A DNA stretch of 64,000 nt from a virus. Lineage: Duplodnaviria > Caudoviricetes. How positions within the stretch are numbered: position 1 is the stretch's first letter; each line of letters opens with the position of its first letter. Of this stretch, positions 1 to 64,000 are shown piece after piece. Position numbers and translations under genes: made by a program. The stretch lies in the IMG/VR virus record IMGVR_UViG_3300005259_000074, positions 1-64,000 of that record. The stretch is one strand, 5' to 3'. The notes beneath the pieces are model-generated. The model saw only the letters and a program-made list of their open reading frames with translations, was not told the origin of the DNA and did no database searches.

Positions 1-273
1 ATGAAGTTCTCAGAAAACTTGGAAAAGTTCTGTGAAGTGGTCGATCCCAAGAAAGTGCTAGCGGCGAAAGCCAGGAAGGCTGTGACGGAAGCTGCGCTGA
101 GGGGAGACGAACGGATCACACTGGCCGACGTAGACGACAGTATCTTCAAGAAGGGAGATGTTCTGGCAGTGAAAGACCTCCCAGTGGTGATCGACGGTAA
201 GAGACACGTGTACAACGCGTACTACGTCGGTTTCAACTTCTACGAGAGCATTGACCACCAAATCATCAAGTGA
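1..273 (+). CDS. hypothetical protein (may be 5'-truncated)
   Basis: 90-aa ORF at the window edge, co-oriented with downstream genes. Confidence 0.5.
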   Translation: MKFSENLEKFCEVVDPKKVLAAKARKAVTEAALRGDERITLADVDDSIFKKGDVLAVKDLPVVIDGKRHVYNAYYVGFNFYESIDHQIIK

Positions 274-283
274 AAGGGACACA

Positions 284-769
284 GTGAAGACACCATATCT
301 GCTCCAGAGGATCGGTTTCGACAGCAAGAACAACAAACTCGTGTACGACTACATGGGAAGCGCTGAGTTCGAGTTCGGCTCGATCCCAAAGATCTACCGC
401 GAGATGGCGAAGGACTCCAAGCAGTTCGTGATAAAGACGGTCGTCGGAGCTGACGGCAAGTCAATAGTCAGCGCTAACGGCTTTGGACTCTTCTACATCG
501 GGAGAGAGTCCGAGTACGAAGAGGTGATGAAGTTCATACCCGACCTCCTCGCTGGAAAGACCCGCTTGAAGGAGAGGTCAGAGCTCCGCTTCCAGTACGA
601 AGATCCCGTGGATTTCAGAGGAAGGAAGTACTGGAGAGAGGACCGTTACGGTTCCAACACCGGAGTGCTCGACATCGACAACGGGTACTTCCTCGTGTGG
701 CAGGCGAAAGAAGCCGTGTCGGTCTTCACCTACTTCAAAACAGTTCTCGTCGAGAAGTTTTCGAAGTGA
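284..769 (+). CDS. hypothetical phage protein with DYMGSAEFEFG motif
   Basis: GTG start at 284 after AAGGGA; ORF 251..769 trimmed. Confidence 0.65.
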   Translation: MKTPYLLQRIGFDSKNNKLVYDYMGSAEFEFGSIPKIYREMAKDSKQFVIKTVVGADGKSIVSANGFGLFYIGRESEYEEVMKFIPDLLAGKTRLKERSELRFQYEDPVDFRGRKYWREDRYGSNTGVLDIDNGYFLVWQAKEAVSVFTYFKTVLVEKFSK

Positions 770-1086
770 AAATTTCGGAAGTGGTCATGTACGCTGAAAA
801 CACAAGTTGCAATCTAGCGACATGCTTTCCTCACCTGAGAGGGAAGATGGCGAGAGTCCCAGGAAAACCCGAGGACGGCCTCTGCGAAGTGAAAGGGTAC
901 AACTACAGGAACATGATGTTCGAGTGCTCGAGACCCCTTTTGAGGTACGACGAGAAAGTGTTGATATCGGTGAAGAACATCATGGAGATGCTCGTCGATA
1001 AGATTGACACTCCTCAAGAGGAACTGACGTTTAGCGAGCGAGCCTTGCTAGAGAGTGCTGCCGCAAGGAAAATTGAGGAGATATGA
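766..1086 (+). CDS. hypothetical protein with C-terminal tag (KIEEI)
   Basis: GTGA overlap with upstream stop; 4 Cys; ends AAARKIEEI*. Confidence 0.65.
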   Translation: MKISEVVMYAENTSCNLATCFPHLRGKMARVPGKPEDGLCEVKGYNYRNMMFECSRPLLRYDEKVLISVKNIMEMLVDKIDTPQEELTFSERALLESAAARKIEEI

Positions 1087-1178
1087 AAAGATAGAAAGTG
1101 AGAACTTTGAAGTTCTAGTGCGCGATGACGGCAGATTCGTAATGAAATTGCGTCACTCAGGGATGGTCTTCGGGTGTA

Positions 1179-1370
1179 GTGAAAAGTGAATCTGAGATTG
1201 CACCCACTCATCAGGAAGGGTACCGACAACTGAAGGAAATGGTCAAGTCTGTCAAAAGAAAAGATGACTGCATCATCTGGTGCTATTGCTCACAATCTCA
1301 GCTCCAGAACACTTCACAATGTCGCTTCAGCGTGGTATTGCTATTCGACGGAGAACTGCGCAGAGAGTAG
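1179..1370 (+). CDS. small hypothetical protein
   Basis: 63-aa ORF filling the gap before cca; no recognisable motif. Confidence 0.3.
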   Translation: MKSESEIAPTHQEGYRQLKEMVKSVKRKDDCIIWCYCSQSQLQNTSQCRFSVVLLFDGELRRE

Positions 1371-1417
1371 AAGTGATGAATGCATTAGCTACGAAAGACA
1401 AACACTAAGGTAAAAGA

Positions 1418-2773
1418 ATGCTCACGTCTGCGAACAGGCTTCTGGAAGCGATAGAGAACCTCGGAGGGCAGGCCCTCATCGTCGGAGGCGCAGTCAGAGA
1501 CATCTCGATGGGAGTCGTCCCCCACGACATCGACATAGCGACGAACCTTCCGATAGACACTATTGCGAAAAACTTCAGGTCTCACGATGTCGGGCGGTCC
1601 AAGGACTTCGGGATCGTAGTCGTCGAGTGGGAGGACTTCACGTTCGAAGTCGCTCAGTTCCGCAGTGACGGCGTCTACTCCGATGGGAGGTCTCCTGAGT
1701 CTGTCACTGCCGCTCTCGACTTCAAGACCGACGCATCTCGTCGAGACTTCACCATAAACGCTATGGCCATGGACTCCCGGGGGAACATACTCGACTACTT
1801 CGGAGGACGAGAAGACATCTCCAAGAAGGTCATCAAGACCGTCGGTGACCCCAACAAGCGGTTCCAAGAAGACAAGCTGAGGATGCTCCGGGCGGCTCGC
1901 TTCGCAGCTAAGTTGGACTTCTCCATAGATCCAGCGACGCGGGATGCAATGCTGCTGAACTGCGAGGGAATAAAGCAGGTCTCCGGAGAGCGCATTAGAG
2001 ATGAATTGATGAAGATCGCCTCTTCCGGCGGTAGACAGCTGTCTAAGATGCTGAAAGAGCTCAGTGATGCTGGAATCATGCATATCATCCTCCCTGAGAT
2101 ATCAGCGATGGAAGGTCTCCCGCACAACCCAGCTTATCATCCCGAGGGAGACGTCCTCCAGCACTGCTTCGCTGCAGTGGAGACCAGCGACTCCACCGAC
2201 CCCATCGTCAACCTCGCGATACTGTTCCACGACATCGGGAAGGTCAAAACGTTCAAGATGGACGGCGACAACCCCACGTACAGATCGCACGCGTTCGTTG
2301 GCATCGACATGTTCGAGGACATCGCGCTCAGGCTGAAGCTGTCGCGAGAAGACGCGGACCGCATATCGTTCTGCATAGAGCACCACATGCTGTTCAACTA
2401 CGAGTTCCCCAACATGAGAGACAGCACCGTCGCGAAGCTCCTGAGAGATCAGAACTTCAACGACCTACTGCTCGTCGCAGAAGCGGACGACAGGGCTCGC
2501 ATGCACGTGTACGACGCTGAGGTGTGGGGGAAGATCCACGAGAAGATCGACAAAGTCAGAGCTAAGTTGGAGCTGACGGACTATGACAAGCTCAGGAAGT
2601 TGGTCAATGGACACAGGGTCATGCAGATACTGGGGATCAAACCCGGGAAGATGGTCGGAAAGGTCATAGACGTCTCGCTCAACTGGGCTGTCGACGCTGG
2701 GATATCGGACCCCGATGCAGTATACGCTTACATAGCGGAGATGAACCTCTCAGAACTGGAGAATGACACATGA
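1418..2773 (+). CDS. cca: CCA tRNA nucleotidyltransferase with HD domain
   Basis: GGAVRD, DIDIAT, RRDFTINAMA, EDKLRMLRAARF; HD region HPEGDV...LFHDIGK. Confidence 0.95.
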   Translation: MLTSANRLLEAIENLGGQALIVGGAVRDISMGVVPHDIDIATNLPIDTIAKNFRSHDVGRSKDFGIVVVEWEDFTFEVAQFRSDGVYSDGRSPESVTAALDFKTDASRRDFTINAMAMDSRGNILDYFGGREDISKKVIKTVGDPNKRFQEDKLRMLRAARFAAKLDFSIDPATRDAMLLNCEGIKQVSGERIRDELMKIASSGGRQLSKMLKELSDAGIMHIILPEISAMEGLPHNPAYHPEGDVLQHCFAAVETSDSTDPIVNLAILFHDIGKVKTFKMDGDNPTYRSHAFVGIDMFEDIALRLKLSREDADRISFCIEHHMLFNYEFPNMRDSTVAKLLRDQNFNDLLLVAEADDRARMHVYDAEVWGKIHEKIDKVRAKLELTDYDKLRKLVNGHRVMQILGIKPGKMVGKVIDVSLNWAVDAGISDPDAVYAYIAEMNLSELENDT

Positions 2774-3057
2774 CACGCGTCTGGGGAGACTTAGAAGCTT
2801 TCGACTTGGAGAGCATAAAGTGCATTGGTATACAACGAAAGGATAACTTGCGCACAGCAATCATCACGACGTTAATCATACTGACGTTATCGATAGTCAG
2901 CGCTCTGTGCAGCGGATTTGGTGTAGTGATCTACACTGGTATGAACATCATAGTGTTCGTTGGTCTGTTCAATATAATGAGGTACGACAACAAGTGGATA
3001 GAACGTCTTGAAGAAATTGAAGCCGCCCGCCTAGATAGGAAGTTAGAAGATATATGA
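2770..3057 (+). CDS. two-TM membrane protein with C-terminal tag (KLEDI)
   Basis: ATGA-coupled; two hydrophobic segments; ends AARLDRKLEDI*. Confidence 0.7.
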   Translation: MTRVWGDLEAFDLESIKCIGIQRKDNLRTAIITTLIILTLSIVSALCSGFGVVIYTGMNIIVFVGLFNIMRYDNKWIERLEEIEAARLDRKLEDI

Positions 3058-3521
3058 AGTTCACCCTGTGGAAAGACAAAGACAAGACCGATGAGACAGT
3101 AGCTTGGGCTGAAGAGTGCCTCGCTAGAGTCGAGAAGCTTGTCGTGACAGTCGGGCCTGGGAACCCCACAATCATTACAAAGCACTTTATGCTGAAAGAG
3201 GCCTCCATTCAGATCGTCTATTACTATGTAAACCTGAAGATAGATTTCCAGTGTTTCATAGCTCAGATACTTGCAATGTTTGTCGGGAGTGTATTACTCT
3301 CTCTGTACGTAGCAGCAGAATCGCAGTCGTACGGTGCGTTATTCTACTTAGGGGAGATCACATCGATTGTGTTCTTCGCAGTGATGATCGTCTTCGTTAA
3401 GATGGCGGAAGACACAATGCAGCTTGAGACTTCCAACATCAGCGAATATCATCAAACGATGGTGACTATCGAAGAGTCTCTTCGAGATGATATCGCTGAA
3501 GCGATGCTAGAGTGGATCTAG
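3054..3521 (+). CDS. two-TM membrane protein with tag-like end (MLEWI)
   Basis: ATGA-coupled; hydrophobic segments; shares CTAG stop with the convergent gene. Confidence 0.7.
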   Translation: MKFTLWKDKDKTDETVAWAEECLARVEKLVVTVGPGNPTIITKHFMLKEASIQIVYYYVNLKIDFQCFIAQILAMFVGSVLLSLYVAAESQSYGALFYLGEITSIVFFAVMIVFVKMAEDTMQLETSNISEYHQTMVTIEESLRDDIAEAMLEWI

Positions 3522-4255
3522 CTGCCCTTCGGCAACTTTTTTAAGTCAGGTTGTGCCGGCTTCAAGTATAAGTCGTTGAGGCCTTCTCTGCTCTCGAATG
3601 CTATCGTCGCTATCTGGTCGATGTCGTGGAAATTGAACGGATTTATCTTGTTCTTAGAGTCAGCCGCGATAGGCTCTTCTTCAGCCATCCACAGTGACAT
3701 GAGATTGCCTTCGCCGACGCCAGTTTTTCCACCTTCGACTGCCCTGAGCATCTGGTTAGCGAAGCGCTTCCTCCAGTACTCCGGTTCCTCAGCTTGGAAC
3801 TGCTCAGATGTGAACGGCTTTCCGTTCTTCTTCTCCAGCTCTTCACACAGGTGCTCCATGTAGTCAACTTCTTTGAGCAGCCCTTTGATGCGTATCTCCT
3901 GCTCTTCCATCTGGCGAGACAACTCATACAACTCGAGGTCCGCGTCTTCTGCAGTTGGGTCAGCTGAACCCTTCGCATCTTCTAGTTTTTTGTTGAGCTT
4001 CGTGATCTTTCTCGACTTCTTCTCCTGGTCGATTATCAAGCGCCGCGCTTCTTGCATGGTCACGTAGCTGTTGTGAGCCAGGTGGCGGAACTTTGTGATG
4101 GGGGTGTACTCGTCACAACCAATGAACTTCTCGATCATGAAGTTAGAGCGAGTCTGAGCGAACTCTCCAGCTCTGTCTTTCATCTTATCGAGCTGCTGTT
4201 CGACAGTAGTGAAACGGGAGTCAGTCACAGCTACTTGCGCGTTGTCGTTCATCAC
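3518..4255 (-). CDS. conserved-looking coiled-coil hypothetical phage protein
   Basis: 245-aa ORF; EEPEYWRKRF..GNL motif recalled from tail-region hypotheticals. Confidence 0.7.
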   Translation of the reverse strand: MMNDNAQVAVTDSRFTTVEQQLDKMKDRAGEFAQTRSNFMIEKFIGCDEYTPITKFRHLAHNSYVTMQEARRLIIDQEKKSRKITKLNKKLEDAKGSADPTAEDADLELYELSRQMEEQEIRIKGLLKEVDYMEHLCEELEKKNGKPFTSEQFQAEEPEYWRKRFANQMLRAVEGGKTGVGEGNLMSLWMAEEEPIAADSKNKINPFNFHDIDQIATIAFESREGLNDLYLKPAQPDLKKLPKGS

Positions 4256-4674
4256 TCAGCCCTCACAGAGAACTTCTTCTTCTGTCCGTCCACCTCGAGC
4301 ACGAACTTGACGACGTAGTCATCGACGTTATCAAGAGCAGCCCCACTCTTCATGATGAATTGCACCAGGGCGTTCTTAGCTCCGAGACTCAATTCGTTGC
4401 GTGTTTCGACTGCCATTGTGGTCTTGTCGACAGACGGAGCTGGGTGAACACCGTGGACCACCTCGATCTTAGGCTGGACCTTCTCTATGGGTGTCTGATT
4501 AGAGACTGTAGTCGCCTTCGGCTTCGGAGTCATGCTCTTCTCGTAGCCTTCGGTCAGTTTGGTGAGAGACTTGTCGAGGAGAGCTCCCCACGATTCGCTA
4601 GACCCGCTGTTGTTCATGACTGACGACGGGTGTTGTGATGCTGGTGAGCTCATCGCTCCTTTTGGTGCTGACAT
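4252..4674 (-). CDS. hypothetical low-complexity protein
   Basis: ATG 4674 after AAAGGA; GTGA-coupled to next gene. Confidence 0.6.
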   Translation of the reverse strand: MSAPKGAMSSPASQHPSSVMNNSGSSESWGALLDKSLTKLTEGYEKSMTPKPKATTVSNQTPIEKVQPKIEVVHGVHPAPSVDKTTMAVETRNELSLGAKNALVQFIMKSGAALDNVDDYVVKFVLEVDGQKKKFSVRAE

Positions 4675-4721
4675 GACTTGTGTTCCTTTCACATATCACT
4701 ATAGACTCAGTGGACCGGGGC

Positions 4722-5642
4722 TCAGATCGCCCTGTAAGTACCTTCGGAGACCGCTCCGGATACTAACGCGTCTTTCACTGATGTGTGGATCCCGCCGACT
4801 GTGAAGAACTTCTTCCACATCTCGTCGAAATCGCTCTTCGCTACTTCTGCTCTGCGGATGTTCTCGTCTATCAGAGAAGCGTCATCCATAGACCAACCAT
4901 TCTCGAGACGGACTTTATTCCATCTACAATACTGCTTGAAGGGCATTTGCGACGCTATGAATACACTTCCAGCTTCGGAAGTGCCCTCTAACATGTTGTC
5001 GATGATGCCACTCGCCCAGTCTAGCTTAGTCCACCGCTTGGCTGAAGACATGTCGACGTCGGGTCTGATTATCTTACCCTGCCCCAGCGACATCATCTCG
5101 ATGTCATGGATGTCCGCACCTAACTGGTCGATTGATGCCGCTGCGAGTACCATCGATGGGTCGTTTGCGAATAGCCCTCCGTCCACATATGCTCCCATGG
5201 GATCGAAATAAGTTGGAGCAGACACTGAAGCAAGCACTGCCATCCACAAAGGATAGTCTCCATCTTGAATGGAGGAGAAGATCTTTGGACGTCTCTTGGA
5301 GTAGTCATAAGATGTGATGAACACTGGTTTCTTAAGATCTTTCATCTTGACGTTGTAGTTCTTCTTACAGAATTCTACGAGGACTTTATTCGGCCATCTA
5401 GAACCAAATGGTGTCAGCGTGTGGTACGAAAGGAAGTTGCGATTAAAGACTTCTGGTAGCCAGCCTCTCATGATGGGAAGGAGATCTGCTGGATCTTTAC
5501 CCATGAATATCCAAGCAACAATAGCGGTACCGATAGATGTCGCTCCTGCGCAATCGAACTCACTTAGCGGATCTTTGTCTCTCGTCAGCGCAGCAGTTAT
5601 GACTCCGAAACACCCTCCACCGTCAACAGCCCATTCTTTCAT
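4722..5642 (-). CDS. patatin-like phospholipase
   Basis: DGGGCFG oxyanion loop, nucleophile elbow ATSIG (G>A variant of GxSxG), SVSAPTYF, DGGLFANDP. Confidence 0.9.
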   Translation of the reverse strand: MKEWAVDGGGCFGVITAALTRDKDPLSEFDCAGATSIGTAIVAWIFMGKDPADLLPIMRGWLPEVFNRNFLSYHTLTPFGSRWPNKVLVEFCKKNYNVKMKDLKKPVFITSYDYSKRRPKIFSSIQDGDYPLWMAVLASVSAPTYFDPMGAYVDGGLFANDPSMVLAAASIDQLGADIHDIEMMSLGQGKIIRPDVDMSSAKRWTKLDWASGIIDNMLEGTSEAGSVFIASQMPFKQYCRWNKVRLENGWSMDDASLIDENIRRAEVAKSDFDEMWKKFFTVGGIHTSVKDALVSGAVSEGTYRAI

Positions 5643-5682
5643 CGTCAGCGCCTACATTCTTTCATCTTTCGCTCGATCATAT

Positions 5683-5928
5683 CTAATGATCGTTGCATTT
5701 CATTTTTCTTTTATTCAGTTTGTCTAACAACATGTCACCTTCTTTAGATGTCATGTTGCCATCCGACACACGCTCGACAATGTAGCACTCGGCAGCTTCA
5801 TATCCCAATGAGTCAGCTAATTGTTCTACTATCATAGTGTCAGATTCAAGCTGGTCGTGCACAAGTGGTGTGCACGCCGCTATACAACATATCAGAAACA
5901 CCATTGATAACAATAACAAGGAACGCAT
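5683..5928 (-). CDS. small lipoprotein
   Basis: N-terminal signal with lipobox IAAC. Confidence 0.65.
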   Translation of the reverse strand: MRSLLLLSMVFLICCIAACTPLVHDQLESDTMIVEQLADSLGYEAAECYIVERVSDGNMTSKEGDMLLDKLNKRKMKCNDH

Positions 5929-5937
5929 GTGGTGTTC

Positions 5938-6702
5938 TTAAGTTAAAATAATCCTATTAGCGAAATCAGCCGTTCCAACGAACTCCGGGCGCTGACTGTA
6001 CCCGTACCTAGAGAGGCGAGGAACAGTCGCATCAATGAGAGGACCGTAAGCTGGAGAACCGAGTTCTCCCCATATTTCCAGCGCATAGTGTGTGAAAGCA
6101 CCGCAACAGTGACCACCAATGCAAGCATCTGCGCTAGTCTGGTTAGACCTACAAGCTGCCAACTGAGTCACTCCAGGTCGCCTATCTGGATCGATAGGAG
6201 TGCTAGTTATCCTCATGATAGCTGAACTCAAGTCGAAATTCGGAATGAACTTAGCTTTCTCATCTTTGAACATCAGCTCGCGGAGGGAGTCCGCCGCATG
6301 GCAGCAGTCGGCCCAGTCGACGAATTGAGCGCCTGGTTTCAACAGACTGAGCAGTTTGTCCATCTGGTCGTCTACTATCATGTGATCAGGATCCCAATCG
6401 AAATCGTCGGGACACCAGACTTCAGCTAGTCCGTCGGTCTCGGTGGAGTCAGACACTTGTGCCCCGTGGTGGCTGTGAGCGTGGAACACGATGTCACCTG
6501 GGTTAGCGTCTCTGATGTACTTCTCGAGGAGAGCCAACCAGTTCTTAGTGCTCATGTTTGGTCCGAGGAGTTCGACTATCTCGTCGATGTTCCCAAGTGA
6601 CACTAACTTCTTCTTGATGTCTTCCATATCATTCAGACACCCCTTAAGTGCATGAGATTTTCCGACGTAATTAGTCCCACAGAGCAACGCTATCCTCTTC
6701 AC
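5938..6702 (-). CDS. metacaspase-like cysteine peptidase (C14)
   Basis: LKGCLND, HSHHG (catalytic His), DCCH (catalytic Cys), LAACRSNQTSAD, GAFT. Confidence 0.9.
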   Translation of the reverse strand: MKRIALLCGTNYVGKSHALKGCLNDMEDIKKKLVSLGNIDEIVELLGPNMSTKNWLALLEKYIRDANPGDIVFHAHSHHGAQVSDSTETDGLAEVWCPDDFDWDPDHMIVDDQMDKLLSLLKPGAQFVDWADCCHAADSLRELMFKDEKAKFIPNFDLSSAIMRITSTPIDPDRRPGVTQLAACRSNQTSADACIGGHCCGAFTHYALEIWGELGSPAYGPLIDATVPRLSRYGYSQRPEFVGTADFANRIILT

Positions 6703-6753
6703 GTCATTCTCCTAGTTAATCGTGTGTGCCGCCCTCAAAGGGCGGCTAAAAGT

Positions 6754-7194
6754 TCACTTGATCTTGATGCCCTTCTCAGCGAGGATTTTCTCTGCGACAG
6801 GGAGCTTAGACGCATTGAACCCTCTCGAGAACACTGCATTGAGAGCTTTGACTTCGAGATCTCTGATATCAGCGATCGCTTTTACTTTAGTGAGGCTCTT
6901 AGTCTCCGACACAGTAGTCGCAGTCGCTGTTGAACTTGCGAGAGCGGCCGAAGCGCTGTTAGCGAGAGCTGCGATTGCCGTAGCTTCACTGGCTTGTGAA
7001 GCATCGATGACGCCAGCTGTCTCGAGAGCCGATGTAATAGACGCCACGTTGTTAGAAGTCGTCATTGCCTGCACTGTGCTCGCCGCAGTGCTGATTGCTG
7101 CTGTGACGTCTGTCGAGTTGCACCCGACGATGACACTGGCTGTCAGCGCGACAGCGAAGACGATCGCGATAGATAGGTTCTTGAAGCTTTTCAT
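6754..7194 (-). CDS. Ala/Thr-rich lipoprotein
   Basis: Signal peptide with lipobox IVGC; helical Ala-rich body. Confidence 0.7.
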   Translation of the reverse strand: MKSFKNLSIAIVFAVALTASVIVGCNSTDVTAAISTAASTVQAMTTSNNVASITSALETAGVIDASQASEATAIAALANSASAALASSTATATTVSETKSLTKVKAIADIRDLEVKALNAVFSRGFNASKLPVAEKILAEKGIKIK

Positions 7195-7222
7195 GATACG
7201 TTTCCTCTTGTTGTGTTGAGAT

Positions 7223-7897
7223 TTACTTGTCTGACGTCAATTTCTTCTGGAGCACTCGGAACATCTTTTCATCCGCTATCATGCGGTTATCGATGGGATC
7301 TTCACCAGCAGTTAAAGCGTCTAGACTCTTGTCAGTCATGTTCGCCAACTCATTAAATCTTGTATTGACCTCTTTGTCAGATGCGGCGATTTCTCTTATC
7401 TTCGTCAGAGTCTCAAACGCTCTGGCTTGTGCAGGTAAATCCATCGCGTCTATTTGCTTACTCAGAGTCTTTTCGAAGTACTTCGCTACTGATTCAGTGT
7501 CTACTACTTCCAGGCCGTCGATCTCTATTGTGATCGATCCATCAGCATGAGTCTCAATCTTCGTCTTTTTCAACCTCGTCTTAGCTGCATAATCCCAGTT
7601 CAACTCTCCGACAGAAGAACTACCATAAGGAAGCGTCGACTTTGAGATCCTTAAGGACATCATGTCACCGTCTCCAAGTTTATGATTGAATATCTTAGAG
7701 TAAATGGTACCGAAGTCTAACCTAGGTGATATTGCTCCATCAGAACCGACTGAAGTGTTGAACGTGAAACCACTGCCTTGAGCACTCGCTGTAGTGGATT
7801 TTCCACCCAAATCTTTCCATAACTCATCAAAAGCACAGCCTGCCGCTATCGTCAATACCAGACAAAAAACGCACAAGATAATTAATTTCTTCATCAT
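7223..7897 (-). CDS. lipoprotein, unknown function
   Basis: ATG 7897 after AGGAG; MMKKLIIL...AAGC lipobox. Confidence 0.7.
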   Translation of the reverse strand: MMKKLIILCVFCLVLTIAAGCAFDELWKDLGGKSTTASAQGSGFTFNTSVGSDGAISPRLDFGTIYSKIFNHKLGDGDMMSLRISKSTLPYGSSSVGELNWDYAAKTRLKKTKIETHADGSITIEIDGLEVVDTESVAKYFEKTLSKQIDAMDLPAQARAFETLTKIREIAASDKEVNTRFNELANMTDKSLDALTAGEDPIDNRMIADEKMFRVLQKKLTSDK

Positions 7898-7936
7898 TTT
7901 CTCCTGATTATCAAGAATTATCGTCACTGTTTGATT

Positions 7937-7944
7937 TATTTATA
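7937..7944 (-). promoter_or_regulatory. T4-type late promoter TATAAATA
   Basis: Exact gp55 consensus about 40 nt upstream of the lipoprotein/metacaspase/patatin operon. Confidence 0.75.
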
Positions 7945-7993
7945 AGTTAAATCATTTACAACCGGAAATGTAATTTGTAGAACTTTGATATGT

Positions 7994-8374
7994 TCATTGT
8001 TCGAGCTCCGTAATTTTTGCTTTGACGCTGACAAGATCTATTGAGGCCTGGGAGAGTGCTGTTGCTGTGACTACGTCGGAAAGGTCAATGACTTGCGCGT
8101 CCGCCCAATCTGCTTTGAACTCTGAGGAAGACTCTAGAAGCGCGTCAAGCTGGCTCTCAATTCCAAGAGCTCTCATTGCGCGGCGGATTTGGAGTTTCGA
8201 GACATATTGGGGTGTCAGAACTGCGCCAGCTGGAAGCTCTTGACCTATATCTATTCCCGGTGTCGAGTCAGCTATTGTGTAGATGCTCGCGGTCGGATAG
8301 AGTGCAAAAAGCCTTTGCGACATTTCATCAGCATAGGTCGCTTCGATCATTCCATTGAAAATGACGAGTTGCAT
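7994..8374 (-). CDS. tail fibre-associated (assembly chaperone-like) protein
   Basis: Follows a fibre gene; VSKLQIRRAM...WADAQVI motif typical of fibre-adjacent proteins. Confidence 0.55.
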   Translation of the reverse strand: MQLVIFNGMIEATYADEMSQRLFALYPTASIYTIADSTPGIDIGQELPAGAVLTPQYVSKLQIRRAMRALGIESQLDALLESSSEFKADWADAQVIDLSDVVTATALSQASIDLVSVKAKITELEQ

Positions 8375-8384
8375 GAAGTCCTCC

Positions 8385-9908
8385 TTAGTTTCTGATATAG
8401 GCGTTATAATTGCCGTTGGTGTTGACTGCCGGGGTCGCGTTGGTGGTGCAGGATGTAAACGTAACTCCTACGGCGTAAACAAAGCTACCCTGATAGCATG
8501 ATATGCCTGTCGTAGCGGTGTTTATAGTTGCGCTAGCCGCGTAAACCAAACTGACATTTTGGCAAACGATTCCCGTGGTGCAATTTGTAATGGCTGCGGA
8601 GTTGATGAGCGCACTGGAGAAGTAGTTTACGTTTACGCCATAGGTGCAAGCAGTAATCGTTAGAGAACCCGCATTCGAAACAAACTCAGCCCTGCTTCCT
8701 ACCGCTACACCGCTTCCGCAATTCGACATGGTGCAGTACGGAATTTGCAATTCCGAACCCATTTGAACAGACGCGCCATACGCGGTCGTTCCAGAGAAGA
8801 CTGCGTATTGCAATCGAACTTGCGAATTGTATGAAATGAACAATCCGCCATTAGATTGGTTGTTCGAGAAGCACAAAGCTGTAGCTTGCGTAGTCGCGCC
8901 GTAAACGGAAGACATGTAGTATACAGTGAAGGAAGTCCCGAAAAAGCCGCATGTTATAATAGACTTGATGAAAGACCCGTTAGCGATGTAAATACCGGCA
9001 CTTGATGTCGCTCCACCAGAGTTCGTGAAAGCGCAGTTTTGAATAGAATTGAGACACCCTGTAAGTAGGGTCCAGCCTTGCACGCCTGTAGTGCTAGATG
9101 TTATGTCTATGATGGTTTTTAATACCACCGCGGTAGATGTTGCTGTCACAGCTCCGGCCGGAACGCCTGTAGGATTCGTGCAAGATACGCTGATACGCTT
9201 GTTTCCGGTATCTACATTTGTGATGGGCCAGCACCCCTCTGCGTATTTAGGGTTCGTTCCTCCACTACAGCCCGATATGTTGATGTAGTCCCCTACGGAC
9301 ACGTTTGCCACATCATTCATATTAAACGTAATCGTATAGGCCCCGGATGAACCGCTAGAACTTTGAACAGAGGAAATGCTCTTTACATAAGTGTGTGTTC
9401 CTGCTATATTGATGAAAGTTCCATGGCGGTGTAGCAGATTTGTGGAGCCTGAAGAGGAATACGTGCCATCAGCTAGATAGATGTTGACTGTTGCGGTGAT
9501 ATCGTAATCCTGAAGATACACGATTGCTTTCCCGACAGTCGCCCAGGGATTACCTGATGATCCATCTCCTGTAGTATCCGATCCAGTGGTCGCGACATAA
9601 AAGTTAGTAGTCGCCGATATGACTCCACTGCTAGCTACAGTAGCTCTGCCTTTCGAATCAAATGTGACCGCGGCTCTAGCATAACTTCCTGCCGCAACCC
9701 CTGAAGATGCTAGTGTTAAATTGCCCGGATAATCTAATGTAGCATCGCCATAGACTGTGATGGCTGTAGCTACACCGGACATGTTACCCATGAAAATCTT
9801 ATTCGCTGCAAGTTGAAGCGTTGAAGCAATCGGTGTGATGGCAGAGTTGCCTGCTATCAAAAATATTAGACTCGTCACTAGAAGCGCTGTAGCTAGTGCT
9901 CTTTTCAT
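8385..9908 (-). CDS. tail fibre/tailspike-like protein with beta-helix (pectin lyase-like) C-terminus
   Basis: GVAAGSYARAAVTFDSKGRAT fibre motif, FYVATTGSDTTGDGSSGNPWATV, Ser/Thr/Asn-rich beta-helix repeats. Confidence 0.75.
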   Translation of the reverse strand: MKRALATALLVTSLIFLIAGNSAITPIASTLQLAANKIFMGNMSGVATAITVYGDATLDYPGNLTLASSGVAAGSYARAAVTFDSKGRATVASSGVISATTNFYVATTGSDTTGDGSSGNPWATVGKAIVYLQDYDITATVNIYLADGTYSSSGSTNLLHRHGTFINIAGTHTYVKSISSVQSSSGSSGAYTITFNMNDVANVSVGDYINISGCSGGTNPKYAEGCWPITNVDTGNKRISVSCTNPTGVPAGAVTATSTAVVLKTIIDITSSTTGVQGWTLLTGCLNSIQNCAFTNSGGATSSAGIYIANGSFIKSIITCGFFGTSFTVYYMSSVYGATTQATALCFSNNQSNGGLFISYNSQVRLQYAVFSGTTAYGASVQMGSELQIPYCTMSNCGSGVAVGSRAEFVSNAGSLTITACTYGVNVNYFSSALINSAAITNCTTGIVCQNVSLVYAASATINTATTGISCYQGSFVYAVGVTFTSCTTNATPAVNTNGNYNAYIRN

Positions 9909-10324
9909 GCTAAGATCTCCTTTATTCTGGTTTCACTGAGTATTCCTATGGCTACAAGATAGGCCATAGCGTCTTCCATCTCTTCTCCATCGAGGACACA
10001 CTCTTGATAGAGTTGCATGCCTTCTCGCCATTCCGTTATCGCTGTATCAGAAGATGCTTTGAGAGCTTGAAGTTCAGTAGTCAAGAATCGATTATAGAAC
10101 TCCTTTGGGCTACAAACGCGGTGTCGCATGACAATTGGAGTGATCGAAAGATCAATCGCGTTGAGTACCGATTGTGCTTCCTCGCGCTGCGCTTCTGTAG
10201 CAGAAGGAAGATAGTCCACCACCCACGTGGTCTTATCGTTCCAGTCGCCTAGGCTGATGCCCTGCGCTGGAACCACCTTTTGCACTTTAGCAAAGACGTC
10301 GTCAGTAGTTAAAACAGCCATCAT
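9905..10324 (-). CDS. tail fibre-associated (assembly chaperone-like) protein
   Basis: Directly after the 989-aa fibre; ends LVAIGILSETRIKEILA, typical of fibre-adjacent chaperones. Confidence 0.55.
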   Translation of the reverse strand: MMAVLTTDDVFAKVQKVVPAQGISLGDWNDKTTWVVDYLPSATEAQREEAQSVLNAIDLSITPIVMRHRVCSPKEFYNRFLTTELQALKASSDTAITEWREGMQLYQECVLDGEEMEDAMAYLVAIGILSETRIKEILA

Positions 10325-13294
10325 TCACCCTTTGAAAAGAAGCGAGTATCCGTAGGCTCCATAGCATGTTATGCTACCTATCGCATATTCGCTGATTGTT
10401 ACATAATGGTAACCCACACTTAACATAGTAGTGACCTCGTAGCACACCACTAAATAACTAGAAGTCCATTCACATCCGGCATTGGTGTTGGCGGGAGCAT
10501 CGATCGACAACTGCCGATAGCCGGCTCCAGTTGCATATAGACGATTAAGTGATCGCGCAAACATGACGTCACCTACGACAGTCTCGCCGCGAATCTGCCC
10601 CGTTCCAGCGTTGCTCTCACGCCAGGCACCTGTTGTGTATGTCCAACTCGCATTACTGTTATACGTCGTAATGGCTCTGTCCACCTGGTTGTATTCATTC
10701 CAGACGAATCTTCGTGTGGTGCTATCTTCACACTGTCCAGTTGTTGATGTCGTGCGAATGGTTCCTACATACCGGTACTCTGGATGTCCGGTCAGTGTCT
10801 TAACGCCGTTTTGGAGAACCAGGGCGGTCGCCCTGGTCGAAGCACTAGCCCATGCCAGTAGATAGAGGGCTATGCTCGGAGAATCTACGGTGCCCTCATT
10901 TCTTATGAACACATCGAAATTAGTGGAGGACGTAAGACCAGTCAGGGCAAAAGACAGTTCAGAGATACTCACCACATACCAATCCACAGTGGCATCATAG
11001 AGAGCAATCCGGTTCCCATGATAAAGACATGCATACAGTGTCGTAGCTGCCGTTATATCGCTGGCTGTGATAGGGGTTCCGGATGCTAGACTCAGTCGGA
11101 TGTCGCAGATATCGAGTGGGACGAAGTCTGGGATTCCAGAATCTTTTACCTCAGTTCCTGATGTGTTATTCCAGAGCACTCTATGTCCAGCTACGGAAGC
11201 TACTGGCCCCACTACGTTTCCAGCGGCGGCAGTGATCTGCACAGCCTGCGCTTTGAACACTTCAATGGTGTTAGCGTCCTTCAAGTTAGCGCAGGGTAGC
11301 ACATATGAAGCTAGTGTGCTAGGGGGTGTCAGCGTCAGCACTCCAGCTGTAGCATCCGACACAAAGAGCGTAGGGCCATCAGCTAGATCGAAACCGTGGG
11401 TCCAAGTATGTAGTCCAGCTTTTGTCACAACGACGTGATCTGCGTCTGTCACTGTCTTGACGATGCCGAAAAATTCAGCATTCGCTGCCGTGTCTGCTTT
11501 ACTGAGTACGAAGACTCCATTCAGAAGAATGCTGATCGGTTGATTGGCAGTGAAACCGTGGCTAACTTGATATATCGATTCCGTGATTGCACTAGATGTT
11601 CCACCAGTAGTCAGTTGGTCTATAGTATTGAGAGCGTGTTGAACTGTTGTGTCAGTCGATGAGAGATTCTTAGTAAATGTTGAAGTATCGACTGTCACAG
11701 CAGACGCAGCTAAGGTTTGTATATGAAGAGCTGCTGATATAGCTTTGTCGTCAGCGTGGTACAGCGTGTATATTTGACCAGACAGAGTCATGTCCAACGC
11801 ATGACTGTTGGCGCTCACTGCGATGTCAGAAGCGTGCCAACTAGTGTAATTTGCTCCAGATGTAGATGTTATCTGAGAGTGGAGATCTCCGGAGACGATC
11901 TTATCGTCAGAATGATAGTTAGATGTGATTGTCGCCGAGATATTCAGGTCCGCTCCGTGCCAAGAACTGAAGTTTGAACCACTTACAGATGTCACTTGAG
12001 AGTGCAAAAAGCCAGAAATGTTCTTGTCATCTGCATGGTACAGCGTGTAGAGACCCGCTGATAGGTTCTTATCTGCATCGTGCCACAAGTCTTGGTCCGC
12101 CCCGCTGGCTGCAACGATCTGACCGTGCAAGAACGCTGATATCGCCGTGTCTCCTGCGTGCCAGGACACTTGGTTCTCCGCGCTAGTAGAAATCACTTGA
12201 CCGTGCAGCGTCGAGTACAAGCTACCTGACATAGATAGATCGGAGCTGTGCCAAGATCCCAAGTTAGACGCACTCGTCGACACTATCTGAGAGTGCATCG
12301 CTCCGGAGACCGCTACGTCACCCGCGTGATACAGAGGAACTAGTTCTCCGCTGATTAGTTTGTCAGCTGAATGCCAAGCGAGGGCGTTGGAAGCGCTAGT
12401 AGCGGTTATCTGTCCGTGCAACGTCGAGTACACGCTTCCAGATACTGTCTTGTCATCCGCGTGGTAGAGGTCGTACAGCTGGCCAGACAGCACAATATCG
12501 GCAGGGTGCCAACCGCTAGAGCTAGCTCCTGTCACAGCAGTTATCTGAGAGTGGAGCTCAGAGTAGACATAGCTGGAGACATTGAGATCCGCTTGGTGCC
12601 AGGTGTTCAAGTTAGAAGCGCTAACAGCAGTTATCTGGCTGTGAAGAGTTCCGGAGATCGATTTATCGTCTGCGTGGTACAGAGTGTACAGTTCTCCAGA
12701 TAGGATCTTGTCCGCATAGTGATACGCTGCAGCACCAACCGCGCTAGTAGAGGTTATCTGGTCGTGGAGCGTCGAGTACAAGCTCGCCGATGTCGACTTG
12801 TCGTCGCCGTGATACAGCGAGTAGAGCTGTCCAGACAGCGAAACGTCAGACGCGTGCCAACCGATGGCATCAGCTGCACTCACTGAAGTCACTTGGGAGT
12901 GCAATTGTCCGGAAACGTTCTTGTCATCCGCGTGGTACATCTCGTAGAGACTGCTAGATAAAGACACGTCATACGAGTGAGCTGAAGCGAGAGTGCTTCC
13001 AAACTGGCTCATCAGGTCTAGCTGAGCGCTGATGTTTCCAGATATGGATCCCCAAACCCCACCTCCACTGCCTCCACTTATATGTCCAACGATAGCTGAC
13101 AATGGCTTCCAATAAGAAGACGTTGTGCCTCCCGATAAAAAGTACAGAGAATCGTTCGCACTAACGTAAGCGATCATTCCTGGATAAGTAAACGTGAGTG
13201 AGTTCCTAGCAGTCAAGTCTGCGACGACTATCCTAGAATCTAGGGGATTGTTCGTGTTGGGAACGAAGTTCGTCGTTAGATATATGCCAGACAT
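10325..13294 (-). CDS. long tail fibre protein with His/Asp-rich helical repeats
   Basis: N-terminal PLDSR fibre motif, central repeats, HGF...FGIV domain shared with the neighbouring fibre. Confidence 0.75.
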   Translation of the reverse strand: MSGIYLTTNFVPNTNNPLDSRIVVADLTARNSLTFTYPGMIAYVSANDSLYFLSGGTTSSYWKPLSAIVGHISGGSGGGVWGSISGNISAQLDLMSQFGSTLASAHSYDVSLSSSLYEMYHADDKNVSGQLHSQVTSVSAADAIGWHASDVSLSGQLYSLYHGDDKSTSASLYSTLHDQITSTSAVGAAAYHYADKILSGELYTLYHADDKSISGTLHSQITAVSASNLNTWHQADLNVSSYVYSELHSQITAVTGASSSGWHPADIVLSGQLYDLYHADDKTVSGSVYSTLHGQITATSASNALAWHSADKLISGELVPLYHAGDVAVSGAMHSQIVSTSASNLGSWHSSDLSMSGSLYSTLHGQVISTSAENQVSWHAGDTAISAFLHGQIVAASGADQDLWHDADKNLSAGLYTLYHADDKNISGFLHSQVTSVSGSNFSSWHGADLNISATITSNYHSDDKIVSGDLHSQITSTSGANYTSWHASDIAVSANSHALDMTLSGQIYTLYHADDKAISAALHIQTLAASAVTVDTSTFTKNLSSTDTTVQHALNTIDQLTTGGTSSAITESIYQVSHGFTANQPISILLNGVFVLSKADTAANAEFFGIVKTVTDADHVVVTKAGLHTWTHGFDLADGPTLFVSDATAGVLTLTPPSTLASYVLPCANLKDANTIEVFKAQAVQITAAAGNVVGPVASVAGHRVLWNNTSGTEVKDSGIPDFVPLDICDIRLSLASGTPITASDITAATTLYACLYHGNRIALYDATVDWYVVSISELSFALTGLTSSTNFDVFIRNEGTVDSPSIALYLLAWASASTRATALVLQNGVKTLTGHPEYRYVGTIRTTSTTGQCEDSTTRRFVWNEYNQVDRAITTYNSNASWTYTTGAWRESNAGTGQIRGETVVGDVMFARSLNRLYATGAGYRQLSIDAPANTNAGCEWTSSYLVVCYEVTTMLSVGYHYVTISEYAIGSITCYGAYGYSLLFKG
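11720..12965 (-). repeat. intragenic protein repeat: about 18 (Y/W)HxxD and about 11 LH(S/G/D)Q units
   Basis: Units such as LYTLYHADDKxxSGxLHSQITxxSAxxxxxWHxxD counted in the translation. Confidence 0.85.
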
Positions 13295-13307
13295 TCAGGT
13301 GTTTCCT

Positions 13308-15155
13308 TTAAAACTTGAATTGGAACTCTCCACCGTAGACGGTCGTCAGATCTGACTCATAGACATAGAAATTAGTCGTCCAGTCAGAGTACAGACCAGT
13401 CGAAGTCACTGACACTGTGCTCTGTGTGAAAGATCCAGTGATATCAAACGAATTTGGGTCGAGTATCTGTGACAGAAGACCATAAGATGTTGGGTAGCAA
13501 AAATACATGTAGACATTTGTCCCAGACATATTTATAGTCTTGTTTCCGGTTGCAGCGACACTCTTTGTGAGACCCGTGTACAGCGCAGAGCCGGAGAGTG
13601 ACCCGGACGCGCTAGTCCCGTAGAGGAACGGGTACACGAATGTCGCGGTCCTCAGAGTGCTGTATATGTCAGTCGCAGATCCGTTGTTGGCGACGTTGGC
13701 TTTCAGCTGGTACGTCGTATTGGTCGTTATAGCTGCTGGCGCTGCTTGGTTTATCACGTTAGTCGCGAAAGTGTCTGATGCGACTCCTCCGACTAACACT
13801 GTCCTGGTGTTGACAACGGTCTCGTCGTTCAGAGTCAGCGCTCCTATCAGCTGCATCGTCGGGTGAGTGCCAACTTCTTGCAAGGAGAAGTCGTTGAGTG
13901 ATAGAGTAGCCGGGATGAATGGAAAGAAGTACTCTTCTAAGAACGTCTTGACCGTGGAAGTGCCAACGTTGACTGCAGGAAGACCTGAACGCTTGACAGT
14001 GCGGTTGCCGTTGAAGTACAGCGAAGTGTTGATCCCATCGAAGTTGCCAGACACCGTAGCAGTCGTCGAGGTGTAGTTTCCGGGTGAATACGCTATGTTG
14101 CCCTTGTCTAAGTAAGGTAGACGGGCTACTCCAACAGTTCCAGAAGACAAGTTAGAAGCGTTAGTCTGGTCTACGTTCTGGACCGCGCTGAGCCCGACGT
14201 CTGACTTAGTGACTGTTACATCAGTGCCCAGTGTGTGTCCATTGACTTGTCGAGTCGTCGGGACGTAACCCGCGATGACCGTTGCTACAGCTTTTTCAGA
14301 CGGCACGTTAGCGTCGGAACCAGGAGAACTGACTGTCGTGACTAGTTGAGACGCTTTCAACTGTGCGTCGTTAGTCACATTAGTCAGGCCGACTTGGGTC
14401 TTCGTCAGCCCCGTCAAGTTAGAACCGTTGACTACGGGTAGAAGCGCGCCAGAAGTAAGCTGCACCACATCATAAGCAGAAGTTCCGACGTCCTTCGTCG
14501 CAGCAGTTCCCAACCCTAAGTGATACCTCGAAGCAGACACACTCTGAACATCTGACAAGTTTCCCGACAGAGTGAGGTACGCTCCAGTCAACGCGTGAGA
14601 CTGCGTCGGAATGACGTAAGCCGGTGCTGTCTCCACGAACACGTTGTTGGCATCTAAGACGTACGCCACTTTCTTGTACACAGTGCCTTCGCCGGTCGGA
14701 GCGGTCGTGGTGAGGTTTCCAGCTACTGTAGAGAGAAAAAGTTCTGCATTCGTTGCGTAACCGTGGGTGTGCCACGAGTACTTACCAGAGGTGACGAGGA
14801 CGAAGTTGTTAGCGTCTATGACGGACGACAGCAGTCCAAATACGTCTGCGTTAGTCAAAGTCGCAGCTGAAGCCAGTCCGTAACCGCTAGAAGTCTTCTT
14901 GATAGGTTTGTTGATGTCACCGGATGTCAATCCATGAGACGTCTTAGTGAGCACTACCGCGTTCCCGCCGTCTCTAACCCACACGGGAGCTCCAGCTGCA
15001 TTGGACATGCACAGCCACTTAGCGTAGGGAGAGACGTTCGTATCGTAAGCGGCGTCACCGACTGAGATACCGGAGTTCACGTCTAGAGTCGGAGCGAGGC
15101 CCGAGAAGTTCTGCACCCACTTCTTGTTCGACAGCGTGTTCAGCTCTTTAGACAT
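13308..15155 (-). CDS. tail fibre protein
   Basis: ATG 15155 after GGAG; GNLSDV..LGLGTAATKDVGT, KTQVGLTNVTND and KSDVGLSAVQN fibre repeats. Confidence 0.8.
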   Translation of the reverse strand: MSKELNTLSNKKWVQNFSGLAPTLDVNSGISVGDAAYDTNVSPYAKWLCMSNAAGAPVWVRDGGNAVVLTKTSHGLTSGDINKPIKKTSSGYGLASAATLTNADVFGLLSSVIDANNFVLVTSGKYSWHTHGYATNAELFLSTVAGNLTTTAPTGEGTVYKKVAYVLDANNVFVETAPAYVIPTQSHALTGAYLTLSGNLSDVQSVSASRYHLGLGTAATKDVGTSAYDVVQLTSGALLPVVNGSNLTGLTKTQVGLTNVTNDAQLKASQLVTTVSSPGSDANVPSEKAVATVIAGYVPTTRQVNGHTLGTDVTVTKSDVGLSAVQNVDQTNASNLSSGTVGVARLPYLDKGNIAYSPGNYTSTTATVSGNFDGINTSLYFNGNRTVKRSGLPAVNVGTSTVKTFLEEYFFPFIPATLSLNDFSLQEVGTHPTMQLIGALTLNDETVVNTRTVLVGGVASDTFATNVINQAAPAAITTNTTYQLKANVANNGSATDIYSTLRTATFVYPFLYGTSASGSLSGSALYTGLTKSVAATGNKTINMSGTNVYMYFCYPTSYGLLSQILDPNSFDITGSFTQSTVSVTSTGLYSDWTTNFYVYESDLTTVYGGEFQFKF

Positions 15156-15186
15156 CAGTCTCCGTGCAGTTTTTGTATTCAAAGAC

Positions 15187-15214
15187 TATTTATCGCCGGG
15201 AGGGAGTGTAAATA
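15187..15214. promoter_or_regulatory. back-to-back divergent late promoters (GATAAATA on -, TGTAAATA on +)
   Basis: One-mismatch gp55 boxes at 15187-94 (-) and 15207-14 (+) between divergent genes. Confidence 0.55.
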
Positions 15215-15319
15215 CCAACGTGAGTAGCTCGACCACCGTGGGCGAAAGCTGGAAAGACCGCAGCCAGAAAAGGAGGTCGAACGAGAGACGTGCGAACGCG
15301 AAAGGAAAAGTGTCTGTCT

Positions 15320-17386
15320 ATGTCTACTCAAGTCGCTATCACCCCCATCATCGAGATCCTCTCCAAGAGGGTCACCGCAGCCTCCAAGCATATGGTCCAA
15401 TCGATCCCAGCTACTCAGCTAGATAAATTCGGGATGCAAGTGGACAACAGTCTGAAACTCCCGACGGTTACCAGCGAAGAGAGAGAAGCTAGCGTGTGGC
15501 GCCTGCTCAGAGAGCTAGGCATATACAAAGACGAAGAGAGTTTTGAGCTGCTCACGTCTGAGGACAGCAAAGAAGGAGACTTTCGAGCAGTGTTCTGCGA
15601 CAAGTACAGCGTGCCCGTCCCACGTTTCAAGCGCATGTGGAAGATACTGACAGAATCGCCTAATGAGAAAAAGTCTGATCGTTCAGAAGCTACGAGAAAT
15701 CTACTGCAGCAGTTATTCTATAATGAAAAAGACTTTGTTGACCGAGAGAAGAAGTTCTTACAAGAAGAGCGCGAGAAGTTAGAGCTCCAAGAATTGTTAG
15801 GAAAAGACACACTAAACATAGCTAGAGAGGCTCTAGGAATTACAGAAGATGAAGTTAACACGTCTTGGGACAAGCGAATGAAAAGATTTGCGACGGCTAC
15901 TAACAAGATAAAAGAGGAAGTTAAGAAGTTAGGTGGCTGCATTCCATTGACAGCAGACAAGAATAAGTTTACATCATGGAAAGATAAAGAGATCGACATA
16001 CTGAAATCTGAGGGTCTCGTAGATGTGAACAATTTTGTAGAGGGAGCAAAAGTTGCCGAAGCTTCGGTGAATGCAGTCGAGAAAGAATCCGTCAACAAGA
16101 TGCTGCTAGACCAAGTGAAGAACGGCAATTGGATAGACGAAGAAGACAAACTCCAGCAGATCTCCGACATGTTGAAGAAAGTAGACCTCAATAGAGCCGA
16201 TGTTTCTATTGAAATCAACGCTAAACCTGAGATCATAAAAGAGACCTTATCTGCGATCTCAAATGACGCTACGGACTTTGAATTAGCTCGTATTAAGAGG
16301 AGTGTGGACACGGTTAGGGATGTCATAGAAGAATTCAAGAAGATGAGTGGACCAATCGAGGCGCCTGTGGCGAATCAGCCCATGCCTTCGCTACAAGACT
16401 TCAGGACAATGCCGTACGATGAAGTGACAGCTAAGAAAGTAGAGAGCGTCGCGAAGACGATGAATGCTGCTCTCTTTGAACGTGAGGACAAGATCGCCGA
16501 GAAAGACGCTCAAGACATAGCTAAGTACACACACTGTCTCAGCTGGGGGAGTATGAGCGACGAAAAATTGCTAACCGAGTACGCTCAGATCACTTCTGTG
16601 ATAGACCCAGCTAACTTATTCACTAGGAAGTATAGTTCTATCGTAGCAGAGATAGAAAGGCGGGCTGGTGGGACGAGACCCTGCATAATCTGGAACACCG
16701 ACGCGACAGTAGACGTGAAGATGTCCGTAAGAGCTCTCAGAGAATGCAGGAAGAAAGAGCACTATTCATGTGTGTCGACGCTCGGTTGGAAGAGACTGAG
16801 GAAAGCTGCTGACCCAGTGAACACCGTGTACGTGTTCAAGTCCCCTGTCTCGCTGACGAAGTTGAACTACGTTTCACCGTGCGAGCACTATGATGATGGA
16901 AAAAACACTTGCATTATAGACTGGAGCACCTGGACTGCTCGCTCTCTCGCCATGATATGGGCGATCGCCCGAGAAGAAGATAAAAAAGATATATCTACTT
17001 TGACTAGAATGGACAAGGTGTACAACGTCTTGCAGCAGTTTGAGAAGATGAAGGAAGATGGATTTACACAGTCCTTAGATATGCACCCAGAGTACGCTAA
17101 ACACCTGACCGCGCTCGTCGAAAAAGAAGAAAAAGACGAGACCATAAAGACTACAATAGGTGGTGATGTTGGAGTGATAGAAGAAGACATTCTAATGAAC
17201 CTCGTGGGAGAGATGCATGCTAGACTGAGGTACAACCAGATATACGAGCCGAACGACATCTCATCCAATGGTAATTCTTTCAGTGACCCGATGGAGAACT
17301 GCGCTTCTTCGCTCTTGGCTGGCAAGTTAGACATCGTGACTGAAGTCGATCTGAACATTCCTAAGATAGTGAAGGTAATCCTCTGA
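15320..17386 (+). CDS. large coiled-coil hypothetical protein with C-terminal Cys-containing domain
   Basis: Long uninterrupted ORF; RPCIIWNTD and PCEHYDDGKNTC motifs. Confidence 0.75.
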   Translation: MSTQVAITPIIEILSKRVTAASKHMVQSIPATQLDKFGMQVDNSLKLPTVTSEEREASVWRLLRELGIYKDEESFELLTSEDSKEGDFRAVFCDKYSVPVPRFKRMWKILTESPNEKKSDRSEATRNLLQQLFYNEKDFVDREKKFLQEEREKLELQELLGKDTLNIAREALGITEDEVNTSWDKRMKRFATATNKIKEEVKKLGGCIPLTADKNKFTSWKDKEIDILKSEGLVDVNNFVEGAKVAEASVNAVEKESVNKMLLDQVKNGNWIDEEDKLQQISDMLKKVDLNRADVSIEINAKPEIIKETLSAISNDATDFELARIKRSVDTVRDVIEEFKKMSGPIEAPVANQPMPSLQDFRTMPYDEVTAKKVESVAKTMNAALFEREDKIAEKDAQDIAKYTHCLSWGSMSDEKLLTEYAQITSVIDPANLFTRKYSSIVAEIERRAGGTRPCIIWNTDATVDVKMSVRALRECRKKEHYSCVSTLGWKRLRKAADPVNTVYVFKSPVSLTKLNYVSPCEHYDDGKNTCIIDWSTWTARSLAMIWAIAREEDKKDISTLTRMDKVYNVLQQFEKMKEDGFTQSLDMHPEYAKHLTALVEKEEKDETIKTTIGGDVGVIEEDILMNLVGEMHARLRYNQIYEPNDISSNGNSFSDPMENCASSLLAGKLDIVTEVDLNIPKIVKVIL

Positions 17387-17655
17387 ACGATCCGAAGATA
17401 GGCTGCGTACGCAGGAACAAGGGTGTCGGCATCGGCGGTGGTTTCATATGCACCGCCGATGCCAGAGATCCAAAAGACACGTGCGCGTTCGTCAAGCTAG
17501 ATAAGTACAAGCTGTGCTCCTACTTGGGATCTGCATTCTCCTCTCTGCAGGACAGAGTCAACACTAGAGAGTGCACTTCGTCAGACGCAGTCGAAGCGCT
17601 GAGGAAGAAGGAGAAGGAAGAACTGTCTATCATCAGGGCACTGGACGGAATCTAG
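17383..17655 (+). CDS. CRT-family protein with probable CTG start
   Basis: Absent from the ORF track; translated by hand: 5 Cys, ...RECTSSDAVEA...IRALDGI*; CTG overlaps upstream TGA. Confidence 0.6.
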   Translation: MNDPKIGCVRRNKGVGIGGGFICTADARDPKDTCAFVKLDKYKLCSYLGSAFSSLQDRVNTRECTSSDAVEALRKKEKEELSIIRALDGI

Positions 17656-18149
17656 ATGATATCTTGCTCTCTCAGCGTCTCCAACACTTTCTGAGAATCG
17701 CAGAACATCTTCTTCTTGAACAATCTGCTGACGGGCATCCATTCCCATCCTTCGCACTTGTCGGGTTCAGCGTTAGACACCACGATCTCTTCGAGAGTCT
17801 TAGATGGACACAGCACGACGTACACCGTCAAGAACACTTCTCCGTCGACTACATCTTCGAAACACATCATACCAGGTCCTCGAGCTTCGATGACACTGCG
17901 AGGGTCTATTCCGCATTCTTCGTGCAGTTCTCGCTTAGCGCACTCCAATATGCTCTCATCTGGTTCTAGATGCCCACCTGGAAGAGACAGCGTACCGCTT
18001 CCAGCGCAGTTCTTCCTCTTTCCGACGAGCACGTTCCGCCCTCTGATGCCGTCGAGCAGCACTACTCCCACGCCTATCTGGTGACGGAATGGATACGAGA
18101 CTCGCTGTCCATTGATGTCTGATGAGAGAATTCTCGTAGCTGATGGCAT
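17652..18149 (-). CDS. Nudix hydrolase (NUDT15/MutT-like)
   Basis: GVGVVL..VGKRK..LPGGHLEPDESILECAKRELHEECG Nudix box. Confidence 0.9.
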   Translation of the reverse strand: MPSATRILSSDINGQRVSYPFRHQIGVGVVLLDGIRGRNVLVGKRKNCAGSGTLSLPGGHLEPDESILECAKRELHEECGIDPRSVIEARGPGMMCFEDVVDGEVFLTVYVVLCPSKTLEEIVVSNAEPDKCEGWEWMPVSRLFKKKMFCDSQKVLETLREQDII

Positions 18150-18160
18150 GTGTGGTCTCC

Positions 18161-18460
18161 TCAGATGTTTTCTATCTTCTTCGTTATCTTTTCTTTAGCT
18201 TCAGACTCGGACATCGTCAAGCGAATCGTGCAGTCGTCAGTGCTGCTGCTAGTCACGCCGAAGTAGTCCGGAAAGTTCTCTTTGAGGATGGAGTGGAAGT
18301 GATTGTTGAGATCTCTGACGCGGTACAACACGGGATGAGACAGTTCCGCGAATAGCGTCTTCCAGCCGGTCCTGCTAGTCCTTGTCTTGAACTTCACAGA
18401 CACTCCAAGAGTTTTTAAACATTCTCTGAGATTTTGCTTCTGTTGCGTGTAGTCGATCAC
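18161..18460 (-). CDS. hypothetical protein with C-terminal tag (KIENI)
   Basis: GTGA-coupled start at 18460; ends KITKKIENI*. Confidence 0.6.
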   Translation of the reverse strand: MIDYTQQKQNLRECLKTLGVSVKFKTRTSRTGWKTLFAELSHPVLYRVRDLNNHFHSILKENFPDYFGVTSSSTDDCTIRLTMSESEAKEKITKKIENI

Positions 18461-18660
18461 TGTTTCTTCACCCAGTCCTTCCAAGAGTTTCTAAAGCAGG
18501 AGAACCACTTCCTTCCAGAGCATTTTCCATTGTGTTTACACGTCCTGCAGGTGTTCTGATAGCTTTCACTTTGTTCCCTCATAGCGACGATGCAACCCCA
18601 CGCGATCAAGCTAAACAGAGTGACGACTACCGCGGTCTTCACGCAGATCAGTACTAACAT
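18457..18660 (-). CDS. small membrane protein with CxxC
   Basis: N-terminal TM; CRTC..C..C. Confidence 0.55.
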   Translation of the reverse strand: MLVLICVKTAVVVTLFSLIAWGCIVAMREQSESYQNTCRTCKHNGKCSGRKWFSCFRNSWKDWVKKQ

Positions 18661-18704
18661 ATGATCCCTCTTCTTCCTTCTAATTCCTCATATTAAAGTA
18701 CCGC

Positions 18705-19133
18705 TCACCACTCTCCGATCGCTTTCAGTTCTTCTTCTATCAAGAACCAATCACCGTCGTCTCCGCAGAATCCAGCTTTATCGTCTAGTACGATGTTCAT
18801 GTAGGGTTTCTTTTCATAGCAAGACAACCGGCTGTCAGCCACCTCTGGGTTCTCATTGACGTAGCAGAACACTATACCGCGCGTTCTGAGCCAGTCTACG
18901 AGGGTCTGGATGTCATCTGCGTGAGAGCAAGTCCATAACACTAGACTGACATCTTTCTTCTCGGACAGTGTTCGCAACACGCGCTCTGCGTTGGGAAAGA
19001 ATTCGTGCGTCTTCGCAGCGTCTCCGTAGTCAGCCCTGCACACTGTGTCGTGGAAGTCGATGAACCAGTAGATCTTATCCCAGGCTGATTCTTTCTTCTT
19101 AGAGTACGCGCGCCTGATGTTGAAAGCGTTCAT
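18705..19133 (-). CDS. HAD-superfamily hydrolase-like protein
   Basis: WFIDFHDTV, LVLWTCS, VNENPE, LDDKAG motifs. Confidence 0.75.
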   Translation of the reverse strand: MNAFNIRRAYSKKKESAWDKIYWFIDFHDTVCRADYGDAAKTHEFFPNAERVLRTLSEKKDVSLVLWTCSHADDIQTLVDWLRTRGIVFCYVNENPEVADSRLSCYEKKPYMNIVLDDKAGFCGDDGDWFLIEEELKAIGEW

Positions 19134-19720
19134 ATTGATTTATTTGTAAGAGAATTTAATATCTTACACCCTATTAATTTACCTGAAATAACATGAGCCC
19201 TTTTAGTAATATAAAAACTTTTCTTTCTACGTAGTTCTATAGGTTTTAACATGTGTTCGTCTTTATAAAAGACATGACAGTCTGTATAAAATCCTAAATG
19301 GAAATGTGCAGTTTTATACGCACGAATCGATAGATCTATGTTGAGGTCTTTTGCTATTTCAAAAGCTTTGAGCCATGCAGCCATTTCTAATGGATACATC
19401 TCATCATACGTTTCGGTTTCATCCAACACGTGGCCTAACTCATGTAAGAATCCTAATAGTGTGTATTCTGGTGTTACATAGATCCCATTTATTATGCAAG
19501 TGCGCATATCATTTTCAACACACAACATCGTAACCATGCTTGTGTCGATGAATTTGTTGTGTTCTACATATAAATCGGATGATATTCCAAATTTGTCTAT
19601 ATTAGTTTCATCGAGTTCCTTGGCTTTTATCAATTTCACACCATATTTCACACTCAAAGAATTCATGATAGAATCAACTCTTTCCCAATCTTGCAGACCT
19701 ATCTTTCTTGGATTTTCCAT
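19130..19720 (-). CDS. putative zinc metallopeptidase (HExxH), AT-rich
   Basis: FLHELGHV plus downstream EMAAW; visibly lower GC than flanks. Confidence 0.6.
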   Translation of the reverse strand: MENPRKIGLQDWERVDSIMNSLSVKYGVKLIKAKELDETNIDKFGISSDLYVEHNKFIDTSMVTMLCVENDMRTCIINGIYVTPEYTLLGFLHELGHVLDETETYDEMYPLEMAAWLKAFEIAKDLNIDLSIRAYKTAHFHLGFYTDCHVFYKDEHMLKPIELRRKKSFYITKRAHVISGKLIGCKILNSLTNKSI

Positions 19721-19764
19721 GAGCTCCTCTAATTGTTATTTGATTCGCTTGATGTTGAAAAAGT

Positions 19765-20427
19765 TCACTTGCGTTCCTCTAGCATGTCTTTCACCGAGTC
19801 TAAGTCTCTGAACAACTCTTCCATTAGCGCAATTGTCGTGCATCTCTCCTTGATCATCTCCTCGACATTGACTTCGAATTTAGCTATGGAATCTTGTCTG
19901 ATTTTGATGATATTTTTCTTGACTGCCTTCCACTCCTCCTCAGTCATGTGTAATCTGCTGATGCAGTAATTCATCATCTCCACATCTCCGCTATCATCAT
20001 AACCATCTCTGGCGTAAGAAATCGCGGATTTCAGCATACTGGCAGCTAATTCGCTCTTCATCTTTCCCGAAGACTCTATGTCCTCAAGGACTTTGATGAC
20101 CGTCTTGTATTTTCTTGCTTTGACGGCTCGATCCTTCATCGTTCTTCGCAGCTGTCTTATGTGCGAGCGCACCTCTTTCAACTGCAATGCGATGAACTTG
20201 TCCAGCGGTGTCTTCTTAAGCTTCTGCAGTTCCATCTTATCGCTGGCCAGACATTCTCTGTTCCCTCTGACTACTTCTTCAGAGTCAGAGCAGATCTTTT
20301 TCAGCAGTTCATCTTTCTCGAGGTTTTTGGAGGCATCGCTAATACCTACTGTCGTCAACATGTCTTTCGTCAGCCATTCTTTGACGTCGAAATTCCTGCT
20401 CTCCAACATGGTACTATAGCCTGACAT
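19765..20427 (-). CDS. hypothetical coiled-coil protein
   Basis: 220-aa ORF with GAGG RBS. Confidence 0.65.
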   Translation of the reverse strand: MSGYSTMLESRNFDVKEWLTKDMLTTVGISDASKNLEKDELLKKICSDSEEVVRGNRECLASDKMELQKLKKTPLDKFIALQLKEVRSHIRQLRRTMKDRAVKARKYKTVIKVLEDIESSGKMKSELAASMLKSAISYARDGYDDSGDVEMMNYCISRLHMTEEEWKAVKKNIIKIRQDSIAKFEVNVEEMIKERCTTIALMEELFRDLDSVKDMLEERK

Positions 20428-20437
20428 CTGATCCTCC

Positions 20438-21814
20438 TCAGATTGTAGCGTTCTTGCGGACTTCGTCGAACGTGTAGTCCCTCAGCAGTACGCCGTCTCT
20501 GAAGACTTCGACTAGCTGTTCTCTCGGATCGCCGACAGGAAGTTCGGAGACCGTGTACCAGTTGTCTCCTTCTCTGACCAGAGATAGCTTGCCTTTCTTC
20601 GATGCCTTAGAACTGTCGAGAGGCTTCTTGAAGATGTCGTGCCAGACGCCGTCTCTCTTCTGAGCGCTCGATTTGAACGCGTTTCGCAGCGTGTCTCGGT
20701 TGAGCTTCTGGAGGAGGCCGCCGCCCATGCCTGCGATGAGGTTGCACGATGCCCAGTTGTTGAACCTCATCGTCGAGAGGATGCTGCGGATCCCCTGGTA
20801 GTCGATACCGTCTCCCCACAGAGTTCCGACCTTCGGGTTGAGGACTTTGAAGCCCTTCTTGTTCTTCGTAGCGCCGAAGTTCTTCTCGAGGCTGTCTAAC
20901 ACGTCTCCCATGACGGACACTGGGTCTCCAGAGTCGGGTCTGAACACGACTTTTCCGTCTCTTGCAAGGATCTTCTCCTTGAACTTGGTCCCAGCTAACT
21001 CGCAGAAGTTCGTGTAGCTGTAGCTGTCTATGACCAGCGACAGTATCCCAGATGGGTACTTGTCGAGCAGCTGACCCAGCAGCGTCTCCTCGCCTGCCTG
21101 GCCAAGCGACGTCATGATGCTGTGCTCAGTCGCCGGGACGCTGAACCCAACTGCGGAATCGGCGTGGTAGTACTCCATCGCTGCTTCGAGAGCTTGCACT
21201 GTATCAGTCCCCATGAAGTTGATGAGGTGTGCGAGACCTCCGATCCCAGCTGACTCCACGCTAGACACACCGCGGAAGCCGAAGTCGTGCAGTTGGAATG
21301 GGAGGATGTCTTTGTCGTCGCAAGTCCAGTCTGCGTAAGTGTTGAACATCAACTTCGTCTCTCTCGACAGAGACGCGACAGTGCTGCCGTACCACACGTG
21401 GGTGAGGATCGTCTCGAGGTAGTTTGTCAGCCAGAAGCACTTCGGGTCGGTGTTCTCGACAGTCATCAGGACGTTGTTGATAGTCACCGGAGTCCCCTCC
21501 GGGACAGCCCTGATGACTACTGGGAGTCTACCGCCGTGCGCGTTGAGGATGTACTCCCACCCAGCACGGTTGAACTTTCTAGGGCCGAGGTGAGAGGAGA
21601 TGAGCTTGTCTGCCCTATCGATCTTCTCTCGCGTCACGACGACGCCTTCGAGGTAGGACTTGATTATGTACTGCAAGCCGAAGAAGACCGTCTTGTTGAA
21701 CGTCGCACCCTTCCTCGACTCGAAGTAGCTGTAGACGCCTTCTGTACCGTCCGGATATTGATTGAAATGGCAGAACTTGTAGCTGTCGCTCAGTGTGCAG
21801 ATGTTGGTCTTCAT
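20438..21814 (-). CDS. nadV: nicotinamide phosphoribosyltransferase (Nampt)
   Basis: SDSYK.CH..QYP, HDFGFRGVSS, SVPATEHS, RPDSGDP, GGGLLQKLNRDT. Confidence 0.95.
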   Translation of the reverse strand: MKTNICTLSDSYKFCHFNQYPDGTEGVYSYFESRKGATFNKTVFFGLQYIIKSYLEGVVVTREKIDRADKLISSHLGPRKFNRAGWEYILNAHGGRLPVVIRAVPEGTPVTINNVLMTVENTDPKCFWLTNYLETILTHVWYGSTVASLSRETKLMFNTYADWTCDDKDILPFQLHDFGFRGVSSVESAGIGGLAHLINFMGTDTVQALEAAMEYYHADSAVGFSVPATEHSIMTSLGQAGEETLLGQLLDKYPSGILSLVIDSYSYTNFCELAGTKFKEKILARDGKVVFRPDSGDPVSVMGDVLDSLEKNFGATKNKKGFKVLNPKVGTLWGDGIDYQGIRSILSTMRFNNWASCNLIAGMGGGLLQKLNRDTLRNAFKSSAQKRDGVWHDIFKKPLDSSKASKKGKLSLVREGDNWYTVSELPVGDPREQLVEVFRDGVLLRDYTFDEVRKNATI

Positions 21815-21827
21815 TGTGTCGTCTTCC

Positions 21828-22046
21828 TTATCTGATTTCAGTGATTGTTACTCTGTTCAACGGCTTGATCTTCTTTGGTTTTGGGTCCCAGCACGGGATG
21901 TGCACGTCGCTCAGACTTCCTTTGAATCCCTTCTTCTCGAGGAACTCGCACACTTTCCACCTAGCGGCTTCTCTGTCTGTTGAAATGACGTTGCACGTGA
22001 TTGTCACCGCTGCTTCGCACGTAAAATTCATGACTTTTGGTTTCAT
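21828..22046 (-). CDS. small hypothetical protein
   Basis: 72-aa ORF inside the NAD operon with GGAG RBS. Confidence 0.55.
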   Translation of the reverse strand: MKPKVMNFTCEAAVTITCNVISTDREAARWKVCEFLEKKGFKGSLSDVHIPCWDPKPKKIKPLNRVTITEIR

Positions 22047-22066
22047 GTTTGTGTCTCCCTGTGTTA

Positions 22067-22996
22067 TCAGTCCAGTCTTCTGAATGCTACGCTCGACGCT
22101 TCATCTTGGAGCCATATCCTAAGAGCTCCCATCAGCTGCCTGTGGTTTAGGACTATTTTCTCGATGAGGTTCTTGTCGTCTACGTCGAACCACTTCAGCT
22201 CGCAGATGTCGTCATCTGGAGACGGAATGCCGAACACCAACTTCCTCGCGAAGAACGCCGTCGTGATCTTGTCGTCTTCTCCCTTGTACCGCCAGTCGTC
22301 TATGAAGTAGCTCCCGATGTAGGAGATGTGAGCCGTCTCGAGGTGAGTCTCCTCGGCCGTCTCCCGCTGAGCAGCCGCTTCGAACGTCTCTCCTGGGTTG
22401 ACGAACCCACCCACGAAACGGTATAGAGCCTCGTCTTCTTTCCGAGCGAGGAGGACCTTGGAACCGTCTTCATTCAGTATCGCGATGTCTACCGTCGGGT
22501 AACAGTGCGGGTACTGGTTGGCCGTCGCCCAGATGACCCCCGCGCGAAACTCGTCAGAAGCTTTGACTTTGGCAGATATCGTCTTGCGGACTTCGTTGCC
22601 GCTCTTGAACACTCCCAGGTGCAGGACTTTGGTCTCGTACTTTCCTCTGTACAGGTTGACAAAGCTGTCTCGTCCCCCGTAGAGGACAGCAGTCTGACGC
22701 GGGCCGATGTTATCCTCGATCTGCTTGTCGAGGTTCTTGGACCATAGCACATCGTTGTTGACGTCTTTAATGTAGAGGACAGTGATCTCTGGGAACTGCT
22801 TGAGGATCATCTGCTTCCGAGATTCAAGGTCCAGCGGGTTCTTCAGAGTGCTCTTGCACGGGCTGAGACCTAGGAATATGATGACTTTGGGATGATTCTT
22901 GACGACGCTCTCGATCAGAGACACGTGTCCTTCATGGAGTTCGTCTACTTGGAACCTTCCGACTAGCACGCCGACGGTTGGAGCTCTTTCCATCAT
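22067..22996 (-). CDS. nadM: bifunctional NMN adenylyltransferase / ADP-ribose pyrophosphatase (NadM-Nudix)
   Basis: VGRFQ...HEGH nucleotidyltransferase motif plus C-terminal Nudix box GGFVNPGETFEAAAQRETAEET. Confidence 0.92.
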   Translation of the reverse strand: MMERAPTVGVLVGRFQVDELHEGHVSLIESVVKNHPKVIIFLGLSPCKSTLKNPLDLESRKQMILKQFPEITVLYIKDVNNDVLWSKNLDKQIEDNIGPRQTAVLYGGRDSFVNLYRGKYETKVLHLGVFKSGNEVRKTISAKVKASDEFRAGVIWATANQYPHCYPTVDIAILNEDGSKVLLARKEDEALYRFVGGFVNPGETFEAAAQRETAEETHLETAHISYIGSYFIDDWRYKGEDDKITTAFFARKLVFGIPSPDDDICELKWFDVDDKNLIEKIVLNHRQLMGALRIWLQDEASSVAFRRLD

Positions 22997-23130
22997 TCTA
23001 CCTCATTCTGCACGAGGATGAAGATGCGACACTGATACTTCACCAGAAGCCTCCGCCACATCTATACCTAGCGCGGTTCTTTTTGCGGACTGATCACCCT
23101 ATCAATAATGAGCTTTCAGTCTTCTTAATT

Positions 23131-23138
23131 TATTTATA
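23131..23138 (-). promoter_or_regulatory. T4-type late promoter TATAAATA
   Basis: Exact consensus about 135 nt upstream of nadM. Confidence 0.65.
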
Positions 23139-23158
23139 CACTGCGTTATTCATGCTTC

Positions 23159-23479
23159 TTAAGAACAAGTCGAGTGTTTTATATTACCACATATCTTACA
23201 GCGAAGAGTGAACTTATACGCACTCGGTCTCAACGATCCTTCTTCTTCGAATATCCTAGTCTCTTTGATCGTGTCGTAAACACAAGTGTGCCCCTTTATG
23301 TCGACAGGCTTGACATCTCCACACTTAATACACTGCAAGAACGCAGGAGCATCTTTACAGCCGTTCCACACGTGTTCACAGGGGATAGCCGAGACATGTC
23401 CGCAGTCCTGACACACTAGAGTCTTTGTCCCTTCGACTAACTTACGGCTCGTGTGATTGCACTTGAAGAGCGAAAACAT
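23159..23479 (-). CDS. triple zinc-ribbon protein (C/H-x-H-x-W/Y ... CxxCG)
   Basis: CNH..CQDCG, CEHVW..CIKCG, HTCVY..CKICG. Confidence 0.7.
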   Translation of the reverse strand: MFSLFKCNHTSRKLVEGTKTLVCQDCGHVSAIPCEHVWNGCKDAPAFLQCIKCGDVKPVDIKGHTCVYDTIKETRIFEEEGSLRPSAYKFTLRCKICGNIKHSTCS

Positions 23480-23489
23480 GTGATCTCCT

Positions 23490-23831
23490 CTACAGTTCTT
23501 CTAGTTTTGTAGTTATTGAGTGTTCGTACTCCTTCTCAGTGTACGACAAGCGGACCTTGAACCTCCTCGAACTCCCTTTGACCAACCTCAGAGTCTCCAG
23601 CTGTTTCGAGAGGGGATGCATGATCTTGATGAACATCGACATGAACACTGCAGCGAAGTCCTCGTTGTAAGATTGGCCCGATTCTGGAATGTACACATTC
23701 GCATAGTAGACCTTCCACCCAGGCTGTTTGGTGCAGTAGATCTTGTGGTCCCATCCCTTGGACGTCAGTTTAGCCGACAACGCTGCAATGTTAGCTCTTA
23801 GGTCGGCGAAGTACGAAGGTGCGCGGTTCAT
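23490..23831 (-). CDS. hypothetical protein with C-terminal tag (KLEEL)
   Basis: 113-aa ORF ending SITTKLEEL*. Confidence 0.65.
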   Translation of the reverse strand: MNRAPSYFADLRANIAALSAKLTSKGWDHKIYCTKQPGWKVYYANVYIPESGQSYNEDFAAVFMSMFIKIMHPLSKQLETLRLVKGSSRRFKVRLSYTEKEYEHSITTKLEEL

Positions 23832-23834
23832 CGA

Positions 23835-24269
23835 TCAGCCGATCATCTTGTGCATCATTAGAACTATGATTGCAATAGTGATGAATGTGTCGATATATCC
23901 AAAGATGTGATGAATTTTTGATAGTCCTCCGAAAGTAGTGTTCGAAACCCAAGTCGCAGCGCAGAAGCACATCAGCCCGAGGGAGAACCAGAGACATCCA
24001 GGGATAAACAACAGCGCAATTAACCACGCATAATACAACACCATGTGAATGATTCCAATACACCCACACCCCATAATACACAAGAGAGTACCGGGTGATT
24101 CCTTTAACTTCTGCGCGTCGGCTACGAAGTTAGGAGAATCAGGATCTTTTGACATCGATTTCGCCCACGTGCGCACCATCGGTAAAATAATGAAACACTG
24201 TAGAATCTCGTAAAAGATCGCGATACTGCCAGTGATAACCACAAAATACACTAAGAATGTGTGAGACAT
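23835..24269 (-). CDS. multi-pass membrane protein (AT-rich, own promoter)
   Basis: Four hydrophobic segments; GGAGG RBS. Confidence 0.7.
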   Translation of the reverse strand: MSHTFLVYFVVITGSIAIFYEILQCFIILPMVRTWAKSMSKDPDSPNFVADAQKLKESPGTLLCIMGCGCIGIIHMVLYYAWLIALLFIPGCLWFSLGLMCFCAATWVSNTTFGGLSKIHHIFGYIDTFITIAIIVLMMHKMIG

Positions 24270-24328
24270 TTATAACCTCCATCGCTGTTTAAGATTCAAT
24301 AATAAACCGTTGATTCCCTTCACAAAAT

Positions 24329-24360
24329 CTAATAACAACAGAATTAAAAGATGTAAAGGG
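24329..24360 (-). promoter_or_regulatory. early-type promoter CCCTTTACA-N17-TATTAG
   Basis: Matches the CTTTACA motif found at 5 other intergenic sites in the window. Confidence 0.55.
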
Positions 24361-24363
24361 AAT

Positions 24364-24561
24364 TTATTTTTTCTTCGTCAAATCTTGAGATCTATCAGAG
24401 TGTCTCCAAATCCACTTCGGTCCGGTGTCTACTCTGGAGAAATAATGCACAAACAGCGACACAATTCCGAAGATCATTATCAGATATAGCGCCCAGTTAC
24501 TCCAGACAAAGCCTAGAAGGACTCCAAACAAGAAACTGATGACAGCCGTCAATTTCACCAA
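24364..24561 (-). CDS. small two-TM membrane protein
   Basis: Two hydrophobic helices. Confidence 0.55.
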   Translation of the reverse strand: MVKLTAVISFLFGVLLGFVWSNWALYLIMIFGIVSLFVHYFSRVDTGPKWIWRHSDRSQDLTKKK

Positions 24562-24574
24562 ACAGCCCTTCTTC

Positions 24575-24832
24575 CTAGCGTTTTTTCTCAGCGAGGCTGT
24601 CTCCTGCTACAACCGCAAACTGCGAGTTATTGCCTTCGGTGTAATATATGACGTTGTGAAAGCTATCAACAGTCCTGAATATCTTGATTGAAGGTTTCCC
24701 GACTACAGTGATGATAGAACCCTCAGTCACTTTTTCTACAGCAGGCTCGCTCTTTGGAGGAGTTGTCAATAGTGCGATGAAGAGCACTATGATCAAGAGC
24801 AGTGCCAAACCTGGAAACACGAATTCTCTCAT
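24575..24832 (-). CDS. membrane-anchored small protein
   Basis: N-terminal TM anchor. Confidence 0.6.
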   Translation of the reverse strand: MREFVFPGLALLLIIVLFIALLTTPPKSEPAVEKVTEGSIITVVGKPSIKIFRTVDSFHNVIYYTEGNNSQFAVVAGDSLAEKKR

Positions 24833-24878
24833 TTTCTGTCCCTCTCACTCTTACATTAGTTTATGTGACACGGTGAAA

Positions 24879-25886
24879 TCAGTCTTTCTGTCCTAATAGA
24901 TACTTGTTGCTGACAGCTTTGAACATCCTCGAGCCATCAGTCGCTTTGAACACCAGACCCTCTCGTCTCACGGACGGATTCAGCAACGACATTCCATCAG
25001 CGAACTCCACAATGTCTTCCACCGTCTCGAATCTGCTGATGTCCAGTTCTTCTTCGATGACCGGCACGTGTGGGATATCCAGATCTCTGCAGAATGCCCT
25101 CCTCTCCGGCGGTGTTAAGTACTTATAAGTGTCGATGTCGACGACTGAATAGCACGCGAAGGAGATGTCCTTCTTGTAGATATTTCCTTGGATCTTCGAA
25201 CCGTGTATCTCACCCTGCACTGCGATGTTACGCGTGCTCTTCTCGAGTTTCTCCCTCAATCTGAGTTGCTTTGCGATGATCCACAGCATGTTGTCAGGAG
25301 TGTCTAAGTACTCGGTGTTAGAAGAGCACACGCCGAACTCACCGTCTCTCATGTAGACTGACTCAGATGCTCCTTCGATCTTCTCCGTCACCTCCCATTT
25401 CAGTTTTTTCAGCTCTGGAAGCTCATTAGAGAGGTTTTGGATCCTTTCGACGTCAGTGTGAGGGAACAAACCTGAAGGAAAATTTCCTTTCATGGAACCC
25501 TCTAGACACACTGGAATAGGCGCTTCAAACAGCCTAACATTGAGACGTGAAGTGACATCATCTCCTTCGCGCGCGTCTCTGATAGAATTTGGGATCGGCA
25601 TGAAAAGGCCCTGAGACACTTGGCCACGAAGACACACCGTCCTGATCTTATATCCCTTCGTAGAGTCTCTGTGAGTCCTGGTCGAACTCTTCGCGAGGAA
25701 CTCAAACTGCGGATCGTCGACTGGGAGGAATGAATCGATCTCGTAGTAGACTCCCAGATCGTTGGGTTTGAACTCGCCCTTCTTGACCACGCACTTCCAA
25801 CCGCCGACGTGAGCTACTTCTATCATGTCAGCTCCAGGAATCGGCAGGAGTTCTTTCACCCTACGAATACTTGCAAGATGCCTCAT
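24879..25886 (-). CDS. ATP-dependent RNA ligase, DRB0094/Rnl5 family
   Basis: N-terminal LASIRRV..IPGADMIE..GWKCVVKKGEF..YYEIDSFLP; TEKIEG, GEIHG, REGLVFK, FKAVSNKYLL. Confidence 0.92.
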   Translation of the reverse strand: MRHLASIRRVKELLPIPGADMIEVAHVGGWKCVVKKGEFKPNDLGVYYEIDSFLPVDDPQFEFLAKSSTRTHRDSTKGYKIRTVCLRGQVSQGLFMPIPNSIRDAREGDDVTSRLNVRLFEAPIPVCLEGSMKGNFPSGLFPHTDVERIQNLSNELPELKKLKWEVTEKIEGASESVYMRDGEFGVCSSNTEYLDTPDNMLWIIAKQLRLREKLEKSTRNIAVQGEIHGSKIQGNIYKKDISFACYSVVDIDTYKYLTPPERRAFCRDLDIPHVPVIEEELDISRFETVEDIVEFADGMSLLNPSVRREGLVFKATDGSRMFKAVSNKYLLGQKD

Positions 25887-25891
25887 TATTC

Positions 25892-27076
25892 TCAGCCTTT
25901 CATGTTTGCGAGCGGTGTCAGCGTGTGGACCACCTCGACGAGGTCAGTCTGCTGTGCCATCACTTCGTCGATATCCTTGTATGCCATGGGCGCTTCGTCC
26001 AAGTGGTGTTTGTCGACGTCCTGGGAGACGATTCCTTTCATGCTCCTCTGGAACTTCTCGAGGGTGAAGGTCTTCTTCGCCTGGCTACGAGACATCCTCC
26101 TCCCAGCGCCGTGCGAGCAGGACATGAAGGAGTCCGGATTCCCCAGTCCTCTCACTATGTACGATGAAGAACCCATGCTCCCTGGGATGATACCAGTGAT
26201 GTCCTTAGTAGCGAGTGTCGCCCCCTTCCTATGCACCCAGACTTCCTTCCCGAAGTGGGCTTCCAGCGCTGCGTAGTTGTGGTGGATGTTGATCGTCTCG
26301 ACCTCGGTGAATTTCCCGAGTGCTTTCTTGAAACAGCGGATGATCTCCTGCAGCATGAGCTTCCTGTTGAGGAACGAGAATTTCACGCAGAAGTCGAGAG
26401 CTGATAGATATGCTCTTCCCTCTCTGGATTCTATGGGTAGGAACGCGAGTGACTTGTCGGGAAGCTCTTCGCCGGATTCCTCGTTCATCTTCAGCGCGAT
26501 CTTGTTGTAGTCTTCTCCCAAGACTTTGCCGAGGTTGCGCGAGCCCGAGTGGATCATCACCCACACGAAACCGTCTTCATCGTGTTGGATCTCGATGAAG
26601 TGATTCCCGCCGCCGAGCGTGCCGATGTTGGAGTAGGCGTTCGATATCGATATGATGGGGTGAGGAGCTAATCCGCGTGTCTCTATGGCGGTGTTGTACT
26701 CGTCGACCATCGGGATGACTTCCCTCTTGTACTTGTCTGTCGGCTGGTGCTCGAACCCCATTGGGACGCTTGCCTTCACGCTCTCGACTATGTCTTCGAG
26801 AGCGTTCTTGGTGACGTCTTTTTTGTGGATGTCGGTCTTCATCGCGAGCATTCCGCAGCAGATGTCGGCGCCGACCATGTTCGGCGAGACTGCGTCTACT
26901 AGTCCGACTATGCCTCCGATGGGCATGCCCATGCCGGCGTGAGTATCAGGAGCTAGAGCGACGTGGTGGAACACTCTCGGGTGGTTGGCGAGCTTGATCG
27001 CTTGGTCGAGAGCGCTGGACTCCGGGTCGTCTGCCCAGCACATGATCGGAACTCTGGACTTGTTGATGATCTTCAT
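25892..27076 (-). CDS. rtcB: RtcB RNA ligase
   Basis: PDTHAG..PIGG, GADICCGM, GTLGGGNHFIE, HSGSRNLG, HNYA, VHRKGAT, IPGSMG, SHGAGR, EAPMAYK. Confidence 0.95.
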   Translation of the reverse strand: MKIINKSRVPIMCWADDPESSALDQAIKLANHPRVFHHVALAPDTHAGMGMPIGGIVGLVDAVSPNMVGADICCGMLAMKTDIHKKDVTKNALEDIVESVKASVPMGFEHQPTDKYKREVIPMVDEYNTAIETRGLAPHPIISISNAYSNIGTLGGGNHFIEIQHDEDGFVWVMIHSGSRNLGKVLGEDYNKIALKMNEESGEELPDKSLAFLPIESREGRAYLSALDFCVKFSFLNRKLMLQEIIRCFKKALGKFTEVETINIHHNYAALEAHFGKEVWVHRKGATLATKDITGIIPGSMGSSSYIVRGLGNPDSFMSCSHGAGRRMSRSQAKKTFTLEKFQRSMKGIVSQDVDKHHLDEAPMAYKDIDEVMAQQTDLVEVVHTLTPLANMKG

Positions 27077-27084
27077 TTTCGATC

Positions 27085-27330
27085 CTATGATTCGGTGTTT
27101 GATGTGCTGACGAAATGATTCTTAAGCTCTCCGCATTTGATGCACTTCAAGACGTGCACTTGTTCAGTGCAACGCGTGAAGTACCGTGTGAGAGTCTTTT
27201 CAGGCTGTTCTTCCCACGAATGACTGCATTCCGCTGCCGCCAGTTTTCCGCAGACTTCGCACGTGAATTTCCCGTCTTTCTCAGGGCCGTAGCTGTGCAC
27301 TCCGAGAAAGCACCAGATCTTCTGATTCAT
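27085..27330 (-). CDS. double zinc-ribbon protein
   Basis: CFLGVHSY..CEVCG, CSHSW..CIKCG. Confidence 0.7.
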   Translation of the reverse strand: MNQKIWCFLGVHSYGPEKDGKFTCEVCGKLAAAECSHSWEEQPEKTLTRYFTRCTEQVHVLKCIKCGELKNHFVSTSNTES

Positions 27331-27354
27331 CCTGAAATCCTCTTGTTGTCTAGT

Positions 27355-27639
27355 CTAGAAGACAGGCCCTCGTCCCACGATTATCGGCTCTGTCTTGTCC
27401 GTCTCCTGTTTCAGCCCGTAGATCGTGCAGCTCCTCTGCCACACAGTCTTGTTCACCGAGTGAGACCCGCATATCTCGGGATAGATGTCACTTCCATGAG
27501 CGACATTCTTATACAGATACTCCCGCACTGGGACTTGTACCTGCTTTGGTTTCGTCCAATCGTGGCGACAGTTGGATTGCTGCTCTTTCAGCGCTTGGAG
27601 TTCTGACTCGAGACGCACTATCTTGTCTTGGATGTTCAT
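27355..27639 (-). CDS. hypothetical protein (coiled coil plus CRHDW motif)
   Basis: Start moved to MNIQDK at 27639, adjacent to the upstream stop. Confidence 0.6.
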   Translation of the reverse strand: MNIQDKIVRLESELQALKEQQSNCRHDWTKPKQVQVPVREYLYKNVAHGSDIYPEICGSHSVNKTVWQRSCTIYGLKQETDKTEPIIVGRGPVF

Positions 27640-27640
27640 T

Positions 27641-27994
27641 TCACCACACTTTCTGTAGGAAGTGCACGCCAACATACCCACCGGCAACCACGCCGAGGAC
27701 TCCGAGCACGAACACTGCTATCACCACTAACACGATGAGGAGTTCTATGAGAGTGTAGGGATTCCACTTTATGACTTGTGGAATTGGAATTCCCTGTTTG
27801 ACAAGAACTTTCTCCAGTGCGATGGGAAGCCCTGACGAACCGCGGTCTTTGCCTGCATCCATACAAGCGTTGCATGTCCCTTCGCCTTCTGAACCGAGAA
27901 TGGGGTTCCAACACTCGACACATACTTCTTTCCCGCACACGGAGCACGTTCCAACGAAGTACGTCACTTCGTCATTACATGATGGACATTTCAT
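27641..27994 (-). CDS. zinc-finger protein fused to a pilin-like TLIELL transmembrane segment
   Basis: CPSC..CSVC..CVEC..CNAC then NPYTLIELLIVLVVIAVFVLG. Confidence 0.7.
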   Translation of the reverse strand: MKCPSCNDEVTYFVGTCSVCGKEVCVECWNPILGSEGEGTCNACMDAGKDRGSSGLPIALEKVLVKQGIPIPQVIKWNPYTLIELLIVLVVIAVFVLGVLGVVAGGYVGVHFLQKVW

Positions 27995-28017
27995 TCATTC
28001 CTCAATTTCTTGTTAGT

Positions 28018-28219
28018 CTAGCAGTTTTTTGAATGTGAATGGCCCAACAGGACGCTCTCTTTGCCGGTGCTCATCTCGGTGACTTGTAGAATGCTAGAGT
28101 AACTGTAGAAACACTTTTCCGTCGTTTCCTTCGTCCTCATCATTCGAGAACAAGACTGGAGTGTCTGCTGGAAGTTCAGACAGAGTCTTGATGAGTTCTC
28201 CGACAGTGATGTCTTTCAT
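28018..28219 (-). pseudogene. small gene with an apparent +1 frameshift
   Basis: ATGA-coupled MKDITVGELIKTLSELPADTPV...GNDG stops at 28094; removing one A in GGAAAAG continues as KCFYSYSS...KNC to 28018. Confidence 0.35.
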
Positions 28220-28452
28220 GTGATAGCTTCTCCTCCGAGTTTGCCTCTGGTAGAGTCATCGCACGGGAACAATATGTTCTTCGGGTTATCCGCTAGTTCT
28301 TCGGCTAGCTCTACTTCGTCGAACAGGTGATCGTGCAGCGAGTCTTCGAGGTCTCTGTACTCGCTTTTCAGCTCGGGTTCTCCCTCGCACTCGTCCATGT
28401 TCTCGTACACCTGGCCGATCGCCCTCTTCGCTCTGTAGTAAAGTCTGAACAC
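28216..28452 (-). CDS. hypothetical acidic protein
   Basis: GTG after AAGGAG. Confidence 0.6.
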   Translation of the reverse strand: MFRLYYRAKRAIGQVYENMDECEGEPELKSEYRDLEDSLHDHLFDEVELAEELADNPKNILFPCDDSTRGKLGGEAIT

Positions 28453-28453
28453 G

Positions 28454-28825
28454 TCAGTTCTCCTTGAGTTCGACTATGATCGGATCGATGTAGTACTTTT
28501 TGAACAACGCATAGTCCTCATGGCTTAAACCAGTCTTCTCCATGACATAATTCTGTAATGGACGCAGTAGTTTTGCGTCAGTGAAATGCCGCACATGTTC
28601 GATCCTCTCTTCTCTGGAGAAGATCTTCGGCATGGGACGATACCGTGACCTGATGTTTGCTTTCAAGGAACGTTTGAAATCGGGATCTTTCAGCGTGGCT
28701 TGCGCCTCCTTGATGAAATGTTCTACTTGCGGACGCAGATAAGTGATGAGCTCATTATATGGCATCGTAGATGCCACTAGTGGATTCATGTGTCCCTGAC
28801 TCAAGTATTCCTTTGTGAATCTCAT
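28454..28825 (-). CDS. hypothetical protein
   Basis: 123-aa ORF with GAGG RBS. Confidence 0.65.
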   Translation of the reverse strand: MRFTKEYLSQGHMNPLVASTMPYNELITYLRPQVEHFIKEAQATLKDPDFKRSLKANIRSRYRPMPKIFSREERIEHVRHFTDAKLLRPLQNYVMEKTGLSHEDYALFKKYYIDPIIVELKEN

Positions 28826-28881
28826 GGTGTCAATTCCTCATATGTCATAGCATGAATGTTTGGAGTGAAGCGTCAACCTCA

Positions 28882-29184
28882 TCAGTTCTCTTCTGCTTCG
28901 CGGTGATCATCACTGAGATCTTCTTTGTACGTCTTGGCGTCTTCGAATTCTCCTGATATCGCGCTGACGGCTCTCTCGACTTTCTTGAGTATCTCGGTTC
29001 GGAAAGCCTCCTCGCTGCCAGTCCAGATGCACTTCTCTTCGCGGCCGAGAATCTTCACTGGGTAGTACGTCGCTCGTCCAGAACTCCCGTAGTTCGAGCC
29101 CAGCATTCCTTTGTCGTACTCCGCGATAGTGTAACCCGATGACAGGAGCTCGACTGTGTACTGGCTCGTGATTATGAACGTCAT
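28882..29184 (-). CDS. hypothetical protein
   Basis: ATGA-coupled. Confidence 0.6.
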   Translation of the reverse strand: MTFIITSQYTVELLSSGYTIAEYDKGMLGSNYGSSGRATYYPVKILGREEKCIWTGSEEAFRTEILKKVERAVSAISGEFEDAKTYKEDLSDDHREAEEN

Positions 29185-29453
29185 GACTGATGTTCTCCCA
29201 CTTTAAGCGAAGATCCCACTTCATACACGCCGCCCTCTCCGGGACATATGATCTTTCCGCCGTGTTTGCGGTTGTGCGCCTCCATAGTAGCATACCCCGC
29301 CTTCCACTCGGCACCGGTCTTCACGATGCCTGAGACCTCGTGTCGGTAGGACACTTCGTCTTTCAGATCAGCGTATGGCGCTGTGTAGCACACGGCTGGT
29401 GGGAGTTTTGCTGCTTCGAGCAACTCTCTGACAGTGATGAATTTTGCTATCAT
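29181..29453 (-). CDS. hypothetical protein
   Basis: ATGA-coupled. Confidence 0.6.
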   Translation of the reverse strand: MIAKFITVRELLEAAKLPPAVCYTAPYADLKDEVSYRHEVSGIVKTGAEWKAGYATMEAHNRKHGGKIICPGEGGVYEVGSSLKVGEHQS

Positions 29454-29719
29454 ATCCGCGTCTCCGTGACTGCCATTTCAGTCTCGACAGAGGAGATGAG
29501 CTGCATCGCACCGCTGTGCCCCATCATATCAGCCGCTCTGTCCATTACTTTCTGAACCGCGTTATTCTGCGTGATGAGAATTTCATCGCGTTTCTGCCTG
29601 AGGATTGAGAGCTCTTTCTCCACGCGTCTGAACTCTGTGTCCACCGCCCTAAAGGCATCCGTGGATGTGTTCTTCTCTCTGATGAGGGCCTTCAGCTCTT
29701 CGCGATTCATTTCTCTCAT
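29450..29719 (-). CDS. hypothetical coiled-coil early protein
   Basis: First gene behind repeat element A; GGAGA RBS. Confidence 0.65.
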   Translation of the reverse strand: MREMNREELKALIREKNTSTDAFRAVDTEFRRVEKELSILRQKRDEILITQNNAVQKVMDRAADMMGHSGAMQLISSVETEMAVTETRI

Positions 29720-29725
29720 TTCCGT

Positions 29726-29861
29726 TCTCCGTTTGGTGGGAGCCTGTATTAGGTTCCCTTAATGGTAATCAATATACAACCACAACGCACACTTGTACAG
29801 CGACATCCAGAAGAATTTTCACATTTTCTACGTAAGTGGTTAATAATCAACGGGATGTTTC
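29726..29861 (-). repeat. promoter/stem-loop/RBS element, copy A
   Basis: About 85% identical by hand alignment to 36982..37115; CTGTACA-N17-TATATT, GGGAACC...GGCTCCC hairpin, CAAACGGAGA RBS. Confidence 0.9.
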
Positions 29862-29871
29862 TCTAGAGACT

Positions 29872-29909
29872 AAAAAGGACCCTCTATACCTTAATAGAGG
29901 GTCTTAAAA
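29872..29909 (-). terminator. intrinsic terminator
   Basis: GACCCTCTA/TAGAGGGTC stem followed by TTTTT on the - strand. Confidence 0.8.
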
Positions 29910-29919
29910 GAAACTTGAC

Positions 29920-30375
29920 TCACATGATGAGGCAGTTCCAGACGTAAGTGCTGCCGTTGGAAAGAGCAGATCCAGTTCCCGTAGTGAACACTGCGGTGTT
30001 GGATGTTGAGTTAGCCCACACGTTAGCACTACCGCTCAACTCTGCGGCATTGACATTGGCAGGAGATATCACGCAGTGAGGTGTCGTCATCGGAAGAGCT
30101 TCACCGAACGTCACCGTTGCCAGAGTCCCGGGATGAGCTGCACTAGTGCCGGCTGTCACGCTCAACTGGAACGATGTGTTAGACCCTGTGACGGACCCAG
30201 AAGCACCCGTCCCTGCGCCGGTGCCGAGAGACACTGTTGGCGAGGCGGAAGTAGATATGCCTAACACCTTGTAGACACTCGCTATGTTTTGCTGATCCGA
30301 TGTTGTGATGTGATTCACGCGACCCGCTGATATGTCAGCGGTAGACACGTGAACTATGTTTCGTGGGGTTCCCAT
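29920..30375 (-). CDS. putative virion structural (fibre-tip-like) protein
   Basis: Gly/Ser/Thr-rich beta character; in a late-promoter unit. Confidence 0.6.
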   Translation of the reverse strand: MGTPRNIVHVSTADISAGRVNHITTSDQQNIASVYKVLGISTSASPTVSLGTGAGTGASGSVTGSNTSFQLSVTAGTSAAHPGTLATVTFGEALPMTTPHCVISPANVNAAELSGSANVWANSTSNTAVFTTGTGSALSNGSTYVWNCLIM

Positions 30376-30401
30376 TGGTTCAGTCTTTCAGTGAGGAGAT
30401 A

Positions 30402-30881
30402 TCAGAAGCTGTAGGTGAGAGCGGCGAAACCGCTGGCAGCGTTGTCGAAGTCTGCGTCGCCGTCAGCCCACATCCTGCTTCCAGCAGCGTCAGTCCTGCT
30501 GATCCGCCAAGAGGGAGCGCCGGACGAAGTCCCAGCGGGGGCGAACATGGTGTAAGTGTACCCCGACACGGTGGTGACGATCTTCGAATAAGTGTTGTCC
30601 ACTAAGAGCTCGGTCAGCGCGGTGTGAGATGTGGCATCGCTGGTCATCAGTTCGTTGCCGGCCGTCGCGTGAACTGTCCCAGTGCCGTCTATTCCTATCG
30701 AAGCGGCTATCGTCACTCCAGAAAGAGCGACCGTTGTCGGGTTGACTTGGTACGTCAGCTGCGCGAACTTCTGAGCGGACAACGGGATAGCGTCAGTGCC
30801 TTCAGTTATGACCTGTGCGTCTGGAACTTGCATGTAGCCGCCGTACTCGGCGCGGCCGTGCTTGAACGGATTGTAAGACAT
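30402..30881 (-). CDS. putative virion structural protein
   Basis: ATG 30881 after GAGG; YTMFAPAG..SWRISR...ADGDADF..LTY motif typical of structural proteins. Confidence 0.65.
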   Translation of the reverse strand: MSYNPFKHGRAEYGGYMQVPDAQVITEGTDAIPLSAQKFAQLTYQVNPTTVALSGVTIAASIGIDGTGTVHATAGNELMTSDATSHTALTELLVDNTYSKIVTTVSGYTYTMFAPAGTSSGAPSWRISRTDAAGSRMWADGDADFDNAASGFAALTYSF

Positions 30882-30963
30882 TTGAACCTCTTTCTCTTTA
30901 GACTTGAGTTGTCTTAGCGCTGCGAAATGCACGCTTTAAGGCGGTGTTAACACCTTATAAGAT

Positions 30964-30971
30964 TATTTATA
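30964..30971 (-). promoter_or_regulatory. T4-type late promoter TATAAATA
   Basis: Exact consensus upstream of two structural-like genes; palindrome GGTGTTAACACC at 30943-54 just downstream. Confidence 0.75.
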
Positions 30972-30999
30972 GTCTCGCAGAGAAAGATGATAGAGTGTG

Positions 31000-31230
31000 T
31001 CAAACCAGTTCTAACCTCTTTATTAAGACGGCCTCTTTCTTGGCGCTGACGTAGTTGCAGTTCCCCTTGTAGCAGTACTCGCACGTGACTGCGTACTCAT
31101 TGATCATCTTCTCTGGGACATGTCGATAATAGGAGCAATTCTTCTGCTCGGAGTACTCCGAATTTTCGCAACACACGAACCTAGGTGCGCCGTCTTCGTT
31201 TTCGACCATAGTGCACATGTTAGTCTTCAT
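31000..31230 (-). CDS. CRT-family protein
   Basis: MKTNMC...CSYY...C..C..AKKEAVLIKRLELV*. Confidence 0.75.
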   Translation of the reverse strand: MKTNMCTMVENEDGAPRFVCCENSEYSEQKNCSYYRHVPEKMINEYAVTCEYCYKGNCNYVSAKKEAVLIKRLELV

Positions 31231-31451
31231 AAATTCTCCAATACGTAGTTGATCTTGACTTCTCTGACGACTTCTTCATTCCAGCACACTCCAAACTCAC
31301 CGTGCATACATAACTTAGACGGATTTCCGTCGTTGTCTTTTCCTCTAGTCTCAGTGCAGTAGTAATCGCAAGATGCCGAATTCTGCTCGGGAGAAAGACA
31401 CACAACCACCGCTGAACTATTCATCACTCGAACTCGCCCCGAGACCCTCAT
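31227..31451 (-). CDS. CRT-family protein
   Basis: CDYY...C..C..; ends YVLENL*; ATGA-coupled. Confidence 0.7.
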   Translation of the reverse strand: MRVSGRVRVMNSSAVVVCLSPEQNSASCDYYCTETRGKDNDGNPSKLCMHGEFGVCWNEEVVREVKINYVLENL

Positions 31452-31663
31452 ATCTCCTCCAGCTTGCTCTGTAAGTCAGCTTCTACGCGAGCTTTAGTGA
31501 TGCAGCACCTTCCTTCGAACCTGAACACGCACTGGTCGCTGTATTCCCCGTTGAAGTGGTTGACTTTATAGAACTCGCAGTCCATCTGTCGGTACCTCAT
31601 GGGATTGCACGGGTACACTATGAGCGGCGATAAGTAAGTCTCCCTAGTGCACGCTACTGCCAT
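31448..31663 (-). CDS. CRT-family protein
   Basis: VAC..YPC..CEFY..C..CC..ARVEADLQSKLEEI*. Confidence 0.8.
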   Translation of the reverse strand: MAVACTRETYLSPLIVYPCNPMRYRQMDCEFYKVNHFNGEYSDQCVFRFEGRCCITKARVEADLQSKLEEI

Positions 31664-31664
31664 G

Positions 31665-31883
31665 TCAGATGTCCTCCAGACGCTGTTGGACGTCAGCTTC
31701 TCGTATCGCGTCTGCGTTAGTGCAACCTATGTACTTGAATTTGCAGTAAGCTGATTCATAACTATCAGTGTTTCTCACGTAGAACTCGCACTGCTGCTGC
31801 ACTGAGATGATGGGCTTGCACGGATAGATAGCGTCCGCATCTCCTCTGACCCACTTCACACAAGCGACGAACTTCGTGTTCAT
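31665..31883 (-). CDS. CRT-family protein
   Basis: VAC..YPC..CEFY..C..C..AIREADVQQRLEDI*. Confidence 0.8.
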   Translation of the reverse strand: MNTKFVACVKWVRGDADAIYPCKPIISVQQQCEFYVRNTDSYESAYCKFKYIGCTNADAIREADVQQRLEDI

Positions 31884-31884
31884 A

Positions 31885-32106
31885 TCATATGTCTTCTAAT
31901 TTCAATTCTAGATCAGCTTCCGATCTAGCAGATGAGTGTTCACATACCTCATTTTTCCTGTGTGAACACACTGCGTCGACGGAACTGTAACGGCTGGGAC
32001 CACATCTGCAGTAGAACTCACATCTTATCTGTTTTCCAATGTAAGCTGAACACCAGTACTTTCGAAACCAGTCGGGATGATCATCATGCGCACACGCTAT
32101 GTACAT
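31885..32106 (-). CDS. CRT-family protein
   Basis: Start moved to MYIAC at 32106; CEFY; ends EADLELKLEDI*. Confidence 0.8.
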   Translation of the reverse strand: MYIACAHDDHPDWFRKYWCSAYIGKQIRCEFYCRCGPSRYSSVDAVCSHRKNEVCEHSSARSEADLELKLEDI

Positions 32107-32107
32107 G

Positions 32108-32491
32108 TCACAAGTCCTCGTAGACTTCGTTGAAGTGGGCGTTGATCCTCGCAGAACTCCCTTCGCAGACTTCAGAACTCTCGTCTCCGAACTCGCATCC
32201 ACCGCCGGACCTCTGTTTGTAGTACTTGCACTTCGCTTGGAACTTGCGGAGCCTCTTTATCTCCTTCTTGTAGCGGTAGTCTTCGCTCAGCGGTATCTTG
32301 GAGTAGTACTTCGCGAGGTGAGGCCACGTCTCGAGTTCGCACTTCCGCTCCCGCTCAGCGGACTCGAGGAACAGCCGCAGCCAACGCCTAGGCGAACACA
32401 CGTAGTACACGCGAGGAACGCGAAGATCATACAGCAGCGGTTCTTCGCGTTCTATGAGGCAGAGGTTGTCTTTGTCGCTTCGAAATTTCAT
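32108..32491 (-). CDS. extended CRT-family protein
   Basis: C-terminal half CKYY..C..C..ARINA; ends EVYEDL*. Confidence 0.7.
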   Translation of the reverse strand: MKFRSDKDNLCLIEREEPLLYDLRVPRVYYVCSPRRWLRLFLESAERERKCELETWPHLAKYYSKIPLSEDYRYKKEIKRLRKFQAKCKYYKQRSGGGCEFGDESSEVCEGSSARINAHFNEVYEDL

Positions 32492-32721
32492 ATCTCGTCT
32501 AATTTTATATATGCCTCTTCAGCCATAGCCGCTTCGAGGTTTGTGCAGATGCGAGGTGACACTCCAGAAACGTACACACACTTTCCGCCATGGTGCATGC
32601 TCATCTCGTAAAACTCGCAGTCCATCTCTTCGTCTGCTTTACAGAATTTGAAGAAGTATGTGATCGGCGAAGAGGGTTCGCTCGACTTCACGCACGTCAC
32701 TTTCATTCGTGGCCGCTTCAT
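32488..32721 (-). CDS. CRT-family protein
   Basis: CEFY...C..C; ends YIKLDEI*. Confidence 0.8.
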   Translation of the reverse strand: MKRPRMKVTCVKSSEPSSPITYFFKFCKADEEMDCEFYEMSMHHGGKCVYVSGVSPRICTNLEAAMAEEAYIKLDEI

Positions 32722-32915
32722 ATCATGTCTAAGTCCTCTTCACTCTGTAAGTCATACCACGCTTTTACTGAATTGCACCTGTAAGTCATGATGTCGCACC
32801 ACTTGCACTCGCGTTCTCTCTTCCCAAGTTCGAAGTACTTGCACGCAGTCTGCCCACCATCAGGAAGACAGAGCAAGGGTTCATCCAGTAGTTTCAGAGC
32901 TTTTAATTCTTTCAC
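32718..32915 (-). CDS. CRT-family protein
   Basis: GTGA-coupled start 32915; CKYF; ends EDLDMI*. Confidence 0.7.
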   Translation of the reverse strand: MKELKALKLLDEPLLCLPDGGQTACKYFELGKRERECKWCDIMTYRCNSVKAWYDLQSEEDLDMI

Positions 32916-33130
32916 AAGTCCTCCATCTTCCTCTCGAGGTGCGCTTCTTCGCAATAGCACCGCCTCTTGACGTCAAAAGGGTTGTAGAACTTACACGCAG
33001 GCCAGTGAGGCTCCATCTCACCGGCCCTGCGCTGGAAATAAGAACAATCTTCTTGGCCTCTGTTCCAGCGTATGCCACCGCATATCCACATTCTATCTCT
33101 CTGCTCGCAGTAAGAAGTAGCTCTGATCAC
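32912..33130 (-). CDS. CRT-family protein
   Basis: GTGA-coupled start 33130; CSYF..CYCEEAHLERKMEDL*. Confidence 0.8.
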   Translation of the reverse strand: MIRATSYCEQRDRMWICGGIRWNRGQEDCSYFQRRAGEMEPHWPACKFYNPFDVKRRCYCEEAHLERKMEDL

Positions 33131-33360
33131 ACTTCCTCCATAGCGTACGCCAACCTCGCTTCTTCGTTTGTGCACTCGCAGTTGTTCGTGCTGTGTTCAC
33201 AGATAGTTCGGTGATCATAACTCGTCATGTCTATCTTAAAGTACCGGCAAAATCGCTGATTGATAATGGACTGGTATGGAGGGTTGCAAATCCACTCATG
33301 TTTTCTTCCACCGTCAAAAGAGACGCAGAATGATATAGAAGTGTCTATTGCTTTCATCAT
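33127..33360 (-). CDS. CRT-family protein
   Basis: CRYF..CECTNEEARLAYAMEEV*. Confidence 0.8.
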   Translation of the reverse strand: MMKAIDTSISFCVSFDGGRKHEWICNPPYQSIINQRFCRYFKIDMTSYDHRTICEHSTNNCECTNEEARLAYAMEEV

Positions 33361-33587
33361 ATGTCGTCCATCGCTCTGTCTAGCCCTATGTTGGAGATAG
33401 CTTCAGCGCACGTGCAGTCATTTAACAGAGTATTATCGGAGTAAGAGAGGTACTTGCACTTCGACAGCGAAGCATATTCATCCTCCGGCTCATAGTATGC
33501 GCATTTCTCTTTATTTCCGTAGGAGTCAAGAAAACTACAAGCGGGCTTCTTTCCGTCGATCCTCTCTATGCAGAAGTTAGTCCTCAT
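33357..33587 (-). CDS. CRT-family protein
   Basis: MRTNFC..CAYY..CTCAEA..RAMDDI*. Confidence 0.8.
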   Translation of the reverse strand: MRTNFCIERIDGKKPACSFLDSYGNKEKCAYYEPEDEYASLSKCKYLSYSDNTLLNDCTCAEAISNIGLDRAMDDI

Positions 33588-33594
33588 AGATCAT

Positions 33595-33930
33595 TCACCA
33601 CTCCTCTCTTCTAGAGTAAGGAAAAGCTATAGCGTTCAATCCACTACGAGTGAGCTCAGCGACTATGTTGCTAGCGCCGACAGGATTCATCGAGTGCACT
33701 ACGATCTTCGTGTTCTTGAGGTGTCCTTCAGCGATGATCCACCTGACGAGCTCTATCATGTCCCCACCCTCACCTAGGTCGTGGTCAAAGAAAGCGACGT
33801 CGTAGTCGTCCCACTCTATCATTCCCTTAACGCCTTCGACCGTCTTCGCCGGAGCGATCTTGTGTTTCTCGAAGCGCGAGAAGAACCAGTCGATGCGCTT
33901 TTGGTCGTCATCTACGATGAGTATGTTCAT
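33595..33930 (-). CDS. cyclic-phosphate-processing receiver (cREC)-like protein
   Basis: ILIVDDDQKR, FFDHDLG, VHSMNPVG: signature of the cyclic-phosphate receiver family rather than a canonical REC. Confidence 0.8.
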   Translation of the reverse strand: MNILIVDDDQKRIDWFFSRFEKHKIAPAKTVEGVKGMIEWDDYDVAFFDHDLGEGGDMIELVRWIIAEGHLKNTKIVVHSMNPVGASNIVAELTRSGLNAIAFPYSRREEW

Positions 33931-33954
33931 GCAGCTCTCCTGTCAATGATAGTC

Positions 33955-33986
33955 AATATAACCCCCAATTCACAGGATGTAAAGGG
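33955..33986 (-). promoter_or_regulatory. early-type promoter CCCTTTACA-N17-TATATT
   Basis: Directly upstream of cREC and the 11-gene CRT array. Confidence 0.7.
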
Positions 33987-34030
33987 AAATCAGCACAAAT
34001 TTTTAGTTGTTCTACTCAAGAGATTCAACG

Positions 34031-34138
34031 CCAACCACTTATAAGAAAATACGAGAAACTGATGAAGTTCGCTGTACAACGTTCACTTCCAGAGTTATGG
34101 TATACACGTAAGAGGGACAGCGGCGTCCTTCGACAAAC
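34031..34138 (+). repeat. promoter/stem-loop element, diverged copy C
   Basis: CCAACCACTTA..AGAAAAT, GCTGTACA-N17-TATGGT, GGGAC...GTCCT hairpin and CGACAAAC shared with copies A/B. Confidence 0.6.
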
Positions 34139-34159
34139 AGTAAGGAGGAGACTGTTGAT

Positions 34160-34633
34160 ATGTACGCTATTCACGTGACAAGCAAAGACATTCAAACTGG
34201 TTCTCTTCTAGTCAGCAACCAGACTCAACAGCAGACTTATAAGTTGGTTTTTGAACTTTACAACAGAGTCGCGCTACGCTTAGGAATCAACCTTTTCCCA
34301 TCTTACGGATACGCGTATCGCACTGGGCAACCGAAGATCAAATCATTTTCGGGGGTCTCTAAGTTCTACTTAGTTGAGTCTAGCGACGTTCTAGCTTGTG
34401 ATTTGAACTTTTCAGTCTATGTGACTATGGAATCTTTCTTGTCAGCAAGACAGTATGACGGAAGAACTCTCCAAGAACGTCTCTCCAACAGGGAACAATG
34501 TGTAATGAGCAGAGCTGAGGCCTATTTTAAAAACCCTGTTCCGATAGAAAGAGAGGAATTAATTTCACCCTCTTGGAAAATCGTAAGACGCATAGCTTTT
34601 GAGGATATCCAAGATGATACTTTCTCCAACTGA
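34160..34633 (+). CDS. hypothetical early protein
   Basis: AAGGAGG RBS; first gene behind copy C. Confidence 0.7.
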   Translation: MYAIHVTSKDIQTGSLLVSNQTQQQTYKLVFELYNRVALRLGINLFPSYGYAYRTGQPKIKSFSGVSKFYLVESSDVLACDLNFSVYVTMESFLSARQYDGRTLQERLSNREQCVMSRAEAYFKNPVPIEREELISPSWKIVRRIAFEDIQDDTFSN

Positions 34634-34657
34634 TATCATGAAACAGTGAGGTCAGAG

Positions 34658-35764
34658 ATGGCAAGAACAATCGAGTACGAGCAACTACCTTATTACGGTG
34701 TAATCACGATGATGAACACTTGCAACATCAGAGTCCGCGTGACTGAGACTGTTGAAGGCGCTATTAGGCCGATAGTCAGAGTCATAGAAGTGCGCGGAGC
34801 AGGGGCGGTGACATCAGATTTCTCGACGTCGCTGGTGTCTAAAGCTGCCCGAGAGCTGGCTTCTGTGAAGATAGCCTCTTGGAGAGACTCTAATGGACAG
34901 GAAGTGTCTACTATTGGGCCCGATCGCAAGTGTCTCGACGCTCCTGAAGACCTCCGCCAAGAGGTGTTGGACTTCATCGGCGAGAAGATGTTGGACCTCT
35001 ATGCTGAGCTGAAGATCGATTACGACTTCTCGCCGATAACTGCGGTATGTAAAGCTGTGACAGCTTCTGAGAAGTCGTTCGAAGCTGTGTCAAAAGACAC
35101 TCCCACTGCAGAGAGGCTCGCTTTCTCCCCGTTCTTCACCAAGAAGGACCACACAAAGCGTCCGAAGCGAGACTCGTGGTTCACCCCTAGCATTACCAGC
35201 GTTAACGACGGAGAAGCATGCTTGATCAGCACGACTACACCATTAGACAGAAAAGTCATCACAATCATCACTCCTGTAAAAGACAGGTTTTACTGCGAGA
35301 TGGCTTACAGCAAGGTGGTGAAGAACGTGTTCAAGAGGGGGAAGTCGATCCCTTTCACGCGCTGGATGCCAGTCGAGTGTAAGACGCTGAAATGCATAGA
35401 CGATATCATCGACAACGTCGTGAATGCCCACAAGACAATGTACGATATAGACGATGCGGTGATCGCGAGGAAGATGTCTGTCAAAGAGCAGTCTGCTCAG
35501 CTGTTGAAAGATATCGGGATGACTGGGATCGTGTCAAATGACGAGAGAGTAGAAATTAAGGTGTACTTTTCCGCCGAGGAAGATCTGAAAGATAACCGAC
35601 AGCACATGAGAAGCTGGGTCAGGATCAGCCAGAACAAATCCGGCTATTCCCTGGACTCTGCGAGCTTGCCGCCGCTGACTATCGATGATCTGAAGCGAGT
35701 GCTGAGTGTACTTGACGAGAGGGTTACAGACCACGCCGCGGACGTGAAATTAGAAGGTGTGTGA
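34658..35764 (+). CDS. hypothetical protein with tag-like end (KLEGV)
   Basis: ATG 34658 after GAGG; long ORF. Confidence 0.7.
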   Translation: MARTIEYEQLPYYGVITMMNTCNIRVRVTETVEGAIRPIVRVIEVRGAGAVTSDFSTSLVSKAARELASVKIASWRDSNGQEVSTIGPDRKCLDAPEDLRQEVLDFIGEKMLDLYAELKIDYDFSPITAVCKAVTASEKSFEAVSKDTPTAERLAFSPFFTKKDHTKRPKRDSWFTPSITSVNDGEACLISTTTPLDRKVITIITPVKDRFYCEMAYSKVVKNVFKRGKSIPFTRWMPVECKTLKCIDDIIDNVVNAHKTMYDIDDAVIARKMSVKEQSAQLLKDIGMTGIVSNDERVEIKVYFSAEEDLKDNRQHMRSWVRISQNKSGYSLDSASLPPLTIDDLKRVLSVLDERVTDHAADVKLEGV

Positions 35765-36327
35765 TGCAGAAACTCAAGATAAACGAGAAGCGGCTCTGCC
35801 GATTGACATCTAAGATGGCTGCGAGTATCGTCCCGCACATGGAAAGAGTGGAGTACGCGTGGTCGCCGATAGACGATAACGGTCTCATCACACTGAGAGC
35901 CCGCGTCTATGCGAAGGCGTACGACCACGCGTCGTCACACGAAGTGTACTACATTGAACCCGATGACCCTCCACTCGAGAGGAAGAAACAGCACAGGCCT
36001 CTCCTGTGGAGGTACCGCCAGAACGAGGAAGTGTTGAAAAAGGTGCAGACTGACATCGTCGTCCACTTAGATCCATGGCTGTGGCGGACGGAGATCGTCT
36101 TCGACAAGTTAACTAAGCGTCTTGAGACCGCTGTCGTTCCGGCGGCCTTTTCGAAAGAGTCTAACCCTGACTGGGAGTGTTATGTACACGCTTTCTACGA
36201 TAGAGGCAGGAACACCTGCGTGTACAAGGGAAAGAACAACACGGATGTGTACACCTTCTGCTACACTTTCAGGTACATGAAATGGGTGCACGAAGACGAG
36301 ATAATTCGGGCAATGGAAGACCTGTGA
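35761..36327 (+). CDS. hypothetical protein with C-terminal tag (AMEDL)
   Basis: GTGA-coupled; ends IIRAMEDL*. Confidence 0.7.
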   Translation: MMQKLKINEKRLCRLTSKMAASIVPHMERVEYAWSPIDDNGLITLRARVYAKAYDHASSHEVYYIEPDDPPLERKKQHRPLLWRYRQNEEVLKKVQTDIVVHLDPWLWRTEIVFDKLTKRLETAVVPAAFSKESNPDWECYVHAFYDRGRNTCVYKGKNNTDVYTFCYTFRYMKWVHEDEIIRAMEDL

Positions 36328-36335
36328 GTCCGGAC

Positions 36336-36905
36336 TTATTTCCCGTACCTAACTCTCAGCTGATCTACTGACGGTATCCCTTGATAGGATTCACCCTGCG
36401 GCCCTATTAAAACACTTCCACTCCTAGTCAATGGCACTCCCTGGTAACTACCGTCGCTGTTGGGAATGAAGAACAGCGATGATGGAACGCCTGCATTCGG
36501 CTGCGCTACGGGAGCTTGCGGCTGCGCTTGGACTACGCTGACTTGCTGAGGCTGCTGTACAATTTGTGGAGATTGCACTACGATCGTCTGCTGCACTGGA
36601 GGAGCGACCACAACGTACCCGACTCCGTACGGCTGGTAGTACACACCACCAGCGGTGAAGTACGGTGAACCGTTGACGTACACGACTCTCCTCTCCGGAG
36701 GGATATATGAGACCATTGCACCGGTGACTAGAGCTCCTGCGCTGAGGCCGAAGTTAGTCCAGAAGTAAGCGCCCCGACCGTAACCGTAGTACCCGTGACC
36801 ACCGTGCCAACCAGGTCCGGGACCAAATCCTGGAGGATGGGCGAGTGTTGTAGTTGAAGCTAACAGTAAGACGACTACGACAGTGATGCACATCAAGGCT
36901 TTCAT
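36336..36905 (-). CDS. secreted Gly/Tyr/Pro-rich protein (DUF6515-like)
   Basis: Signal peptide, GGHGYYGYG, YYQPYGVGYVVVAPP, C-terminal IPNSDGSY...GPQGE...VDQLR..YG; TGTAAATA on - at 37005-12. Confidence 0.7.
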   Translation of the reverse strand: MKALMCITVVVVLLLASTTTLAHPPGFGPGPGWHGGHGYYGYGRGAYFWTNFGLSAGALVTGAMVSYIPPERRVVYVNGSPYFTAGGVYYQPYGVGYVVVAPPVQQTIVVQSPQIVQQPQQVSVVQAQPQAPVAQPNAGVPSSLFFIPNSDGSYQGVPLTRSGSVLIGPQGESYQGIPSVDQLRVRYGK

Positions 36906-36981
36906 TTCATTCTCCGTTTAAATTTATGTTACTTCTTTCTATATATTATACCACACAAAATAGTGTCATTGAAATGAAATT

Positions 36982-37115
36982 GAAACATCCCGTTGATTAC
37001 CAACTATTTACATAGAAAATGTGAAAATTATGATGGATTTCACTGTACAAGTGTACGTTGTGGTTGTATATTGATTACCATTAAGGGAACCACAACGGCT
37101 CCCGACAAACGGAGA
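36982..37115 (+). repeat. promoter/stem-loop/RBS element, copy B
   Basis: Inverted copy of 29726..29861 with a 36-bp identical run CGTTGTGGTTGTATATTGATTACCATTAAGGGAACC. Confidence 0.9.
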
Positions 37116-37121
37116 GTAGAG

Positions 37122-37376
37122 ATGAAACTCACAGCTGATCTGAAGTCCGAAGTCTACAATAAAGCTCTCGCCAAAGCGGGCGAAGGCTTGGAAGCGCTGA
37201 TGCCTTTCTTAACAGTAGAGCAGAAGGACGAATTCAACGAGGGATTTAAAGTAGGATGGGTGGGGCGCAAGCTCACCGAACAAGAGAGTTGGTGCACCAT
37301 ATTTGGCAAAGGTGTATCAGAAGGCCGACTCTGCCGGAGCCGCATCGACTACGTGATATCAATTCTTCCTGTGTAA
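37122..37376 (+). CDS. hypothetical early protein
   Basis: ATG 37122 after the GGAGA RBS of copy B. Confidence 0.7.
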   Translation: MKLTADLKSEVYNKALAKAGEGLEALMPFLTVEQKDEFNEGFKVGWVGRKLTEQESWCTIFGKGVSEGRLCRSRIDYVISILPV

Positions 37377-37397
37377 TTCTAACCGAAGGAAATACCG

Positions 37398-37913
37398 ATG
37401 CACTACAACGAGATAAAGAAACTCACTTCAAGAGGACGCTATTGCTGCGACTTGAACCTCGGAGAGCTGATCCCGAAGTTCGACAGTTACATTGCAGAAT
37501 ACGAACTCCAGATATGCCCTGACTTCCAAAGAGGCCACGTGTGGACTCAGGAGCAGCAGATCAAGTACTGTGAGTTCATGCTCAGGGGAGGGTGCACCAA
37601 CAACGAGTTCCTCCTCAATCACCCCGGGTGGATGCACACCTTCAGAGGAGATTTCGTGCTTGTCGACGGCCTTCAGAGATTGACTGCGATCCGCGAGATG
37701 CTCGAGGACAAAGTTCCAGTCTTCGGTGTGGCATTCAGTTCTATCGAAGACAACCGAAAGTTCAAAAGCGAGGTGAATTTCAAGGTCAATGTGAACAACC
37801 TCAAGACTCGTAAAGAAGTCTTGAATTGGTATCTCGAGCTCAACAGCAACGGAACACCTCACACTGCAGAAGAAATCACGAGGGTCAAAGAACTCCTCGG
37901 AAAGGAGAACTGA
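37398..37913 (+). CDS. stand-alone DUF262 (ParB-like) domain protein
   Basis: PDFQRGHVWT..QQ and LVDGLQRLTAI. Confidence 0.85.
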   Translation: MHYNEIKKLTSRGRYCCDLNLGELIPKFDSYIAEYELQICPDFQRGHVWTQEQQIKYCEFMLRGGCTNNEFLLNHPGWMHTFRGDFVLVDGLQRLTAIREMLEDKVPVFGVAFSSIEDNRKFKSEVNFKVNVNNLKTRKEVLNWYLELNSNGTPHTAEEITRVKELLGKEN

Positions 37914-37915
37914 CA

Positions 37916-38500
37916 ATGATGATCACGAAGACAGCCGAGGACAAGGTCATATTCATCGTCCAAGGAGTGATAGTAGCCGAGTACGAAGCTTCGGTGTACA
38001 AGAGTACTTCTATCGGCAGTTATGTGCCGGTCACGATATTCGACTCGTACGAATCGACGAGGAAGGGCACCACAGTAGAAGACTTCCACAAGACGCTGAA
38101 ACAGAAAGTCGTCAACAAGCTCGCGAAGATGGCAGCGGACCTTGCAAATTACACATTCCCTCTGATGATTGACTCACAGGTGATGTCAGAACACTTTGAA
38201 TTACTGGAAACAAAACTAAAAGAGATCTCCATTGAGAACATCTGCAACGTCGAGCAGTACGCCAACAGATTCGCTTCAGTAGAAGCATCTCTAGCGAACT
38301 GCGAGACGAGAGATGAAGCAAAACACATTCTCGAAGACGAACTGACGACCTCTGTAGAACTTAAGCTCTTCGCCCGTCGGAACGATATCGTAGCGTTTGG
38401 CACCAAAGCAGAAGTACGGGACCGCATCATAGAGTCGATGGTAGGCTCCCGCCTGAATTCTGACGCGATCCAGAACTACAACAAGACAGCCAGACGCTAG
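37916..38500 (+). CDS. hypothetical protein
   Basis: ATG 37916 after GGAGA. Confidence 0.65.
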   Translation: MMITKTAEDKVIFIVQGVIVAEYEASVYKSTSIGSYVPVTIFDSYESTRKGTTVEDFHKTLKQKVVNKLAKMAADLANYTFPLMIDSQVMSEHFELLETKLKEISIENICNVEQYANRFASVEASLANCETRDEAKHILEDELTTSVELKLFARRNDIVAFGTKAEVRDRIIESMVGSRLNSDAIQNYNKTARR

Positions 38501-38523
38501 CTCTTGCTAACAGGAGAACTGAA

Positions 38524-38820
38524 ATGTCATTCACGATGAGACTGCAAGCGGCGAGGCGCAAAAAGGACCTGACCGCGGAGGACGTGATCCCGTTCGCTCA
38601 CGAGTTCAGAGACATGGACAACAACTCGGTGGGAGGACACCTTCACATAGTCCTTGACGACGGCAACTGCGAAGACCACTTTGTGGAGTTCTGCAAGCTC
38701 CAAGCTGACAGAGATCACGACATCAAAGCTTACCTACTAGCTGACACTCTCCTGTCAATGCCCGAGACCGAGCGCGAGAAGGTGGCTGAGGCATTCTACT
38801 CGCGCGAGGAACAAGTATGA
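38524..38820 (+). CDS. hypothetical phage protein with GGHLHIVLDDGN motif
   Basis: AGGAG RBS; conserved-looking motif. Confidence 0.7.
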   Translation: MSFTMRLQAARRKKDLTAEDVIPFAHEFRDMDNNSVGGHLHIVLDDGNCEDHFVEFCKLQADRDHDIKAYLLADTLLSMPETEREKVAEAFYSREEQV

Positions 38821-38916
38821 CCCACGAGATTAGAATGATGTTCAGGATGAGGAGAGCGTGGATCGCTCTCCAGAGGAAGCGTCACTATTCTTCAAACAAC
38901 CGGACGGAGAAGTGAC

Positions 38917-40503
38917 ATGAAGAAAGTAATAGTGCTCTTTGTGGTGTTCGCTTTCCCGGCTTTTGTTGCGTTCTACGCGACGAACGGAGATGCTTCTATG
39001 CAGCTGCAGCAGCTCTTCTGCGGTTTCTTGGCGATGTCTCTGCTAGCGTTCGGCATATCAATGTTGGTAGAAAAGAAACTTCTCTGTGTTCTACTCGCCG
39101 CGGTTTCTTGTGGAGCACAGCTCGTTGGGTGGCTCGATGCGATGTGCTTTTACATGCTCCACAAATCTTTCGACTTCGTCTTCATGTTTCACCTAGATGC
39201 GAACACGTTCAAGTTCATGACAAGCACGCAGATTGCTGGGATGATTGTCATCGCACTGTCTCTTGTTGGGTGTGCTTGGATGTTTTACGCGATATACTTA
39301 GCCGCTGGAGAAGAGGGGAAGACCACTTCGAAGTATCTGAAGTGGATGATGATAGCTTTGGGAATGTTCGGCGTAGTGATATTCGAGACTCCGTGTAAAG
39401 ATCTCGTCCACTATTTCCAACGAGCTCACGCTAGGAGTGGTATGTCTCAGCTCACAGATGAACAGATGTTGGAGCTCGGTATCAAGACGTGTCAAGTCGA
39501 CTACGAGACTCTGAAGACTGTGAAGGGCAAGAACCTCGTGTTCGTATACCTCGAGAGTTTTGAGGCTGCATTCCTTGACGAGAAGCTCTTTCCAGGACTC
39601 TGCCCCAACATAAACGCTCTCCGCAAAGAAGCGGTGGTCTTCGATAACATCACACCTTCTTTCCATGGGACGTATTCTTTCGGCGGTATTTACGCTTCAA
39701 TGGCCGGGAGCCAGATAGTGACTGCGCAGATGCCGAGTGTCTTCGAGTGCAACACTGGCGTGAAGTCGAGCTACGGTGGAAAGCTGCTGACGGTTCCAGC
39801 GATACTCTCTAAAGCTGGATATTACCAAGTGTTCGTCCACGGAGGAGATCCAGCGTTCTCCGGACTCGGAAACTTCTTGAAACACGAGCACTGTGACGAG
39901 TATATTCGCCCGCAGACTGGTCGAGGCATGGGGTGCAGAGATGACGAGATGTTCGAAGCAGCATATGTTAAGTACGCTAAATTAGCAGCCTCTGGACGTC
40001 CTTTCAGCATCACAATGTTCACGCTAGACACTCACATCGGCAACGTAATAGAACCGAACTGGGAGGAATACAATACGAAGGACGTTCCTGAGTTCGCTGG
40101 ACGGCCTGACTCAGTGCTGTCGACATGCAAGCACACGGACGCAGCTTTTGGACAGTTCATCGCCAAACTGAAGGCATCTCCGGCGTGGTCGAACACCGTT
40201 GTCTTCGTGATGAACGACCACTTCTGCTGGCCCGGAGATCACAGCAGAGTGTTGGAGAAGTCAGGGCATAGGGTCATGAATATGTTCGCGATAAACGCAG
40301 GAACTCCGCGGATCGTCAAGACGAGAGGGAAGACGTTTGACGTTGCTCCGACTGTGCTAGAGTTGGTTGGTGTCTCCCACGATTATGTGTTCCCCGTCGG
40401 AGAGTCCCTGCTCGGAACCCCCAACCCGAAGCGCCTAGAAGACGACACGATCATCAGAGAAGAGTGCCTCAACGCCTACTTGTTGAAGAAGAGTGAGAAG
40501 TAA
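38917..40503 (+). CDS. membrane-bound phosphoglycerol transferase / LTA-synthase-like sulfatase (OpgB-like)
   Basis: N-terminal TMs then NLVFVYLESFE, GTYSFGG (Ser at nucleophile position), TLDTH, VMNDH, DVAPTVL. Confidence 0.85.
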   Translation: MKKVIVLFVVFAFPAFVAFYATNGDASMQLQQLFCGFLAMSLLAFGISMLVEKKLLCVLLAAVSCGAQLVGWLDAMCFYMLHKSFDFVFMFHLDANTFKFMTSTQIAGMIVIALSLVGCAWMFYAIYLAAGEEGKTTSKYLKWMMIALGMFGVVIFETPCKDLVHYFQRAHARSGMSQLTDEQMLELGIKTCQVDYETLKTVKGKNLVFVYLESFEAAFLDEKLFPGLCPNINALRKEAVVFDNITPSFHGTYSFGGIYASMAGSQIVTAQMPSVFECNTGVKSSYGGKLLTVPAILSKAGYYQVFVHGGDPAFSGLGNFLKHEHCDEYIRPQTGRGMGCRDDEMFEAAYVKYAKLAASGRPFSITMFTLDTHIGNVIEPNWEEYNTKDVPEFAGRPDSVLSTCKHTDAAFGQFIAKLKASPAWSNTVVFVMNDHFCWPGDHSRVLEKSGHRVMNMFAINAGTPRIVKTRGKTFDVAPTVLELVGVSHDYVFPVGESLLGTPNPKRLEDDTIIREECLNAYLLKKSEK

Positions 40504-40524
40504 CGTAAATTTCTGTGTGAGTTC

Positions 40525-40794
40525 ATGGTTACAAAGAGTGAACTAGCGAAGTCCAACAGGACGAGTGGCTGTCGAGCGTGGTCGAGTGATCCGAAAGAAC
40601 GGAAAGGACTGTGCCATGCTTACACGAAGTGCTACTGCAAGTGGTTCAAACCTCTAGACAGAAGAGTTGAAGACTACAGGACAGCGGCATGCCGCTTTCA
40701 CAACGGCGGTTACTGCACGTGCTGGGCTGCCCTCCGAGAAGCTCGAGAAGAATTCATGAAGCAGAGAGTCGCACAAGCGCTGGAAGAACTATGA
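40525..40794 (+). CDS. CRT-family protein
   Basis: CKWF..C..YCTCWAA..AQALEEL*. Confidence 0.75.
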   Translation: MVTKSELAKSNRTSGCRAWSSDPKERKGLCHAYTKCYCKWFKPLDRRVEDYRTAACRFHNGGYCTCWAALREAREEFMKQRVAQALEEL

Positions 40795-41018
40795 AGACGA
40801 TACACAGTCACTGCTACATGATAATGACACCCAGAGGCCATCAGCACACGTGCTTGTCAAAGGTCGTGTCTTTCTGCAAGTGGTCTGTCGAGGCGACTGA
40901 CGGGAGATGCGAGCACGCATTCTTCCATTCCGACGACAGGACAACAGAGTGCATGCGCTCGGAAGCCAGAGAAGAGACCAGCGAGTACGAGGCGGCGTTG
41001 AGGATGGAAGAGATATGA
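40791..41018 (+). CDS. CRT-family protein
   Basis: ATGA-coupled MKTIHSHC; ends ALRMEEI*. Confidence 0.8.
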   Translation: MKTIHSHCYMIMTPRGHQHTCLSKVVSFCKWSVEATDGRCEHAFFHSDDRTTECMRSEAREETSEYEAALRMEEI

Positions 41019-41287
41019 AGACAATAAACCACTGCATTACGATGGAGGCGCATTTCATCAAGAAGTTCGCAGACGAACGCCAACCCGGCGACCACATGTG
41101 CGTGTCCATCGCGCAAGATTACTGCAGATTCTTCCAACCGGGACACGAGAGGTGGACTAACGGTGGGATGTCTTTCATGTGCGCGCACTGTAAGACCGAT
41201 GAACACAAGAATTACAACTGCACGTGCAAAGAAGCGATCGCCGACGCAGATGAAGCGCTCTTAGCGGAGAAGTTAGAGGAACTATGA
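41015..41287 (+). CDS. CRT-family protein
   Basis: ATGA-coupled MKTINHC; CRFF; CTCKEAIADA..EKLEEL*. Confidence 0.8.
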   Translation: MKTINHCITMEAHFIKKFADERQPGDHMCVSIAQDYCRFFQPGHERWTNGGMSFMCAHCKTDEHKNYNCTCKEAIADADEALLAEKLEEL

Positions 41288-41559
41288 AGGAAAATTGCTG
41301 CATCACCATAACTAACAGCATCACGCTCTTCAGAAAGAATCTCACTCCGGGAACTCACTACTGCGCGTCTAACATCTCGGAGTTCTGCAAATTTTACAAA
41401 AAGACAGTAGAGACGCTGCGTAGTTCATGCGGTGAGATTAAGACTTTCAAGTGCGCTTGGAATATGTCTCGCGATAGTGCTAGTAGTGTCTGCACTTGCA
41501 AGGAAGCGATAGATGAAGCCGACGAGGACGCCATCGCAGAGAAACTGGAAGATTTGTAG
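41284..41559 (+). CDS. CRT-family protein
   Basis: MKENCC; CKFY; CTCKEAIDEA..EKLEDL*. Confidence 0.8.
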   Translation: MKENCCITITNSITLFRKNLTPGTHYCASNISEFCKFYKKTVETLRSSCGEIKTFKCAWNMSRDSASSVCTCKEAIDEADEDAIAEKLEDL

Positions 41560-41564
41560 AAGTT

Positions 41565-41595
41565 CCCTTTACATTTCATGGAAGTGGATTATATT
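41565..41595 (+). promoter_or_regulatory. early-type promoter CCCTTTACA-N16-TATATT
   Basis: Same motif as other copies; upstream of the 41625..47309 unit. Confidence 0.65.
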
Positions 41596-41624
41596 GGCTC
41601 TATAAACTAACTGGAGAGACCCAC

Positions 41625-42347
41625 ATGGGCAGAGTCAAGCAGTTGGACAAGTTAGTCGACAAGATAAGAGGTGTCGCTGGTGTCAGAGCGCACATCAATG
41701 AAGTGCTCTGGAAGCGGATGAAGAAGCTCGGAGAGGTGTTCTTCGAGTCCTTCTTCTATGAGGGCCAGAAGAAACCGGACGCAAAGCGTTTGTCAGACCT
41801 CTTCTACTACACCGGTGGATGGCCGCACGAGAACACCCCTCCGAAAGCGAAGGACCTCGCCCACGACATCTCCATAGCGTACAACTTCTTCAGGATAGCT
41901 GGGTACGACGACTTCGAGAAGTACCTAGCGGAGAATGGCCTGGGCATAGTGGTCCTCGACCCGGAGAAGGCGAAAGTCGTGTTCGACAAGCAGAAGTTCG
42001 CCGCCCAGGTCGCCCTATTCAACGAAGTGGAACCAGAACACGCGATGGCTCCTCGAGCTGAACCACAGGCGGCCTTCTTGGAGATCGTAGAGCGGTGCAT
42101 GGATGTGCAGGGAGAGATCTGCGCACAAGCCGACAAGATCAAACTCCGAGCTGCGGTGGAAGCGAGTGCCGAGCACAAGATCCAGAAGAAGAACTTCATC
42201 ATCGCGGTCAACAATGAGTCTAAGAGAGGTCTGGACTTCGCTGACAAGTTCAAAGCCGGGAAGTTCCACCAGAAGACACTGGACTCCTCTTCGGAGCTGA
42301 CTGAGATCGAGACCGCCATGAAGAAAGAAGACTCGATCAGAGCATGA
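41625..42347 (+). CDS. hypothetical protein; C-terminus weakly DsbA/GapR-like DNA-binding
   Basis: Strong ORF; similarity of ADKIK..A..EHKIQKKNF to T4 DsbA is from memory only. Confidence 0.6.
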   Translation: MGRVKQLDKLVDKIRGVAGVRAHINEVLWKRMKKLGEVFFESFFYEGQKKPDAKRLSDLFYYTGGWPHENTPPKAKDLAHDISIAYNFFRIAGYDDFEKYLAENGLGIVVLDPEKAKVVFDKQKFAAQVALFNEVEPEHAMAPRAEPQAAFLEIVERCMDVQGEICAQADKIKLRAAVEASAEHKIQKKNFIIAVNNESKRGLDFADKFKAGKFHQKTLDSSSELTEIETAMKKEDSIRA

Positions 42348-42619
42348 AGGTAGAAGACGGCAGTTTGGTGTTCAGATTCCGCGGGATGATGTACGAGTTC
42401 CCCATCGGAATAAGCGCAGTCTTCCTGATCATGAGCGTGATAGGTGTCGTGATGGTAGTCCAAGAGCCTCTGATCGAAGACAGCGGCCCTGAGATACGGA
42501 TGATGGGTGCAATATTCTTAATAGTGTGCCTATCATACTTGAAGCGCATGCGCAAGTTCGCCAAGGAGCGCGATGTGTCAGACGAAGAAATACTAATACG
42601 AAAGTTGGAGGAGTTGTGA
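42344..42619 (+). CDS. two-TM membrane protein with C-terminal tag (KLEEL)
   Basis: ATGA-coupled; two TMs. Confidence 0.7.
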   Translation: MKVEDGSLVFRFRGMMYEFPIGISAVFLIMSVIGVVMVVQEPLIEDSGPEIRMMGAIFLIVCLSYLKRMRKFAKERDVSDEEILIRKLEEL

Positions 42620-42909
42620 TCATCTTGCTCGAAGACTCGGACATGAAATCTTCCAACGCGAGGGCTGCTGCGGAAGACATCGGCGTCAAACACAAAGGTT
42701 ACCACCAGAGGTTCGGCACTAGCGATTACGACATCGGAGGTGTGCACAAAGTTTTCATGGCGAGGTACATCATCCACGTCCCACACCAGGGAGAAGCAAA
42801 AGTCATCAAGTCTCGCGATAGCCAGATAGGGATCAACGGGATCATACCGGAAGACATCGCCGAGAAGTTCAAGAAGATGATAGCGTTAGATGCTATGGAG
42901 AGACTATGA
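42616..42909 (+). CDS. hypothetical protein with C-terminal tag (AMERL)
   Basis: GTGA-coupled start 42616. Confidence 0.65.
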   Translation: MIILLEDSDMKSSNARAAAEDIGVKHKGYHQRFGTSDYDIGGVHKVFMARYIIHVPHQGEAKVIKSRDSQIGINGIIPEDIAEKFKKMIALDAMERL

Positions 42910-43229
42910 ACGCGCTGAATCAGTTCATCGAGGTGATAGCTGAGGCATACGCTTCTTACATCTACACGAGGAAGGCAAAGAAGATACCGCTTAGGCTCAG
43001 CGTGCTGATGGTCCTCATAGCGTTCTTCAACTACGTCTTCAACGAACTCCTCTTAGGTTGGAACTTACACAACGTGCTCTTCTCCGGAAAGCACGATGCA
43101 GGGACTCTACTGGGTCTCGCTGTCTCAGCATGCACAGTGGGGTTCATCTTCCTTGTGTCTTACAGGATACAGGTGAAATTCAACCAGATGAAAGACGATG
43201 ACATAGCGACAGCTATAGAGGACATATGA
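42906..43229 (+). CDS. two-TM membrane protein with C-terminal tag (AIEDI)
   Basis: ATGA-coupled; two TMs. Confidence 0.7.
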   Translation: MNALNQFIEVIAEAYASYIYTRKAKKIPLRLSVLMVLIAFFNYVFNELLLGWNLHNVLFSGKHDAGTLLGLAVSACTVGFIFLVSYRIQVKFNQMKDDDIATAIEDI

Positions 43230-43555
43230 GAGAATCCGCAGAGGTCTTAGCAAAAGACGTAGCTGACTACGTGACCACCGACAAGTGGGCCAACGAAAAT
43301 CACGAGATGAGGAGTATGACACTCGTGTGGTACTTATCGCTGTTCTTGTTATTCCCATTCATGTTCGGAAACAGCTGTGGAAGAGTTGTCGAAGATATGT
43401 GCAATTGCGACATGATGCGCGCGCCTTTCTCGTGCGTCTTAGTCGTGTCGACAGGCTTTCTGACGTTCTACTCCTTCGCTTCGCTGAAGATCGCGAAATA
43501 CATCGTCAGAGAGCATGAGTACTCCGAGATAGACAAGAAGTTGGAGGAACTGTGA
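43226..43555 (+). CDS. two-TM membrane protein with C-terminal tag (KLEEL)
   Basis: ATGA-coupled; two TMs with a Cys-containing loop. Confidence 0.7.
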   Translation: MRESAEVLAKDVADYVTTDKWANENHEMRSMTLVWYLSLFLLFPFMFGNSCGRVVEDMCNCDMMRAPFSCVLVVSTGFLTFYSFASLKIAKYIVREHEYSEIDKKLEEL

Positions 43556-43860
43556 GACTCGAGAAATACGACGTGTTCAAGTGCTCTCACGATTGCGCGA
43601 TAACGCTGGTCGAAGACGACAGATTTTCCGTGTCGTTCACTAGAGGGTTATACGTCGTCCTGATTGCAATACACGGACCACCGCCGCACAACCTTGTTGA
43701 ACTCTACGGAGTGTCTGGCTTAGACCCACTCATAATCCGTAACATCTCCAAGAGAGTCTCCGTTGAGACCCTCAAGAGGAGCATGGACTTCGGGTACATG
43801 TCTTACGACGAGAAAGATTCTCTGGAACTCAAAACCAACCACAAGTTGGAGGATCTGTGA
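43552..43860 (+). CDS. hypothetical protein with C-terminal tag (KLEDL)
   Basis: GTGA-coupled. Confidence 0.7.
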   Translation: MRLEKYDVFKCSHDCAITLVEDDRFSVSFTRGLYVVLIAIHGPPPHNLVELYGVSGLDPLIIRNISKRVSVETLKRSMDFGYMSYDEKDSLELKTNHKLEDL

Positions 43861-44075
43861 AGGAGAACCTCTGTAAATTCTACGGCGTAAAGATCTACGC
43901 TTGCAATTGTTTCGACCCCGGGCACCAGCACCTCCCTCCGGTGTCGGACTGCAAGTACTTTGAGCAAGATGGAGTCTCAGAGAGACGGTGCATGCACTCC
44001 CATGGAACTTGGACGTGCCACTGTGGAGAAGCTCATCTCGACGCCAAAGCGACTTACACTATGGAGAACTTATGA
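43857..44075 (+). CDS. CRT-family protein
   Basis: MKENLC; CKYF; CHCGEAHLDA..MENL*. Confidence 0.8.
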   Translation: MKENLCKFYGVKIYACNCFDPGHQHLPPVSDCKYFEQDGVSERRCMHSHGTWTCHCGEAHLDAKATYTMENL

Positions 44076-44302
44076 GTGTGAGAGTCCTCGCAGATATGCC
44101 CAGCAGGCTCTGCATCGTCGGAGACGGACCGGTGTTCGTGTGTCAGGCTGACGTGTTCTCTGATGGGCATTGGAACTGCGCCAAGTACTCTAGTAAGAGC
44201 GGTCAGTATACGTGGTGCGAACATGCTGTACACACGGAGGGTGGGCTCTGCGTGTGCAGACACCCGGAATTGCTGGTAGATCTCGCACTAGAAGGACTGT
44301 GA
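44072..44302 (+). CDS. CRT-family protein
   Basis: ATGA-coupled start 44072; CVC; ends LALEGL*. Confidence 0.75.
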   Translation: MSVRVLADMPSRLCIVGDGPVFVCQADVFSDGHWNCAKYSSKSGQYTWCEHAVHTEGGLCVCRHPELLVDLALEGL

Positions 44303-44580
44303 GGATTTCAGTGGACAAAGTCAACTTGTGCAAGCTGATAAGGATTAGGTACTACTGCTTCTCCTCGAGGATCGAGAGCTCTAGGAAGAGAACTTACAGA
44401 CGGAGAGACTGTGTGTACTTTAAGCGGGGAAGAAAACGAGGATCGAAACAGTTGGACTGCACTTACTGCTTAAAACCTGGCGCTTATTGCACCAACCCAC
44501 AGGCGAAATCAGACGCACTCTCGGCCAAGAATGCAGCTGAACTAGAATCGAAACTGGAAGACAAACTAGAACTGATATAG
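44299..44580 (+). CDS. CRT-family protein
   Basis: GTGA-coupled start 44299; CVYF; ends DKLELI*. Confidence 0.75.
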   Translation: MRISVDKVNLCKLIRIRYYCFSSRIESSRKRTYRRRDCVYFKRGRKRGSKQLDCTYCLKPGAYCTNPQAKSDALSAKNAAELESKLEDKLELI

Positions 44581-44591
44581 GAGACACAGAG

Positions 44592-45482
44592 ATGTGGAGT
44601 GAAGTGCGAGACATCAAAGGAGAGAACCCCAACGTCACAAAATTCGTCTTCCTGAAGAAGGACGCGGTTGCAGAAGCAGTGCTCTACAAGTACGGAGACT
44701 GCAGAGACAGGACAGTCATCTGCTGTTCCACTCAGTCGGGTTGTCCCGTGGGCTGCGCGTTCTGTGGGACCGGTAAGAAGTTCGTCCGCAACTTGACTGC
44801 GAGGGAGATCACCAGCCAGATCGAGACAGTGCTCCAGTCAAAGCATGTAGATTGCTCGGTCGACGACATCTTCCGCTTCCAGATCATGTTCATGAGCATG
44901 GGAGAGCCCTTCTTGAACATGAAGAACGTGATAACCGCGATCAGAGACATGAACGAGGAGTACGTAGACGTCGAACTCCTGGTCTCCACGATGGGAGCTA
45001 AGTCCGCTACTTTCGAGCAGGACTTGAAGTCTTTCACAGAGCAGTCGCGTCTCATATCGGGAGTGGGCTTGCAATTCTCCATCCACAAGATGATAGACAG
45101 CGACCGGGACCGCCTCATCCCGTTCAAGAACAAGCTCACGCTGAGGGAGATGCGGGACGTCGGCATATTCTGGCACAAACAGACGAAGAGGCCGGTATTC
45201 CTCAATTTCTGCGTCGACGAGGAGTGGTCAGCCTACGAGAGGGCACGTCTGCTAGACATGTTTTCACCCGTGGTGTTCAACTTGACGTTCTCCGTAGTCT
45301 GCAACACGGAGAAAGGCGGCCTCTCTTCTAGGGGCATCGAAACAGCGAAGAAGATGAACGACGAGTTCACCGCTATCGGGTACAACTCGAGGACGTTCGA
45401 CCCAGGTGGACAGGACGATATCGGAGCCGGCTGCGGCCAACTGTGGTTCGTGCAGGATTGGATGAAGAACAGAGGAGAGTGA
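44592..45482 (+). CDS. RlmN/Cfr-like radical SAM RNA methyltransferase
   Basis: CCSTQSGCPVGCAFCGTG (CxxxCxxC plus upstream Cys), MSMGEP, LQFSIH, DIGAGCGQL. Confidence 0.88.
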   Translation: MWSEVRDIKGENPNVTKFVFLKKDAVAEAVLYKYGDCRDRTVICCSTQSGCPVGCAFCGTGKKFVRNLTAREITSQIETVLQSKHVDCSVDDIFRFQIMFMSMGEPFLNMKNVITAIRDMNEEYVDVELLVSTMGAKSATFEQDLKSFTEQSRLISGVGLQFSIHKMIDSDRDRLIPFKNKLTLREMRDVGIFWHKQTKRPVFLNFCVDEEWSAYERARLLDMFSPVVFNLTFSVVCNTEKGGLSSRGIETAKKMNDEFTAIGYNSRTFDPGGQDDIGAGCGQLWFVQDWMKNRGE

Positions 45483-45483
45483 G

Positions 45484-45702
45484 ATGAGCACTACGAGTTT
45501 GAGGCACTGCATGAGGTGTGGAAAAACTACGATCCACGTGACTACTCCGAAGAGAAGCATCGGAGAGAAGCTCTTCCTCGGCGTAGTCACGCTGGGTATG
45601 ATCCCTTTCATAGAATCAATTTCACCCGACAAGCACAACAACAAACTCATGGGGAGTGAAGTACGCTGCGACGTGTGCGGAAAATTGAAAGAAGAAACCT
45701 GA
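45484..45702 (+). CDS. zinc-ribbon protein with central TM
   Basis: CMRCG...hydrophobic segment...CDVCG. Confidence 0.65.
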   Translation: MSTTSLRHCMRCGKTTIHVTTPKRSIGEKLFLGVVTLGMIPFIESISPDKHNNKLMGSEVRCDVCGKLKEET

Positions 45703-45712
45703 TAGAGGACCT

Positions 45713-45955
45713 ATGAGTACTCTAGAAGCAAAGAATTACTGCGCCTACTCGGACGTCTTTGGAATGCCCGTCAAGAGGTTCAAGTGCGAGAAACCAAAGG
45801 AGTCTACCAAGTGCAAGTACTACGAAAGTGACGAGACACCAACGACTCAGATGAACGAGTGCATGCACGAGTCTTTCGGGGTCTGTGCAAGGAGTGCAGC
45901 TAGGAAGGAGGCGTTAGCCGAAGTTGAACTGATGGAGAGACTGGAGAACATATGA
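45713..45955 (+). CDS. CRT-family protein
   Basis: NYC..FKC..CKYY..C..C..AARKEA..RLENI*. Confidence 0.8.
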   Translation: MSTLEAKNYCAYSDVFGMPVKRFKCEKPKESTKCKYYESDETPTTQMNECMHESFGVCARSAARKEALAEVELMERLENI

Positions 45956-46227
45956 ACAAGTACCTATCCAGAGCTATAGACAGCATCGAGCGGTTCGAAC
46001 TCTTCATGGTGATCGGAGGCGTACTGACGATCTTCATCAAATCAGCCGTCGATGCAGCCTTTGATCTCGTGCACGAACACACGGGGTTTGACATCATTCT
46101 GATGGTGTTGGGAGCCACAGGGGTCATCTGGAATATCATTCTGATCTACACGGTGTTCTCAAGAGCTCGCAAGTACAAGCGAGATAAGGAAGAGCGCTTG
46201 ATTCTGGAGAAGTTAGAAGATGTGTAA
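45952..46227 (+). CDS. two-TM membrane protein with C-terminal tag (KLEDV)
   Basis: ATGA-coupled; two TMs. Confidence 0.7.
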   Translation: MNKYLSRAIDSIERFELFMVIGGVLTIFIKSAVDAAFDLVHEHTGFDIILMVLGATGVIWNIILIYTVFSRARKYKRDKEERLILEKLEDV

Positions 46228-46480
46228 GGTCAACAGGTGCTGGATAAGGAATTTCGACGGTCTCTTCGACGACGTCTACACCTGCACTTGCTCACAAATT
46301 ATCATCAGCAGATCTCCTAACATATTCGACTACGACACGTGTCAACACTTCGTGCAAGTTCCGGACTACGCAGACGAGATGTGCAAGTACGAGGTATCGA
46401 GGCCAATCGTCGGCATACTCTGCGGATGTCCAGAAGCGCAGGACGACGCCGAAGCAAACAAGAAGTTGGAGGAACTGTGA
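46220..46480 (+). CDS. CRT-family protein
   Basis: CQHF..CKY..CGCPEAQDDAEANKKLEEL*. Confidence 0.8.
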   Translation: MCKVNRCWIRNFDGLFDDVYTCTCSQIIISRSPNIFDYDTCQHFVQVPDYADEMCKYEVSRPIVGILCGCPEAQDDAEANKKLEEL

Positions 46481-46725
46481 AGAGGAACTTGTGCGGAAAG
46501 TACGGTGATGTGTTCATCTGCGAAGCCGAAGATAGGACGTACGTTCCTGTACGTCCTTCATCACTATTTGAAGACAACCATTCTACGTCTCAAGAAGATT
46601 GCATGTACTACAAGAAGGGTACTCCACTCTACAACGAATGTTACAACTTAGTGAACGGAATAAAGTGCAATTCTAAGAGAGCTAGAAAAGACGCCAGCAT
46701 AGTAGCTATGATAGAAGCTCTATGA
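46477..46725 (+). CDS. CRT-family protein
   Basis: GTGA-coupled MKRNLC; CMYY; ends AMIEAL*. Confidence 0.8.
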   Translation: MKRNLCGKYGDVFICEAEDRTYVPVRPSSLFEDNHSTSQEDCMYYKKGTPLYNECYNLVNGIKCNSKRARKDASIVAMIEAL

Positions 46726-46763
46726 AGATGAACTTACACAACGAACAACTGGAGGAACTTTAG
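46722..46763 (+). CDS. 13-aa minigene MKMNLHNEQLEEL (CRT termini only)
   Basis: ATGA overlap upstream; TAG abuts the next ATG; contains GGAGG. Confidence 0.55.
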   Translation: MKMNLHNEQLEEL

Positions 46764-47309
46764 ATGGACCGGCCGTACCCCGAAGAAGGCTCATGCGGTT
46801 CTTTGAGAGACTGGTACGTCGCTAGGAGGAACATCATCTTGAACCGCCGGTGTGATGATCCCACTAATTCTTCTAACATACACCCTCTTGTGAAAGAACT
46901 GTGCGTCACGTTGAACTCCATCCCGGGCATTGTGACTGGCTGCATTAGCGGAAAAGAACTCGACCCATTCAGAGTGTGGTTCTACGCGTACAACCAGGCC
47001 CAACTGTTCGTCGTCGCTAGAGCTATCGACAGGCGCTACTGCGGAGCTGCTGCTTGGCGCATGTACGTTGATGCAGGGGACATGCAGGAGTTCGCTACAT
47101 CCTACTACATAGAGGGATTCTCAAAAGACAGAGGCATCTCGTATTCCGACAACGAGCGAGATGAAGTCAGGATTCCACACGTAGTGAAGAACATTAAGAA
47201 ACTCCTTGACGATCAACAATGCGCGATGTACTACGGTTACGACACCGATCAGACACAGATACCGACAGTGGAAGAGCTCGCATCGTATGAAAAACTCGAA
47301 GATTTGTGA
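46764..47309 (+). CDS. hypothetical protein with C-terminal tag (KLEDL)
   Basis: LCVTLNSIPGI..PFRVWF..ARAIDRRY motif; ends YEKLEDL*. Confidence 0.7.
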   Translation: MDRPYPEEGSCGSLRDWYVARRNIILNRRCDDPTNSSNIHPLVKELCVTLNSIPGIVTGCISGKELDPFRVWFYAYNQAQLFVVARAIDRRYCGAAAWRMYVDAGDMQEFATSYYIEGFSKDRGISYSDNERDEVRIPHVVKNIKKLLDDQQCAMYYGYDTDQTQIPTVEELASYEKLEDL

Positions 47310-47315
47310 GGATTT

Positions 47316-47346
47316 CTCTTTACATTCTCTGAAAGTGGTGTAAATT
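47316..47346 (+). promoter_or_regulatory. early-type promoter CTCTTTACA-N16-TAAATT
   Basis: Same motif; upstream of the homing endonuclease gene. Confidence 0.55.
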
Positions 47347-47413
47347 ATAAGTAAAGGAAATGACTTCACTATTATGACACAGGAATGTATATATAATATT
47401 AAGGAATCACCAT

Positions 47414-49039
47414 ATGACACCTGAAGAGCTTAAAGAATTTCTCAAAGATCCGAATATGAAAAAGAACTTCGGAGCGATCGCTGCTTCAACTAAAGTTGGG
47501 ACGAAGTACTTTGATGTAAGAACGACTCTCTACGAGGAGACTTCATCATTTCCAGATGCTTCGATAAGTGAACGCATCTTCTGTGTTTTGAACGGAATTA
47601 AACGTCCCAAGATATGTAAGTGCGGTTGTGGGAAACTAGTCAACGACCAACGGCATGACTATCTCGCATCTCACGGAAATAGAGATCCTGAGGTCAAAGC
47701 TAAAAAGGAAGAGTCTTACAAAAAGAAGACAGGCTATACTAATCCATCTCAGAATCCGGATGTCAAGAAACAGAAAGCTGACACTTCGATCAAAAATTGG
47801 GGAGCAGTTAGCTACATGCGGACCGATGAAGGTAAAAAGATGCATGATGATAGCATGCTAAAATTGCACGGAGTTGTGAACCCCTTTCAGATACCTGAAG
47901 TCAAAGCTGATATTCAGATAAAGTGGAAAGTTAAAAAATCCGAGACTATCAAGAAGATAAAAGAAACTGGTAAAAAAACATTCTTCGAGAAAATGTTGAC
48001 ATCAAATAGAATGGGTTCTATCAGACCACTATTTACTATCGATGAATATGCTGGGTGTGACAAGTATTATCGATTCATGTGTACCACCTGCAACAAAGAA
48101 TTCACCGACAGAGTCATCAATGGACGCATTCCTCGTTGCACTACGTGTTATCCTCTCATAGATTCCGGTGGTCGTTCTTTAGCTCAACAAGAAGTGACAG
48201 ACTACATTAAATTTTTAACAGACCAAGAAGTGAAAGAGGAAGATAGAAAAGTACTAGAGGGAAAAGAACTTGACATATACATTCCTTCGTTGAACATAGC
48301 ATTTGAATACTGCGGTCTCTATTGGCACAGTGAGATATCTGGCACGGAACGCAACAAGGACGCTGATAAAGGTAGGCACTATCATGTTGGAAAATTTAAG
48401 AAGTGTTCTGATAAAGGCATTAAGCTCATCACAATTTTTGAAGATGAATGGGTGTATAGACAAACACAAGTAAAAGGTAGAATAAGAGCACTGTTAGGAG
48501 CATGTGAGAAAATTGGAGCACGTGAGTGTTCTGTTGAGAAATTGAATTTTGAAGAATACTCCCAATTTGTTGATAACTATCACATACAAGGAAGCACAAA
48601 TGCTTTTTTGACAGCATACGGTCTCAAGTATGGTGGAGAAGTCCTTTCAGTCATAGGTATTTCTAACAAGCGCGGTATCTTTAAGGGAGGAAAGAAAGAT
48701 TGTCTAGAACTCATCAGAATGTGTTCTAGAGATGGAATAGAAGTTGTTGGTGGGATGTCACGGTTGATATCTGCTGTTGCAAAAGATTACCCAGAAAGAT
48801 TGCTAGTTTCATATGCAGACAGACGATGGAGTGATGGAAATGGATATGTTAAGACTGGATTCATAGCAGTCAATACATCTACTGCTAATTATTGGTATGT
48901 CAAAGATGGAGAACGTCACCACCGTCTGATAGCGAGAGATAAACGAATCACAGGTCTTACTGAATGGGAATCGATGCAGATTCTTAAGTATGACAGAATA
49001 TGGGATTGTGGCACAATCAGATTTGAAAAGATTCTCTAA
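47414..49039 (+). mobile_element. Hef-like homing endonuclease (PD-(D/E)xK) with DNA-binding repeats and C-terminal GNAT/Mom-like domain
   Basis: AT-rich; CKCGCG, NPSQNPDVK repeats, CTTC..CTTC, ELDIYIPSLNIAFEYCGLYWH...IFEDEW, then ELIRMC..VVGG..WSDG..WDCG; next to gp23. Confidence 0.8.
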
Positions 49040-49059
49040 TCATCTTTCAAAATGAAGAC

Positions 49060-49100
49060 AAAAAAATAGGGGAGAGTTTTTACACTCTCCCCTATTTGTT
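49060..49100. terminator. bidirectional intrinsic terminator
   Basis: ATAGGGGAGAGT/ACTCTCCCCTAT perfect stem flanked by A and T tracts between convergent genes. Confidence 0.9.
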
Positions 49101-49143
49101 CTTGTAGAACTACTTGCAGTTGTCCACTGCTAAGCTTTTCAGC

Positions 49144-50532
49144 TTAGTACATGAACACTCTGCTGCCACTTGCCTCAAGAACCGAGGAGGTGAGTCCGTC
49201 GACCTTGATGAAATGGTAATAGTTTCCTGCGCCGAACAGATTGCTCAAAATCCCGTAGCGGGTCCTGACACCGATCCTAGGAGTGAAGTTCTCCTGGCCG
49301 AGAGCCCTGAGCAACTGAACCGGGATGTACGGAGTATATATGATACCCGCATCATACGGAGTTGGTCCCTTGTACCCGAGGAGCGCGTAGTTGCCCATGG
49401 CGAACGTATCCCTGTAGAGGGTGATTCCGCCGTTGCGCATCGTGCCGACCTTGGAGATTCCGACCGTATTCGTGTCGAGGGCTGCGTTTCCAGCCTTGTC
49501 GAGGACGAAGTCCTGGAGTCTCTCGAGGATTGCGCAGACGTTCGGGGAGCCGAAGGCGAAGGTCGCCGGGCCTCTCCTGGACGTGATTGCGATCTCGTTG
49601 GACTTCTGGAGGATCTGGGTGTAGAGAGTGCCGATACGCTCGAGCTGGTTCCTGCCGTCAGCAGAGACCGGGCTCCAGGTCGACACGCGTCCACCTGCGA
49701 TAGCAGCCTTCACCATTTCTGCGAGGAGCTGACGGTCGATTTCCGCCTGGATCTCGTAGGAGATGATGTTGACCATCTCAGCATCGACGTCTACGCCGTG
49801 CATGTTCATCATGTCTTCAGCGAGTTCCAGCGACCAGTGGGCTGCGAGCTTGCGGCTCTTAGCTTCGACTATCGCCTTCTCCATGCTGAACTTGGCCATC
49901 GGCATGTCCTCGCCAATATTCCACCACTCGGAACCAGCCAGAGTAGCGCCCTGACCGTCTTCACCGTAGGTGTTCTGGCCGAGAGCACCAGCAGAACCGG
50001 TGCCAGCGAAGGCTTCCCAGTATGCGCCGGTAGTCGCGTTGCCGGAAGCGCCGGTGAACGCGGAGTCTACGAGGTTGTACCCGATCTCAGTTCCCTGAGT
50101 GACGGTACCCTTGCCGTTGGAGCCGTAGCGCGCGCGGAATGCGAACGCGAATCCAACCGGGCCGTACATCGGCTGAACACCGACGGTGTTGTGGGCGATG
50201 AGCTCGGGGAATATACGCCTCGCGGTCGGGATTACGATCGTGGGCATGCGGGCGTCGTTGGCGCCGTAGTCGAAAGTGCTGCCGAGCTGACCTGCGCCAT
50301 TCGGGAGGCCAGTCGTGTATGCACCGGCCTGCGCACCCATTCCGGCGGCCTGTCCAGCGTAAGACTCGTTGACCTTGTCGAACTCGCGCTGAGTGTTCTC
50401 GAGGACTAGTGCCGTCGAGAGCCTGACTTGCTCCGAGCTGATCTTGGAGAGACCCTCGGCCTCGAGGACCGGAGTCCACTTCTCTAGGACCTTCTCCTGG
50501 TAGTTAGCCGGGAGGTGCTGGTAGAGACTCAT
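49144..50532 (-). CDS. gp23: T4-like major capsid protein
   Basis: EKWTPVLE..LVLEN, VGVQPM.GP.G..FA.R, KSRKLAAHWSLELAED..HGVD, EIQAEIDR, DAGIIY.PY, TRYG..NLF. Confidence 0.97.
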   Translation of the reverse strand: MSLYQHLPANYQEKVLEKWTPVLEAEGLSKISSEQVRLSTALVLENTQREFDKVNESYAGQAAGMGAQAGAYTTGLPNGAGQLGSTFDYGANDARMPTIVIPTARRIFPELIAHNTVGVQPMYGPVGFAFAFRARYGSNGKGTVTQGTEIGYNLVDSAFTGASGNATTGAYWEAFAGTGSAGALGQNTYGEDGQGATLAGSEWWNIGEDMPMAKFSMEKAIVEAKSRKLAAHWSLELAEDMMNMHGVDVDAEMVNIISYEIQAEIDRQLLAEMVKAAIAGGRVSTWSPVSADGRNQLERIGTLYTQILQKSNEIAITSRRGPATFAFGSPNVCAILERLQDFVLDKAGNAALDTNTVGISKVGTMRNGGITLYRDTFAMGNYALLGYKGPTPYDAGIIYTPYIPVQLLRALGQENFTPRIGVRTRYGILSNLFGAGNYYHFIKVDGLTSSVLEASGSRVFMY

Positions 50533-50551
50533 TTCTTATTCTCCTGTGAGA

Positions 50552-51556
50552 TTACTTGCGGTTCTTACCGAACCGATTGATACGGGAGACGTAGGCGTCC
50601 ATCGTCGTGGGCTCCTTCGTTTCCTCTTCTATTACGCCCTCAGTGATTTTCTGAGCGGCAGGGGTGATCGACGGCTTAGCTGCGTCTACGAGCTTGTCTC
50701 GTGTGGCGGTCTCATCGTCGGCGAAGGCCTTGACGGCCTCATCGAACTTCTCCTCAATCTCGCTCGCCTTGCTGTCCTTGAAACGGACCTCGAGGAAAGC
50801 GTGAAGCTTAGGAGATACGTCCTTAGTCTTCTTCTCAAGCGTTATGCGCGCTTCGTTCTTCTCTATCTTGTTGACGAGCTCGACCCTCTCGAGCATGAGC
50901 TTGTCTATTGTCTGATCTTTCGCGTCGAGCTGCGCTTTCGCATCTACGATGGCTTCCTTGATCTCGCCCTGGACGTAGTCGCTGTTGATGAAGCACATGT
51001 TCTTGACCTGCTCGAACATGCTCTCGAGGCGCTGCAGCTTGGCTGCGTCTACTATCTTCTCCTCAGGAGTCGCTTCCTCAAGGTAAGCGTCGAGGAACTT
51101 CGAGACGTTCTCTTCGACCTTGGCGATCGTCTCAGCGTCGTACTTCTGGTAGACTGCCTTGAGCTTCTCGGAGTGGTTCTCGTCGATCTTATCGACTGCG
51201 TCCTGAAGCATCTCAGTGTGGTCTTCGTCGATCTTCGAGATGACTTTCTCCAACAAGTCGGTGTGCTTGTCGTCGATGGCTTCGAGCGCCGCTTCAAACT
51301 TCTCGGCGTGGTCTTCGTCGATCATGTCGATGATCTCTTGCATCTTAGCTGCGTGGTCTTCGTCCATCGCGTCGAGGGCTTCTTGGAGTTTCGCAGTGTG
51401 ATCTTCGTCAACGGCTGCGACAGCCTTCTCAAAGGACTGCTTGGTGATATCTTCGATCTTGCTCTCGAAAGCCTTGACGAGTTCCGCTTTCTTAGCGGAG
51501 TCCATCAGACCCTTCGACTCGAGCTCAGTCAGCAAACTCTCGAAAAGTACTTTCAT
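50552..51556 (-). CDS. gp22: prohead core scaffold protein
   Basis: Acidic coiled coil just upstream of gp23; ENVSKFLDAYLEE, MDAYVSRI C-terminus. Confidence 0.85.
   Translation of the reverse strand: MKVLFESLLTELESKGLMDSAKKAELVKAFESKIEDITKQSFEKAVAAVDEDHTAKLQEALDAMDEDHAAKMQEIIDMIDEDHAEKFEAALEAIDDKHTDLLEKVISKIDEDHTEMLQDAVDKIDENHSEKLKAVYQKYDAETIAKVEENVSKFLDAYLEEATPEEKIVDAAKLQRLESMFEQVKNMCFINSDYVQGEIKEAIVDAKAQLDAKDQTIDKLMLERVELVNKIEKNEARITLEKKTKDVSPKLHAFLEVRFKDSKASEIEEKFDEAVKAFADDETATRDKLVDAAKPSITPAAQKITEGVIEEETKEPTTMDAYVSRINRFGKNRK
51143..51412 (-). repeat. six 15-aa repeats (I/V/M)DE(D/N)Hxx(K/L/M)L in the scaffold
   Basis: VDEDHTAKLQEALDA / MDEDHAAKMQEIIDM / IDEDHAEKFEAALEA / IDDKHTDLLEKVISK / IDEDHTEMLQDAVDK / IDENHSEKLKAVYQK. 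Confidence 0.85.
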
Positions 51557-51583
51557 CTTAACAGATCTCCTGTTGTTTGATCC

Positions 51584-51591
51584 TATTTACA
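51584..51591 (-). promoter_or_regulatory. late promoter variant TGTAAATA
   Basis: About 28 nt upstream of the gp22 start. Confidence 0.7.
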
Positions 51592-51599
51592 CTCGAACT

Positions 51600-51746
51600 T
51601 TAACGAACTGTGAGTTTCTCGGCTATTTGTGCTTTTCTTGCGATAGCTTTCTCAGCCAGCGCTTTCTTCAACTCTTCGAGAGCCAACTGAGCGTTACCGC
51701 TCTTAAGGTTCTTGACGAACGATTTCACGTGTGTGTTTTCAGACAT
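51600..51746 (-). CDS. small prohead core protein (gp67-like)
   Basis: 48-aa ORF below the track cutoff, MSENTHVKSFVKNLKSGNAQLALEELKKALAEKAIARKAQIAEKLTVR; AAAGGA RBS; position upstream of gp22. Confidence 0.6.
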   Translation of the reverse strand: MSENTHVKSFVKNLKSGNAQLALEELKKALAEKAIARKAQIAEKLTVR

Positions 51747-51767
51747 GATGCGTTGTCCTTTCAGACG

Positions 51768-52178
51768 TTATTTCTTAGACGGTCTCAGCGCGATGTTTCC
51801 ACGAGACTTCGCCGCCTCGTACACTTCATCAGCAGCTTTTCCGAGCGCTTCGAGTTCTTTGGAGTGCTTTTCGCAATAGGCGACAGCTTCTTCTAGATCA
51901 GTGACAGCAGATTTCCACTCTTTCAAGTACTCTTCTTTAGCTTTCTGAAGCGAAGTGTAACCACCTGGAGTAGATATTCCCATGAAGAACTGCAGTTGGA
52001 ATCCCTTCTGCTTGTCGGCTAAAACGTTCACTACACCGCCGAAAGAAGTCTTACCGAAACTCTTGTTCAGAGCTCTTGTCTTCTCGTCGATCTTCGCCAT
52101 CTCATCGACAAACTGCTTGTCTTCGAGAATCTTATCGGACTTAGTCAACTTCTCAAATGCATCATCGAACTTGCTCAT
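51768..52178 (-). CDS. putative internal head protein (MSKFDD leader)
   Basis: MSKFDDAFEKL..ILE. Confidence 0.7.
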   Translation of the reverse strand: MSKFDDAFEKLTKSDKILEDKQFVDEMAKIDEKTRALNKSFGKTSFGGVVNVLADKQKGFQLQFFMGISTPGGYTSLQKAKEEYLKEWKSAVTDLEEAVAYCEKHSKELEALGKAADEVYEAAKSRGNIALRPSKK

Positions 52179-52732
52179 TTAACCCATGCCTTTTCAACAT
52201 TCTGGAGGTTGTTGTACGCACGTTTGGCTGAGTTGAACGCGTCTTCGCTCTGGTGTTTGATACTCTCTATGTCCATCATCGGAAGATTGCTGTTCGCGCC
52301 GAGAGATTTGTTGAGTTCTTTAGCTTTGTTGTAGAGAGATTCAGCTTCCACAAAAGTCTCGTTTGCCAATTTGCCGACTTCCCGCGCTTTAGTGACCAAC
52401 GCGCTGATGTTAACGTTGGTATTAGCTTCAGTCAATTTCTCAGAATTATCTTCAAAATCGTCAGCTTCTTTGATGAACGACTTATCGAGGACTCCGTGCT
52501 TGACAAGTTCTGCGACCGCAGCTTTCCTGTACTTTTTATACTGGGAAGAGTTCAGTTGGGTATCTTCTCTGTCTTTGAACTGCTGATAACTTCCGGTTTG
52601 CAGGACTTTAACCCACTCTTCGTTGTCTTTCAGAGACCTCGCATCATTAGTCCCCATCTCCTTCAGATCGTTGTCGGTGAATGACTCTTCACTCAGAGAG
52701 TATTTCTTTAAAACATCATCGAACTTGCTCAT
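52175..52732 (-). CDS. putative internal head protein (MSKFDD leader)
   Basis: MSKFDDVLKKYSLSEE; internal IKE and LTE protease-like sites. Confidence 0.7.
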   Translation of the reverse strand: MSKFDDVLKKYSLSEESFTDNDLKEMGTNDARSLKDNEEWVKVLQTGSYQQFKDREDTQLNSSQYKKYRKAAVAELVKHGVLDKSFIKEADDFEDNSEKLTEANTNVNISALVTKAREVGKLANETFVEAESLYNKAKELNKSLGANSNLPMMDIESIKHQSEDAFNSAKRAYNNLQNVEKAWVK

Positions 52733-52737
52733 GTCAA

Positions 52738-53160
52738 TCAGTCCTTCTTTATCAGTTTAGCAAAATCATTGAAATTGCTTTCAGCTTCTTCTGCATCTCC
52801 ACCCGTGTAGTGTTTCTTCAAGTGGTGTATGAGCGAATGTTTGTTCCCTACGAGATGGACCACAGGATGTCCACCGCCAGGTCCACTCATCGTCATTACT
52901 TTTCCTTCTACACCCGGAGTGCTGTTTATCTTACGCTCCAGAGATTTTTGGTCTCCATCATGCATCCAATCTAGCTTGATCTCATGCCGGGCCTGATCGA
53001 TCTTTTCAAATTTTCCTCCAACTTTGCGGAACAGAGGTTTGTGATCTTCTTTTCCGTAGAAGCCCTGACCGATAGAATGAGTGCCTTCAGGTCCCTGAAG
53101 TTTTGAATTCGCCTTCTCTTCACCGATAATGCTCTCATAAAGTTCTTGAAACTTGCTCAT
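52738..53160 (-). CDS. putative internal head protein (MSKFQELYE leader)
   Basis: Shares GPExTH..G.GFYG.E...PLFRKVG.KFEKI domain with the next gene. Confidence 0.75.
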   Translation of the reverse strand: MSKFQELYESIIGEEKANSKLQGPEGTHSIGQGFYGKEDHKPLFRKVGGKFEKIDQARHEIKLDWMHDGDQKSLERKINSTPGVEGKVMTMSGPGGGHPVVHLVGNKHSLIHHLKKHYTGGDAEEAESNFNDFAKLIKKD

Positions 53161-53165
53161 TCCAA

Positions 53166-53627
53166 TCAGTCCTTCTTTTTGTATTTATCGACGATCGCCT
53201 CTATTGCCGCTTTGACGATGTCTTGTGGGAGGTCTAGACCAGCGATCCCCTTGAAGAAGTGGTCCATCGCGATCTTCATCTCGGGGTTGGCTATGTCGGA
53301 ACCGACGTGCACTTCCTGTCCACCGACAGAAGCTATCCTCTCGTGGCCAGGTCCCACTGGAAGCGCTCCTGCTTTTTGCGCAGCCATCTTAGCTAGCAGA
53401 TCTTCCTCATCGCCTGGTTTGTCGTACGACTTGAACAAGAGCCTCTGGTCTTTCTCCGGGGCGCTGATCTTCTCGAACTTGTCTCCGACTTTGCGGAACA
53501 GAGGGACGCCTTTCTCGCGCCCGTAGAAGCCGTACCCCAGGGCGTGAGTCTGTTCGGGTCCCTTCAAGTGGAAGTTCTCCTTCTCCCAAGGCATGTTGCT
53601 CTCGTATAACTCCTGGAACTTGCTCAT
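53166..53627 (-). CDS. putative internal head protein (MSKFQELYE leader)
   Basis: ATGA-coupled start 53627; N-terminal domain paralogous to 52738..53160. Confidence 0.75.
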   Translation of the reverse strand: MSKFQELYESNMPWEKENFHLKGPEQTHALGYGFYGREKGVPLFRKVGDKFEKISAPEKDQRLLFKSYDKPGDEEDLLAKMAAQKAGALPVGPGHERIASVGGQEVHVGSDIANPEMKIAMDHFFKGIAGLDLPQDIVKAAIEAIVDKYKKKD

Positions 53628-53959
53628 TTCTGCTCCCATTTTTCCCTGACAGCTTCGAGTATCTCTTCGGTCCGTTCAGCTGACTGTTCAGTCACGGTGT
53701 TGAAACCTTCTACAGCCTGTTTGATGATGTACTCGAACAACTCAGTCGAGATTACTCCGTGTGCTTTGAAAGTCGACCAGTGACGCTGATCGCGGCTAGC
53801 TCTCACGTCGCCGTTCTCGAGCTTTTTAACGGTGTAACCCGTAGCTTCTAACAGATTTGTCACGAAGGGCATCCACTCCAAGTGGACTAATTTCTTCTCT
53901 TCAGAGACGACAGGTGATTTTATTGTGACTCTCTCGTATAGCTCCTGGAACTTACTCAT
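53624..53959 (-). CDS. putative internal head protein (MSKFQELYE leader)
   Basis: Leader followed by an unrelated body. Confidence 0.75.
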   Translation of the reverse strand: MSKFQELYERVTIKSPVVSEEKKLVHLEWMPFVTNLLEATGYTVKKLENGDVRASRDQRHWSTFKAHGVISTELFEYIIKQAVEGFNTVTEQSAERTEEILEAVREKWEQK

Positions 53960-53966
53960 TTGACCC

Positions 53967-54377
53967 TCACTTCAGGTTCTCCAACTTGTACAGTGTAGAA
54001 GTCAACAACTTCTGCACTTCGTCTATCTCGTTCTGGAGCCAAGACTCGGAAATGCTCTTCCGGCTGACCTCTATGTACTTCACGAGCGATGTGATGTACA
54101 CGACTGGGTCGGTGTCGGCTGCAACAGCGGACAGAGTTATGTCCGCTAGCTTACCGTGCGATCCCTGCCAAGACTCGACTATCCCATCGACCAGTCCTAA
54201 GATCTTATCGTAAGCGTCGTTCAGCGCTACGTGAGCGGCGTATGATCCGGCGCCCTGTGTCTTCAGGTGGGACAGGTGGAAGAAATCTCGCGCTTGGAAC
54301 AGCTTGGCGAACAGGTCGAACACCGGCTTGTTAGTCTCGAACGTCAGCGCTTCGTAAAGCTCTTGGAACTTACTCAT
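53967..54377 (-). CDS. Dps/ferritin-like protein (DUF5856-like) with MSKFQELYE leader
   Basis: ARDFFHLSHLKT..SYAAHVALNDAYD....VDGIVESWQG four-helix metal-ligand pattern. Confidence 0.75.
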   Translation of the reverse strand: MSKFQELYEALTFETNKPVFDLFAKLFQARDFFHLSHLKTQGAGSYAAHVALNDAYDKILGLVDGIVESWQGSHGKLADITLSAVAADTDPVVYITSLVKYIEVSRKSISESWLQNEIDEVQKLLTSTLYKLENLK

Positions 54378-54378
54378 T

Positions 54379-54744
54379 TCATTCCCCCCTCTTATCGAGA
54401 TAATCCTTGACGTATTCGCCGGCTTCAGCTATAGCGATCGCAGCATTACGGGCTTTTTTAGATATGTCATGGTACTTTCCGCCGGCTCCCACGACCATAT
54501 CACGGATAGTTTGAGACGTAGTGCCTAAGTTCAGAAAAGCTTCGCCGTTGGTTTTATGTTTGTTCACAACTTCTTCAAGATATGCGATCATCAGTGGGAC
54601 GATCTTATCTTCTGGAATCTCATTTTTCCACGTGACTAACGATGGACGAACTCGATCGACCATGTGCTTAAGATGGTTCCAGTCTCCAGATTCAAGATTT
54701 TTTGTATGAACTACATTCTCATATAGCTCTTGAAACTTACTCAT
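54379..54744 (-). CDS. putative internal head protein (MSKFQELYE leader)
   Basis: Leader followed by an unrelated body. Confidence 0.75.
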   Translation of the reverse strand: MSKFQELYENVVHTKNLESGDWNHLKHMVDRVRPSLVTWKNEIPEDKIVPLMIAYLEEVVNKHKTNGEAFLNLGTTSQTIRDMVVGAGGKYHDISKKARNAAIAIAEAGEYVKDYLDKRGE

Positions 54745-54758
54745 ATGTTGACCTTTCT

Positions 54759-55337
54759 TTAACGCGTGTAGAACTCCTGGTACTGCGAGACGTACCAGTG
54801 TCTGTATGGAATGATGATCGCTTCAGGTGGGGTAGTAGCTATGCTGAACACCGACAATGGGACGTCTAGAGGAGTCACCACTAACAAGTTGCACGTCCAG
54901 TTGAAGCACATCTGGGCGGTTTGAGTCTGGTTGAACACCAGTTCAAATCTGTCGCGTAGAACGGGATCGTCGTAGCAGACTCTCGAATCTATGACTTCCT
55001 GAAAAGTCCACGGACGGTACGATATGAAGCCGGCGCTGCACAGGCGAGTGTAAGCCCTGCACATGATGTACTGGTCGCCGACGAGCGCTCCGTCTAGCGT
55101 GACGATGCCGACTGGAAGTATCGGGATGCTGACCACCGCTACTTCAGTCGCGTTGAACGCCGTTATCAAGCAGTTAGCGCCCCAGTTGATCGGAACTTGG
55201 AAGTAGTTCAGAGGCTGGTCATACCTAGTGTCGTAGAAGTAGGTGTCTCTCGTGTCTATGTACTGAGCGCACGAAGACAGCATGACTGTCACACACAGCA
55301 GTAAGAGCATCACCAACTTCTTCATGAGAACTGTCAT
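54759..55337 (-). CDS. lipoprotein interrupting the internal-protein cluster
   Basis: MKKL...LSSC lipobox; no MSKF leader. Confidence 0.65.
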   Translation of the reverse strand: MTVLMKKLVMLLLLCVTVMLSSCAQYIDTRDTYFYDTRYDQPLNYFQVPINWGANCLITAFNATEVAVVSIPILPVGIVTLDGALVGDQYIMCRAYTRLCSAGFISYRPWTFQEVIDSRVCYDDPVLRDRFELVFNQTQTAQMCFNWTCNLLVVTPLDVPLSVFSIATTPPEAIIIPYRHWYVSQYQEFYTR

Positions 55338-55591
55338 TTCTTGTTGTAATCTGACTTAGCATCGCTCTTGAGGATCGTCTTATACAGTTTCTGAAGGCTC
55401 TCGGTGTTCAGAGAGAAGAGTCCCTTTCCTTCACCTTCGAGAGTACCGGTGTGTCCTTCTATCTTAGCCGCCATGAACTCGCGAAATTCAGCACCGCCAT
55501 CACCTTCGTACATTTCTCGGCTGTGCCTATTTGCTTTGATCTTGTTGAGATCGACTACGTGATTCTCGTACAAATCTTGGAACTTGCTCAT
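55334..55591 (-). CDS. putative internal head protein (MSKFQDLYE leader)
   Basis: Leader variant; GAGG RBS. Confidence 0.75.
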   Translation of the reverse strand: MSKFQDLYENHVVDLNKIKANRHSREMYEGDGGAEFREFMAAKIEGHTGTLEGEGKGLFSLNTESLQKLYKTILKSDAKSDYNKK

Positions 55592-55606
55592 GTCAATGTC
55601 CTCAGC

Positions 55607-56179
55607 TTATGTGTTGAGACCGCCGGTGGCAACAGGGTCGGCCTGTCCGGTGCCCTCTGGATACCAGTACTGGTATGCGAAGGTGACGTCGAACGTCGAA
55701 GGAGTAGCAGCGTCGTAGGAGAGCTGCAAGTCGCCTATCTGAGACGGGAATATGCCCGCCATGACGTAGGTCGAAGCGATGTTCTGCATGTCGGGGGTCA
55801 GGAGGTCTATCCTAGCGAGGTCAGTTGGGACGGTCTTCTGCCCTCCGCCGCCGTACTGGATGTTCGAGAATATGTTCATCCACTGCTCAAAAGTGGTCCT
55901 GACGACCATCGCATTGTCGCAGTGCACCGTCACATTCCAGGAATCGCCGTAGTTGACGATGCCCGGGAGCTTGAACTTGATGCCCTGGTATGCGATCTCC
56001 TCGGCGGATATCTGCTTGCCCGGGAGGGAAGTCGCCGTGCAGTAGAACGCGAAGGACGGACCCAACACCGGAGAGGACACAGAGGACGAAGTCACAGTCA
56101 GCTGGAACTGGTTCTGCAACCTCTGGGGTGTAGAGGAAATGTAGCTGTAGAAGCCCTGTAGTGATTGGACGTTACCCAT
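55607..56179 (-). CDS. gp19: T4-like tail tube protein
   Basis: CTATSLPG, WNVT..D....R..FEQW, GIFPSQIG.LQLSYD, FDVTFAYQYW. Confidence 0.9.
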   Translation of the reverse strand: MGNVQSLQGFYSYISSTPQRLQNQFQLTVTSSSVSSPVLGPSFAFYCTATSLPGKQISAEEIAYQGIKFKLPGIVNYGDSWNVTVHCDNAMVVRTTFEQWMNIFSNIQYGGGGQKTVPTDLARIDLLTPDMQNIASTYVMAGIFPSQIGDLQLSYDAATPSTFDVTFAYQYWYPEGTGQADPVATGGLNT

Positions 56180-56206
56180 CTTAAGAGTATCCTTTCGGTT
56201 TCATTC

Positions 56207-56277
56207 TATTTACACAGATCTGGCTCCTGCGCCAGACAGATGCATCGCGAGACACTTCTCGCGGTATTCTATTTATC
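56207..56277 (-). promoter_or_regulatory. two late promoter variants (TGTAAATA 56207-14, GATAAATA 56270-77) with two intervening hairpins
   Basis: Boxes upstream of gp19; stems TCTGGC/GCCAGA and CGCGAGA/TCTCGCG. Confidence 0.6.
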
Positions 56278-56289
56278 AACGGAGATCTC

Positions 56290-56739
56290 GTGACGACTCT
56301 AGAAACCTACATACCGGTGAAGAACGAGAGGACTGCGGTAGACGTACCTTTTCCTAACTTCATCGTCACATCCGCGGTTTCTTTCAAGTCCCCACAGAGC
56401 ACTCACGTTATAAGGGCAGAGCTGAGGACGGCCGAGGGAAAGATCCAGAAGTTCACCGTAGAGTGCGTGTTGAAGACCGATTTCATCAGGTGTCCTTGCT
56501 ACGGCAACTACAAGGGCTTCGGTGTCAAAAAAGTAGAAGACATCATATCGTTCTGGATGTCTTTCAGGAATGATAGAGGGTACGGAGATCTTAAACCAGT
56601 CAGTTGTATGCACATGGACACCGACTGGAAGTACCAGACAGGTGAATCGATCGTGTGTCACTGTTCGGAAATAGCTTCGCACTTGATAAACACGTGCTAT
56701 AAAGATGAGTTCACGCTGCAGAAGTTGGAGGAGATATGA
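56290..56739 (+). CDS. extended CRT-family protein
   Basis: CVLKTDFIRCPCY..C..CHC..; ends LQKLEEI*. Confidence 0.7.
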   Translation: MTTLETYIPVKNERTAVDVPFPNFIVTSAVSFKSPQSTHVIRAELRTAEGKIQKFTVECVLKTDFIRCPCYGNYKGFGVKKVEDIISFWMSFRNDRGYGDLKPVSCMHMDTDWKYQTGESIVCHCSEIASHLINTCYKDEFTLQKLEEI

Positions 56740-57107
56740 CAGACGCCGAACGAGAGGACATCTTAGACTCGTACAGAGTGGTGAGCGACTCCAGAGACGA
56801 GCCTAACGCCGGAGACATGATCATCGTCAAGCTCGAGTCTCCCATCGGACACCGGATCATAGGCGAAATGAAGTTCGACAGAAACCACGTCAAGTACTTC
56901 GCGTCGATGTGCGTGTTGAAACCAGATTTCTCCAGGTGTCCTCGCTACTCGGAGAGCGGTAATTGCTGCGTCCACATGTACCCGAGTAAAGACCCTCTCG
57001 AATCATGGTGGGCTGTCCAGTGTTTTGATGAAGTGATATCGAACTTCGTCATACGCAGAGGTAATCTAGAAGACGAATTCGCTCTAATGAAAATGGAAGA
57101 AATGTAG
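56736..57107 (+). CDS. extended CRT-family protein (paralog of 56290..56739)
   Basis: CVLKPDFSRCPRY; ends LMKMEEM*. Confidence 0.7.
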   Translation: MTDAEREDILDSYRVVSDSRDEPNAGDMIIVKLESPIGHRIIGEMKFDRNHVKYFASMCVLKPDFSRCPRYSESGNCCVHMYPSKDPLESWWAVQCFDEVISNFVIRRGNLEDEFALMKMEEM

Positions 57108-57112
57108 GACAC

Positions 57113-58768
57113 ATGAGTTTCGACTGTAAGAGCTATTTTCCGTTCCCAAAAGCCAGAGTCGTCCAGCAGAAGGTGCTGGACGTCGCTAAAGATGCGTACG
57201 AATCCGGATTCGACCACGTGGTCCTCTCAGCTCCGACCGGAGTAGGGAAGAGCGCTATAGCAGTAGCGCTATCTAACTGGCTCAACAAGACCAGTGGGGC
57301 GCAGACGTATGGCCTGACTAGCCAGAAAGTGCTCCAAGAGCAGTACTGCAGCGATTTCAACATTCCAATGCTCAAGGGTAAGGCCAACTTCAAGTGCGCT
57401 AAGGACCCGTTCGGCAACTTGAAGTGCGACGCCGGAGTCTGCATGATGCTGAGAGCTAGGGGGAAAGCGGTGACCTGCGCTGGAGCGTGTCCCTACATCG
57501 CCGCGAGAGACCTAGCTTACTCGAAACCGATGCTCGTGACGAACTACCGCTACTTCCTGAACATGTCGCTAGCCGCTGAGATAATGAAGCACGACGGCAA
57601 AGAGCTGTTTCACCAACCCAGAGAGCTGCTGGTGCTAGATGAGGCCCACCGCGTGGAATCTGAGGTTCTCGAATTCGCGTCACTGTCGTTGAAGTCTGAT
57701 GACTTCCTGTCTTTTGGGTTGGGGAGGAAGTTCTTGAAGCTCCCGGAGTCTAGCACTACAGAAGCAGATTTGGTGACGTGGCTAGACGATCACGGGCTTC
57801 CGGTGCTCAACGACAAGTACAACCGCGAGCTGCTGGAGCTAGCTCAGATGGACGAGAACGACAAGAAGACTTATGCGCAGAGCAGGAAGGTCAAGTTCTT
57901 GGACACGCTGATATGCATGGGCAACCGGTTGAACTCGGCAGCTAAGTCTGGCATTCCAGTCTGCGCGTGGGCGGGAGAAGGTACTGCCGACTTCAAACTG
58001 GTGTTCGGCAAGTCTGCTTGGGACAAGTGGCTGTCTATCTACGGGAAGTACAAGCTGTCGATGTCTGCCACAATCCTCTCCAAAGAGCAGTACTGCGAAG
58101 AGCTGGGGTTAGACCCGTCTAGAGTCAAGTACATCAAGTGTCCGTCTCCGTTCGACGTAGAGCACCGGAAGATACTGGCAGTCCCAATCGGAAGTATGTC
58201 GTACTCAAAGAAGGAGTCGACCCTGCCGCTACTAGCCAGAGCCGTGGAGAACATCCTTTCTAAGCACGCAGATGAACGTGGGATCATACACTGCGTTAAC
58301 TACGGGGTCGCTAGCTACATCCTCTCCAACGTGTCTCCAGAGGCGCAGAACCGCTTGGTGTACCCCAAGGGGGAAGACCGAGACGAGCTGATAGACTTCT
58401 TCATGAGGCAGTCGAAGCACCGGAGAGACTTGGTGCTGATCAGCCCGTCTCTGGGAGAGGGGATAAACTTGCGAGGAGAGCTTGCGAGGTTTGCTATCAT
58501 ATGCAAAGTCCCATACGCAGGATTGGGCGATCCCTGGGTCAAGAAGAGGATGTCGATGGACAACACTTGGTACTCGGACTTCGCTTCCAAGAACTTAGTC
58601 CAGATGACTGGGAGGACTGTCAGGACTGAAGACGACTGGGCGAAGACCTACGTGTTAGACGACGACTTTGTGAAGCACGTCGTGCGGAACCAAGACAGGC
58701 TCCCGCAGTGGTGGTTAGACTCAGTCAAACCGGCTGACAGAGCGCTGATAGATGAACTCACTAAGTGA
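57113..58768 (+). CDS. DinG/Rad3-like SF2 DNA helicase
   Basis: APTGVGKS, DEAH, MSAT, GIIHC, SPSLGEGINL, QMTGRTVR. Confidence 0.92.
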   Translation: MSFDCKSYFPFPKARVVQQKVLDVAKDAYESGFDHVVLSAPTGVGKSAIAVALSNWLNKTSGAQTYGLTSQKVLQEQYCSDFNIPMLKGKANFKCAKDPFGNLKCDAGVCMMLRARGKAVTCAGACPYIAARDLAYSKPMLVTNYRYFLNMSLAAEIMKHDGKELFHQPRELLVLDEAHRVESEVLEFASLSLKSDDFLSFGLGRKFLKLPESSTTEADLVTWLDDHGLPVLNDKYNRELLELAQMDENDKKTYAQSRKVKFLDTLICMGNRLNSAAKSGIPVCAWAGEGTADFKLVFGKSAWDKWLSIYGKYKLSMSATILSKEQYCEELGLDPSRVKYIKCPSPFDVEHRKILAVPIGSMSYSKKESTLPLLARAVENILSKHADERGIIHCVNYGVASYILSNVSPEAQNRLVYPKGEDRDELIDFFMRQSKHRRDLVLISPSLGEGINLRGELARFAIICKVPYAGLGDPWVKKRMSMDNTWYSDFASKNLVQMTGRTVRTEDDWAKTYVLDDDFVKHVVRNQDRLPQWWLDSVKPADRALIDELTK

Positions 58769-59003
58769 TTTAGACAACTTGTGCAGACCCTGGGGTCTCT
58801 CAGTCGACTCACAAGGACACTGTTTCGGAGCTGATCCATTGATGGGTCCATATGGTTCTGGTTTCGATCGTCAGACCGAGTGCGCTTACTTCGAATACTC
58901 CGCAGTAAAAGACAGATGTAAGTTCTTCATCGGTTATCGCAACTGCAGTTGTGATAGAGCCCTGGAGAACGCTATCGTGGCCAGAAAGATAGAAGACCTG
59001 TGA
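58752..59003 (+). CDS. CRT-family protein
   Basis: NLC..HC..CAYF..C..CSCDRALENA..RKIEDL*. Confidence 0.8.
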   Translation: MNSLSDLDNLCRPWGLSVDSQGHCFGADPLMGPYGSGFDRQTECAYFEYSAVKDRCKFFIGYRNCSCDRALENAIVARKIEDL

Positions 59004-59257
59004 TGAAATCTCCTCTGTGTAAGAGTTACTGGAACGGATGGCACTGCGAAGCTTCGCGGATTGACCTGACGTGGTTTCCACCGACATTCGTCTCTGACGC
59101 TGAGAAGCAATCCCAGTGTGAGTTCTTCGAACGAGACAACAAGAATGAATGCCGATGGTTCAATGTTAACATCAACAATTTCCACGTGTTCAGCACCTGT
59201 TCGTGTGGTGCTGCCCACGCGATGGTGTTGGCCGACAAGATAATGGAAGATTTCTGA
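59000..59257 (+). CDS. CRT-family protein
   Basis: CEFF..C..CSCGAAHA..KIMEDF*. Confidence 0.8.
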   Translation: MMKSPLCKSYWNGWHCEASRIDLTWFPPTFVSDAEKQSQCEFFERDNKNECRWFNVNINNFHVFSTCSCGAAHAMVLADKIMEDF

Positions 59258-59470
59258 TCAGAGTCGATCTAGTTTCTCGTCCATGCGAGCTTCTCTGCTG
59301 AGACACACGTAACCACTCTTAGCATTCAACACGTGCTGACAACGTACATTCTCGAAGTATGGGGATGTTTCTTCCGGCTCAAAGAACTCACACGTTGACA
59401 TCCGCGGTCCCATGCTGATGAAAGCTTCACAGTAGTACGTTCCGTCTTTGTATATCCTGCAATAGTTCAC
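59258..59470 (-). CDS. CRT-family protein
   Basis: GTG 59470 after AGAGGA; CEFF; ends EKLDRL*. Confidence 0.8.
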   Translation of the reverse strand: MNYCRIYKDGTYYCEAFISMGPRMSTCEFFEPEETSPYFENVRCQHVLNAKSGYVCLSREARMDEKLDRL

Positions 59471-59481
59471 ATTTTCCTCTG

Positions 59482-59730
59482 CTATATGCTCTCCAAGGCG
59501 TTCATAGTCGATTTCTCCAGTCGGGCTTCGGCGTTGGTGCACCTGTGTTCTTCTTTAGAAAAACCTTTTCCGTTGGACCTCCACTTACACCGATTGTACT
59601 GCTGGTACCCGGACAGATGGGACGCGTTATCGTTTTCGAAATATGAACAGTCTTTCATGTGAGGACTAAAGTTCATGAATCCTTCACAGATGAAAGAGTC
59701 TCCTGCTATTCTGCACATATTATCTTTCAC
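59482..59730 (-). CDS. CRT-family protein
   Basis: GTGA-coupled MKDNMC; CSYF; ends NALESI*. Confidence 0.8.
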   Translation of the reverse strand: MKDNMCRIAGDSFICEGFMNFSPHMKDCSYFENDNASHLSGYQQYNRCKWRSNGKGFSKEEHRCTNAEARLEKSTMNALESI

Positions 59731-59948
59731 AGCTCCTCCAGTTTCTTCATTAACAATGAGTCTTCTATTGCTGACCAACACGTGCAGAAGTTATCGCGAT
59801 TCCGGTGTTTGCAGTCTCCGTGACCGTTTTCGAAGAACTTGCAACTGCGGATGTCTAGTGTTCTATCCCACAGCACCGTCCTACACACGAAGAAAACTTC
59901 AGTGGGGTCTGATCTCTTCGACAACATCTCACAGAGGTTACTCTTCAT
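59727..59948 (-). CDS. CRT-family protein
   Basis: MKSNLC; CKFF; CTCWSA; ends KKLEEL*. Confidence 0.8.
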   Translation of the reverse strand: MKSNLCEMLSKRSDPTEVFFVCRTVLWDRTLDIRSCKFFENGHGDCKHRNRDNFCTCWSAIEDSLLMKKLEEL

Positions 59949-60139
59949 AATTCTTCCATCTTTAGCAATGTCTGGGCATCTCTCTGGGCTTTTTCACACA
60001 AGCAATATATGACATTGCCGCTCCCTTGATAAACGCACTTTCCACCATTCCCCTCATAGAAATCGCATTTATCCAGAGATGCTAACACACTAAGTCTACA
60101 TAAGAATTCAATTTCTGCAATTACGCACAAGTTATTCAC
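59945..60139 (-). CDS. CRT-family protein
   Basis: MNNLC; CDFY; CLCEKA; ends LKMEEL*. Confidence 0.8.
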   Translation of the reverse strand: MNNLCVIAEIEFLCRLSVLASLDKCDFYEGNGGKCVYQGSGNVIYCLCEKAQRDAQTLLKMEEL

Positions 60140-60453
60140 AGCGTCTCCATCTTGGCTGCTATGAGTGAATCTTCGTTAGCATTCCTGCACATACATAAGG
60201 AGTGCGACGCCTCATCATTCTCGACGTAGTGACACCTCCAGCCGGCCGCGGCCCCTATCCCATCTGGTTTAAAGTACTTGCACATGAACATAGGAGTGAT
60301 ATTCGGATCTACTTTTGGCGACGCTGGAAAGATACCGTAGTTGTTGCACTTCTTTACGGCTTCTTGTTCAGTCTTCGACCGGAGCACCGCAGTGCACCAG
60401 AAAGAAGGCTTCGCGAAATCTTCATATCCAACGCACGTGCAGCAGTTCGTCAT
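60136..60453 (-). CDS. CRT-family protein
   Basis: MTNCC; CKYF; CMCRNA; ends AKMETL*. Confidence 0.8.
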   Translation of the reverse strand: MTNCCTCVGYEDFAKPSFWCTAVLRSKTEQEAVKKCNNYGIFPASPKVDPNITPMFMCKYFKPDGIGAAAGWRCHYVENDEASHSLCMCRNANEDSLIAAKMETL

Positions 60454-60680
60454 AACTCCTCCATGTTCCGGTCTATCTGAGCGTCCACGTTAGAGCAGAA
60501 GTGAGTGAAGTCCCAACGTCCGATTGGTGGATTGTCCCGCTTCACAGCGAATTTGCATTCTTTCGTGTCGTGAGTGGATGTCTCCTCTCTGAAATCACAG
60601 TTGGTATTGATTGGCTTAGGCTGTGGGCGCGGGGTTCTCCAACACATGTATTCTCCCGATACCTTCAAGCAGCGGTTCAT
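60450..60680 (-). CDS. CRT-family protein
   Basis: MNRC; CDF; ends RNMEEL*. Confidence 0.8.
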   Translation of the reverse strand: MNRCLKVSGEYMCWRTPRPQPKPINTNCDFREETSTHDTKECKFAVKRDNPPIGRWDFTHFCSNVDAQIDRNMEEL

Positions 60681-60925
60681 ATGTCCTCCAACTTTTGGAG
60701 CAGATTCTGTTGCTCTCTAGAGATGATCGCCGCTGGGCACAAGCAGAAATCTCTGTGGTTTCCTACTGTCCACACGCACCGGCCCTTCTTCTCTTCGAAG
60801 TAGACGTATGGATCGCACTCTTCAAAGAACTCACAATCTCTTATTCTGACACCGACGAACACGAAAGACATGCAGTACGTCTTTTCGTTGAGTACGTCGC
60901 ACATGTTGAATTTCTGAGTTGTCAT
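60677..60925 (-). CDS. CRT-family protein
   Basis: ATGA-coupled start 60925; CEFF; CLCPAA; ends QKLEDI*. Confidence 0.8.
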   Translation of the reverse strand: MTTQKFNMCDVLNEKTYCMSFVFVGVRIRDCEFFEECDPYVYFEEKKGRCVWTVGNHRDFCLCPAAIISREQQNLLQKLEDI

Positions 60926-61149
60926 ATGTCTTCCATCTTCGCTTCTAGACGAGCGTCGAGATGAGCTTTCTCGCAGTTGCACAACTTATAGAAGTCGTTC
61001 TGTGCCCATGCACAAGTGCCTCTAAATGTTACCCACTCTTCGAAGAACTCGCATTCACTGAGTTCGTCTGACAACTTCGCAGTGCACTTGAACCACCTGT
61101 CATCGGTGAGTTTATCAGGATTGATGTGCATCAACTTACAGAAGTTCAT
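60922..61149 (-). CDS. CRT-family protein
   Basis: MNFC; CEFF; CNCEKA; ends AKMEDI*. Confidence 0.8.
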   Translation of the reverse strand: MNFCKLMHINPDKLTDDRWFKCTAKLSDELSECEFFEEWVTFRGTCAWAQNDFYKLCNCEKAHLDARLEAKMEDI

Positions 61150-61373
61150 ATGTCCTCCAACTTAGACGATAGCAGGCTGTCTTCCTGTGCTTCTTCGGAA
61201 CAGCAGTACCAGTACTCGTCTTGGTGATAGCACTTCTTTGCACTCGCGGCTGGTTTAAAGAACTCGCACAGTTGACAATAGTATTGTGTATGGTACGAGG
61301 GCTTGCAAAAGAAATCGATTTCGGAGCTACCGTTGAGGTTGACGTAGGCTACTGAGCAGAGGTTCTCCTTCAT
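61146..61373 (-). CDS. CRT-family protein
   Basis: MKENLC; CEFF; ends SKLEDI*. Confidence 0.8.
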   Translation of the reverse strand: MKENLCSVAYVNLNGSSEIDFFCKPSYHTQYYCQLCEFFKPAASAKKCYHQDEYWYCCSEEAQEDSLLSSKLEDI

Positions 61374-61660
61374 ATGTCTTCTAGCTCCAGCATCAACCGT
61401 TCGTCTTTAGTAGCTTCAGGACACTCGCACATGAGATTCATACTGTCCGTCCACACACAACTATTTCCAGATACATATTTGCTCTTGAAGAAACAACACG
61501 TCCTCTGTGCTACTCCAAAAGACTGCCCGTGAAATTCATTGTACAGCTGATTAGCTTGATGCACTCTCATAGAGATTGGACTTCCACCACATAGGAAGCG
61601 AATTTCATCGTCAATATCAGTTTTAAAGCCCTTGCACAAGCTCTTCCTTGCTGGATTCAT
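61370..61660 (-). CDS. CRT-family protein
   Basis: CCFF; CECPEA; ends LELEDI*. Confidence 0.8.
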   Translation of the reverse strand: MNPARKSLCKGFKTDIDDEIRFLCGGSPISMRVHQANQLYNEFHGQSFGVAQRTCCFFKSKYVSGNSCVWTDSMNLMCECPEATKDERLMLELEDI

Positions 61661-61881
61661 ATCTCATCTAGCCTCGTTGTCATCTTCGCTTCTTCTATAG
61701 CTTCGCGGCAGTCGCAGAACTCGAGAACGATCCCAGACGACCACTCACAACTGTTGGCGTTAGTGCTCCCTCTCCGAAAGTACTTACAGTCCGTCACAAA
61801 CACCACGTCTCCTCGAGACAGCGCAGACGTCTTGACTAAGCCGCCGCACCATCCATGGTGCGTGCAGAAGTTCTCCTTCAT
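61657..61881 (-). CDS. CRT-family protein
   Basis: MKENFC; CKYF; CDCREA; ends TRLDEI*. Confidence 0.8.
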   Translation of the reverse strand: MKENFCTHHGWCGGLVKTSALSRGDVVFVTDCKYFRRGSTNANSCEWSSGIVLEFCDCREAIEEAKMTTRLDEI

Positions 61882-62096
61882 ATGTTCTCCAGTGCGTGTT
61901 CAGCCAGAGCGTCTTCTCTTGCCGCCTTACACCAGCAGTCGTTCCCATCGAAGGCTTTGTCGTGCCGGCACCGCGGGTATGGGTAGTCAAATCCCTCGAA
62001 GTACTTACAACCGCTAGTATACTCCAACGAACGTAGAGCGTGACACCGAAACGTGATGTTACCTTTATTTTCGTGCACTTCACAGAAATTCCTCAT
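61878..62096 (-). CDS. CRT-family protein
   Basis: ATGA-coupled MRNFC; CKYF; CWCKAA; ends HALENI*. Confidence 0.8.
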   Translation of the reverse strand: MRNFCEVHENKGNITFRCHALRSLEYTSGCKYFEGFDYPYPRCRHDKAFDGNDCWCKAAREDALAEHALENI

Positions 62097-62323
62097 ATCT
62101 CTTCCAACTTCATGTTCAGGAGTTCTTGATTCCTCACTTCTGGGTGTCCACACTCCGTCATTATAAGTCCACGCTTCTTCCATCGGCATTCCACGCCATT
62201 CGGCTCCCACTCAGCTTGGCGAAAGTGATCGCACTCTCTCATGTTATACATCGTCCCAATGCATGGGAACCAGATGTTTGAGATGTTGAACGCATGCACA
62301 TCTATCGCCACACAGTGGTTCAT
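62093..62323 (-). CDS. CRT-family protein
   Basis: MNHC; CDHF; ends MKLEEI*. Confidence 0.8.
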   Translation of the reverse strand: MNHCVAIDVHAFNISNIWFPCIGTMYNMRECDHFRQAEWEPNGVECRWKKRGLIMTECGHPEVRNQELLNMKLEEI

Positions 62324-62556
62324 AAGTCCTCCAGCTTCGCCAACGTTGTCAGCTCTACTATAGCTTCATCTTTGGCTGCTTGGTTGGAGCACCTGTATTC
62401 TCCCATGTCTCCTGGAGCAATCTTGTACCGACACCTGACAGACAGCGTGTCACGTCCACATTCACCGTGAGAGCATTCTCTGAATGATCCCGCATAACAG
62501 CGAAAATCTCGGTTTTGCTCTCTAAAGTTGTCTACGTGCACGCAGTTCTTCTTCAT
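62320..62556 (-). CDS. CRT-family protein
   Basis: MKKNC; ends AKLEDL*. Confidence 0.8.
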   Translation of the reverse strand: MKKNCVHVDNFREQNRDFRCYAGSFRECSHGECGRDTLSVRCRYKIAPGDMGEYRCSNQAAKDEAIVELTTLAKLEDL

Positions 62557-62807
62557 ATCTCATCCATCTTCTTCATCAGTGAGTACTCTTCATAAGCCAT
62601 TTCACATGCGCGATCACACGAGCACTCTATCGTCGGAGGCGCCGCGCGAACGAGGACATAGTTGAATTTAACATGTATGCACTGTCTGTTAAACGACTTC
62701 TTCTTATAGAACGTGCACTTCCTCGCGAGACGAGATGAATTCCCGGCAGTGCATCTGTTCCAACCCCAGCTCCCTCCCGTTGTTTCGTGCTGGCACATGT
62801 TCTTCAT
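62553..62807 (-). CDS. CRT-family protein
   Basis: MKNMC; CTFY; CSCDRA; ends KKMDEI*. Confidence 0.8.
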   Translation of the reverse strand: MKNMCQHETTGGSWGWNRCTAGNSSRLARKCTFYKKKSFNRQCIHVKFNYVLVRAAPPTIECSCDRACEMAYEEYSLMKKMDEI

Positions 62808-62998
62808 ATGCTCTCTATGCCTCTGAGGATCGTCGTGTTGACCCAGTTCTTTCTGACAGCACCGGTGTTAGTGCACCGTCCTCTACACTTGAACTTACAC
62901 GACTTCTTGTGATCTTCGTCGAGTGATGTGAAATATTCACACGGGTTGTCGCGAGTTTTCCAGCAGAAGGACCACCAGCTCTTCGGAGGCTTTATCAT
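62804..62998 (-). CDS. CRT-family protein
   Basis: CEYF..C..C..C; ends RGIESI*. Confidence 0.75.
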   Translation of the reverse strand: MIKPPKSWWSFCWKTRDNPCEYFTSLDEDHKKSCKFKCRGRCTNTGAVRKNWVNTTILRGIESI

Positions 62999-63237
62999 AT
63001 CTCCTCCATCTTATCGACAAGGCCAATTTCATCTTTCGCTATTGGGTTTGTGCAGTCTCCGTCAAATTGTAAATCTGCATTATCTACGCACATTCGTTGG
63101 TCGAACCACTCGCACTTCTTCATTTTCTCGATCAGCTCATCTCTGTTGTAAAGACCTACGCGTAAAACCTTACACCCACAAAAGATATGAGTATAACCTG
63201 GATATATGTGCACTTCAGGTTTCATCTTATATTGCAT
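62995..63237 (-). CDS. CRT-family protein
   Basis: CEWF; first gene of the 17-gene array; ends DKMEEI*. Confidence 0.8.
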   Translation of the reverse strand: MQYKMKPEVHIYPGYTHIFCGCKVLRVGLYNRDELIEKMKKCEWFDQRMCVDNADLQFDGDCTNPIAKDEIGLVDKMEEI

Positions 63238-63259
63238 ATGTCATTTCTTTCTTTATGTT

Positions 63260-63290
63260 AAAATAACACGCGAATGATGTTTGTAAAGGG
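63260..63290 (-). promoter_or_regulatory. early-type promoter CCCTTTACA-N16-TATTTT
   Basis: Upstream of the 17-gene CRT array. Confidence 0.6.
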
Positions 63291-63314
63291 AACTAGAGGA
63301 TTTTTCTTCAGTTT

Positions 63315-63344
63315 CCTTTACATCTTCATTTCAGATTGTATTAT
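63315..63344 (+). promoter_or_regulatory. early-type promoter CCTTTACA-N16-TATTAT
   Basis: Divergent partner of the 63260..63290 promoter. Confidence 0.6.
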
Positions 63345-63366
63345 ACTTATGAAAGGAAATAAGTTT

Positions 63367-63612
63367 ATGTCAGATGGGAAAACATCATTCGCTGTGTTCA
63401 ACATCGGTGGATTTATGACGTTCTGCATTGCAAATGGCCGTCAACACGATTGCACTTATTTTGAACCCACTAAAGATCTATCTGTTTGTAAGTGGCAGAA
63501 GAGCACTCCGAGTCTATTCTGTCTAGAATGTCGGTGTAGACCAGCGAGAGACGCGGCCCAAGACCAATATTTCGCTGAGAGAGACTTAGAGCGAAAATTA
63601 GAGGACATATAG
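63367..63612 (+). CDS. CRT-family protein
   Basis: ATG 63367 after AAAGGA; CTYF; CRCRPARDA; ends RKLEDI*. Confidence 0.8.
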   Translation: MSDGKTSFAVFNIGGFMTFCIANGRQHDCTYFEPTKDLSVCKWQKSTPSLFCLECRCRPARDAAQDQYFAERDLERKLEDI

Positions 63613-63620
63613 AGCTCACC

Positions 63621-64000
63621 ATGGGAATGAACTACTATTACGTAGCAACTGAAGACGATGTTCTCCGCATCATGGACGACGACGACCGGGTGAGGCAGGA
63701 CAAAATCCATATCGGAAGAAGCGCGCACGGCTGGATGTTCACGTTTCAAGCTCGCTCGAAGGCGGACTTGACCGACGCGTACTGTGGTATCGAGCACATC
63801 TCGTCGTTTCAAGAGTGGAGAGACGTGTTCGCTAAGATCCCGGGCGTCATCATCGACGAAGACAACCGAGATTATTCAGTTGAGGACTTCTTGACTTTAG
63901 TTGAAGAGACAAAGGAGTACGAAATTCAAGACTACGTGATGACGTTGGGAACACGCTTGAGTAAGAACCACTATGATGCGTACGGTCACGTCGAGATGAA
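63621..64000 (+). CDS. conserved-looking phage protein, 3'-truncated by the window
   Basis: MGMNYY...IHIGRSAHGWMFTF...SFQEW...IIDED; no stop before the window end. Confidence 0.7.
   Translation, partial: MGMNYYYVATEDDVLRIMDDDDRVRQDKIHIGRSAHGWMFTFQARSKADLTDAYCGIEHISSFQEWRDVFAKIPGVIIDEDNRDYSVEDFLTLVEETKEYEIQDYVMTLGTRLSKNHYDAYGHVEM

Follow-up and report, generated by a model that had tools for sequence, protein, structure and literature searches.

The window analysed here comprises 64,000 nucleotides, the first 64 kb of the 262,470-bp genome of an uncultured, distant T4-like jumbo phage. Many of its genes encode products that end in the same 11-residue amphipathic helix, with the consensus [DE]-A-x-[LI]-x-x-K-[LIM]-E-[ED]-[IL]-COOH (residues are numbered back from the C-terminus, and genes are on the plus strand unless noted). 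Nearest the left end, a 79-aa ORFan outside the Cys-rich family described below, and without a Pfam or PHROG match, ends in ESAAARKIEEI (847-1086; PSSM 20.6), 331 nt from the next called gene. The original prediction gave its start as 766, where a GTG offers an alternative in-frame start; the KIEEI end is real. A 95-aa membrane protein ending in AARLDRKLEDI (2770-3057) has an ATGA overlap with the next gene and uses the Shine-Dalgarno (SD)-poor codons tta gaa gat ata, and a 155-aa two-TM protein (3054-3521) carries a degenerate tail, DDIAEAMLEWI (PSSM 8.3). A 43-aa ORF ending in ELSIIRALDGI (17524-17655) is a weak gene call and a doubtful member. Two further non-Cys ORFans lie on the minus strand, one of 99 aa without Pfam or PHROG match (18161-18460; KEKITKKIENI) and one of 113 aa (23490-23831; EHSITTKLEEL, with the SD-free codons cta gaa gaa ctg tag). 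Also on the minus strand is an array of genes for Cys-rich mini-proteins with the same tail (31000-33587).

To the right of this array, a 368-aa ORFan ending in DHAADVKLEGV (34658-35764) is followed by a 187-aa ORFan ending in EDEIIRAMEDL (35764-36327), which closes its strand run and uses the SD-free codons atg gaa gac ctg. A second array holds four Cys-family genes (40525-41559), the last of which ends SD-free in aaa ctg gaa gat ttg tag. There follows a series of non-Cys genes: a 91-aa two-TM protein, predicted N-in/C-in, with a 25-residue cytoplasmic end finishing in EEILIRKLEEL (42344-42619); a 97-aa soluble ORFan with the degenerate tail KMIALDAMERL (42616-42909; PSSM 4.1); two-TM proteins of 107 aa (42906-43229; DDDIATAIEDI) and 109 aa (43226-43555; YSEIDKKLEEL); and a 102-aa soluble ORFan without Pfam or PHROG match (43552-43860; ELKTNHKLEDL). 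Between 43857 and 46725, Cys-family genes starting at 43857, 44072, 44311, 45713, 46220 and 46477 are interleaved with untagged genes and with a tagged gene for a 91-aa two-TM protein (45952-46227; ERLILEKLEDV). The 13-aa mini-ORF MKMNLHNEQLEEL (46722-46763) consists of a cassette-like start fused straight to a tail ending in QLEEL, and its ctggaggaac serves as the SD for the gene that starts at 46764. That gene encodes a 181-aa ORFan ending in ELASYEKLEDL with SD-free codons ctc gaa gat ttg (46764-47309), and the next gene is 104 nt away. A 149-aa protein ending in DEFTLQKLEEI (56290-56739) lies beyond the range covered by the original prediction. Finally, Cys-family arrays on both strands flank a helicase gene (57113-58768) within 56736-63612, with 59258-63237 on the minus strand.

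All of the gene ends listed in the original prediction exist, and the five codon strings it quoted (at 41559, 47309, 36327, 59257 and 23490) are exact. Among the non-Cys tails it named, those of the genes at 847, 2770, 18161, 23490, 34658, 35764, 42344, 42906, 43226, 43552, 45952 and 46764 are solid, those at 3054 and 42616 are degenerate, and the entry at 46722 is the mini-ORF. Two ends offered as uncoupled non-Cys examples, 41559 and 59257, belong to Cys-family genes. The motif had been described as four residues shared by about 15 proteins; it is real, but it is larger, being present on about 130 of roughly 450 genes, or about one third of the phage proteins.

Enrichment of the tail is extreme and strictly terminal. 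The core motif is found at 74 of 441 gene ends where internal rates predict 0.25, and a loose version at 132 of 441 where 2.7 are predicted. With a PSSM cut-off of 12 bits, 118 of 441 termini qualify versus 6 of 73,480 internal positions. Chance is excluded because the terminal counts so far exceed both the internal-rate predictions and the internal PSSM matches. When all six frames were scanned without gene calls, the motif (at the same PSSM score) preceded 130 of 22,074 stop codons, and every one of these 130 terminates an ORF of at least 69 aa. We also selected 31 non-Cys bearers on their last four residues only and tested the other positions. K at -5 (22/31, p=2e-18), E/D at -11 (22/31, p=5e-13) and I/L/V at -8 (20/31, p=1e-7) all match the Cys-family consensus. 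Since these unselected positions repeat that consensus, the motif spans 11 residues rather than four. It lacks aromatic residues, presents a three-residue hydrophobic stripe at -8, -4 and -1 (i, i+4, i+7), and has a helical hydrophobic moment of 1.26 versus 0.93 at other C-termini.

Most carriers belong to a 112-member family of Cys-rich mini-proteins. The approximately 36 others are two-TM membrane proteins, ORFans of 40-400 aa and the 13-aa mini-ORF. An HMM of the Cys body, built with the last 12 aa removed, recruited the 112 proteins but left out the TM proteins and all remaining bearers. By BLAST and HMM, these other bearers are singletons once the tail is removed, except for two pairs and one chance case, and 19 non-Cys bearers tested against Pfam and PHROG gave no credible match. 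As judged by these searches, the tail sits on bodies that have no detectable relationship to each other, as had been proposed. The two-TM bearers are predicted by the positive-inside rule to be N-in/C-in, and their complete cytoplasmic C-terminal segment is only 15-40 residues ending in the tag, so that by predicted topology the tail is exposed in these proteins. For the Cys family, in an AF2 model of one member the tail forms the final part of a confidently predicted 15-residue helix that starts directly after the last Cys pair and is continuous with the Cys domain. This model suggests that the Cys-family tail may pack on its own domain instead of being free.

The tag also occurs in relatives. 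It is present in 34 of 43 genes of a related metagenomic phage contig of 14.7 kb (L022), including an ortholog of the 149-aa protein that ends in KLEDI. Across the L022 orthologs, identity is 55% in the tail and 53% in the body, and residue classes alone are conserved. The 368-aa protein has a single relative among 1.84 billion representative proteins; it is 39% identical and ends in VKIDRI. The tag is retained both in this ortholog and in L022, but no tag occurs in a 164-kb relative that is more distant. As originally stated, the tail is missing from conserved enzymes and structural genes, with only 1 of 72 genes shared with the relative G001 carrying even a loose version.

Among the possible roles of the tail we favour docking as the most likely: the helix would bind its carriers to a single partner that all of them share. 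Short helices with a hydrophobic i/i+4/i+7 face are classic docking elements, as in the p53 helix bound by MDM2, and so are acidic C-termini with a hydrophobic last residue, such as the tip of the SSB C-terminus, the TPR-bound EEVD motif and PDZ class III ligands. Against this role, a search for a reader domain in the phage revealed no recognisable PDZ or TPR gene, the tails of the L022 orthologs are no better conserved in identity than their bodies, the Cys-family tail may pack on its own domain, and the tag is confined to lineage-specific ORFans.

The tails might instead bind each other, assembling tagged proteins into mixed complexes by coiled-coil-like bundling, for example by tethering soluble mini-proteins to tagged two-TM proteins. 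The stripe has d-a-d spacing with flanking charged K/E residues, the hydrophobic moment is raised, and individual operons mix genes for tagged membrane proteins with genes for tagged soluble ones. However, the tail offers about three helical turns with only three core residues, an acidic residue occupies the preceding 'a' position (-11), and a coiled coil of this length would not be stable on its own. We regard this arrangement as unlikely.

It is similarly doubtful that the tail controls stability, either as a timed degron for a protease or, conversely, as an acidic cap against host proteases directed at the C-terminus. The strictly terminal position would suit this role, as would the restriction of the tail to small accessory ORFans, with enzymes and virion proteins free of it. 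In addition, genes for a MoxR-type AAA+ ATPase, proximal to an early promoter, and for a VWA protein whose HExxH and MIDAS motifs are intact lie among the tagged genes. Known degrons at bacterial C-termini (LAA of the ssrA type, those of the MuA type, and non-polar tails recognised by FtsH and Tsp) are non-polar or basic, however, and are blocked by acidic residues at -2/-3. Moreover, T4-like jumbo phages commonly encode the MoxR/VWA-peptidase pair (PMC7824862), and homologous pairs occur in other phage contigs without surrounding tags.

A third possibility, to which we assign a similarly low probability, is that the tail is the inherited end of a cassette, an intramolecular fold cap whose bodies diverged or were replaced and which has no common reader. 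The tail had been described as grafted, yet homologs without a tail, which would indicate acquisition, are lacking for every bearer. All bearers are lineage-specific ORFans in or near arrays and the tag has not been gained by any conserved protein, a pattern that also fits descent from a common cassette. The mini-ORF at 46722 resembles a cassette that has lost its body, the AF2 helix is continuous with the Cys domain, and a few 'non-Cys' bearers match the Cys-body HMM weakly (E 8e-4 to 0.1 in a 36-sequence search). Against this, the two-TM proteins have no soluble body to cap, the largest tagged proteins (368-402 aa) are not derivable from a 75-aa cassette, and a six-frame search at 42344-43857 found no alternative-frame Cys remnants under the non-Cys genes. 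Nor would a pure structural cap be expected to hold one consensus across unrelated folds.

Selection maintains the tail for its peptide sequence, over and above any role as a ribosome-binding site, which bears out the protein-level selection that had been proposed. Genome-wide, the motif is not confined to ends where it supplies an SD, a finding that would have refuted the proposal: it occurs at 37 of 191 uncoupled gene ends versus 0.6% expected (p=2e-43). In Cys-family members defined by their bodies, the median tail PSSM is 15.8 at coupled ends (n=84) and 16.0 at uncoupled ends (n=28; p=0.85), whereas SD-like 4-mers fall from 63% to 32%. The 132 tails are encoded by 127 different 15-nt strings (KLEEL by 8 strings in 9 genes), and all six Leu codons are in use at -4. 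At coupled ends, with their ATGA/GTGA overlaps, the synonymous codons are also tuned to a GGAGG-type ribosome-binding site: GAG:GAA at -3 is 54:26 versus 13:18 at uncoupled ends (p=0.018), and ATA at -1 is used in 44/49 versus 11/18 cases (p=0.012). This stretch is therefore dual coding, because the tail is equally well kept and only its synonymous codons shift when a gene is coupled. That the tail is simply a by-product of the SD and overlap required by the next gene is highly improbable: although 95 of 132 tails lie no more than 15 nt from a downstream start, GGAGG or GAGGA is present in 37 of 75 overlapping cases and coupled ends favour SD-like codons, uncoupled ends keep the tail with SD-like words half as frequent, 84 overlapping genes without the tail use other C-termini, the conserved -5, -8 and -11 residues fall beyond any SD, and the nucleotide versions are almost all distinct.

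Several known systems resemble the docking helix that we favour. The sliding-clamp tails of T4 gp43, gp55 and gp33 are likewise short C-terminal peptides that dock unrelated proteins to one hub, but they are hydrophobic, aromatic LDFL-type sequences on three replication or transcription proteins, unlike this acidic amphipathic helix on about 130 accessory ORFans. The suggested comparison with these tails does not extend to class membership, which we rejected because the tag lacks the LDFL-type core and the DNA polymerase of this phage ends in SDINSL. The T4 capsid-targeting sequence (IPI-III) is also a portable terminal tag that sends unrelated phage proteins to one destination; however, it is N-terminal and is removed at L/I-x-E by the head protease, whereas the present tag is C-terminal and has Glu at -2 in only ~40% of copies. 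In the Dot/Icm type IV effectors, hundreds of unrelated proteins share a Glu-rich C-terminal signal (E-block) with a hydrophobic residue near the end, but this signal is loose, non-helical and read by a secretion coupling complex; the phage consensus is far tighter, and no secretion system is evident in the phage. Poxvirus ankyrin/PRANC (F-box-like) proteins and other viral adaptors combine fast-evolving, variable binding paralogs with a constant C-terminal element that recruits one host machine. Their reader is known (Skp1/Cullin) and the domain has ~40 residues, whereas the phage element has 11 and occurs on unrelated bodies and on membrane proteins as well, making the analogy one of logic only. 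SSB (DDDIPF), Hsp70/Hsp90 EEVD-TPR and PDZ class III systems, in which one reader serves many clients, resemble the tag in having acidic residues ahead of a hydrophobic last residue with its free carboxylate. The last three residues of the tag fit PDZ class III ([DE]-x-hydrophobic-COOH), but the helical tag is longer (11 residues), includes K and two extra hydrophobic positions, and ends in I/L rather than D or F.

We therefore propose, with about an even chance of being correct, that this portable terminal module, which is specific to the lineage, docks about 130 diverse accessory proteins on one shared partner. The stripe at -8, -4 and -1, flanked by K/E/E and the free carboxylate, would form the helix surface presented to a groove in this common partner, which could be encoded by the phage or by its host. 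In this way, variable heads, including hypervariable Cys mini-proteins, other ORFans and inner-membrane anchors, would all be linked to one machine.

The phage record that contains the window is a single 262,470 bp sequence (GC 48.7%) that IMG/VR classifies as viral and 97% complete. Among its genes is one for a T4-type major head protein with no more than 37% identity to cyanophage homologs, and its other products include NAMPT, RtcB, a helicase and tail-fibre-like proteins. Judged from this head protein and gene content, the source is a distant, uncultured T4-like jumbo phage. The protein database places the proteins of this phage on a 313,637 bp contig and the virus record carries the label 'provirus', so that ~51 kb lie outside the record.

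A gene caller based on codon usage and ribosome-binding sites (RBSs) yielded 441 genes at a coding density of 90%, and key counts were redone without gene calls. The sequence [LMI]E[ED][LIVMF] terminates 74 of the 441 genes, and a looser form of it terminates 132, where rates inside proteins predict 0.25 and 2.7 respectively. When the last 11 residues are scored with a PSSM, 118 termini reach at least 12 bits, versus 6 of 73,480 internal positions. A six-frame scan found the tail before 130 of 22,074 stop codons, and all 130 close ORFs of at least 69 aa. Twelve of these tails belong to genes that are absent from the caller's set, all of them members of a family of 112 Cys-rich mini-proteins (60–130 aa, ~6 conserved Cys) defined by an HMM built from sequences lacking their last 12 residues. 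Four lie within the window, each with a full tail: 40525–40794 and 63274–63612 on the plus strand, and 31885–32202 and 59945–60139 on the minus strand. The original prediction had described the tail on some 15 proteins outside this family. Each of the gene ends it listed is present and its five quoted codon strings are exact. Most of the tails it read are borne out, those at 3054–3521 (MLEWI) and 42616–42909 (AMERL) being only approximate, and its position 766 is an alternative start of an ORF that ends at 1086.

The consensus spans 11 residues and reads [DE](−11)-A-x-[LI](−8)-x-x-K(−5)-[LIM]-E-[ED]-[IL](−1). This length was established with 31 bearers from outside the Cys family that were chosen by their last four residues only, such that positions −5, −8 and −11 were unselected. 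All three positions repeat the Cys-family consensus, with K at −5 in 22 of the 31 proteins (p = 2e-18), E/D at −11 in 22 (p = 5e-13) and I/L/V at −8 in 20 (p = 1e-7). Position −3 is E/D in 132 of 132 tails, as the selection pattern requires, and in 103 of the 112 proteins of the Cys family, whose definition depends on their bodies. Position −2 is mostly acidic as well, although it is Glu in only 50 of 132 tails. The terminal residue is I/L/V/M in 131 of 132 and is never Asp, and a logo of the 132 tails has no aromatic position. The hydrophobic residues at −8, −4 and −1 fall on one face of a helix whose hydrophobic moment exceeds that of other C-termini. Association of the tails with one another in bundles is a use of such a helix that we consider quite unlikely. 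TGA is the stop codon of 117 of the 132 tagged genes.

A tail of this composition could be the by-product of an embedded Shine-Dalgarno (SD) sequence, here taken as a purine-rich GGAGG-like word located 4–12 nt ahead of a downstream start and present only for that start. Indeed, 95 of 132 tails have a downstream start on the same strand no more than 15 nt away, and SD function is real at these coupled ends. The remaining 37 tails do not, and they occupy 19% of the 191 uncoupled gene ends versus 0.6% expected (p = 2e-43). A non-circular comparison is offered by the body-defined Cys family, in which 84 ends are coupled and 28 are not. The median tail score is 15.8 bits at the former and 16.0 bits at the latter (p = 0.85), whereas the share of ends with an SD-like 4-mer in the last five codons drops from 63% to 32%. 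Codon choice follows the same division, with a GAG:GAA ratio at −3 of 54:26 at coupled versus 13:18 at uncoupled ends (p = 0.018), and with ATA as the final Ile codon in 44 of 49 versus 11 of 18 cases (p = 0.012). Because the peptide is kept equally well at the 28 uncoupled ends, a pure SD by-product is rejected, and the prediction that the tail persists where no RBS is needed holds genome-wide: only synonymous codons track coupling. Thus, the peptide is selected, and an RBS is written into the synonymous sites of the tail where one is needed. A conserved DNA junction serving as a recombination site is ruled out because 127 different 15 nt strings encode the 132 tails; all six Leu codons are used at −4.

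Most array genes of the window start within the stop codon of the preceding gene (ATGA or GTGA). Since their starts sit inside these overlaps, the second codon must begin with A, which may explain the MK, MN, MT, MR, MS and MI starts of the cassettes. An ORF of only 13 aa at 46722–46763 on the plus strand (MKMNLHNEQLEEL), counted as a protein in the original prediction, fuses a cassette-like start directly to the tail. Its start overlaps the stop of the preceding gene (cTATGA) and it supplies a GGAGGA located 7 nt ahead of the start codon (ATG) of the 181-aa gene at 46764. It looks like a body-less cassette that has retained both ends.

Descent from a single paralogous family would provide another explanation for a shared terminus. 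Similarity outside the tail is found for the 112 Cys-family proteins and fails for the ~36 other bearers, which comprise nine membrane proteins, mostly with two transmembrane segments (two-TM), and soluble ORFans of 40–400 aa. The trimmed Cys-body HMM recruits none of these others, and lenient HMM scoring yields marginal matches only, for a few short bearers. When stripped of 12 residues they are singletons except for a 371/402-aa paralog pair, the pair at 56290 and 56736, and one probable chance match (64971). Pairwise BLAST among 16 proteins of the window gives a best E of 0.16, and the 19 bearers examined have no credible match in Pfam or PHROG. These other bearers are therefore unrelated, as originally proposed, at the level that sequence methods reach, with deep structural kinship possible. 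The expectation that enzymes lack the tag is also upheld, as none of the annotated enzymes carries it. Of the 72 genes that the phage shares with a more distant 164 kb relative (G001), just one has a tail, and this of the looser form at best.

An AF2 model of the Cys-family member at 60925–61149 (minus strand), made with a 31-sequence alignment (pLDDT 88.7, pTM 0.74), consists of two β-hairpins, a short helix and a 15-residue terminal helix (residues 60–74 of 75). Foldseek returned no match at E ≤ 1 in the PDB or the AlphaFold clusters, and the family may, on this model, represent a new small fold. The single-sequence AF2 model of the 181-aa protein at 46764 is unusable (pLDDT 53.8). Atlas look-ups for three bearers outside the family gave weak leads only, those for the 46764 product being viral hypothetical proteins that align to residues 32–159 and do not reach the tail. 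More is learned from the two-TM proteins than from any other class. From the distribution of their K and R residues they are predicted to be oriented N-in/C-in, with a whole cytoplasmic C-terminal segment that is 15–40 residues long and ends in the tag. Given this predicted topology, the tail helix must be an exposed element, because these proteins have no soluble domain of their own against which it could pack. That the tail is instead a structural cap inherited with its bearers seems improbable.

A related 14.7 kb metagenomic phage contig (L022) is syntenic with 55.6–70 kb of the phage, with a helicase that is 93% and a tail-tube protein that is 100% identical. The tag is present on 34 of its 43 genes, among them those for the orthologs of the 149-aa (56290) and 123-aa (56736) proteins. 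Tagged proteins of the two phages are 33–85% identical, with 55% identity in the tail and 53% in the body, and changes in the tail stay within the residue classes L/M/I, E/D and I/L. For a dN/dS comparison of tail and body, synonymous sites are saturated (dS 1–2). Between window positions 55600–63300 and positions 1–14670 of L022, the closest relative, the Cys mini-proteins keep their order at 33–85% identity beside neighbours at 93–100%, which means that evolution is far faster in the array genes than in the genes next to them.

When 1.84 billion representatives were searched exhaustively with HMMER for relatives of the tagged 368-aa protein, a single one emerged, encoded on an ENA contig and 39% identical, which ends in …ADHVVDVKIDRI versus …TDHAADVKLEGV in the phage. 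None of the 216 genes of G001, a complete genome whose head protein is 56% identical, has a tail. Megablast and tblastn searches of the phage collection found no tag-carrying relative, and scans anchored on the helicase, which covered viral and metagenome contigs, found relatives at 33% identity only. An IMG/VR scan with the junction AAGTTGGAGGANATATGA gave 13 single matches, which is the chance level, and no arrays; no sequencing runs are listed as containing the region. The tag is thus limited to the lineage-specific accessory genes that a rare clade carries, and to the extent that the junction scan shows, it is absent elsewhere in IMG/VR.

Taken together, these data establish the tail as a portable, strictly C-terminal amphipathic helix that is maintained by peptide-level selection on diverse bodies. 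We consider the chances about even that it is a docking helix for a shared putative partner. This reading rests on the exposure of the tail in the two-TM proteins, the stripe of hydrophobic residues at i/i+4/i+7, the two acidic residues and the requirement for a chain end, which would be the features of a helix that docks on a common protein.

Among candidate partners, we examined a MoxR-type ATPase and a metallopeptidase-VWA protein encoded at 158.9–162.6 kb, the latter with invariant HExxH and MIDAS motifs. Beyond the window, the region at 156261–162575 carries an Amidoligase_2 gene, the metallopeptidase-VWA gene, whose product has a 70-residue Gln/Gly/Pro-rich linker, and a divergent gene for the MoxR-type AAA_5 ATPase. 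The interval between the two divergent genes contains sigma70-like promoter sites, and the stretch has tagged genes on either side. A promoter scan found TATAAATA directly before none of the tagged genes, which is uninformative given a genome-wide total of 11 sites. Complex prediction of a tagged Cys mini-protein and the DUF2201 metallopeptidase-VWA protein in the presence of Mg and Zn, run without controls, gave a score of 0.17 (mark 0.32), a result that does not weigh on binding in either direction. The idea that this pair is the dedicated reader of the tag has lost weight because the pair is common in T4-like jumbo phages, where a role in virion assembly has been proposed (PMC7824862). Contigs with 44–46% identical homologs of the pair lack the tag. 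On the other phage contigs L029 (1536–4171), L030 (4741–7147) and L028 (11205–11993), genes for the DUF2201 metallopeptidase-VWA and AAA_5 proteins precede those of small proteins with DUF4116 repeats that end in …PC[ED][ED]AKI[IL]AKIxxL or …YQALERL (for example, …KILAKIRGL in L029 and L030). A loose, unproven resemblance links these ends to the tag skeleton (E-A-x-I-x-x-K-I-x-x-L).

The last three residues of the tag fit class III PDZ ligands ([DE]-x-hydrophobic-COOH), and no PDZ or PDZ_2 domain was matched in the phage genome. The likeness to T4 clamp-binding tails suggested earlier was not borne out. Those tails have a hydrophobic/aromatic LDFL-like consensus, whereas the tag has acidic −3/−2 positions and no aromatic core. 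The carriers, which for clamp tails would be the DNA polymerase and late-transcription factors, are also wrong, as shown by the 864-aa family-B polymerase (213163–215757), which ends in KEEVSDINSL. Pfam gp45-slide_C has no match in the phage at E ≤ 0.01, and a divergent clamp may exist. Degrons of the ssrA-like type have non-polar last 3–5 residues (LAA-type), and acidic residues would be expected to block these and other non-polar C-terminal degrons; the tag, with its acidic −3 and mostly acidic −2, does not belong to this class. A role of the tail in setting protein stability strikes us as similarly improbable. The T4 capsid-targeting sequence, which is N-terminal and cut at L/I-x-E by the prohead protease, is at the wrong end, and Glu at −2, which would create L-x-E, is in the minority. 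An EEVD-type ligand of TPR clamps is rejected because such ligands end in Asp rather than I/L/V, and TPR_8 has no match in the phage.

Cells and viruses use portable terminal tags, such as sorting signals, degrons and hub-docking tips, to send many unrelated proteins to the same machine, and by analogy the tag behaves as these address and docking peptides do. To our knowledge, phage examples such as the T4 capsid-targeting leader and clamp-binding tails involve a handful of proteins. New here are the scale, with ~30% of the genes tagged, the tightness of the helical consensus over 11 residues, the occurrence on unrelated ORFans as well as membrane anchors, and a demonstrable dual coding. The latter provides a clean natural case in which a peptide motif and an RBS share the same 15 nucleotides, and in which codon choice reveals the constraint, peptide or RBS, that is active at each gene end.

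More tentatively, and with somewhat doubtful prospects, the phage might carry an adaptor library in which the tag is the constant handle that connects many heads with a single effector or hub. The same C-terminal helix would then serve more than 100 hypervariable Cys-scaffold mini-binders, ~35 unrelated proteins and inner-membrane anchors, and the hub could be a host complex or else a protease or AAA+ machine. Eukaryotic viruses follow this logic with their F-box/PRANC and SOCS-box families, and we know of no description of it in phages. If true, the phage could redirect one machine to many different targets. The tagged set is exactly the 'dark' accessory proteome of this jumbo phage, which is without homologs. 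If a reader of the tag exists, its identification would give ~130 ORFans a common pathway at once and could expose a new strategy of host takeover or anti-defence.

Follow-up and report, generated by a model that had tools for sequence, protein, structure and literature searches.

The region behind the tail-fibre genes of a 262-kb uncultured T4-like phage (IMG/VR record IMGVR_UViG_3300005259_000074; labelled G000) carries an operon in which three lipoprotein genes are combined with genes for a metacaspase and a patatin-like phospholipase A2 (PLA2). The question is what a phage does with such a set. The window analyzed here is the whole stretch of 64,000 nucleotides, positions 1–64,000 of the record. 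Tentatively, and with slightly less than even confidence, the operon can be read from its sequence as an accessory envelope-attack or egress module that would be expressed late, under a T4-type late promoter.

The operon consists of seven codirectional minus-strand genes in the order lipoA, lipoB, metacaspase, lipoD, patatin, F, and G, with intergenic gaps of −4 to 51 nt. It is headed by an exact match to the T4-late-promoter-like motif TATAAATA at 7937–7944 on the minus strand, ~40 nt upstream of the lipoA ATG at 7897. This motif occurs four times in the window against 0.48 expected copies and 11 times genome-wide, mostly 29–52 nt ahead of gene starts; one of the 11 copies precedes a head–tail adaptor gene. 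Upstream, on the same strand, lie a 126-aa gene and four tail-fibre-like genes (8385–9908, 9905–10324, 10325–13294, and 13308–15182; 7994–15182 in total) with tail or tail-fibre PHROG matches. The genes, the catalytic residues, the promoter-like motif at 7937, and the place after the tail fibres are as the first-pass annotation had described them.

The metacaspase-type Peptidase_C14 (5938–6702) has 254 aa, a GTG start, and no signal peptide. It matches PF00656 (E 3e-13; 50.4 bits at a gathering score of 21.4) over residues 2–242, and the N-terminus beginning at the GTG is covered by homologues. The catalytic dyad, H79 (HSHHG) and C134 (DCCH) as aligned to yeast Mca1, is invariant in 23 homologues, and so are C22, D25, S77, and D132, which presumably are the equivalents of the MCA2 S1 pocket residues (acidic, Arg/Lys specificity). 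The conservation of these acidic pocket residues points to a predicted Arg/Lys-directed specificity. In profile searches, the family hits yeast Mca1 and Trypanosoma MCA2 with E-values of 4e-47 to 6e-39. With these Type I metacaspases and with bacterial orthocaspases, the protein shares the His–Cys dyad, an acidic loop, and the motifs C-x-x-D, S-x-H, and D-x-C, which we take from this mapping to form the basic-residue S1 pocket. Unlike them, it is minimal, lacks a prodomain, is phage-encoded, and is paired with lipoproteins and a PLA2.

The patatin-like phospholipase (4722–5642) has 306 aa, no signal peptide, and a PF01734 match with E 6e-15 (56.4 bits; gathering score 27.7). The oxyanion motif D7-G8-G9-G10-x-x-G13 (DGGGxxG) and D154-G155-G156 are conserved, and G8–G10, G13, the nucleophile S36, and D154 are invariant among homologues. 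The GxSxG motif reads A-T-S-I-G, with an Ala in place of the first Gly that 90% or more of the homologues keep. The AF2 model (pLDDT 82) yields Foldseek TM scores of 0.71 to AbCapV and 0.65 to plant patatin, the family profile matches PDB CapV with E 5.6e-48, and the best named phage matches are the patatins of phage WO at 27–30% identity. The fold is closest to CapV and CapE, which are patatin phospholipases activated by cGAMP or cUMP-AMP, and the three proteins share the Ser–Asp dyad and a similarly compact size. The earlier label "CapV-like" therefore holds for the fold. It does not extend to a role as a CBASS CapV effector, which was considered and rejected: the six-frame scan of the genome contains no CD-NTase (SMODS, PF18144), and the NCBIfam CBASS_lipase score is 75.2 bits, far below the equivalog cut-off of 200. 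Unlike CapV and CapE, this patatin is encoded by a phage, in a late structural region.

These likenesses bear on the reading that the operon is a conflict module, in which a CapV-like lipase and a caspase-like protease, both cell-death effectors captured by the phage, would be turned against host defences or competing phages or would serve as decoys for immune signals. The closest fold matches fit this reading, as do the PADLOC matches of the patatin to the CBASS phospholipase effector model (E 2.5e-29) and of the metacaspase to the caspase model (E 5.5e-8). It is nevertheless very unlikely, given the missing CD-NTase, the low CBASS_lipase score, and a similarity to plant patatin nearly as high as that to CapV and CapE; moreover, Pfam, PADLOC, and NCBIfam detect no sensor or signalling domain in the operon.

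Three of the ~4–5 credible lipobox proteins of the genome are packed into a stretch of 2.2 kb. LipoA (7223–7897; 224 aa) features the lipobox LTIAAG/C, an AGGAG ribosome-binding site before its ATG, and an alternative GTG start at 7927. It is composed of a β-rich N-domain, where the AF2 model is poor (mean pLDDT 60.6), and a helical C-domain. Its family has ~10 members among 1.8 billion representatives, all full-length ones with a lipobox, and these stem from Victivallaceae and Lentisphaerota MAGs. LipoB (6754–7194; 146 aa, lipobox SVIVG/C) is rich in Ala, Ser, and Thr and has no homologue at E≤0.01; in locus L117, the ORF just ahead of the caspase is a weak match (E 0.006). LipoD (5683–5928; 81 aa) carries the lipobox CIAA/C, which departs from the strict PROSITE pattern at position −4 only, and a C-terminus with a weak SHOCT-like Pfam match (E 0.004); a weak homologue lies in L120 at 7074–7502 (28% identity over 72 aa, E 0.005). 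None of the three shows a recognizable spanin architecture, and the operon encodes no evident i-spanin-like partner with an N-terminal TMD and a coiled coil. Protein F (4252–4692; 140–146 aa, the ATG at 4674 having the better ribosome-binding site) lacks a transmembrane segment and has no match in Pfam, PHROGs, NCBIfam, or PADLOC. Protein G (3518–4255; 245 aa), whose gene shares its first 4 nt with the end of F, is the product of the last gene of the operon and is charged and coiled-coil-like; it matches phrog_1409, a family of unknown function, with E 7e-6 and has no informative match in the Atlas.

The first-pass annotation had recognized no holin or endolysin in the window. This is correct for the window; however, six-frame HMM scans of the whole genome for endolysin and holin families yield a single match outside it, a SleB/Hydrolase_2-like peptidoglycan hydrolase at ~235.1–235.6 kb. 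The hydrolase lies ~230 kb from the cassette and has an N-terminal hydrophobic segment that is signal- or SAR-like. Because the genome encodes this enzyme, lysis can be explained without the module, and the cassette is not obliged to replace a canonical lysis set. T-holin and LydA-type holin (PF11031, PF16083) have no match in the genome, and the operon itself contains no holin, transmembrane protein, or ankyrin protein. Two genes converging on the operon from the plus strand (2770–3521) encode proteins of 95 and 155 aa with charged C-termini and two transmembrane segments each, as judged by the hydrophobic segments of their translations. They show holin-like features only, match no holin family, and are left unassigned.

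Related phages provide the comparative evidence. The caspase groups into a well-supported phage clade (five rows, support 98/98) whose caspase genes sit after tail-fibre and lipoprotein genes. A PLA2 gene is adjacent in every row. In the relatives it directly follows the caspase gene and is of another type: Endonuclease_NS fused to DUF1353, with an intact HD motif, in L002, L118/119/133, L116, and L120 and a stand-alone DUF1353 in L117, in the sister group. In two lineages, L002 and L119, the gene right after the PLA2 encodes a LydA-type holin (PF16083; PHROG "holin"). Lipoprotein genes immediately precede the caspase in L002, L118/119, L120, L004/5, and the more distant phage L014, where the order is lipoprotein, caspase, Amidase_3 endolysin. 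In L118, L119, and L120, the stretch immediately upstream of the caspase contains homologues of the tail-fibre-like genes at 10325–13294 and 9905–10324. G004, a 248-kb phage syntenic with the window, shares the SleB-like hydrolase of this phage and also encodes the caspase, with a DUF1353 gene at a distance of 11 kb. The module was defined in this analysis as a clade-specific caspase directly flanked by one or more lipoprotein genes and a PLA2 gene, optionally with a holin. The operon has this composition without the holin, patatin standing in for DUF1353, which is absent from the genome. Since the caspase clade shows tail fibres and lipoproteins upstream and a DUF1353 PLA2 downstream, the patatin looks like a non-orthologous replacement within a recurrent lipoprotein, metacaspase, and PLA2 module.

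Among the records examined, no other phage has the caspase–patatin pair as such: none of the 26 other caspase-bearing phage records contains a patatin, and none of 137 loci contains both genes. This counts against the egress reading and fits one in which the region behind the tail fibres is plastic and has collected unrelated cargo genes that share a promoter but no joint function. Such a mosaic would also account for F, G, and lipoB being without conserved partners, for the GC content swinging from 41% to 53% among neighbouring genes, and for the mixed contexts, mostly DNA metabolism, of distant phage caspases (23–32% identity) and most phage patatins. It is nonetheless rather improbable, as the repeated pairing of one caspase clade with lipoprotein genes and with PLA2s of two unrelated folds is hard to obtain by chance. 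The lysis or egress interpretation of the first-pass annotation thus survives in part: the lipoproteins, DUF1353 PLA2, and holin around the caspases of relatives speak for it; the non-conserved pair, the peptidoglycan hydrolase elsewhere in the genome, the absence of a holin or transmembrane protein from the operon, and the mixed contexts of distant caspases and most phage patatins speak against it. Because in related phages the same protease has another phospholipase as its partner, beside a holin, the cassette probably helps to break the host envelope at release, alongside the ordinary cell-wall enzyme encoded elsewhere.

For such a role, we infer the following timing, compartments, substrates, and effect on lysis. 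LipoA, lipoB, and lipoD would be exported late in infection and lipid-anchored in the host envelope, while the metacaspase and the patatin, because both lack a signal peptide, would accumulate in the cytoplasm. Permeabilization of the inner membrane at the end of infection would give both enzymes access to the periplasm and the outer membrane, where the phospholipase may attack membrane lipid and the Arg/Lys-directed protease may cut envelope proteins, for example, tethers or receptors. The outcome would be a faster breakdown of the outer membrane with fewer progeny lost on debris, and the module would supplement rather than replace the conventional SleB-type cell-wall hydrolase.

The adjacency to tail fibres, however, fits exclusion or virion roles equally well. 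In superinfection exclusion or progeny protection, the lipoproteins would act on the receptor from the inner side of the envelope, masking or modifying it in the manner of T5 Llp and lambdoid Cor; debris that still bears receptors after lysis would be destroyed by the protease and the lipase, and the genes would adjoin receptor-binding genes as their functions co-evolve. The llp and cor genes do adjoin receptor-binding genes, and the module comes after tail-fibre genes in this phage and in L118–L120 and between fibre genes in L004/5; the lipoproteins, moreover, are clustered, lineage-specific, and fast-evolving. Still, this alternative is unlikely: the lipoproteins bear no similarity to Llp or Cor, a promoter of the late type would be atypical of exclusion, given the early expression of T5 llp, and the holin and endolysin neighbours in relatives are left unexplained. 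A virion role would have the caspase and patatin packaged or tail-attached as virion-borne or ejected entry enzymes that breach the surface layer or outer membrane of the host when infection begins. The missing signal peptides, the tail-fibre region, patatins that follow tail modules (L035, L038, and L066), and a 50-aa N-terminal extension of some caspase homologues, which could be a targeting peptide, are in line with this. Both enzymes, though, are single-domain proteins without a tail-anchoring domain, the lipoproteins of the same operon must act in the infected cell, and the holin and endolysin neighbours of relatives indicate exit rather than entry, which leaves entry with only a slight probability.

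Canonical lysis sets of Gram-negative hosts comprise a holin, an endolysin, and a spanin, and mycobacteriophage LysB is a lipolytic enzyme for the outer-membrane step. By analogy, the egress module would share late expression with these sets, its lipoproteins recall o-spanins, and its putative lipolytic outer-membrane enzyme recalls LysB. It differs in having no i-spanin-like TMD/coiled-coil partner, no holin in the operon, and an endolysin candidate 230 kb away. The putative "patatin-based lytic cassette" of Wolbachia phage WO, itself a hypothesis, likewise places a patatin-like PLA2 gene next to a tail module and proposes membrane attack at phage exit (Bordenstein and Bordenstein 2022, PMC9203015). 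The patatin gene here belongs to the operon that follows the tail-fibre-like genes, 2.7 kb beyond the last of them. The WO cassette, however, includes an ankyrin protein and a holin-like protein with a single TMD, and WO phages lack any endolysin (PMC9203015), whereas this operon has neither TMD nor ankyrin gene, adds a metacaspase and three lipoproteins, and coexists with the Hydrolase_2 enzyme at 235 kb. The DUF1353 protein TtaP has experimentally shown PLA2 activity, and this PLA2 type is common in prophages; it is a small cytoplasmic enzyme associated with phage-derived envelope-opening genes (PMC11525133). DUF1353 holds, in the relatives of the caspase, the position occupied by the patatin here, yet it is a His/Asp group-XIV-like PLA2 and the patatin a Ser/Asp enzyme, unrelated in fold and catalytic mechanism.

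The lysis of diderm hosts is usually attributed to the joint action of holin, endolysin, and spanin, and recognizable spanins are missing from many uncultured phages. A recurrent late module of caspase-family protease, PLA2, and lipoproteins would offer a candidate for what is missing at the outer-membrane or egress step. It is possible, if somewhat doubtful, that a lineage of phages, with what are probably Lentisphaerota-type diderm hosts, uses metacaspase and PLA2 for outer-membrane lysis, with phage lipoproteins replacing spanins and the PLA2 slot filled by DUF1353 or patatin. If true, this system would be a third kind of outer-membrane disruption beside spanins and disruptins. A comparative signal of this kind, one phospholipase exchanged for an unrelated one inside a single caspase clade, makes the module directly testable. 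It would also show that phages themselves use caspase-like and CapV-like enzymes, which are best known as suicide effectors of bacteria.

The candidate cassette (3518–7944) comprises seven codirectional minus-strand genes, the spacing between which ranges from −4 to 51 nt. Its end at 3518 meets a convergent plus-strand operon, and the genes upstream of it have tail and tail-fiber PHROG matches. The encoded products are lipoA (224 aa; lipobox IAAG-C), lipoB (146 aa; IVG-C), a Peptidase_C14 caspase (254 aa), lipoD (81 aa; IAA-C), a patatin (306 aa), and, from the last two genes, the hypothetical proteins F and G. The cassette is preceded by TATAAATA at 7937–7944 (−); the first gene starts approximately 40 nt downstream of it, with AGGAG as ribosome-binding site and ATG (7897) as start codon. 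This motif occurs four times in the window (0.48 copies expected) and 11 times in the genome, mostly 29 to 52 nt 5′ of a gene start. The designation of the cassette as late rests mainly on the motif because the genes behind the other sites gave one PHROG match only—a head–tail adaptor gene downstream of one copy. Another TATAAATA lies 135 nt upstream of a cytidylyltransferase–Nudix fusion gene at 22067–22996 (−); a further Nudix hydrolase gene is located at 17652–18149 (−).

The caspase scores 50.4 bits against Pfam (cut-off 21.4), and its family profile leads to type I metacaspases with an E-value of about 1e-47. H79 and C134 as well as C22, D25, S77, and D132 are invariant among 23 homologues; we take the latter four to line the S1 pocket for a basic residue, as in the MCA2 structure. 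The GTG start is borne out by the homologues, and the protein is without a signal peptide. In the caspase tree, it falls into a five-member clade (support 98/98) nested in an eight-member clade (support 100/99). The nearest homologous proteins (P0002, P0005, and P0011) reach 60% identity for the caspase and 45 to 47% for the patatin.

The patatin scores 56.4 bits against Pfam (cut-off 27.7), is likewise without a signal peptide, and retains DGGGxxG, S36, and D154-G-G, with a nucleophile elbow of A-T-S-I-G versus G-x-S-x-G. Its model (pLDDT 82) superimposes on AbCapV with a TM score of 0.71 and on plant patatin with 0.65. The description of the protein as CapV-like in the first-pass annotation therefore holds for fold and chemistry only: with 75 bits against the CBASS equivalog (cut-off 200) and no SMODS/CD-NTase gene in the genome, assignment as a CBASS CapV was rejected. 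A conflict or decoy function, to which the likeness to CapV might point, is very improbable.

The pairing of caspase and patatin is not conserved. The two genes do not occur within 10 kb of each other in any of 137 loci from viral, metagenome, and genome collections (genes called by a simple longest-ORF script), and a patatin is absent from all 26 other caspase-bearing viral records—the searched set comprising 27 records including the window's own, 11 of which are at least 90% complete. The proposed co-occurrence of these two genes in other phages was rejected on these counts. Around more distant phage caspases and around phage patatins, PHROG tallies gave no enrichment of lysis or tail genes; these neighbors are mixed and mostly belong to DNA metabolism. 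Such a picture would suit a mosaic of cargo genes without relation to one another, a reading that is quite unlikely beside the close agreement of gene contexts within the caspase clade.

Locus L120, which carries the closest fetched caspase (56% identity), has homologues of the 989-aa and 139-aa genes of the window's tail-fiber region, followed by a lipoD-like lipoprotein and an Endonuclease_NS–DUF1353 protein; next comes a coiled-coil protein with one TMD, which two lipoproteins separate from the caspase. This caspase gene (L120 10001–10736) is broken across three reading frames, owing either to indels in the assembly or to gene decay. Loci L118, L119, and L133 feature tail-fiber homologues, a lipoprotein, the caspase, a nuclease–DUF1353 fusion, and a LydA-type holin (PF16083; PHROG "holin"); a Lentisphaerae MAG scaffold (L002) has two lipoproteins, the caspase, the same type of fusion, and a LydA holin. 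The caspase is followed by the fusion in L116, and a weak lipoB-like ORF, the caspase, and a stand-alone DUF1353 are found in L117 of the sister group. G003 and G004 (161 and 248 kb; loci L004 and L005) represent a jumbo phage syntenic with the window: it carries a large fiber-like protein, a lipoprotein, the caspase, a tail-collar fiber, and a convergent CCA-adding enzyme gene with 40% identity to that at 1418–2773. In G004, lipoprotein, caspase, and tail-collar fiber follow in this order, with a DUF1353 gene 11 kb away. In L014, the gene for a more distant caspase is flanked by a lipoprotein gene on one side and by an Amidase_3 endolysin gene on the other.

DUF1353 is a phospholipase A2 (PLA2) family unrelated in fold to patatin. 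Its member TtaP of the typhoid-toxin islet has demonstrated PLA2 activity and a His/Asp dyad; the same study notes that homologues are found in prophages and that fusions with lysozyme, endonuclease, and protease domains exist (PMC11525133). The HD motif is kept in the nuclease–DUF1353 fusions of the caspase loci. Taken with the agreeing contexts, this activity means that the metacaspase is paired with a PLA2 across the clade. The genome studied here has no DUF1353; judged by sequence, its PLA2 slot is filled by the patatin as a predicted, unrelated PLA2. The partnership originally proposed thus survives as one of caspase, PLA2, and lipoprotein, but not as one of caspase and patatin specifically.

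As judged by pattern rules in place of a trained predictor, four or five proteins encoded genome-wide have a credible lipobox, three of them inside the cassette. The lipobox of lipoA is present in all full-length members of its small family, and no homologues of lipoB were found. ESM Atlas scores for lipoA and G (≤0.78) were uninformative, and the AF2 model of lipoA, poor in the N-domain, is too poor for a fold search. Assignment of lipoA as gasdermin-like or T-holin-like was rejected, as no family match was obtained. Its N-domain (residues 23–88) matches a metagenomic protein of 1746 aa (P0069) in seven separate stretches. Relatives of lipoA in Victivallaceae and Lentisphaerota MAGs provide a host lead, as does the caspase of 50% identity on a Lentisphaerae MAG scaffold; weak matches to the lipoA N-domain occur in 8 of the 301 Lentisphaerota genomes searched. 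Convergent with the cassette and downstream of the CCA-adding enzyme gene, 2770–3521 (+) encodes two small two-TM proteins (95 and 155 aa) with holin-like features. Elsewhere, at least seven paralogues are arranged in tandem at 51768–54744 (−); their products start with MSKFQELYE or MSKFDD and then diverge, and the array adjoins a gene for a 192-aa lipoprotein (54759–55337).

The window covers the first 64 kb of an IMG/VR virus record that comprises 262,470 bp and is rated 97% complete by CheckV. IMG/VR labels this record a "provirus," and in a protein collection its genes are assigned to a contig of 313,637 bp (51 kb trimmed). No close relative is present among GenBank phages, as megablast with 11 kb gave no match, and single-protein scans of IMG/VR yielded no close relatives of caspase or patatin. 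The whole genome was scanned in six frames with HMMs of 12 endolysin and holin families. GH24 (PF00959), SLT (PF01464), Amidase_2 (PF01510), M23 (PF01551), M15_4 (PF13539), Amidase_3 (PF01520), GH108 (PF05838), and GH25 (PF01183) gave no match, nor did T-holin (PF11031) and LydA-holin (PF16083); the negative result for GH19 (PF00182) is without weight because this family also had no match in any control genome.

The sole family matched was Hydrolase_2 (PF07486), at 235139–235621 of the genome (L139 1378–1860), outside the window, scoring 45 bits (cut-off 27). Its 160-aa SleB-like product, the one peptidoglycan hydrolase that the scans of these families revealed, features a hydrophobic Gly/Ala/Ser-rich N-terminal segment and a YSEA motif—a layout that is, by sequence, that of a putative secreted or signal-anchor-release endolysin. 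A TATAAAT-like motif lies approximately 95 nt upstream of the gene. The statement that no endolysin or holin is recognizable stands for the window but fails genome-wide for the endolysin. The family is also present in the syntenic phage G004. With this hydrolase encoded in the genome, the cassette need not replace an endolysin.

The recurring set comprises exported lipoproteins together with a protease and a PLA2 that both lack signal peptides; in some loci, the PLA2 is fused to a nuclease of the secreted type, and a holin is often present as well. The set is located where the tail-fiber region ends and, in the present genome, behind a late-type promoter motif. Receptor masking or exclusion linked to the tail fibers would share this position and is unlikely; entry enzymes carried on the virion are highly unlikely. 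The combination of lipoproteins, signal-less enzymes, and holin at this position favors, tentatively, an accessory egress module whose enzymes may act on the envelope. In the literature searched, no account was found that places phage metacaspases in modules of this kind; the nearest described idea is the "patatin-based lytic cassette" of Wolbachia phage WO, itself a proposal (PMC9203015). Once the inner membrane is opened, protease and PLA2 would act on the envelope. The idea of envelope attack is thereby kept in spirit but not as a replacement of canonical lysis: the module would supplement a conventional wall hydrolase.

Follow-up and report, generated by a model that had tools for sequence, protein, structure and literature searches.

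Hyperplastic regions of T4-like phages contain small, fast-evolving early genes of unassigned function between conserved core modules, and in the promoter-early stem-loop (PeSL) cassettes of these phages, the genes are driven by host-type early promoters (PMC2839356, PMC4122927). The genome analyzed here belongs to an uncultured T4-like phage of 262,470 bp, and the window refers to the 64,000-nt stretch that was analyzed (positions 1 to 64,000 of IMG/VR record IMGVR_UViG_3300005259_000074). As in hyperplastic regions, the small genes of this phage differed much more strongly from one close relative to another than did the core genes. However, they comprised 119 paralogues of one Cys-rich scaffold instead of unrelated ORFans, and, unlike PeSL cassettes, they were fused by ATGA/GTGA stop-start overlaps into operons of up to ~27 genes. 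An assignment to T4-type PeSL cassettes was rejected because no promoter and stem-loop lay between the genes, neighboring family genes overlapped by 1–4 nt, and promoter-like sites were confined to the operon heads.

Among eukaryotic viruses, the ankyrin/PRANC F-box proteins of poxviruses and the MGF proteins of ASFV occur as many diverged copies, and the usual explanation is a separate host factor for each copy. The constant C-terminal module of PRANC proteins recruits one common partner. In the phage family, one small scaffold is likewise present in numerous diverged copies; however, its host is bacterial, its domain is far smaller, and a partner of its tail may not exist. No relationship to PRANC or MGF proteins was found by Pfam profiles or by fold searches with two models, and the PRANC/F-box analogy drawn in the initial annotation is conceptual only. 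The zinc-ribbon and treble-clef mini-proteins of phages share small size, cytoplasmic location, Cys richness, frequently early genes and unassigned function with the family, whereas the five Cys of the family are isolated, without CxxC or CxxH knuckles. To our knowledge, which does not include a systematic literature check, no bacteriophage has been described in which a single protein family takes up a quarter of the genes.

To define the family, tail-bearing open reading frames (ORFs) served as the seed of a window HMM, which was then iterated over every stop-to-stop ORF in the window. At convergence, 43 members were obtained (E<1e-3), and the next-ranked ORF had an E value of 0.027. The genome-wide iterated profile retained 42 of these 43 and detected 119 members in total. 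Thus, the family of about 44 members described by the initial annotation was borne out, but it is not limited to the window; the array sizes in Table 1 (17, 11, 4, 3, 3 and 2 genes plus singletons) agreed with those given there. Across the whole genome, the 119 genes were distributed over 29 loci, either singletons or arrays with a head-to-tail gene order, of which the longest comprised 23 genes, and they occupied 27.9 kb, corresponding to 10.6% of the DNA and approximately one quarter of the genes. The window members were 64–127 aa long (median 76). The 149-aa protein at 56290–56739 was borderline: its C-terminal half was family-like in the window model (E 6e-8, open-frame residues 74–184), and it was absent from the genome-wide list at E<1e-3. 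Another special case was the member at 17365–17655, which has no ATG, GTG or TTG start and overlaps the end of a 698-aa ORF (15290–17386).

Table 1. Family genes, neighboring tail-bearing genes and promoter-like sites in the window.
Feature	Position	Strand	Evidence or remark
Divergent family-like open frame	17365..17655	+	HMM E 1.5e-7 (window), 6e-6 (genome-wide)
11 family genes, 65–127 aa	31000..33587	-	HMM
Non-family leader gene of 11-gene operon, 111 aa	33595..33930	-	phrog_1479, function unknown
Sigma-70-like promoter site, TTTACA-17 nt-TATATT	33955..33983	-	24 nt upstream of leader gene 33595..33930
2 larger non-family proteins (372, 188 aa), ends KLEGV, AMEDL	34646..36327	+	No Pfam/PHROG match
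4 family genes; last with tail KLEDL, TAG stop, no close downstream start	40525..41559	+	
3 non-family genes (107, 109, 102 aa), tails IEDI, LEEL, LEDL	42906..43860	+	Two with hydrophobic segment
3 family genes	43857..44580	+	HMM
3 family genes (45713–45955, 46220–46480, 46477–46725)	45713..46725	+	HMM
Tail-bearing membrane-type non-family ORF amid the preceding genes	45952..46227	+	
2 Cys-rich tail-bearing genes, 149 and 123 aa	56290..57107	+	L001 orthologues keep tail
2 family genes after DEAD_2 helicase gene	58752..59257	+	Convergent with 17-gene array
17 family genes, 64–105 aa	59258..63237	-	HMM E 1e-15 to 4e-6; mostly ATGA/GTGA stop-start overlaps
Sigma-70-like promoter site, TTTACA-16 nt-TATTTT with TG	63260..63287	-	22 nt upstream of first gene of 17-gene array
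Divergent sigma-70-like promoter site, TTTACA-16 nt-TATTAT	63317..63344	+	Just upstream of singleton 63349..63612
Singleton family gene, 87 aa, tail KLEDI, TAG stop	63349..63612	+	HMM

The initial annotation knew of no named family with this signature and had proposed running an HMM built from the members on databases. When this was performed, the claim held across Pfam, PHROGs, PADLOC, PDB sequences and 50,697 GenBank phages. For the 41 members searched, neither Pfam nor PHROGs gave a match at E<0.007, and there was no family in these collections that more than one member hit; Pfam zinc-finger models likewise gave no match in any of the 41. PADLOC and the GenBank phages contained no match to the family, and the best hit of the profile search among PDB sequences was a tick salivary Cys-rich protein at a non-significant E value of 0.37. 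The Cys pattern also does not fit a zinc ribbon or treble clef, as the two CxxC/CxxH knuckles are absent and the five invariant Cys are spaced by loops of 0–55 residues.

Conservation was counted over the 119 copies. The first Cys was present in 99% and the second to fifth in 100%, while a sixth, two residues after the fifth, was present in only 37% and forms the only close pair (C-x-C). Accordingly, the Cys scaffold of the initial annotation stood, whereas its six Cys were reduced to five invariant ones and an optional sixth. The third Cys is followed by F/Y-F/Y, an Ala is conserved at 90%, and the amphipathic C-terminal helix ends in [KR]-hydrophobic-E-[DE]-hydrophobic, with the tail positions conserved at 99, 91, 61 and 97%. 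The four loops between these anchors were 1–44, 0–55, 7–29 and 6–24 residues long and differed in length and sequence copy by copy. With a mean pairwise paralogue identity of 22%, the nearly complete difference between loops was confirmed. Being five in number and single, the invariant Cys do not neatly match a classic zinc finger or a set of disulfides.

Structure prediction, which had also been proposed, was performed with AlphaFold for two members, and both models, computed from family-only alignments, were confident (pLDDT 90 and 93, the latter for member 41284–41556; pTM 0.77 and 0.79). In each, paired N-terminal strands and small hairpins were predicted together with a long C-terminal helix. 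Thus, a constant scaffold with variable loops and a constant C-terminal helix was supported by the conservation counts and, within the scope of two members, by the models. On comparing the two models with the PDB using Foldseek, the best E values were 0.97–1.5; against 48,161 chains using VIA-align, the best Z scores were 2.5 and 2.1; and against AFDB clusters, the best match was to CGNR and MYND zinc fingers at a non-significant E value of 0.38. Because two confident models had no structural neighbor in the libraries searched, the family may represent a new small fold.

The early-type promoters proposed for the arrays were found as sigma-70-like sites (TTTACA-N16-18-TAnnnT) located 19–24 nt before the three largest operons, with 27, 17 and 11 members, against a control rate of 3%. 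In the case of T4-type late promoter sites (TATAAATA), 9 of 11 preceded other genes and none preceded a family gene. As had been claimed, signal peptides were absent: none of the 119 members had an N-terminal signal peptide or a hydrophobic or transmembrane segment. Judging from these N-termini, the family proteins are probably cytoplasmic.

Every copy examined had its own positional orthologue in related metagenomic phages. In the syntenic relative L001, the family orthologues were 35–85% identical (36–68% for the 17-gene array), compared with 93% for the helicase and 100% for the tail tube protein. Synteny was retained in the more distant L007 and L008, and array order and content persisted in at least three diverged relatives. 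Moreover, no recent duplicates were present among the paralogues (maximum identity 43%), and the median distance to the nearest paralogue was 22 kb. The genes are real, and the family is lineage-specific and anciently expanded. The comparison of loops and anchors suggested by the initial annotation gave dN/dS values of about 0.23 for orthologous loops, which were 44% identical, and 0.08 for anchors; since dS was near saturation (pS 0.70), the loop value decides nothing on positive selection. As far as the sequence comparison allows, the loops are under purifying selection. Neutral evolution or hypermutation of the loops was ruled out by this orthologue conservation and the lack of a reverse transcriptase. 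A target of a diversity-generating retroelement was rejected likewise, as RVT_1 was not found in the 262-kb genome, although control genomes matched, and the paralogues, at most 43% identical, had diverged anciently.

The best overall explanation, to which we assign a probability of roughly 0.55, is an ancient family of cytoplasmic mini-proteins of ~75 residues with separate targets, a Cys-held domain and a tail that meets a common reader or a common need. The family would plausibly constitute a set of small binders produced at an early stage of infection. A small stable domain would be held by the Cys framework, probably around a metal ion, and each copy would show a different surface and bind a different target early in infection, most likely a host protein or defense protein. 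The tail would probably be read by one common factor or meet a common need of small proteins, because the same motif occurs on unrelated early proteins. Ancient copies that are each conserved separately, with a common frame and differing surfaces, are the pattern expected of specific binders, which would aim at many host functions or defense systems. If this is true, the family maps what the phage must neutralize and is a naturally occurring source of stable binding scaffolds of 75 residues.

Three alternatives dispense with this repertoire of host-protein binders in the cytoplasm. The very high copy number, the common Cys framework, the wide variation in loop length and the lack of detectable similarity to any functional family would also suit proteins made in bulk, for example to buffer metals or thiols, or a cassette that expands selfishly, with loop diversity reflecting drift on a tolerant scaffold. 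This is unlikely, as orthologous loops were 44% identical, against 22% for paralogues overall, and evolved under constraint, recent duplicates were absent, and the arrays were retained in diverged relatives. A role as small regulators that bind nucleic acids and serve the phage's own program is quite improbable. Small size, Cys richness, a C-terminal helix and early-type operons would be compatible with such a role, and 17% of members were basic (pI above 8); however, the majority were acidic (median pI 5.7, 56% below 6), 119 distinct regulators far exceed any plausible regulatory need, and neither Pfam profiles nor fold searches with two models found similarity to established zinc modules that bind DNA or RNA. 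Exported disulfide-knotted peptides of the toxin, bacteriocin or defensin type are very improbable. The invariant Cys are isolated, as in disulfide-rich mini-proteins, and the top PDB sequence match was the non-significant tick salivary protein; yet none of the N-termini was of an exported type, the number of invariant Cys is odd whereas a knottin or defensin type expects an even one, and the genes sit in early-type operons. In addition, no DsbA, Erv-type oxidase or thioredoxin was found in the genome, the Erv search being weak because the controls were also blank.

The remaining alternatives concern the tail. Within the last codons of each family gene lie the Shine-Dalgarno sequence and the start codon for the following one, and 81 of 117 members overlapped the next start as ATGA/GTGA, so that the constant tail might be a by-product of gene packing with no role in the protein. 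The junction consensus was AAG-NTG-GAG-GAN-ATA-TGA, with a TGA stop in 88% of members and GGAG at -9, the usual distance before other genes of the genome. The third position of the last codon is A or G, as needed for ATG or GTG, and the final Ile codon was ATA in ~83% of cases versus 40% in gene interiors. CTC and CTT, which make up 32% of interior Leu codons, were outside the six commonest codons at -4, and synonymous sites of codons -1 and -4 were conserved between orthologues (pS 0.29 and 0.43 versus about 0.7 elsewhere). Non-family genes with ATGA overlaps were also richer in Glu/Asp at -3 (40% versus 16%). However, 16 family genes without a close downstream start kept the hydrophobic -4 (100%), acidic -3 (81%) and hydrophobic -1 (100%) residues. 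Glu at -3 was conserved between orthologues (pN 0.08) despite free exchange of GAG and GAA (pS 0.93), the hydrophobic residues need a second-position T, for which there is no call from the Shine-Dalgarno sequence or from the ATGA overlap, and structural-module genes have ATGA overlaps without the tail. The by-product explanation is therefore rather unlikely. Moreover, the tail ended ~39 non-family proteins versus 1–4 expected, and ~10 of these may be divergent family members. The claim of a constant tail was sustained by these results, and the tail is mainly a protein-level motif overlaid by start-codon and Shine-Dalgarno constraints. A tentative possibility is that one short C-terminal address ([KR]-hydrophobic-E-[DE]-hydrophobic-COOH) is shared by more than 100 mini-binders and by ~30 unrelated early proteins, some of them single-pass membrane proteins, and is recognized by a single phage or host reader. 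In that case, the host target captured by each binder would be delivered to a common machine, to be degraded, sequestered or modified. Such a system would correspond, in a bacteriophage, to the substrate-adaptor families known from eukaryotic viruses, and its fold would be a new one.

Returning to the tail as a motif, its presence on unrelated proteins feeds the idea that short C-terminal addresses are in use among large phages. An ssrA-type or ClpX C-motif degron, with its non-polar LAA-COOH end, was rejected because the tail is acidic at -3 (91%) and -2 (61%). Neither a PDZ_2 domain nor an S41 peptidase was encoded by the phage genome, and the PDZ proteins of bacteria are mostly periplasmic. 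The tail fits the class III pattern of PDZ C-terminal ligands, [DE]-x-hydrophobic-COOH. The Shine-Dalgarno and start-codon load on the tail codons had been overlooked in the initial annotation.

The analysis showed that the family presents one frame with many surfaces, each copy separately kept over evolutionary time and encoded in coupled operons behind host-type promoters. The family profile was seeded with 23 ORFs taken from all stop-to-stop frames of the window, each with the reported tail and nearby cysteines. After HMM iteration to convergence, 43 ORFs of the window were recovered at E<1e-3, with the next ORF at 0.027. The alignment and a gene list with starts reproduced the array sizes and positions of the initial annotation, and the window members were 64-127 aa long (median 76 aa). 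When the iterated profile was applied to the 262,470-bp genome, 119 members at E<1e-3 and about nine borderline ones were obtained. They formed 29 arrays or singletons, with up to 23 genes per array, and occupied 27.9 kb of DNA (10.6% of the genome). The family thus accounted for about a quarter of approximately 461 gene calls, of which the non-family calls were crude ones made within this analysis. The divergent singleton frame starts 22 nt ahead of the stop of a 698-aa ORF, overlapping its end. This frame may be initiated at a CTG that follows GAAGG or joined by a frameshift, or it may be a dead copy.

Positions of family genes, promoter-like sites and other features
Feature	Position	Strand	Remark
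17-gene array	59258-63237	-	HMM members
11-gene array	31000-33587	-	HMM members
4-gene array	40525-41559	+	HMM members
3-gene array	43857-44580	+	HMM members
Three family genes	within 45713-46725	+	HMM members
Family gene pair	58752-59257	+	HMM members
Singleton family gene	63349-63612		HMM member
149-aa protein	56290-56739		C-terminal half family-like
Divergent family-like frame, singleton	17365-17655	+	E 1.5e-7; no ATG, GTG or TTG start
698-aa ORF	15290-17386		
Promoter-like site	33955-33983	-	TTTACAT-N16/17-(G)TTATATT
Promoter-like site	41568-41595	+	TTTACAT-N16/17-(G)TTATATT
Promoter-like site	47319-47346	+	TTTACAT-N16/17-(G)TTATATT
Promoter-like site	63260-63287	-	TTTACAT-N16/17-(G)TTATATT
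Promoter-like site	63317-63344	+	TTTACAT-N16/17-(G)TTATATT
Late-type boxes	7944 and 30971	-	TATAAATA
Small non-family genes, window	2770-3057, 42906-43229, 43226-43555, 45952-46227	+	one membrane-type segment, same ending ~20 residues on
Small non-family genes, genome positions	177949-178380, 246495-246860		one membrane-type segment, same ending ~20 residues on
Gp23 major capsid protein	49144-50532		about 36% identity to cyanomyovirus capsids
CCA-adding/poly(A)-polymerase-type enzyme	1418-2773	+	with HD domain
Nicotinamide phosphoribosyltransferase	20438-21814	-	
Sulfatase-family protein	38917-40503	+	heads operon holding the 4-gene array
541-aa protein	47414-49039	+	just upstream of capsid gene

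The members had been described as six-Cys proteins. Among the 119 copies, five cysteines were invariant (C2-C5 at 100%, C1 at 99% with 92% occupancy), and the sixth, at C5+2, was present in only 37%. Other conserved positions in these copies were Asn two residues ahead of C1 (79%), F/Y-F/Y directly following C3, H/Y/F at C4+2 and Ala at C5+8 (90%). The tail consisted of K/R (63%), L/M/I (99%), E/D (91%), E/D (61%) and I/L/V (97%). The loops between successive cysteines comprised 1-44, 0-55, 7-29 and 6-24 residues, and the median pI was 5.7. Consistent with the reported absence of signal peptides, no member possessed an N-terminal hydrophobic segment; hence, the members should be retained in the cytoplasm.

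Confident AlphaFold2 models were obtained for two members from different arrays, 61146-61370 (pLDDT 90, pTM 0.77) and 41284-41556 (pLDDT 93, pTM 0.79). In both models, the N-terminal strands were paired with C1 beside C2, small hairpins bore C3-C5, and the C-terminal helix comprised 15-18 residues; the loop of the long hairpin was unlike between the two. As the alignments had 40 rows in common, the agreement of the two models tests a shared fold only weakly. A homodimer prediction for one member scored 0.00, with the fold itself uncertain in that program, and speaks neither for nor against a dimer.

The initial annotation knew of no named family with this signature, and the searches returned none. 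In Pfam and PHROG, no model matched more than one member and none scored below E 0.007; PADLOC gave no match to the family, and the best E of the family profile against PDB sequences was 0.37. Foldseek searches gave best E values of 0.97-1.5 for the PDB, 0.55 for the BFVD viral structures and 0.38-0.81 for the AFDB clusters. Searching the ESM Atlas by features and by shape yielded nothing beyond chance level (best TM-score 0.42). With VIA-align, the best Z values over 48,161 chains were 2.5 and 2.1, compared with the 7-8 that its own guide gives as typical for models without a clear Foldseek match. No fold neighbour of the predicted structures was thus located; such blank searches neither prove a new fold nor exclude any family.

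Of the 117 called family members, 81 shared an ATGA or GTGA overlap with the start codon that follows, and a further 20 had a start within 30 nt; TGA was the stop in 88%. The junction had the consensus AAG-NTG-GAG-GAN-ATA-TGA, which therefore places GGAGGA at this phage's usual GGAG distance, followed by an overlapping start codon. Codon usage was biased as well. ATA served as the last Ile codon in about 83% of cases (40% in gene interiors) and GAG encoded Glu at position -3, counted from the stop, in 64% (45% in interiors). CTC and CTT were hardly used for Leu at -4, against 32% of interior Leu codons. Moreover, synonymous sites were conserved between orthologues at codons -1 (pS 0.29) and -4 (pS 0.43). 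In its codon choice, the tail thus shows an RNA-level overlay.

The constant C-terminal tail of the initial annotation held as a protein-level motif, with the addition that its codons also carry the Shine-Dalgarno sequence and the next start. Among 16 members without a close downstream start, the residues at -4, -3 and -1 were hydrophobic in 100%, acidic in 81% and hydrophobic in 100%, respectively. The hydrophobic residues need a T at the second codon position, whereas the RNA signals do not. Glu at -3 was likewise conserved (pN 0.08), its third base being free (pS 0.93). The tail also ended 39 non-family genes, where its internal frequency predicts 1.1 and independent C-terminal frequencies predict 4.0. 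Some ten of them, with 5-6 Cys, may be cryptic members; among the others are proteins of 181-402 aa and several in which the tail comes after a single hydrophobic segment. The tail of the non-family genes was kept in their orthologues on the related contig L001. Conservation without an RNA need and the 39 non-family endings therefore indicate a portable motif at the protein level, with codons that serve translational coupling as well. A role of the junction as a homologous-recombination cassette was set aside, since the junction conserves too few bases and its synonymous sites at -3 and -2 vary freely. The hydrophobic positions at 0, -3 and -7, counted from the end, are in keeping with an amphipathic helix, the hydrophobic face of which may pack on the domain or may be offered to a partner.

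Early-type promoters had been proposed ahead of the largest arrays, and sigma-70-like sites were found there. The motif TTTACA-N16-18-TAnnnT occurred 15 times in strict form in the whole genome, mostly between genes, and was located 19-24 nt before the first start of the operons with 27, 17 and 11 members, while random 150-nt windows matched at 3%. The recurrent motif was also written as TTTACAT-N16/17-(G)TTATATT. T4-type late boxes TATAAATA were found 11 times in the genome; nine lay no more than 60 nt ahead of a non-family gene, and none preceded a family gene. Given this distribution and the resemblance of the TTTACA motif to T4 early promoters, the arrays are likely transcribed early or by the host polymerase. 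Among public sequencing runs, none was listed as carrying the 17-gene array, RNA runs included.

The divergence of the family was evaluated against L001, a 14.7-kb JGI contig syntenic with the window at 55.6-64 kb and beyond, which carried about 40 family genes in the order of the window genome. The tail tube protein was 100% identical (dS 0.36) and the helicase 93% identical (dN 0.05, dS 0.82) at the aa level, and 34 positional family orthologues were 35-85% identical (pooled dN 0.39, dS near saturation, pS 0.70). Anchor columns, the conserved ones of the alignment, had 74% identity and dN/dS of 0.08 versus 44% and 0.23 for the variable loop columns. The loops thus evolved at about three times the rate of the frame; since dS was saturated, these ratios can neither demonstrate nor exclude diversifying selection. 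The loops are nevertheless clearly conserved among orthologues, whereas paralogues average only 22% pairwise identity overall (maximum 43%). Ongoing hypermutation was weighed as a source of this variety. However, recent duplicates were absent, the median distance to the nearest paralogue was 22 kb, and the genome contained no reverse transcriptase. Together with the conserved loops, these results indicate that the diversity is old and maintained. As a separate observation, dS against L001 was very uneven (window 55607-58768 versus 58752-63612), being near saturation in most array genes, which suggests that the arrays have a mosaic history or have undergone allele replacement.

Relatives were found in metagenomes. 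With two members as tblastn queries, no match at E<=1 was obtained in 50,697 phage records, and the family profile, run through a word-indexed protein search, recovered the genome's own proteins only. Screening 1.84 billion representative proteins with the profile gave 135 matches at E<=1e-3, of which 41 are proteins of this genome. The 94 from elsewhere were all unnamed metagenomic proteins, nearly all of 58-127 aa and most with the tail. The ENA contigs L008 and L007 were more distant, yet kept synteny with other stretches of the arrays. The tail was absent from a few distant single-copy matches, and an unrelated AT-rich phage contig carried one tail-less match in single copy. The helicase adjoining the arrays found no relative in an IMG/VR scan and only two 33%-identical helicases in a metagenome scan, with no family genes nearby. 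The top profile match, P0001 (a 1048-aa SRCR-type protein), was judged a Cys-rich false positive, and P0087 (a repeat protein of 415 aa whose gene context is of bacterial type) was left out of the family count. Three distant matches, L004 692-1939, P0095 and P0060 (415, 151 and 232 aa), had at least two tandem copies of a similar Cys pattern per polypeptide; one has a bacterial-type context and adjoins a SNF2/HEPN helicase gene. Whether these tandem-copy proteins are relatives is uncertain.

Judged from sequence, the cysteines, probably with a metal, would stabilise a mini-domain, and the mini-domains would act early in infection as a set of specific binders directed at functions or defences of the host. 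A probability of roughly 0.55 is assigned to this reading. A common factor may recognise the C-terminal motif; the narrower proposal, that the members are adaptors with a common tail-reading partner, seems rather doubtful. Neither disulfide machinery nor tail readers (DsbA, Erv, thioredoxin, PDZ, S41) were found in the phage genome, the Erv search being blank in control genomes too.

The genome is that of a T4-type phage, and the window covers the first 64 kb of the IMG/VR record (CheckV completeness 97%). It also encodes a tail tube protein, a DEAD_2 helicase, NAMPT, a CCA-adding-type enzyme and a sulfatase. Among GenBank phages, no near-identical DNA and none close at the DNA level was found. 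The proteins of the window also occurred on contigs of up to 313,637 bp, while the 262,470-bp virus record is classed 'provirus'; therefore, about 51 kb was trimmed, which may be host DNA or further marker-poor phage DNA. The 541-aa protein matched PHROG families of homing/HNH endonucleases (E 9e-92) and, weakly, a Mom-like DNA modification family.
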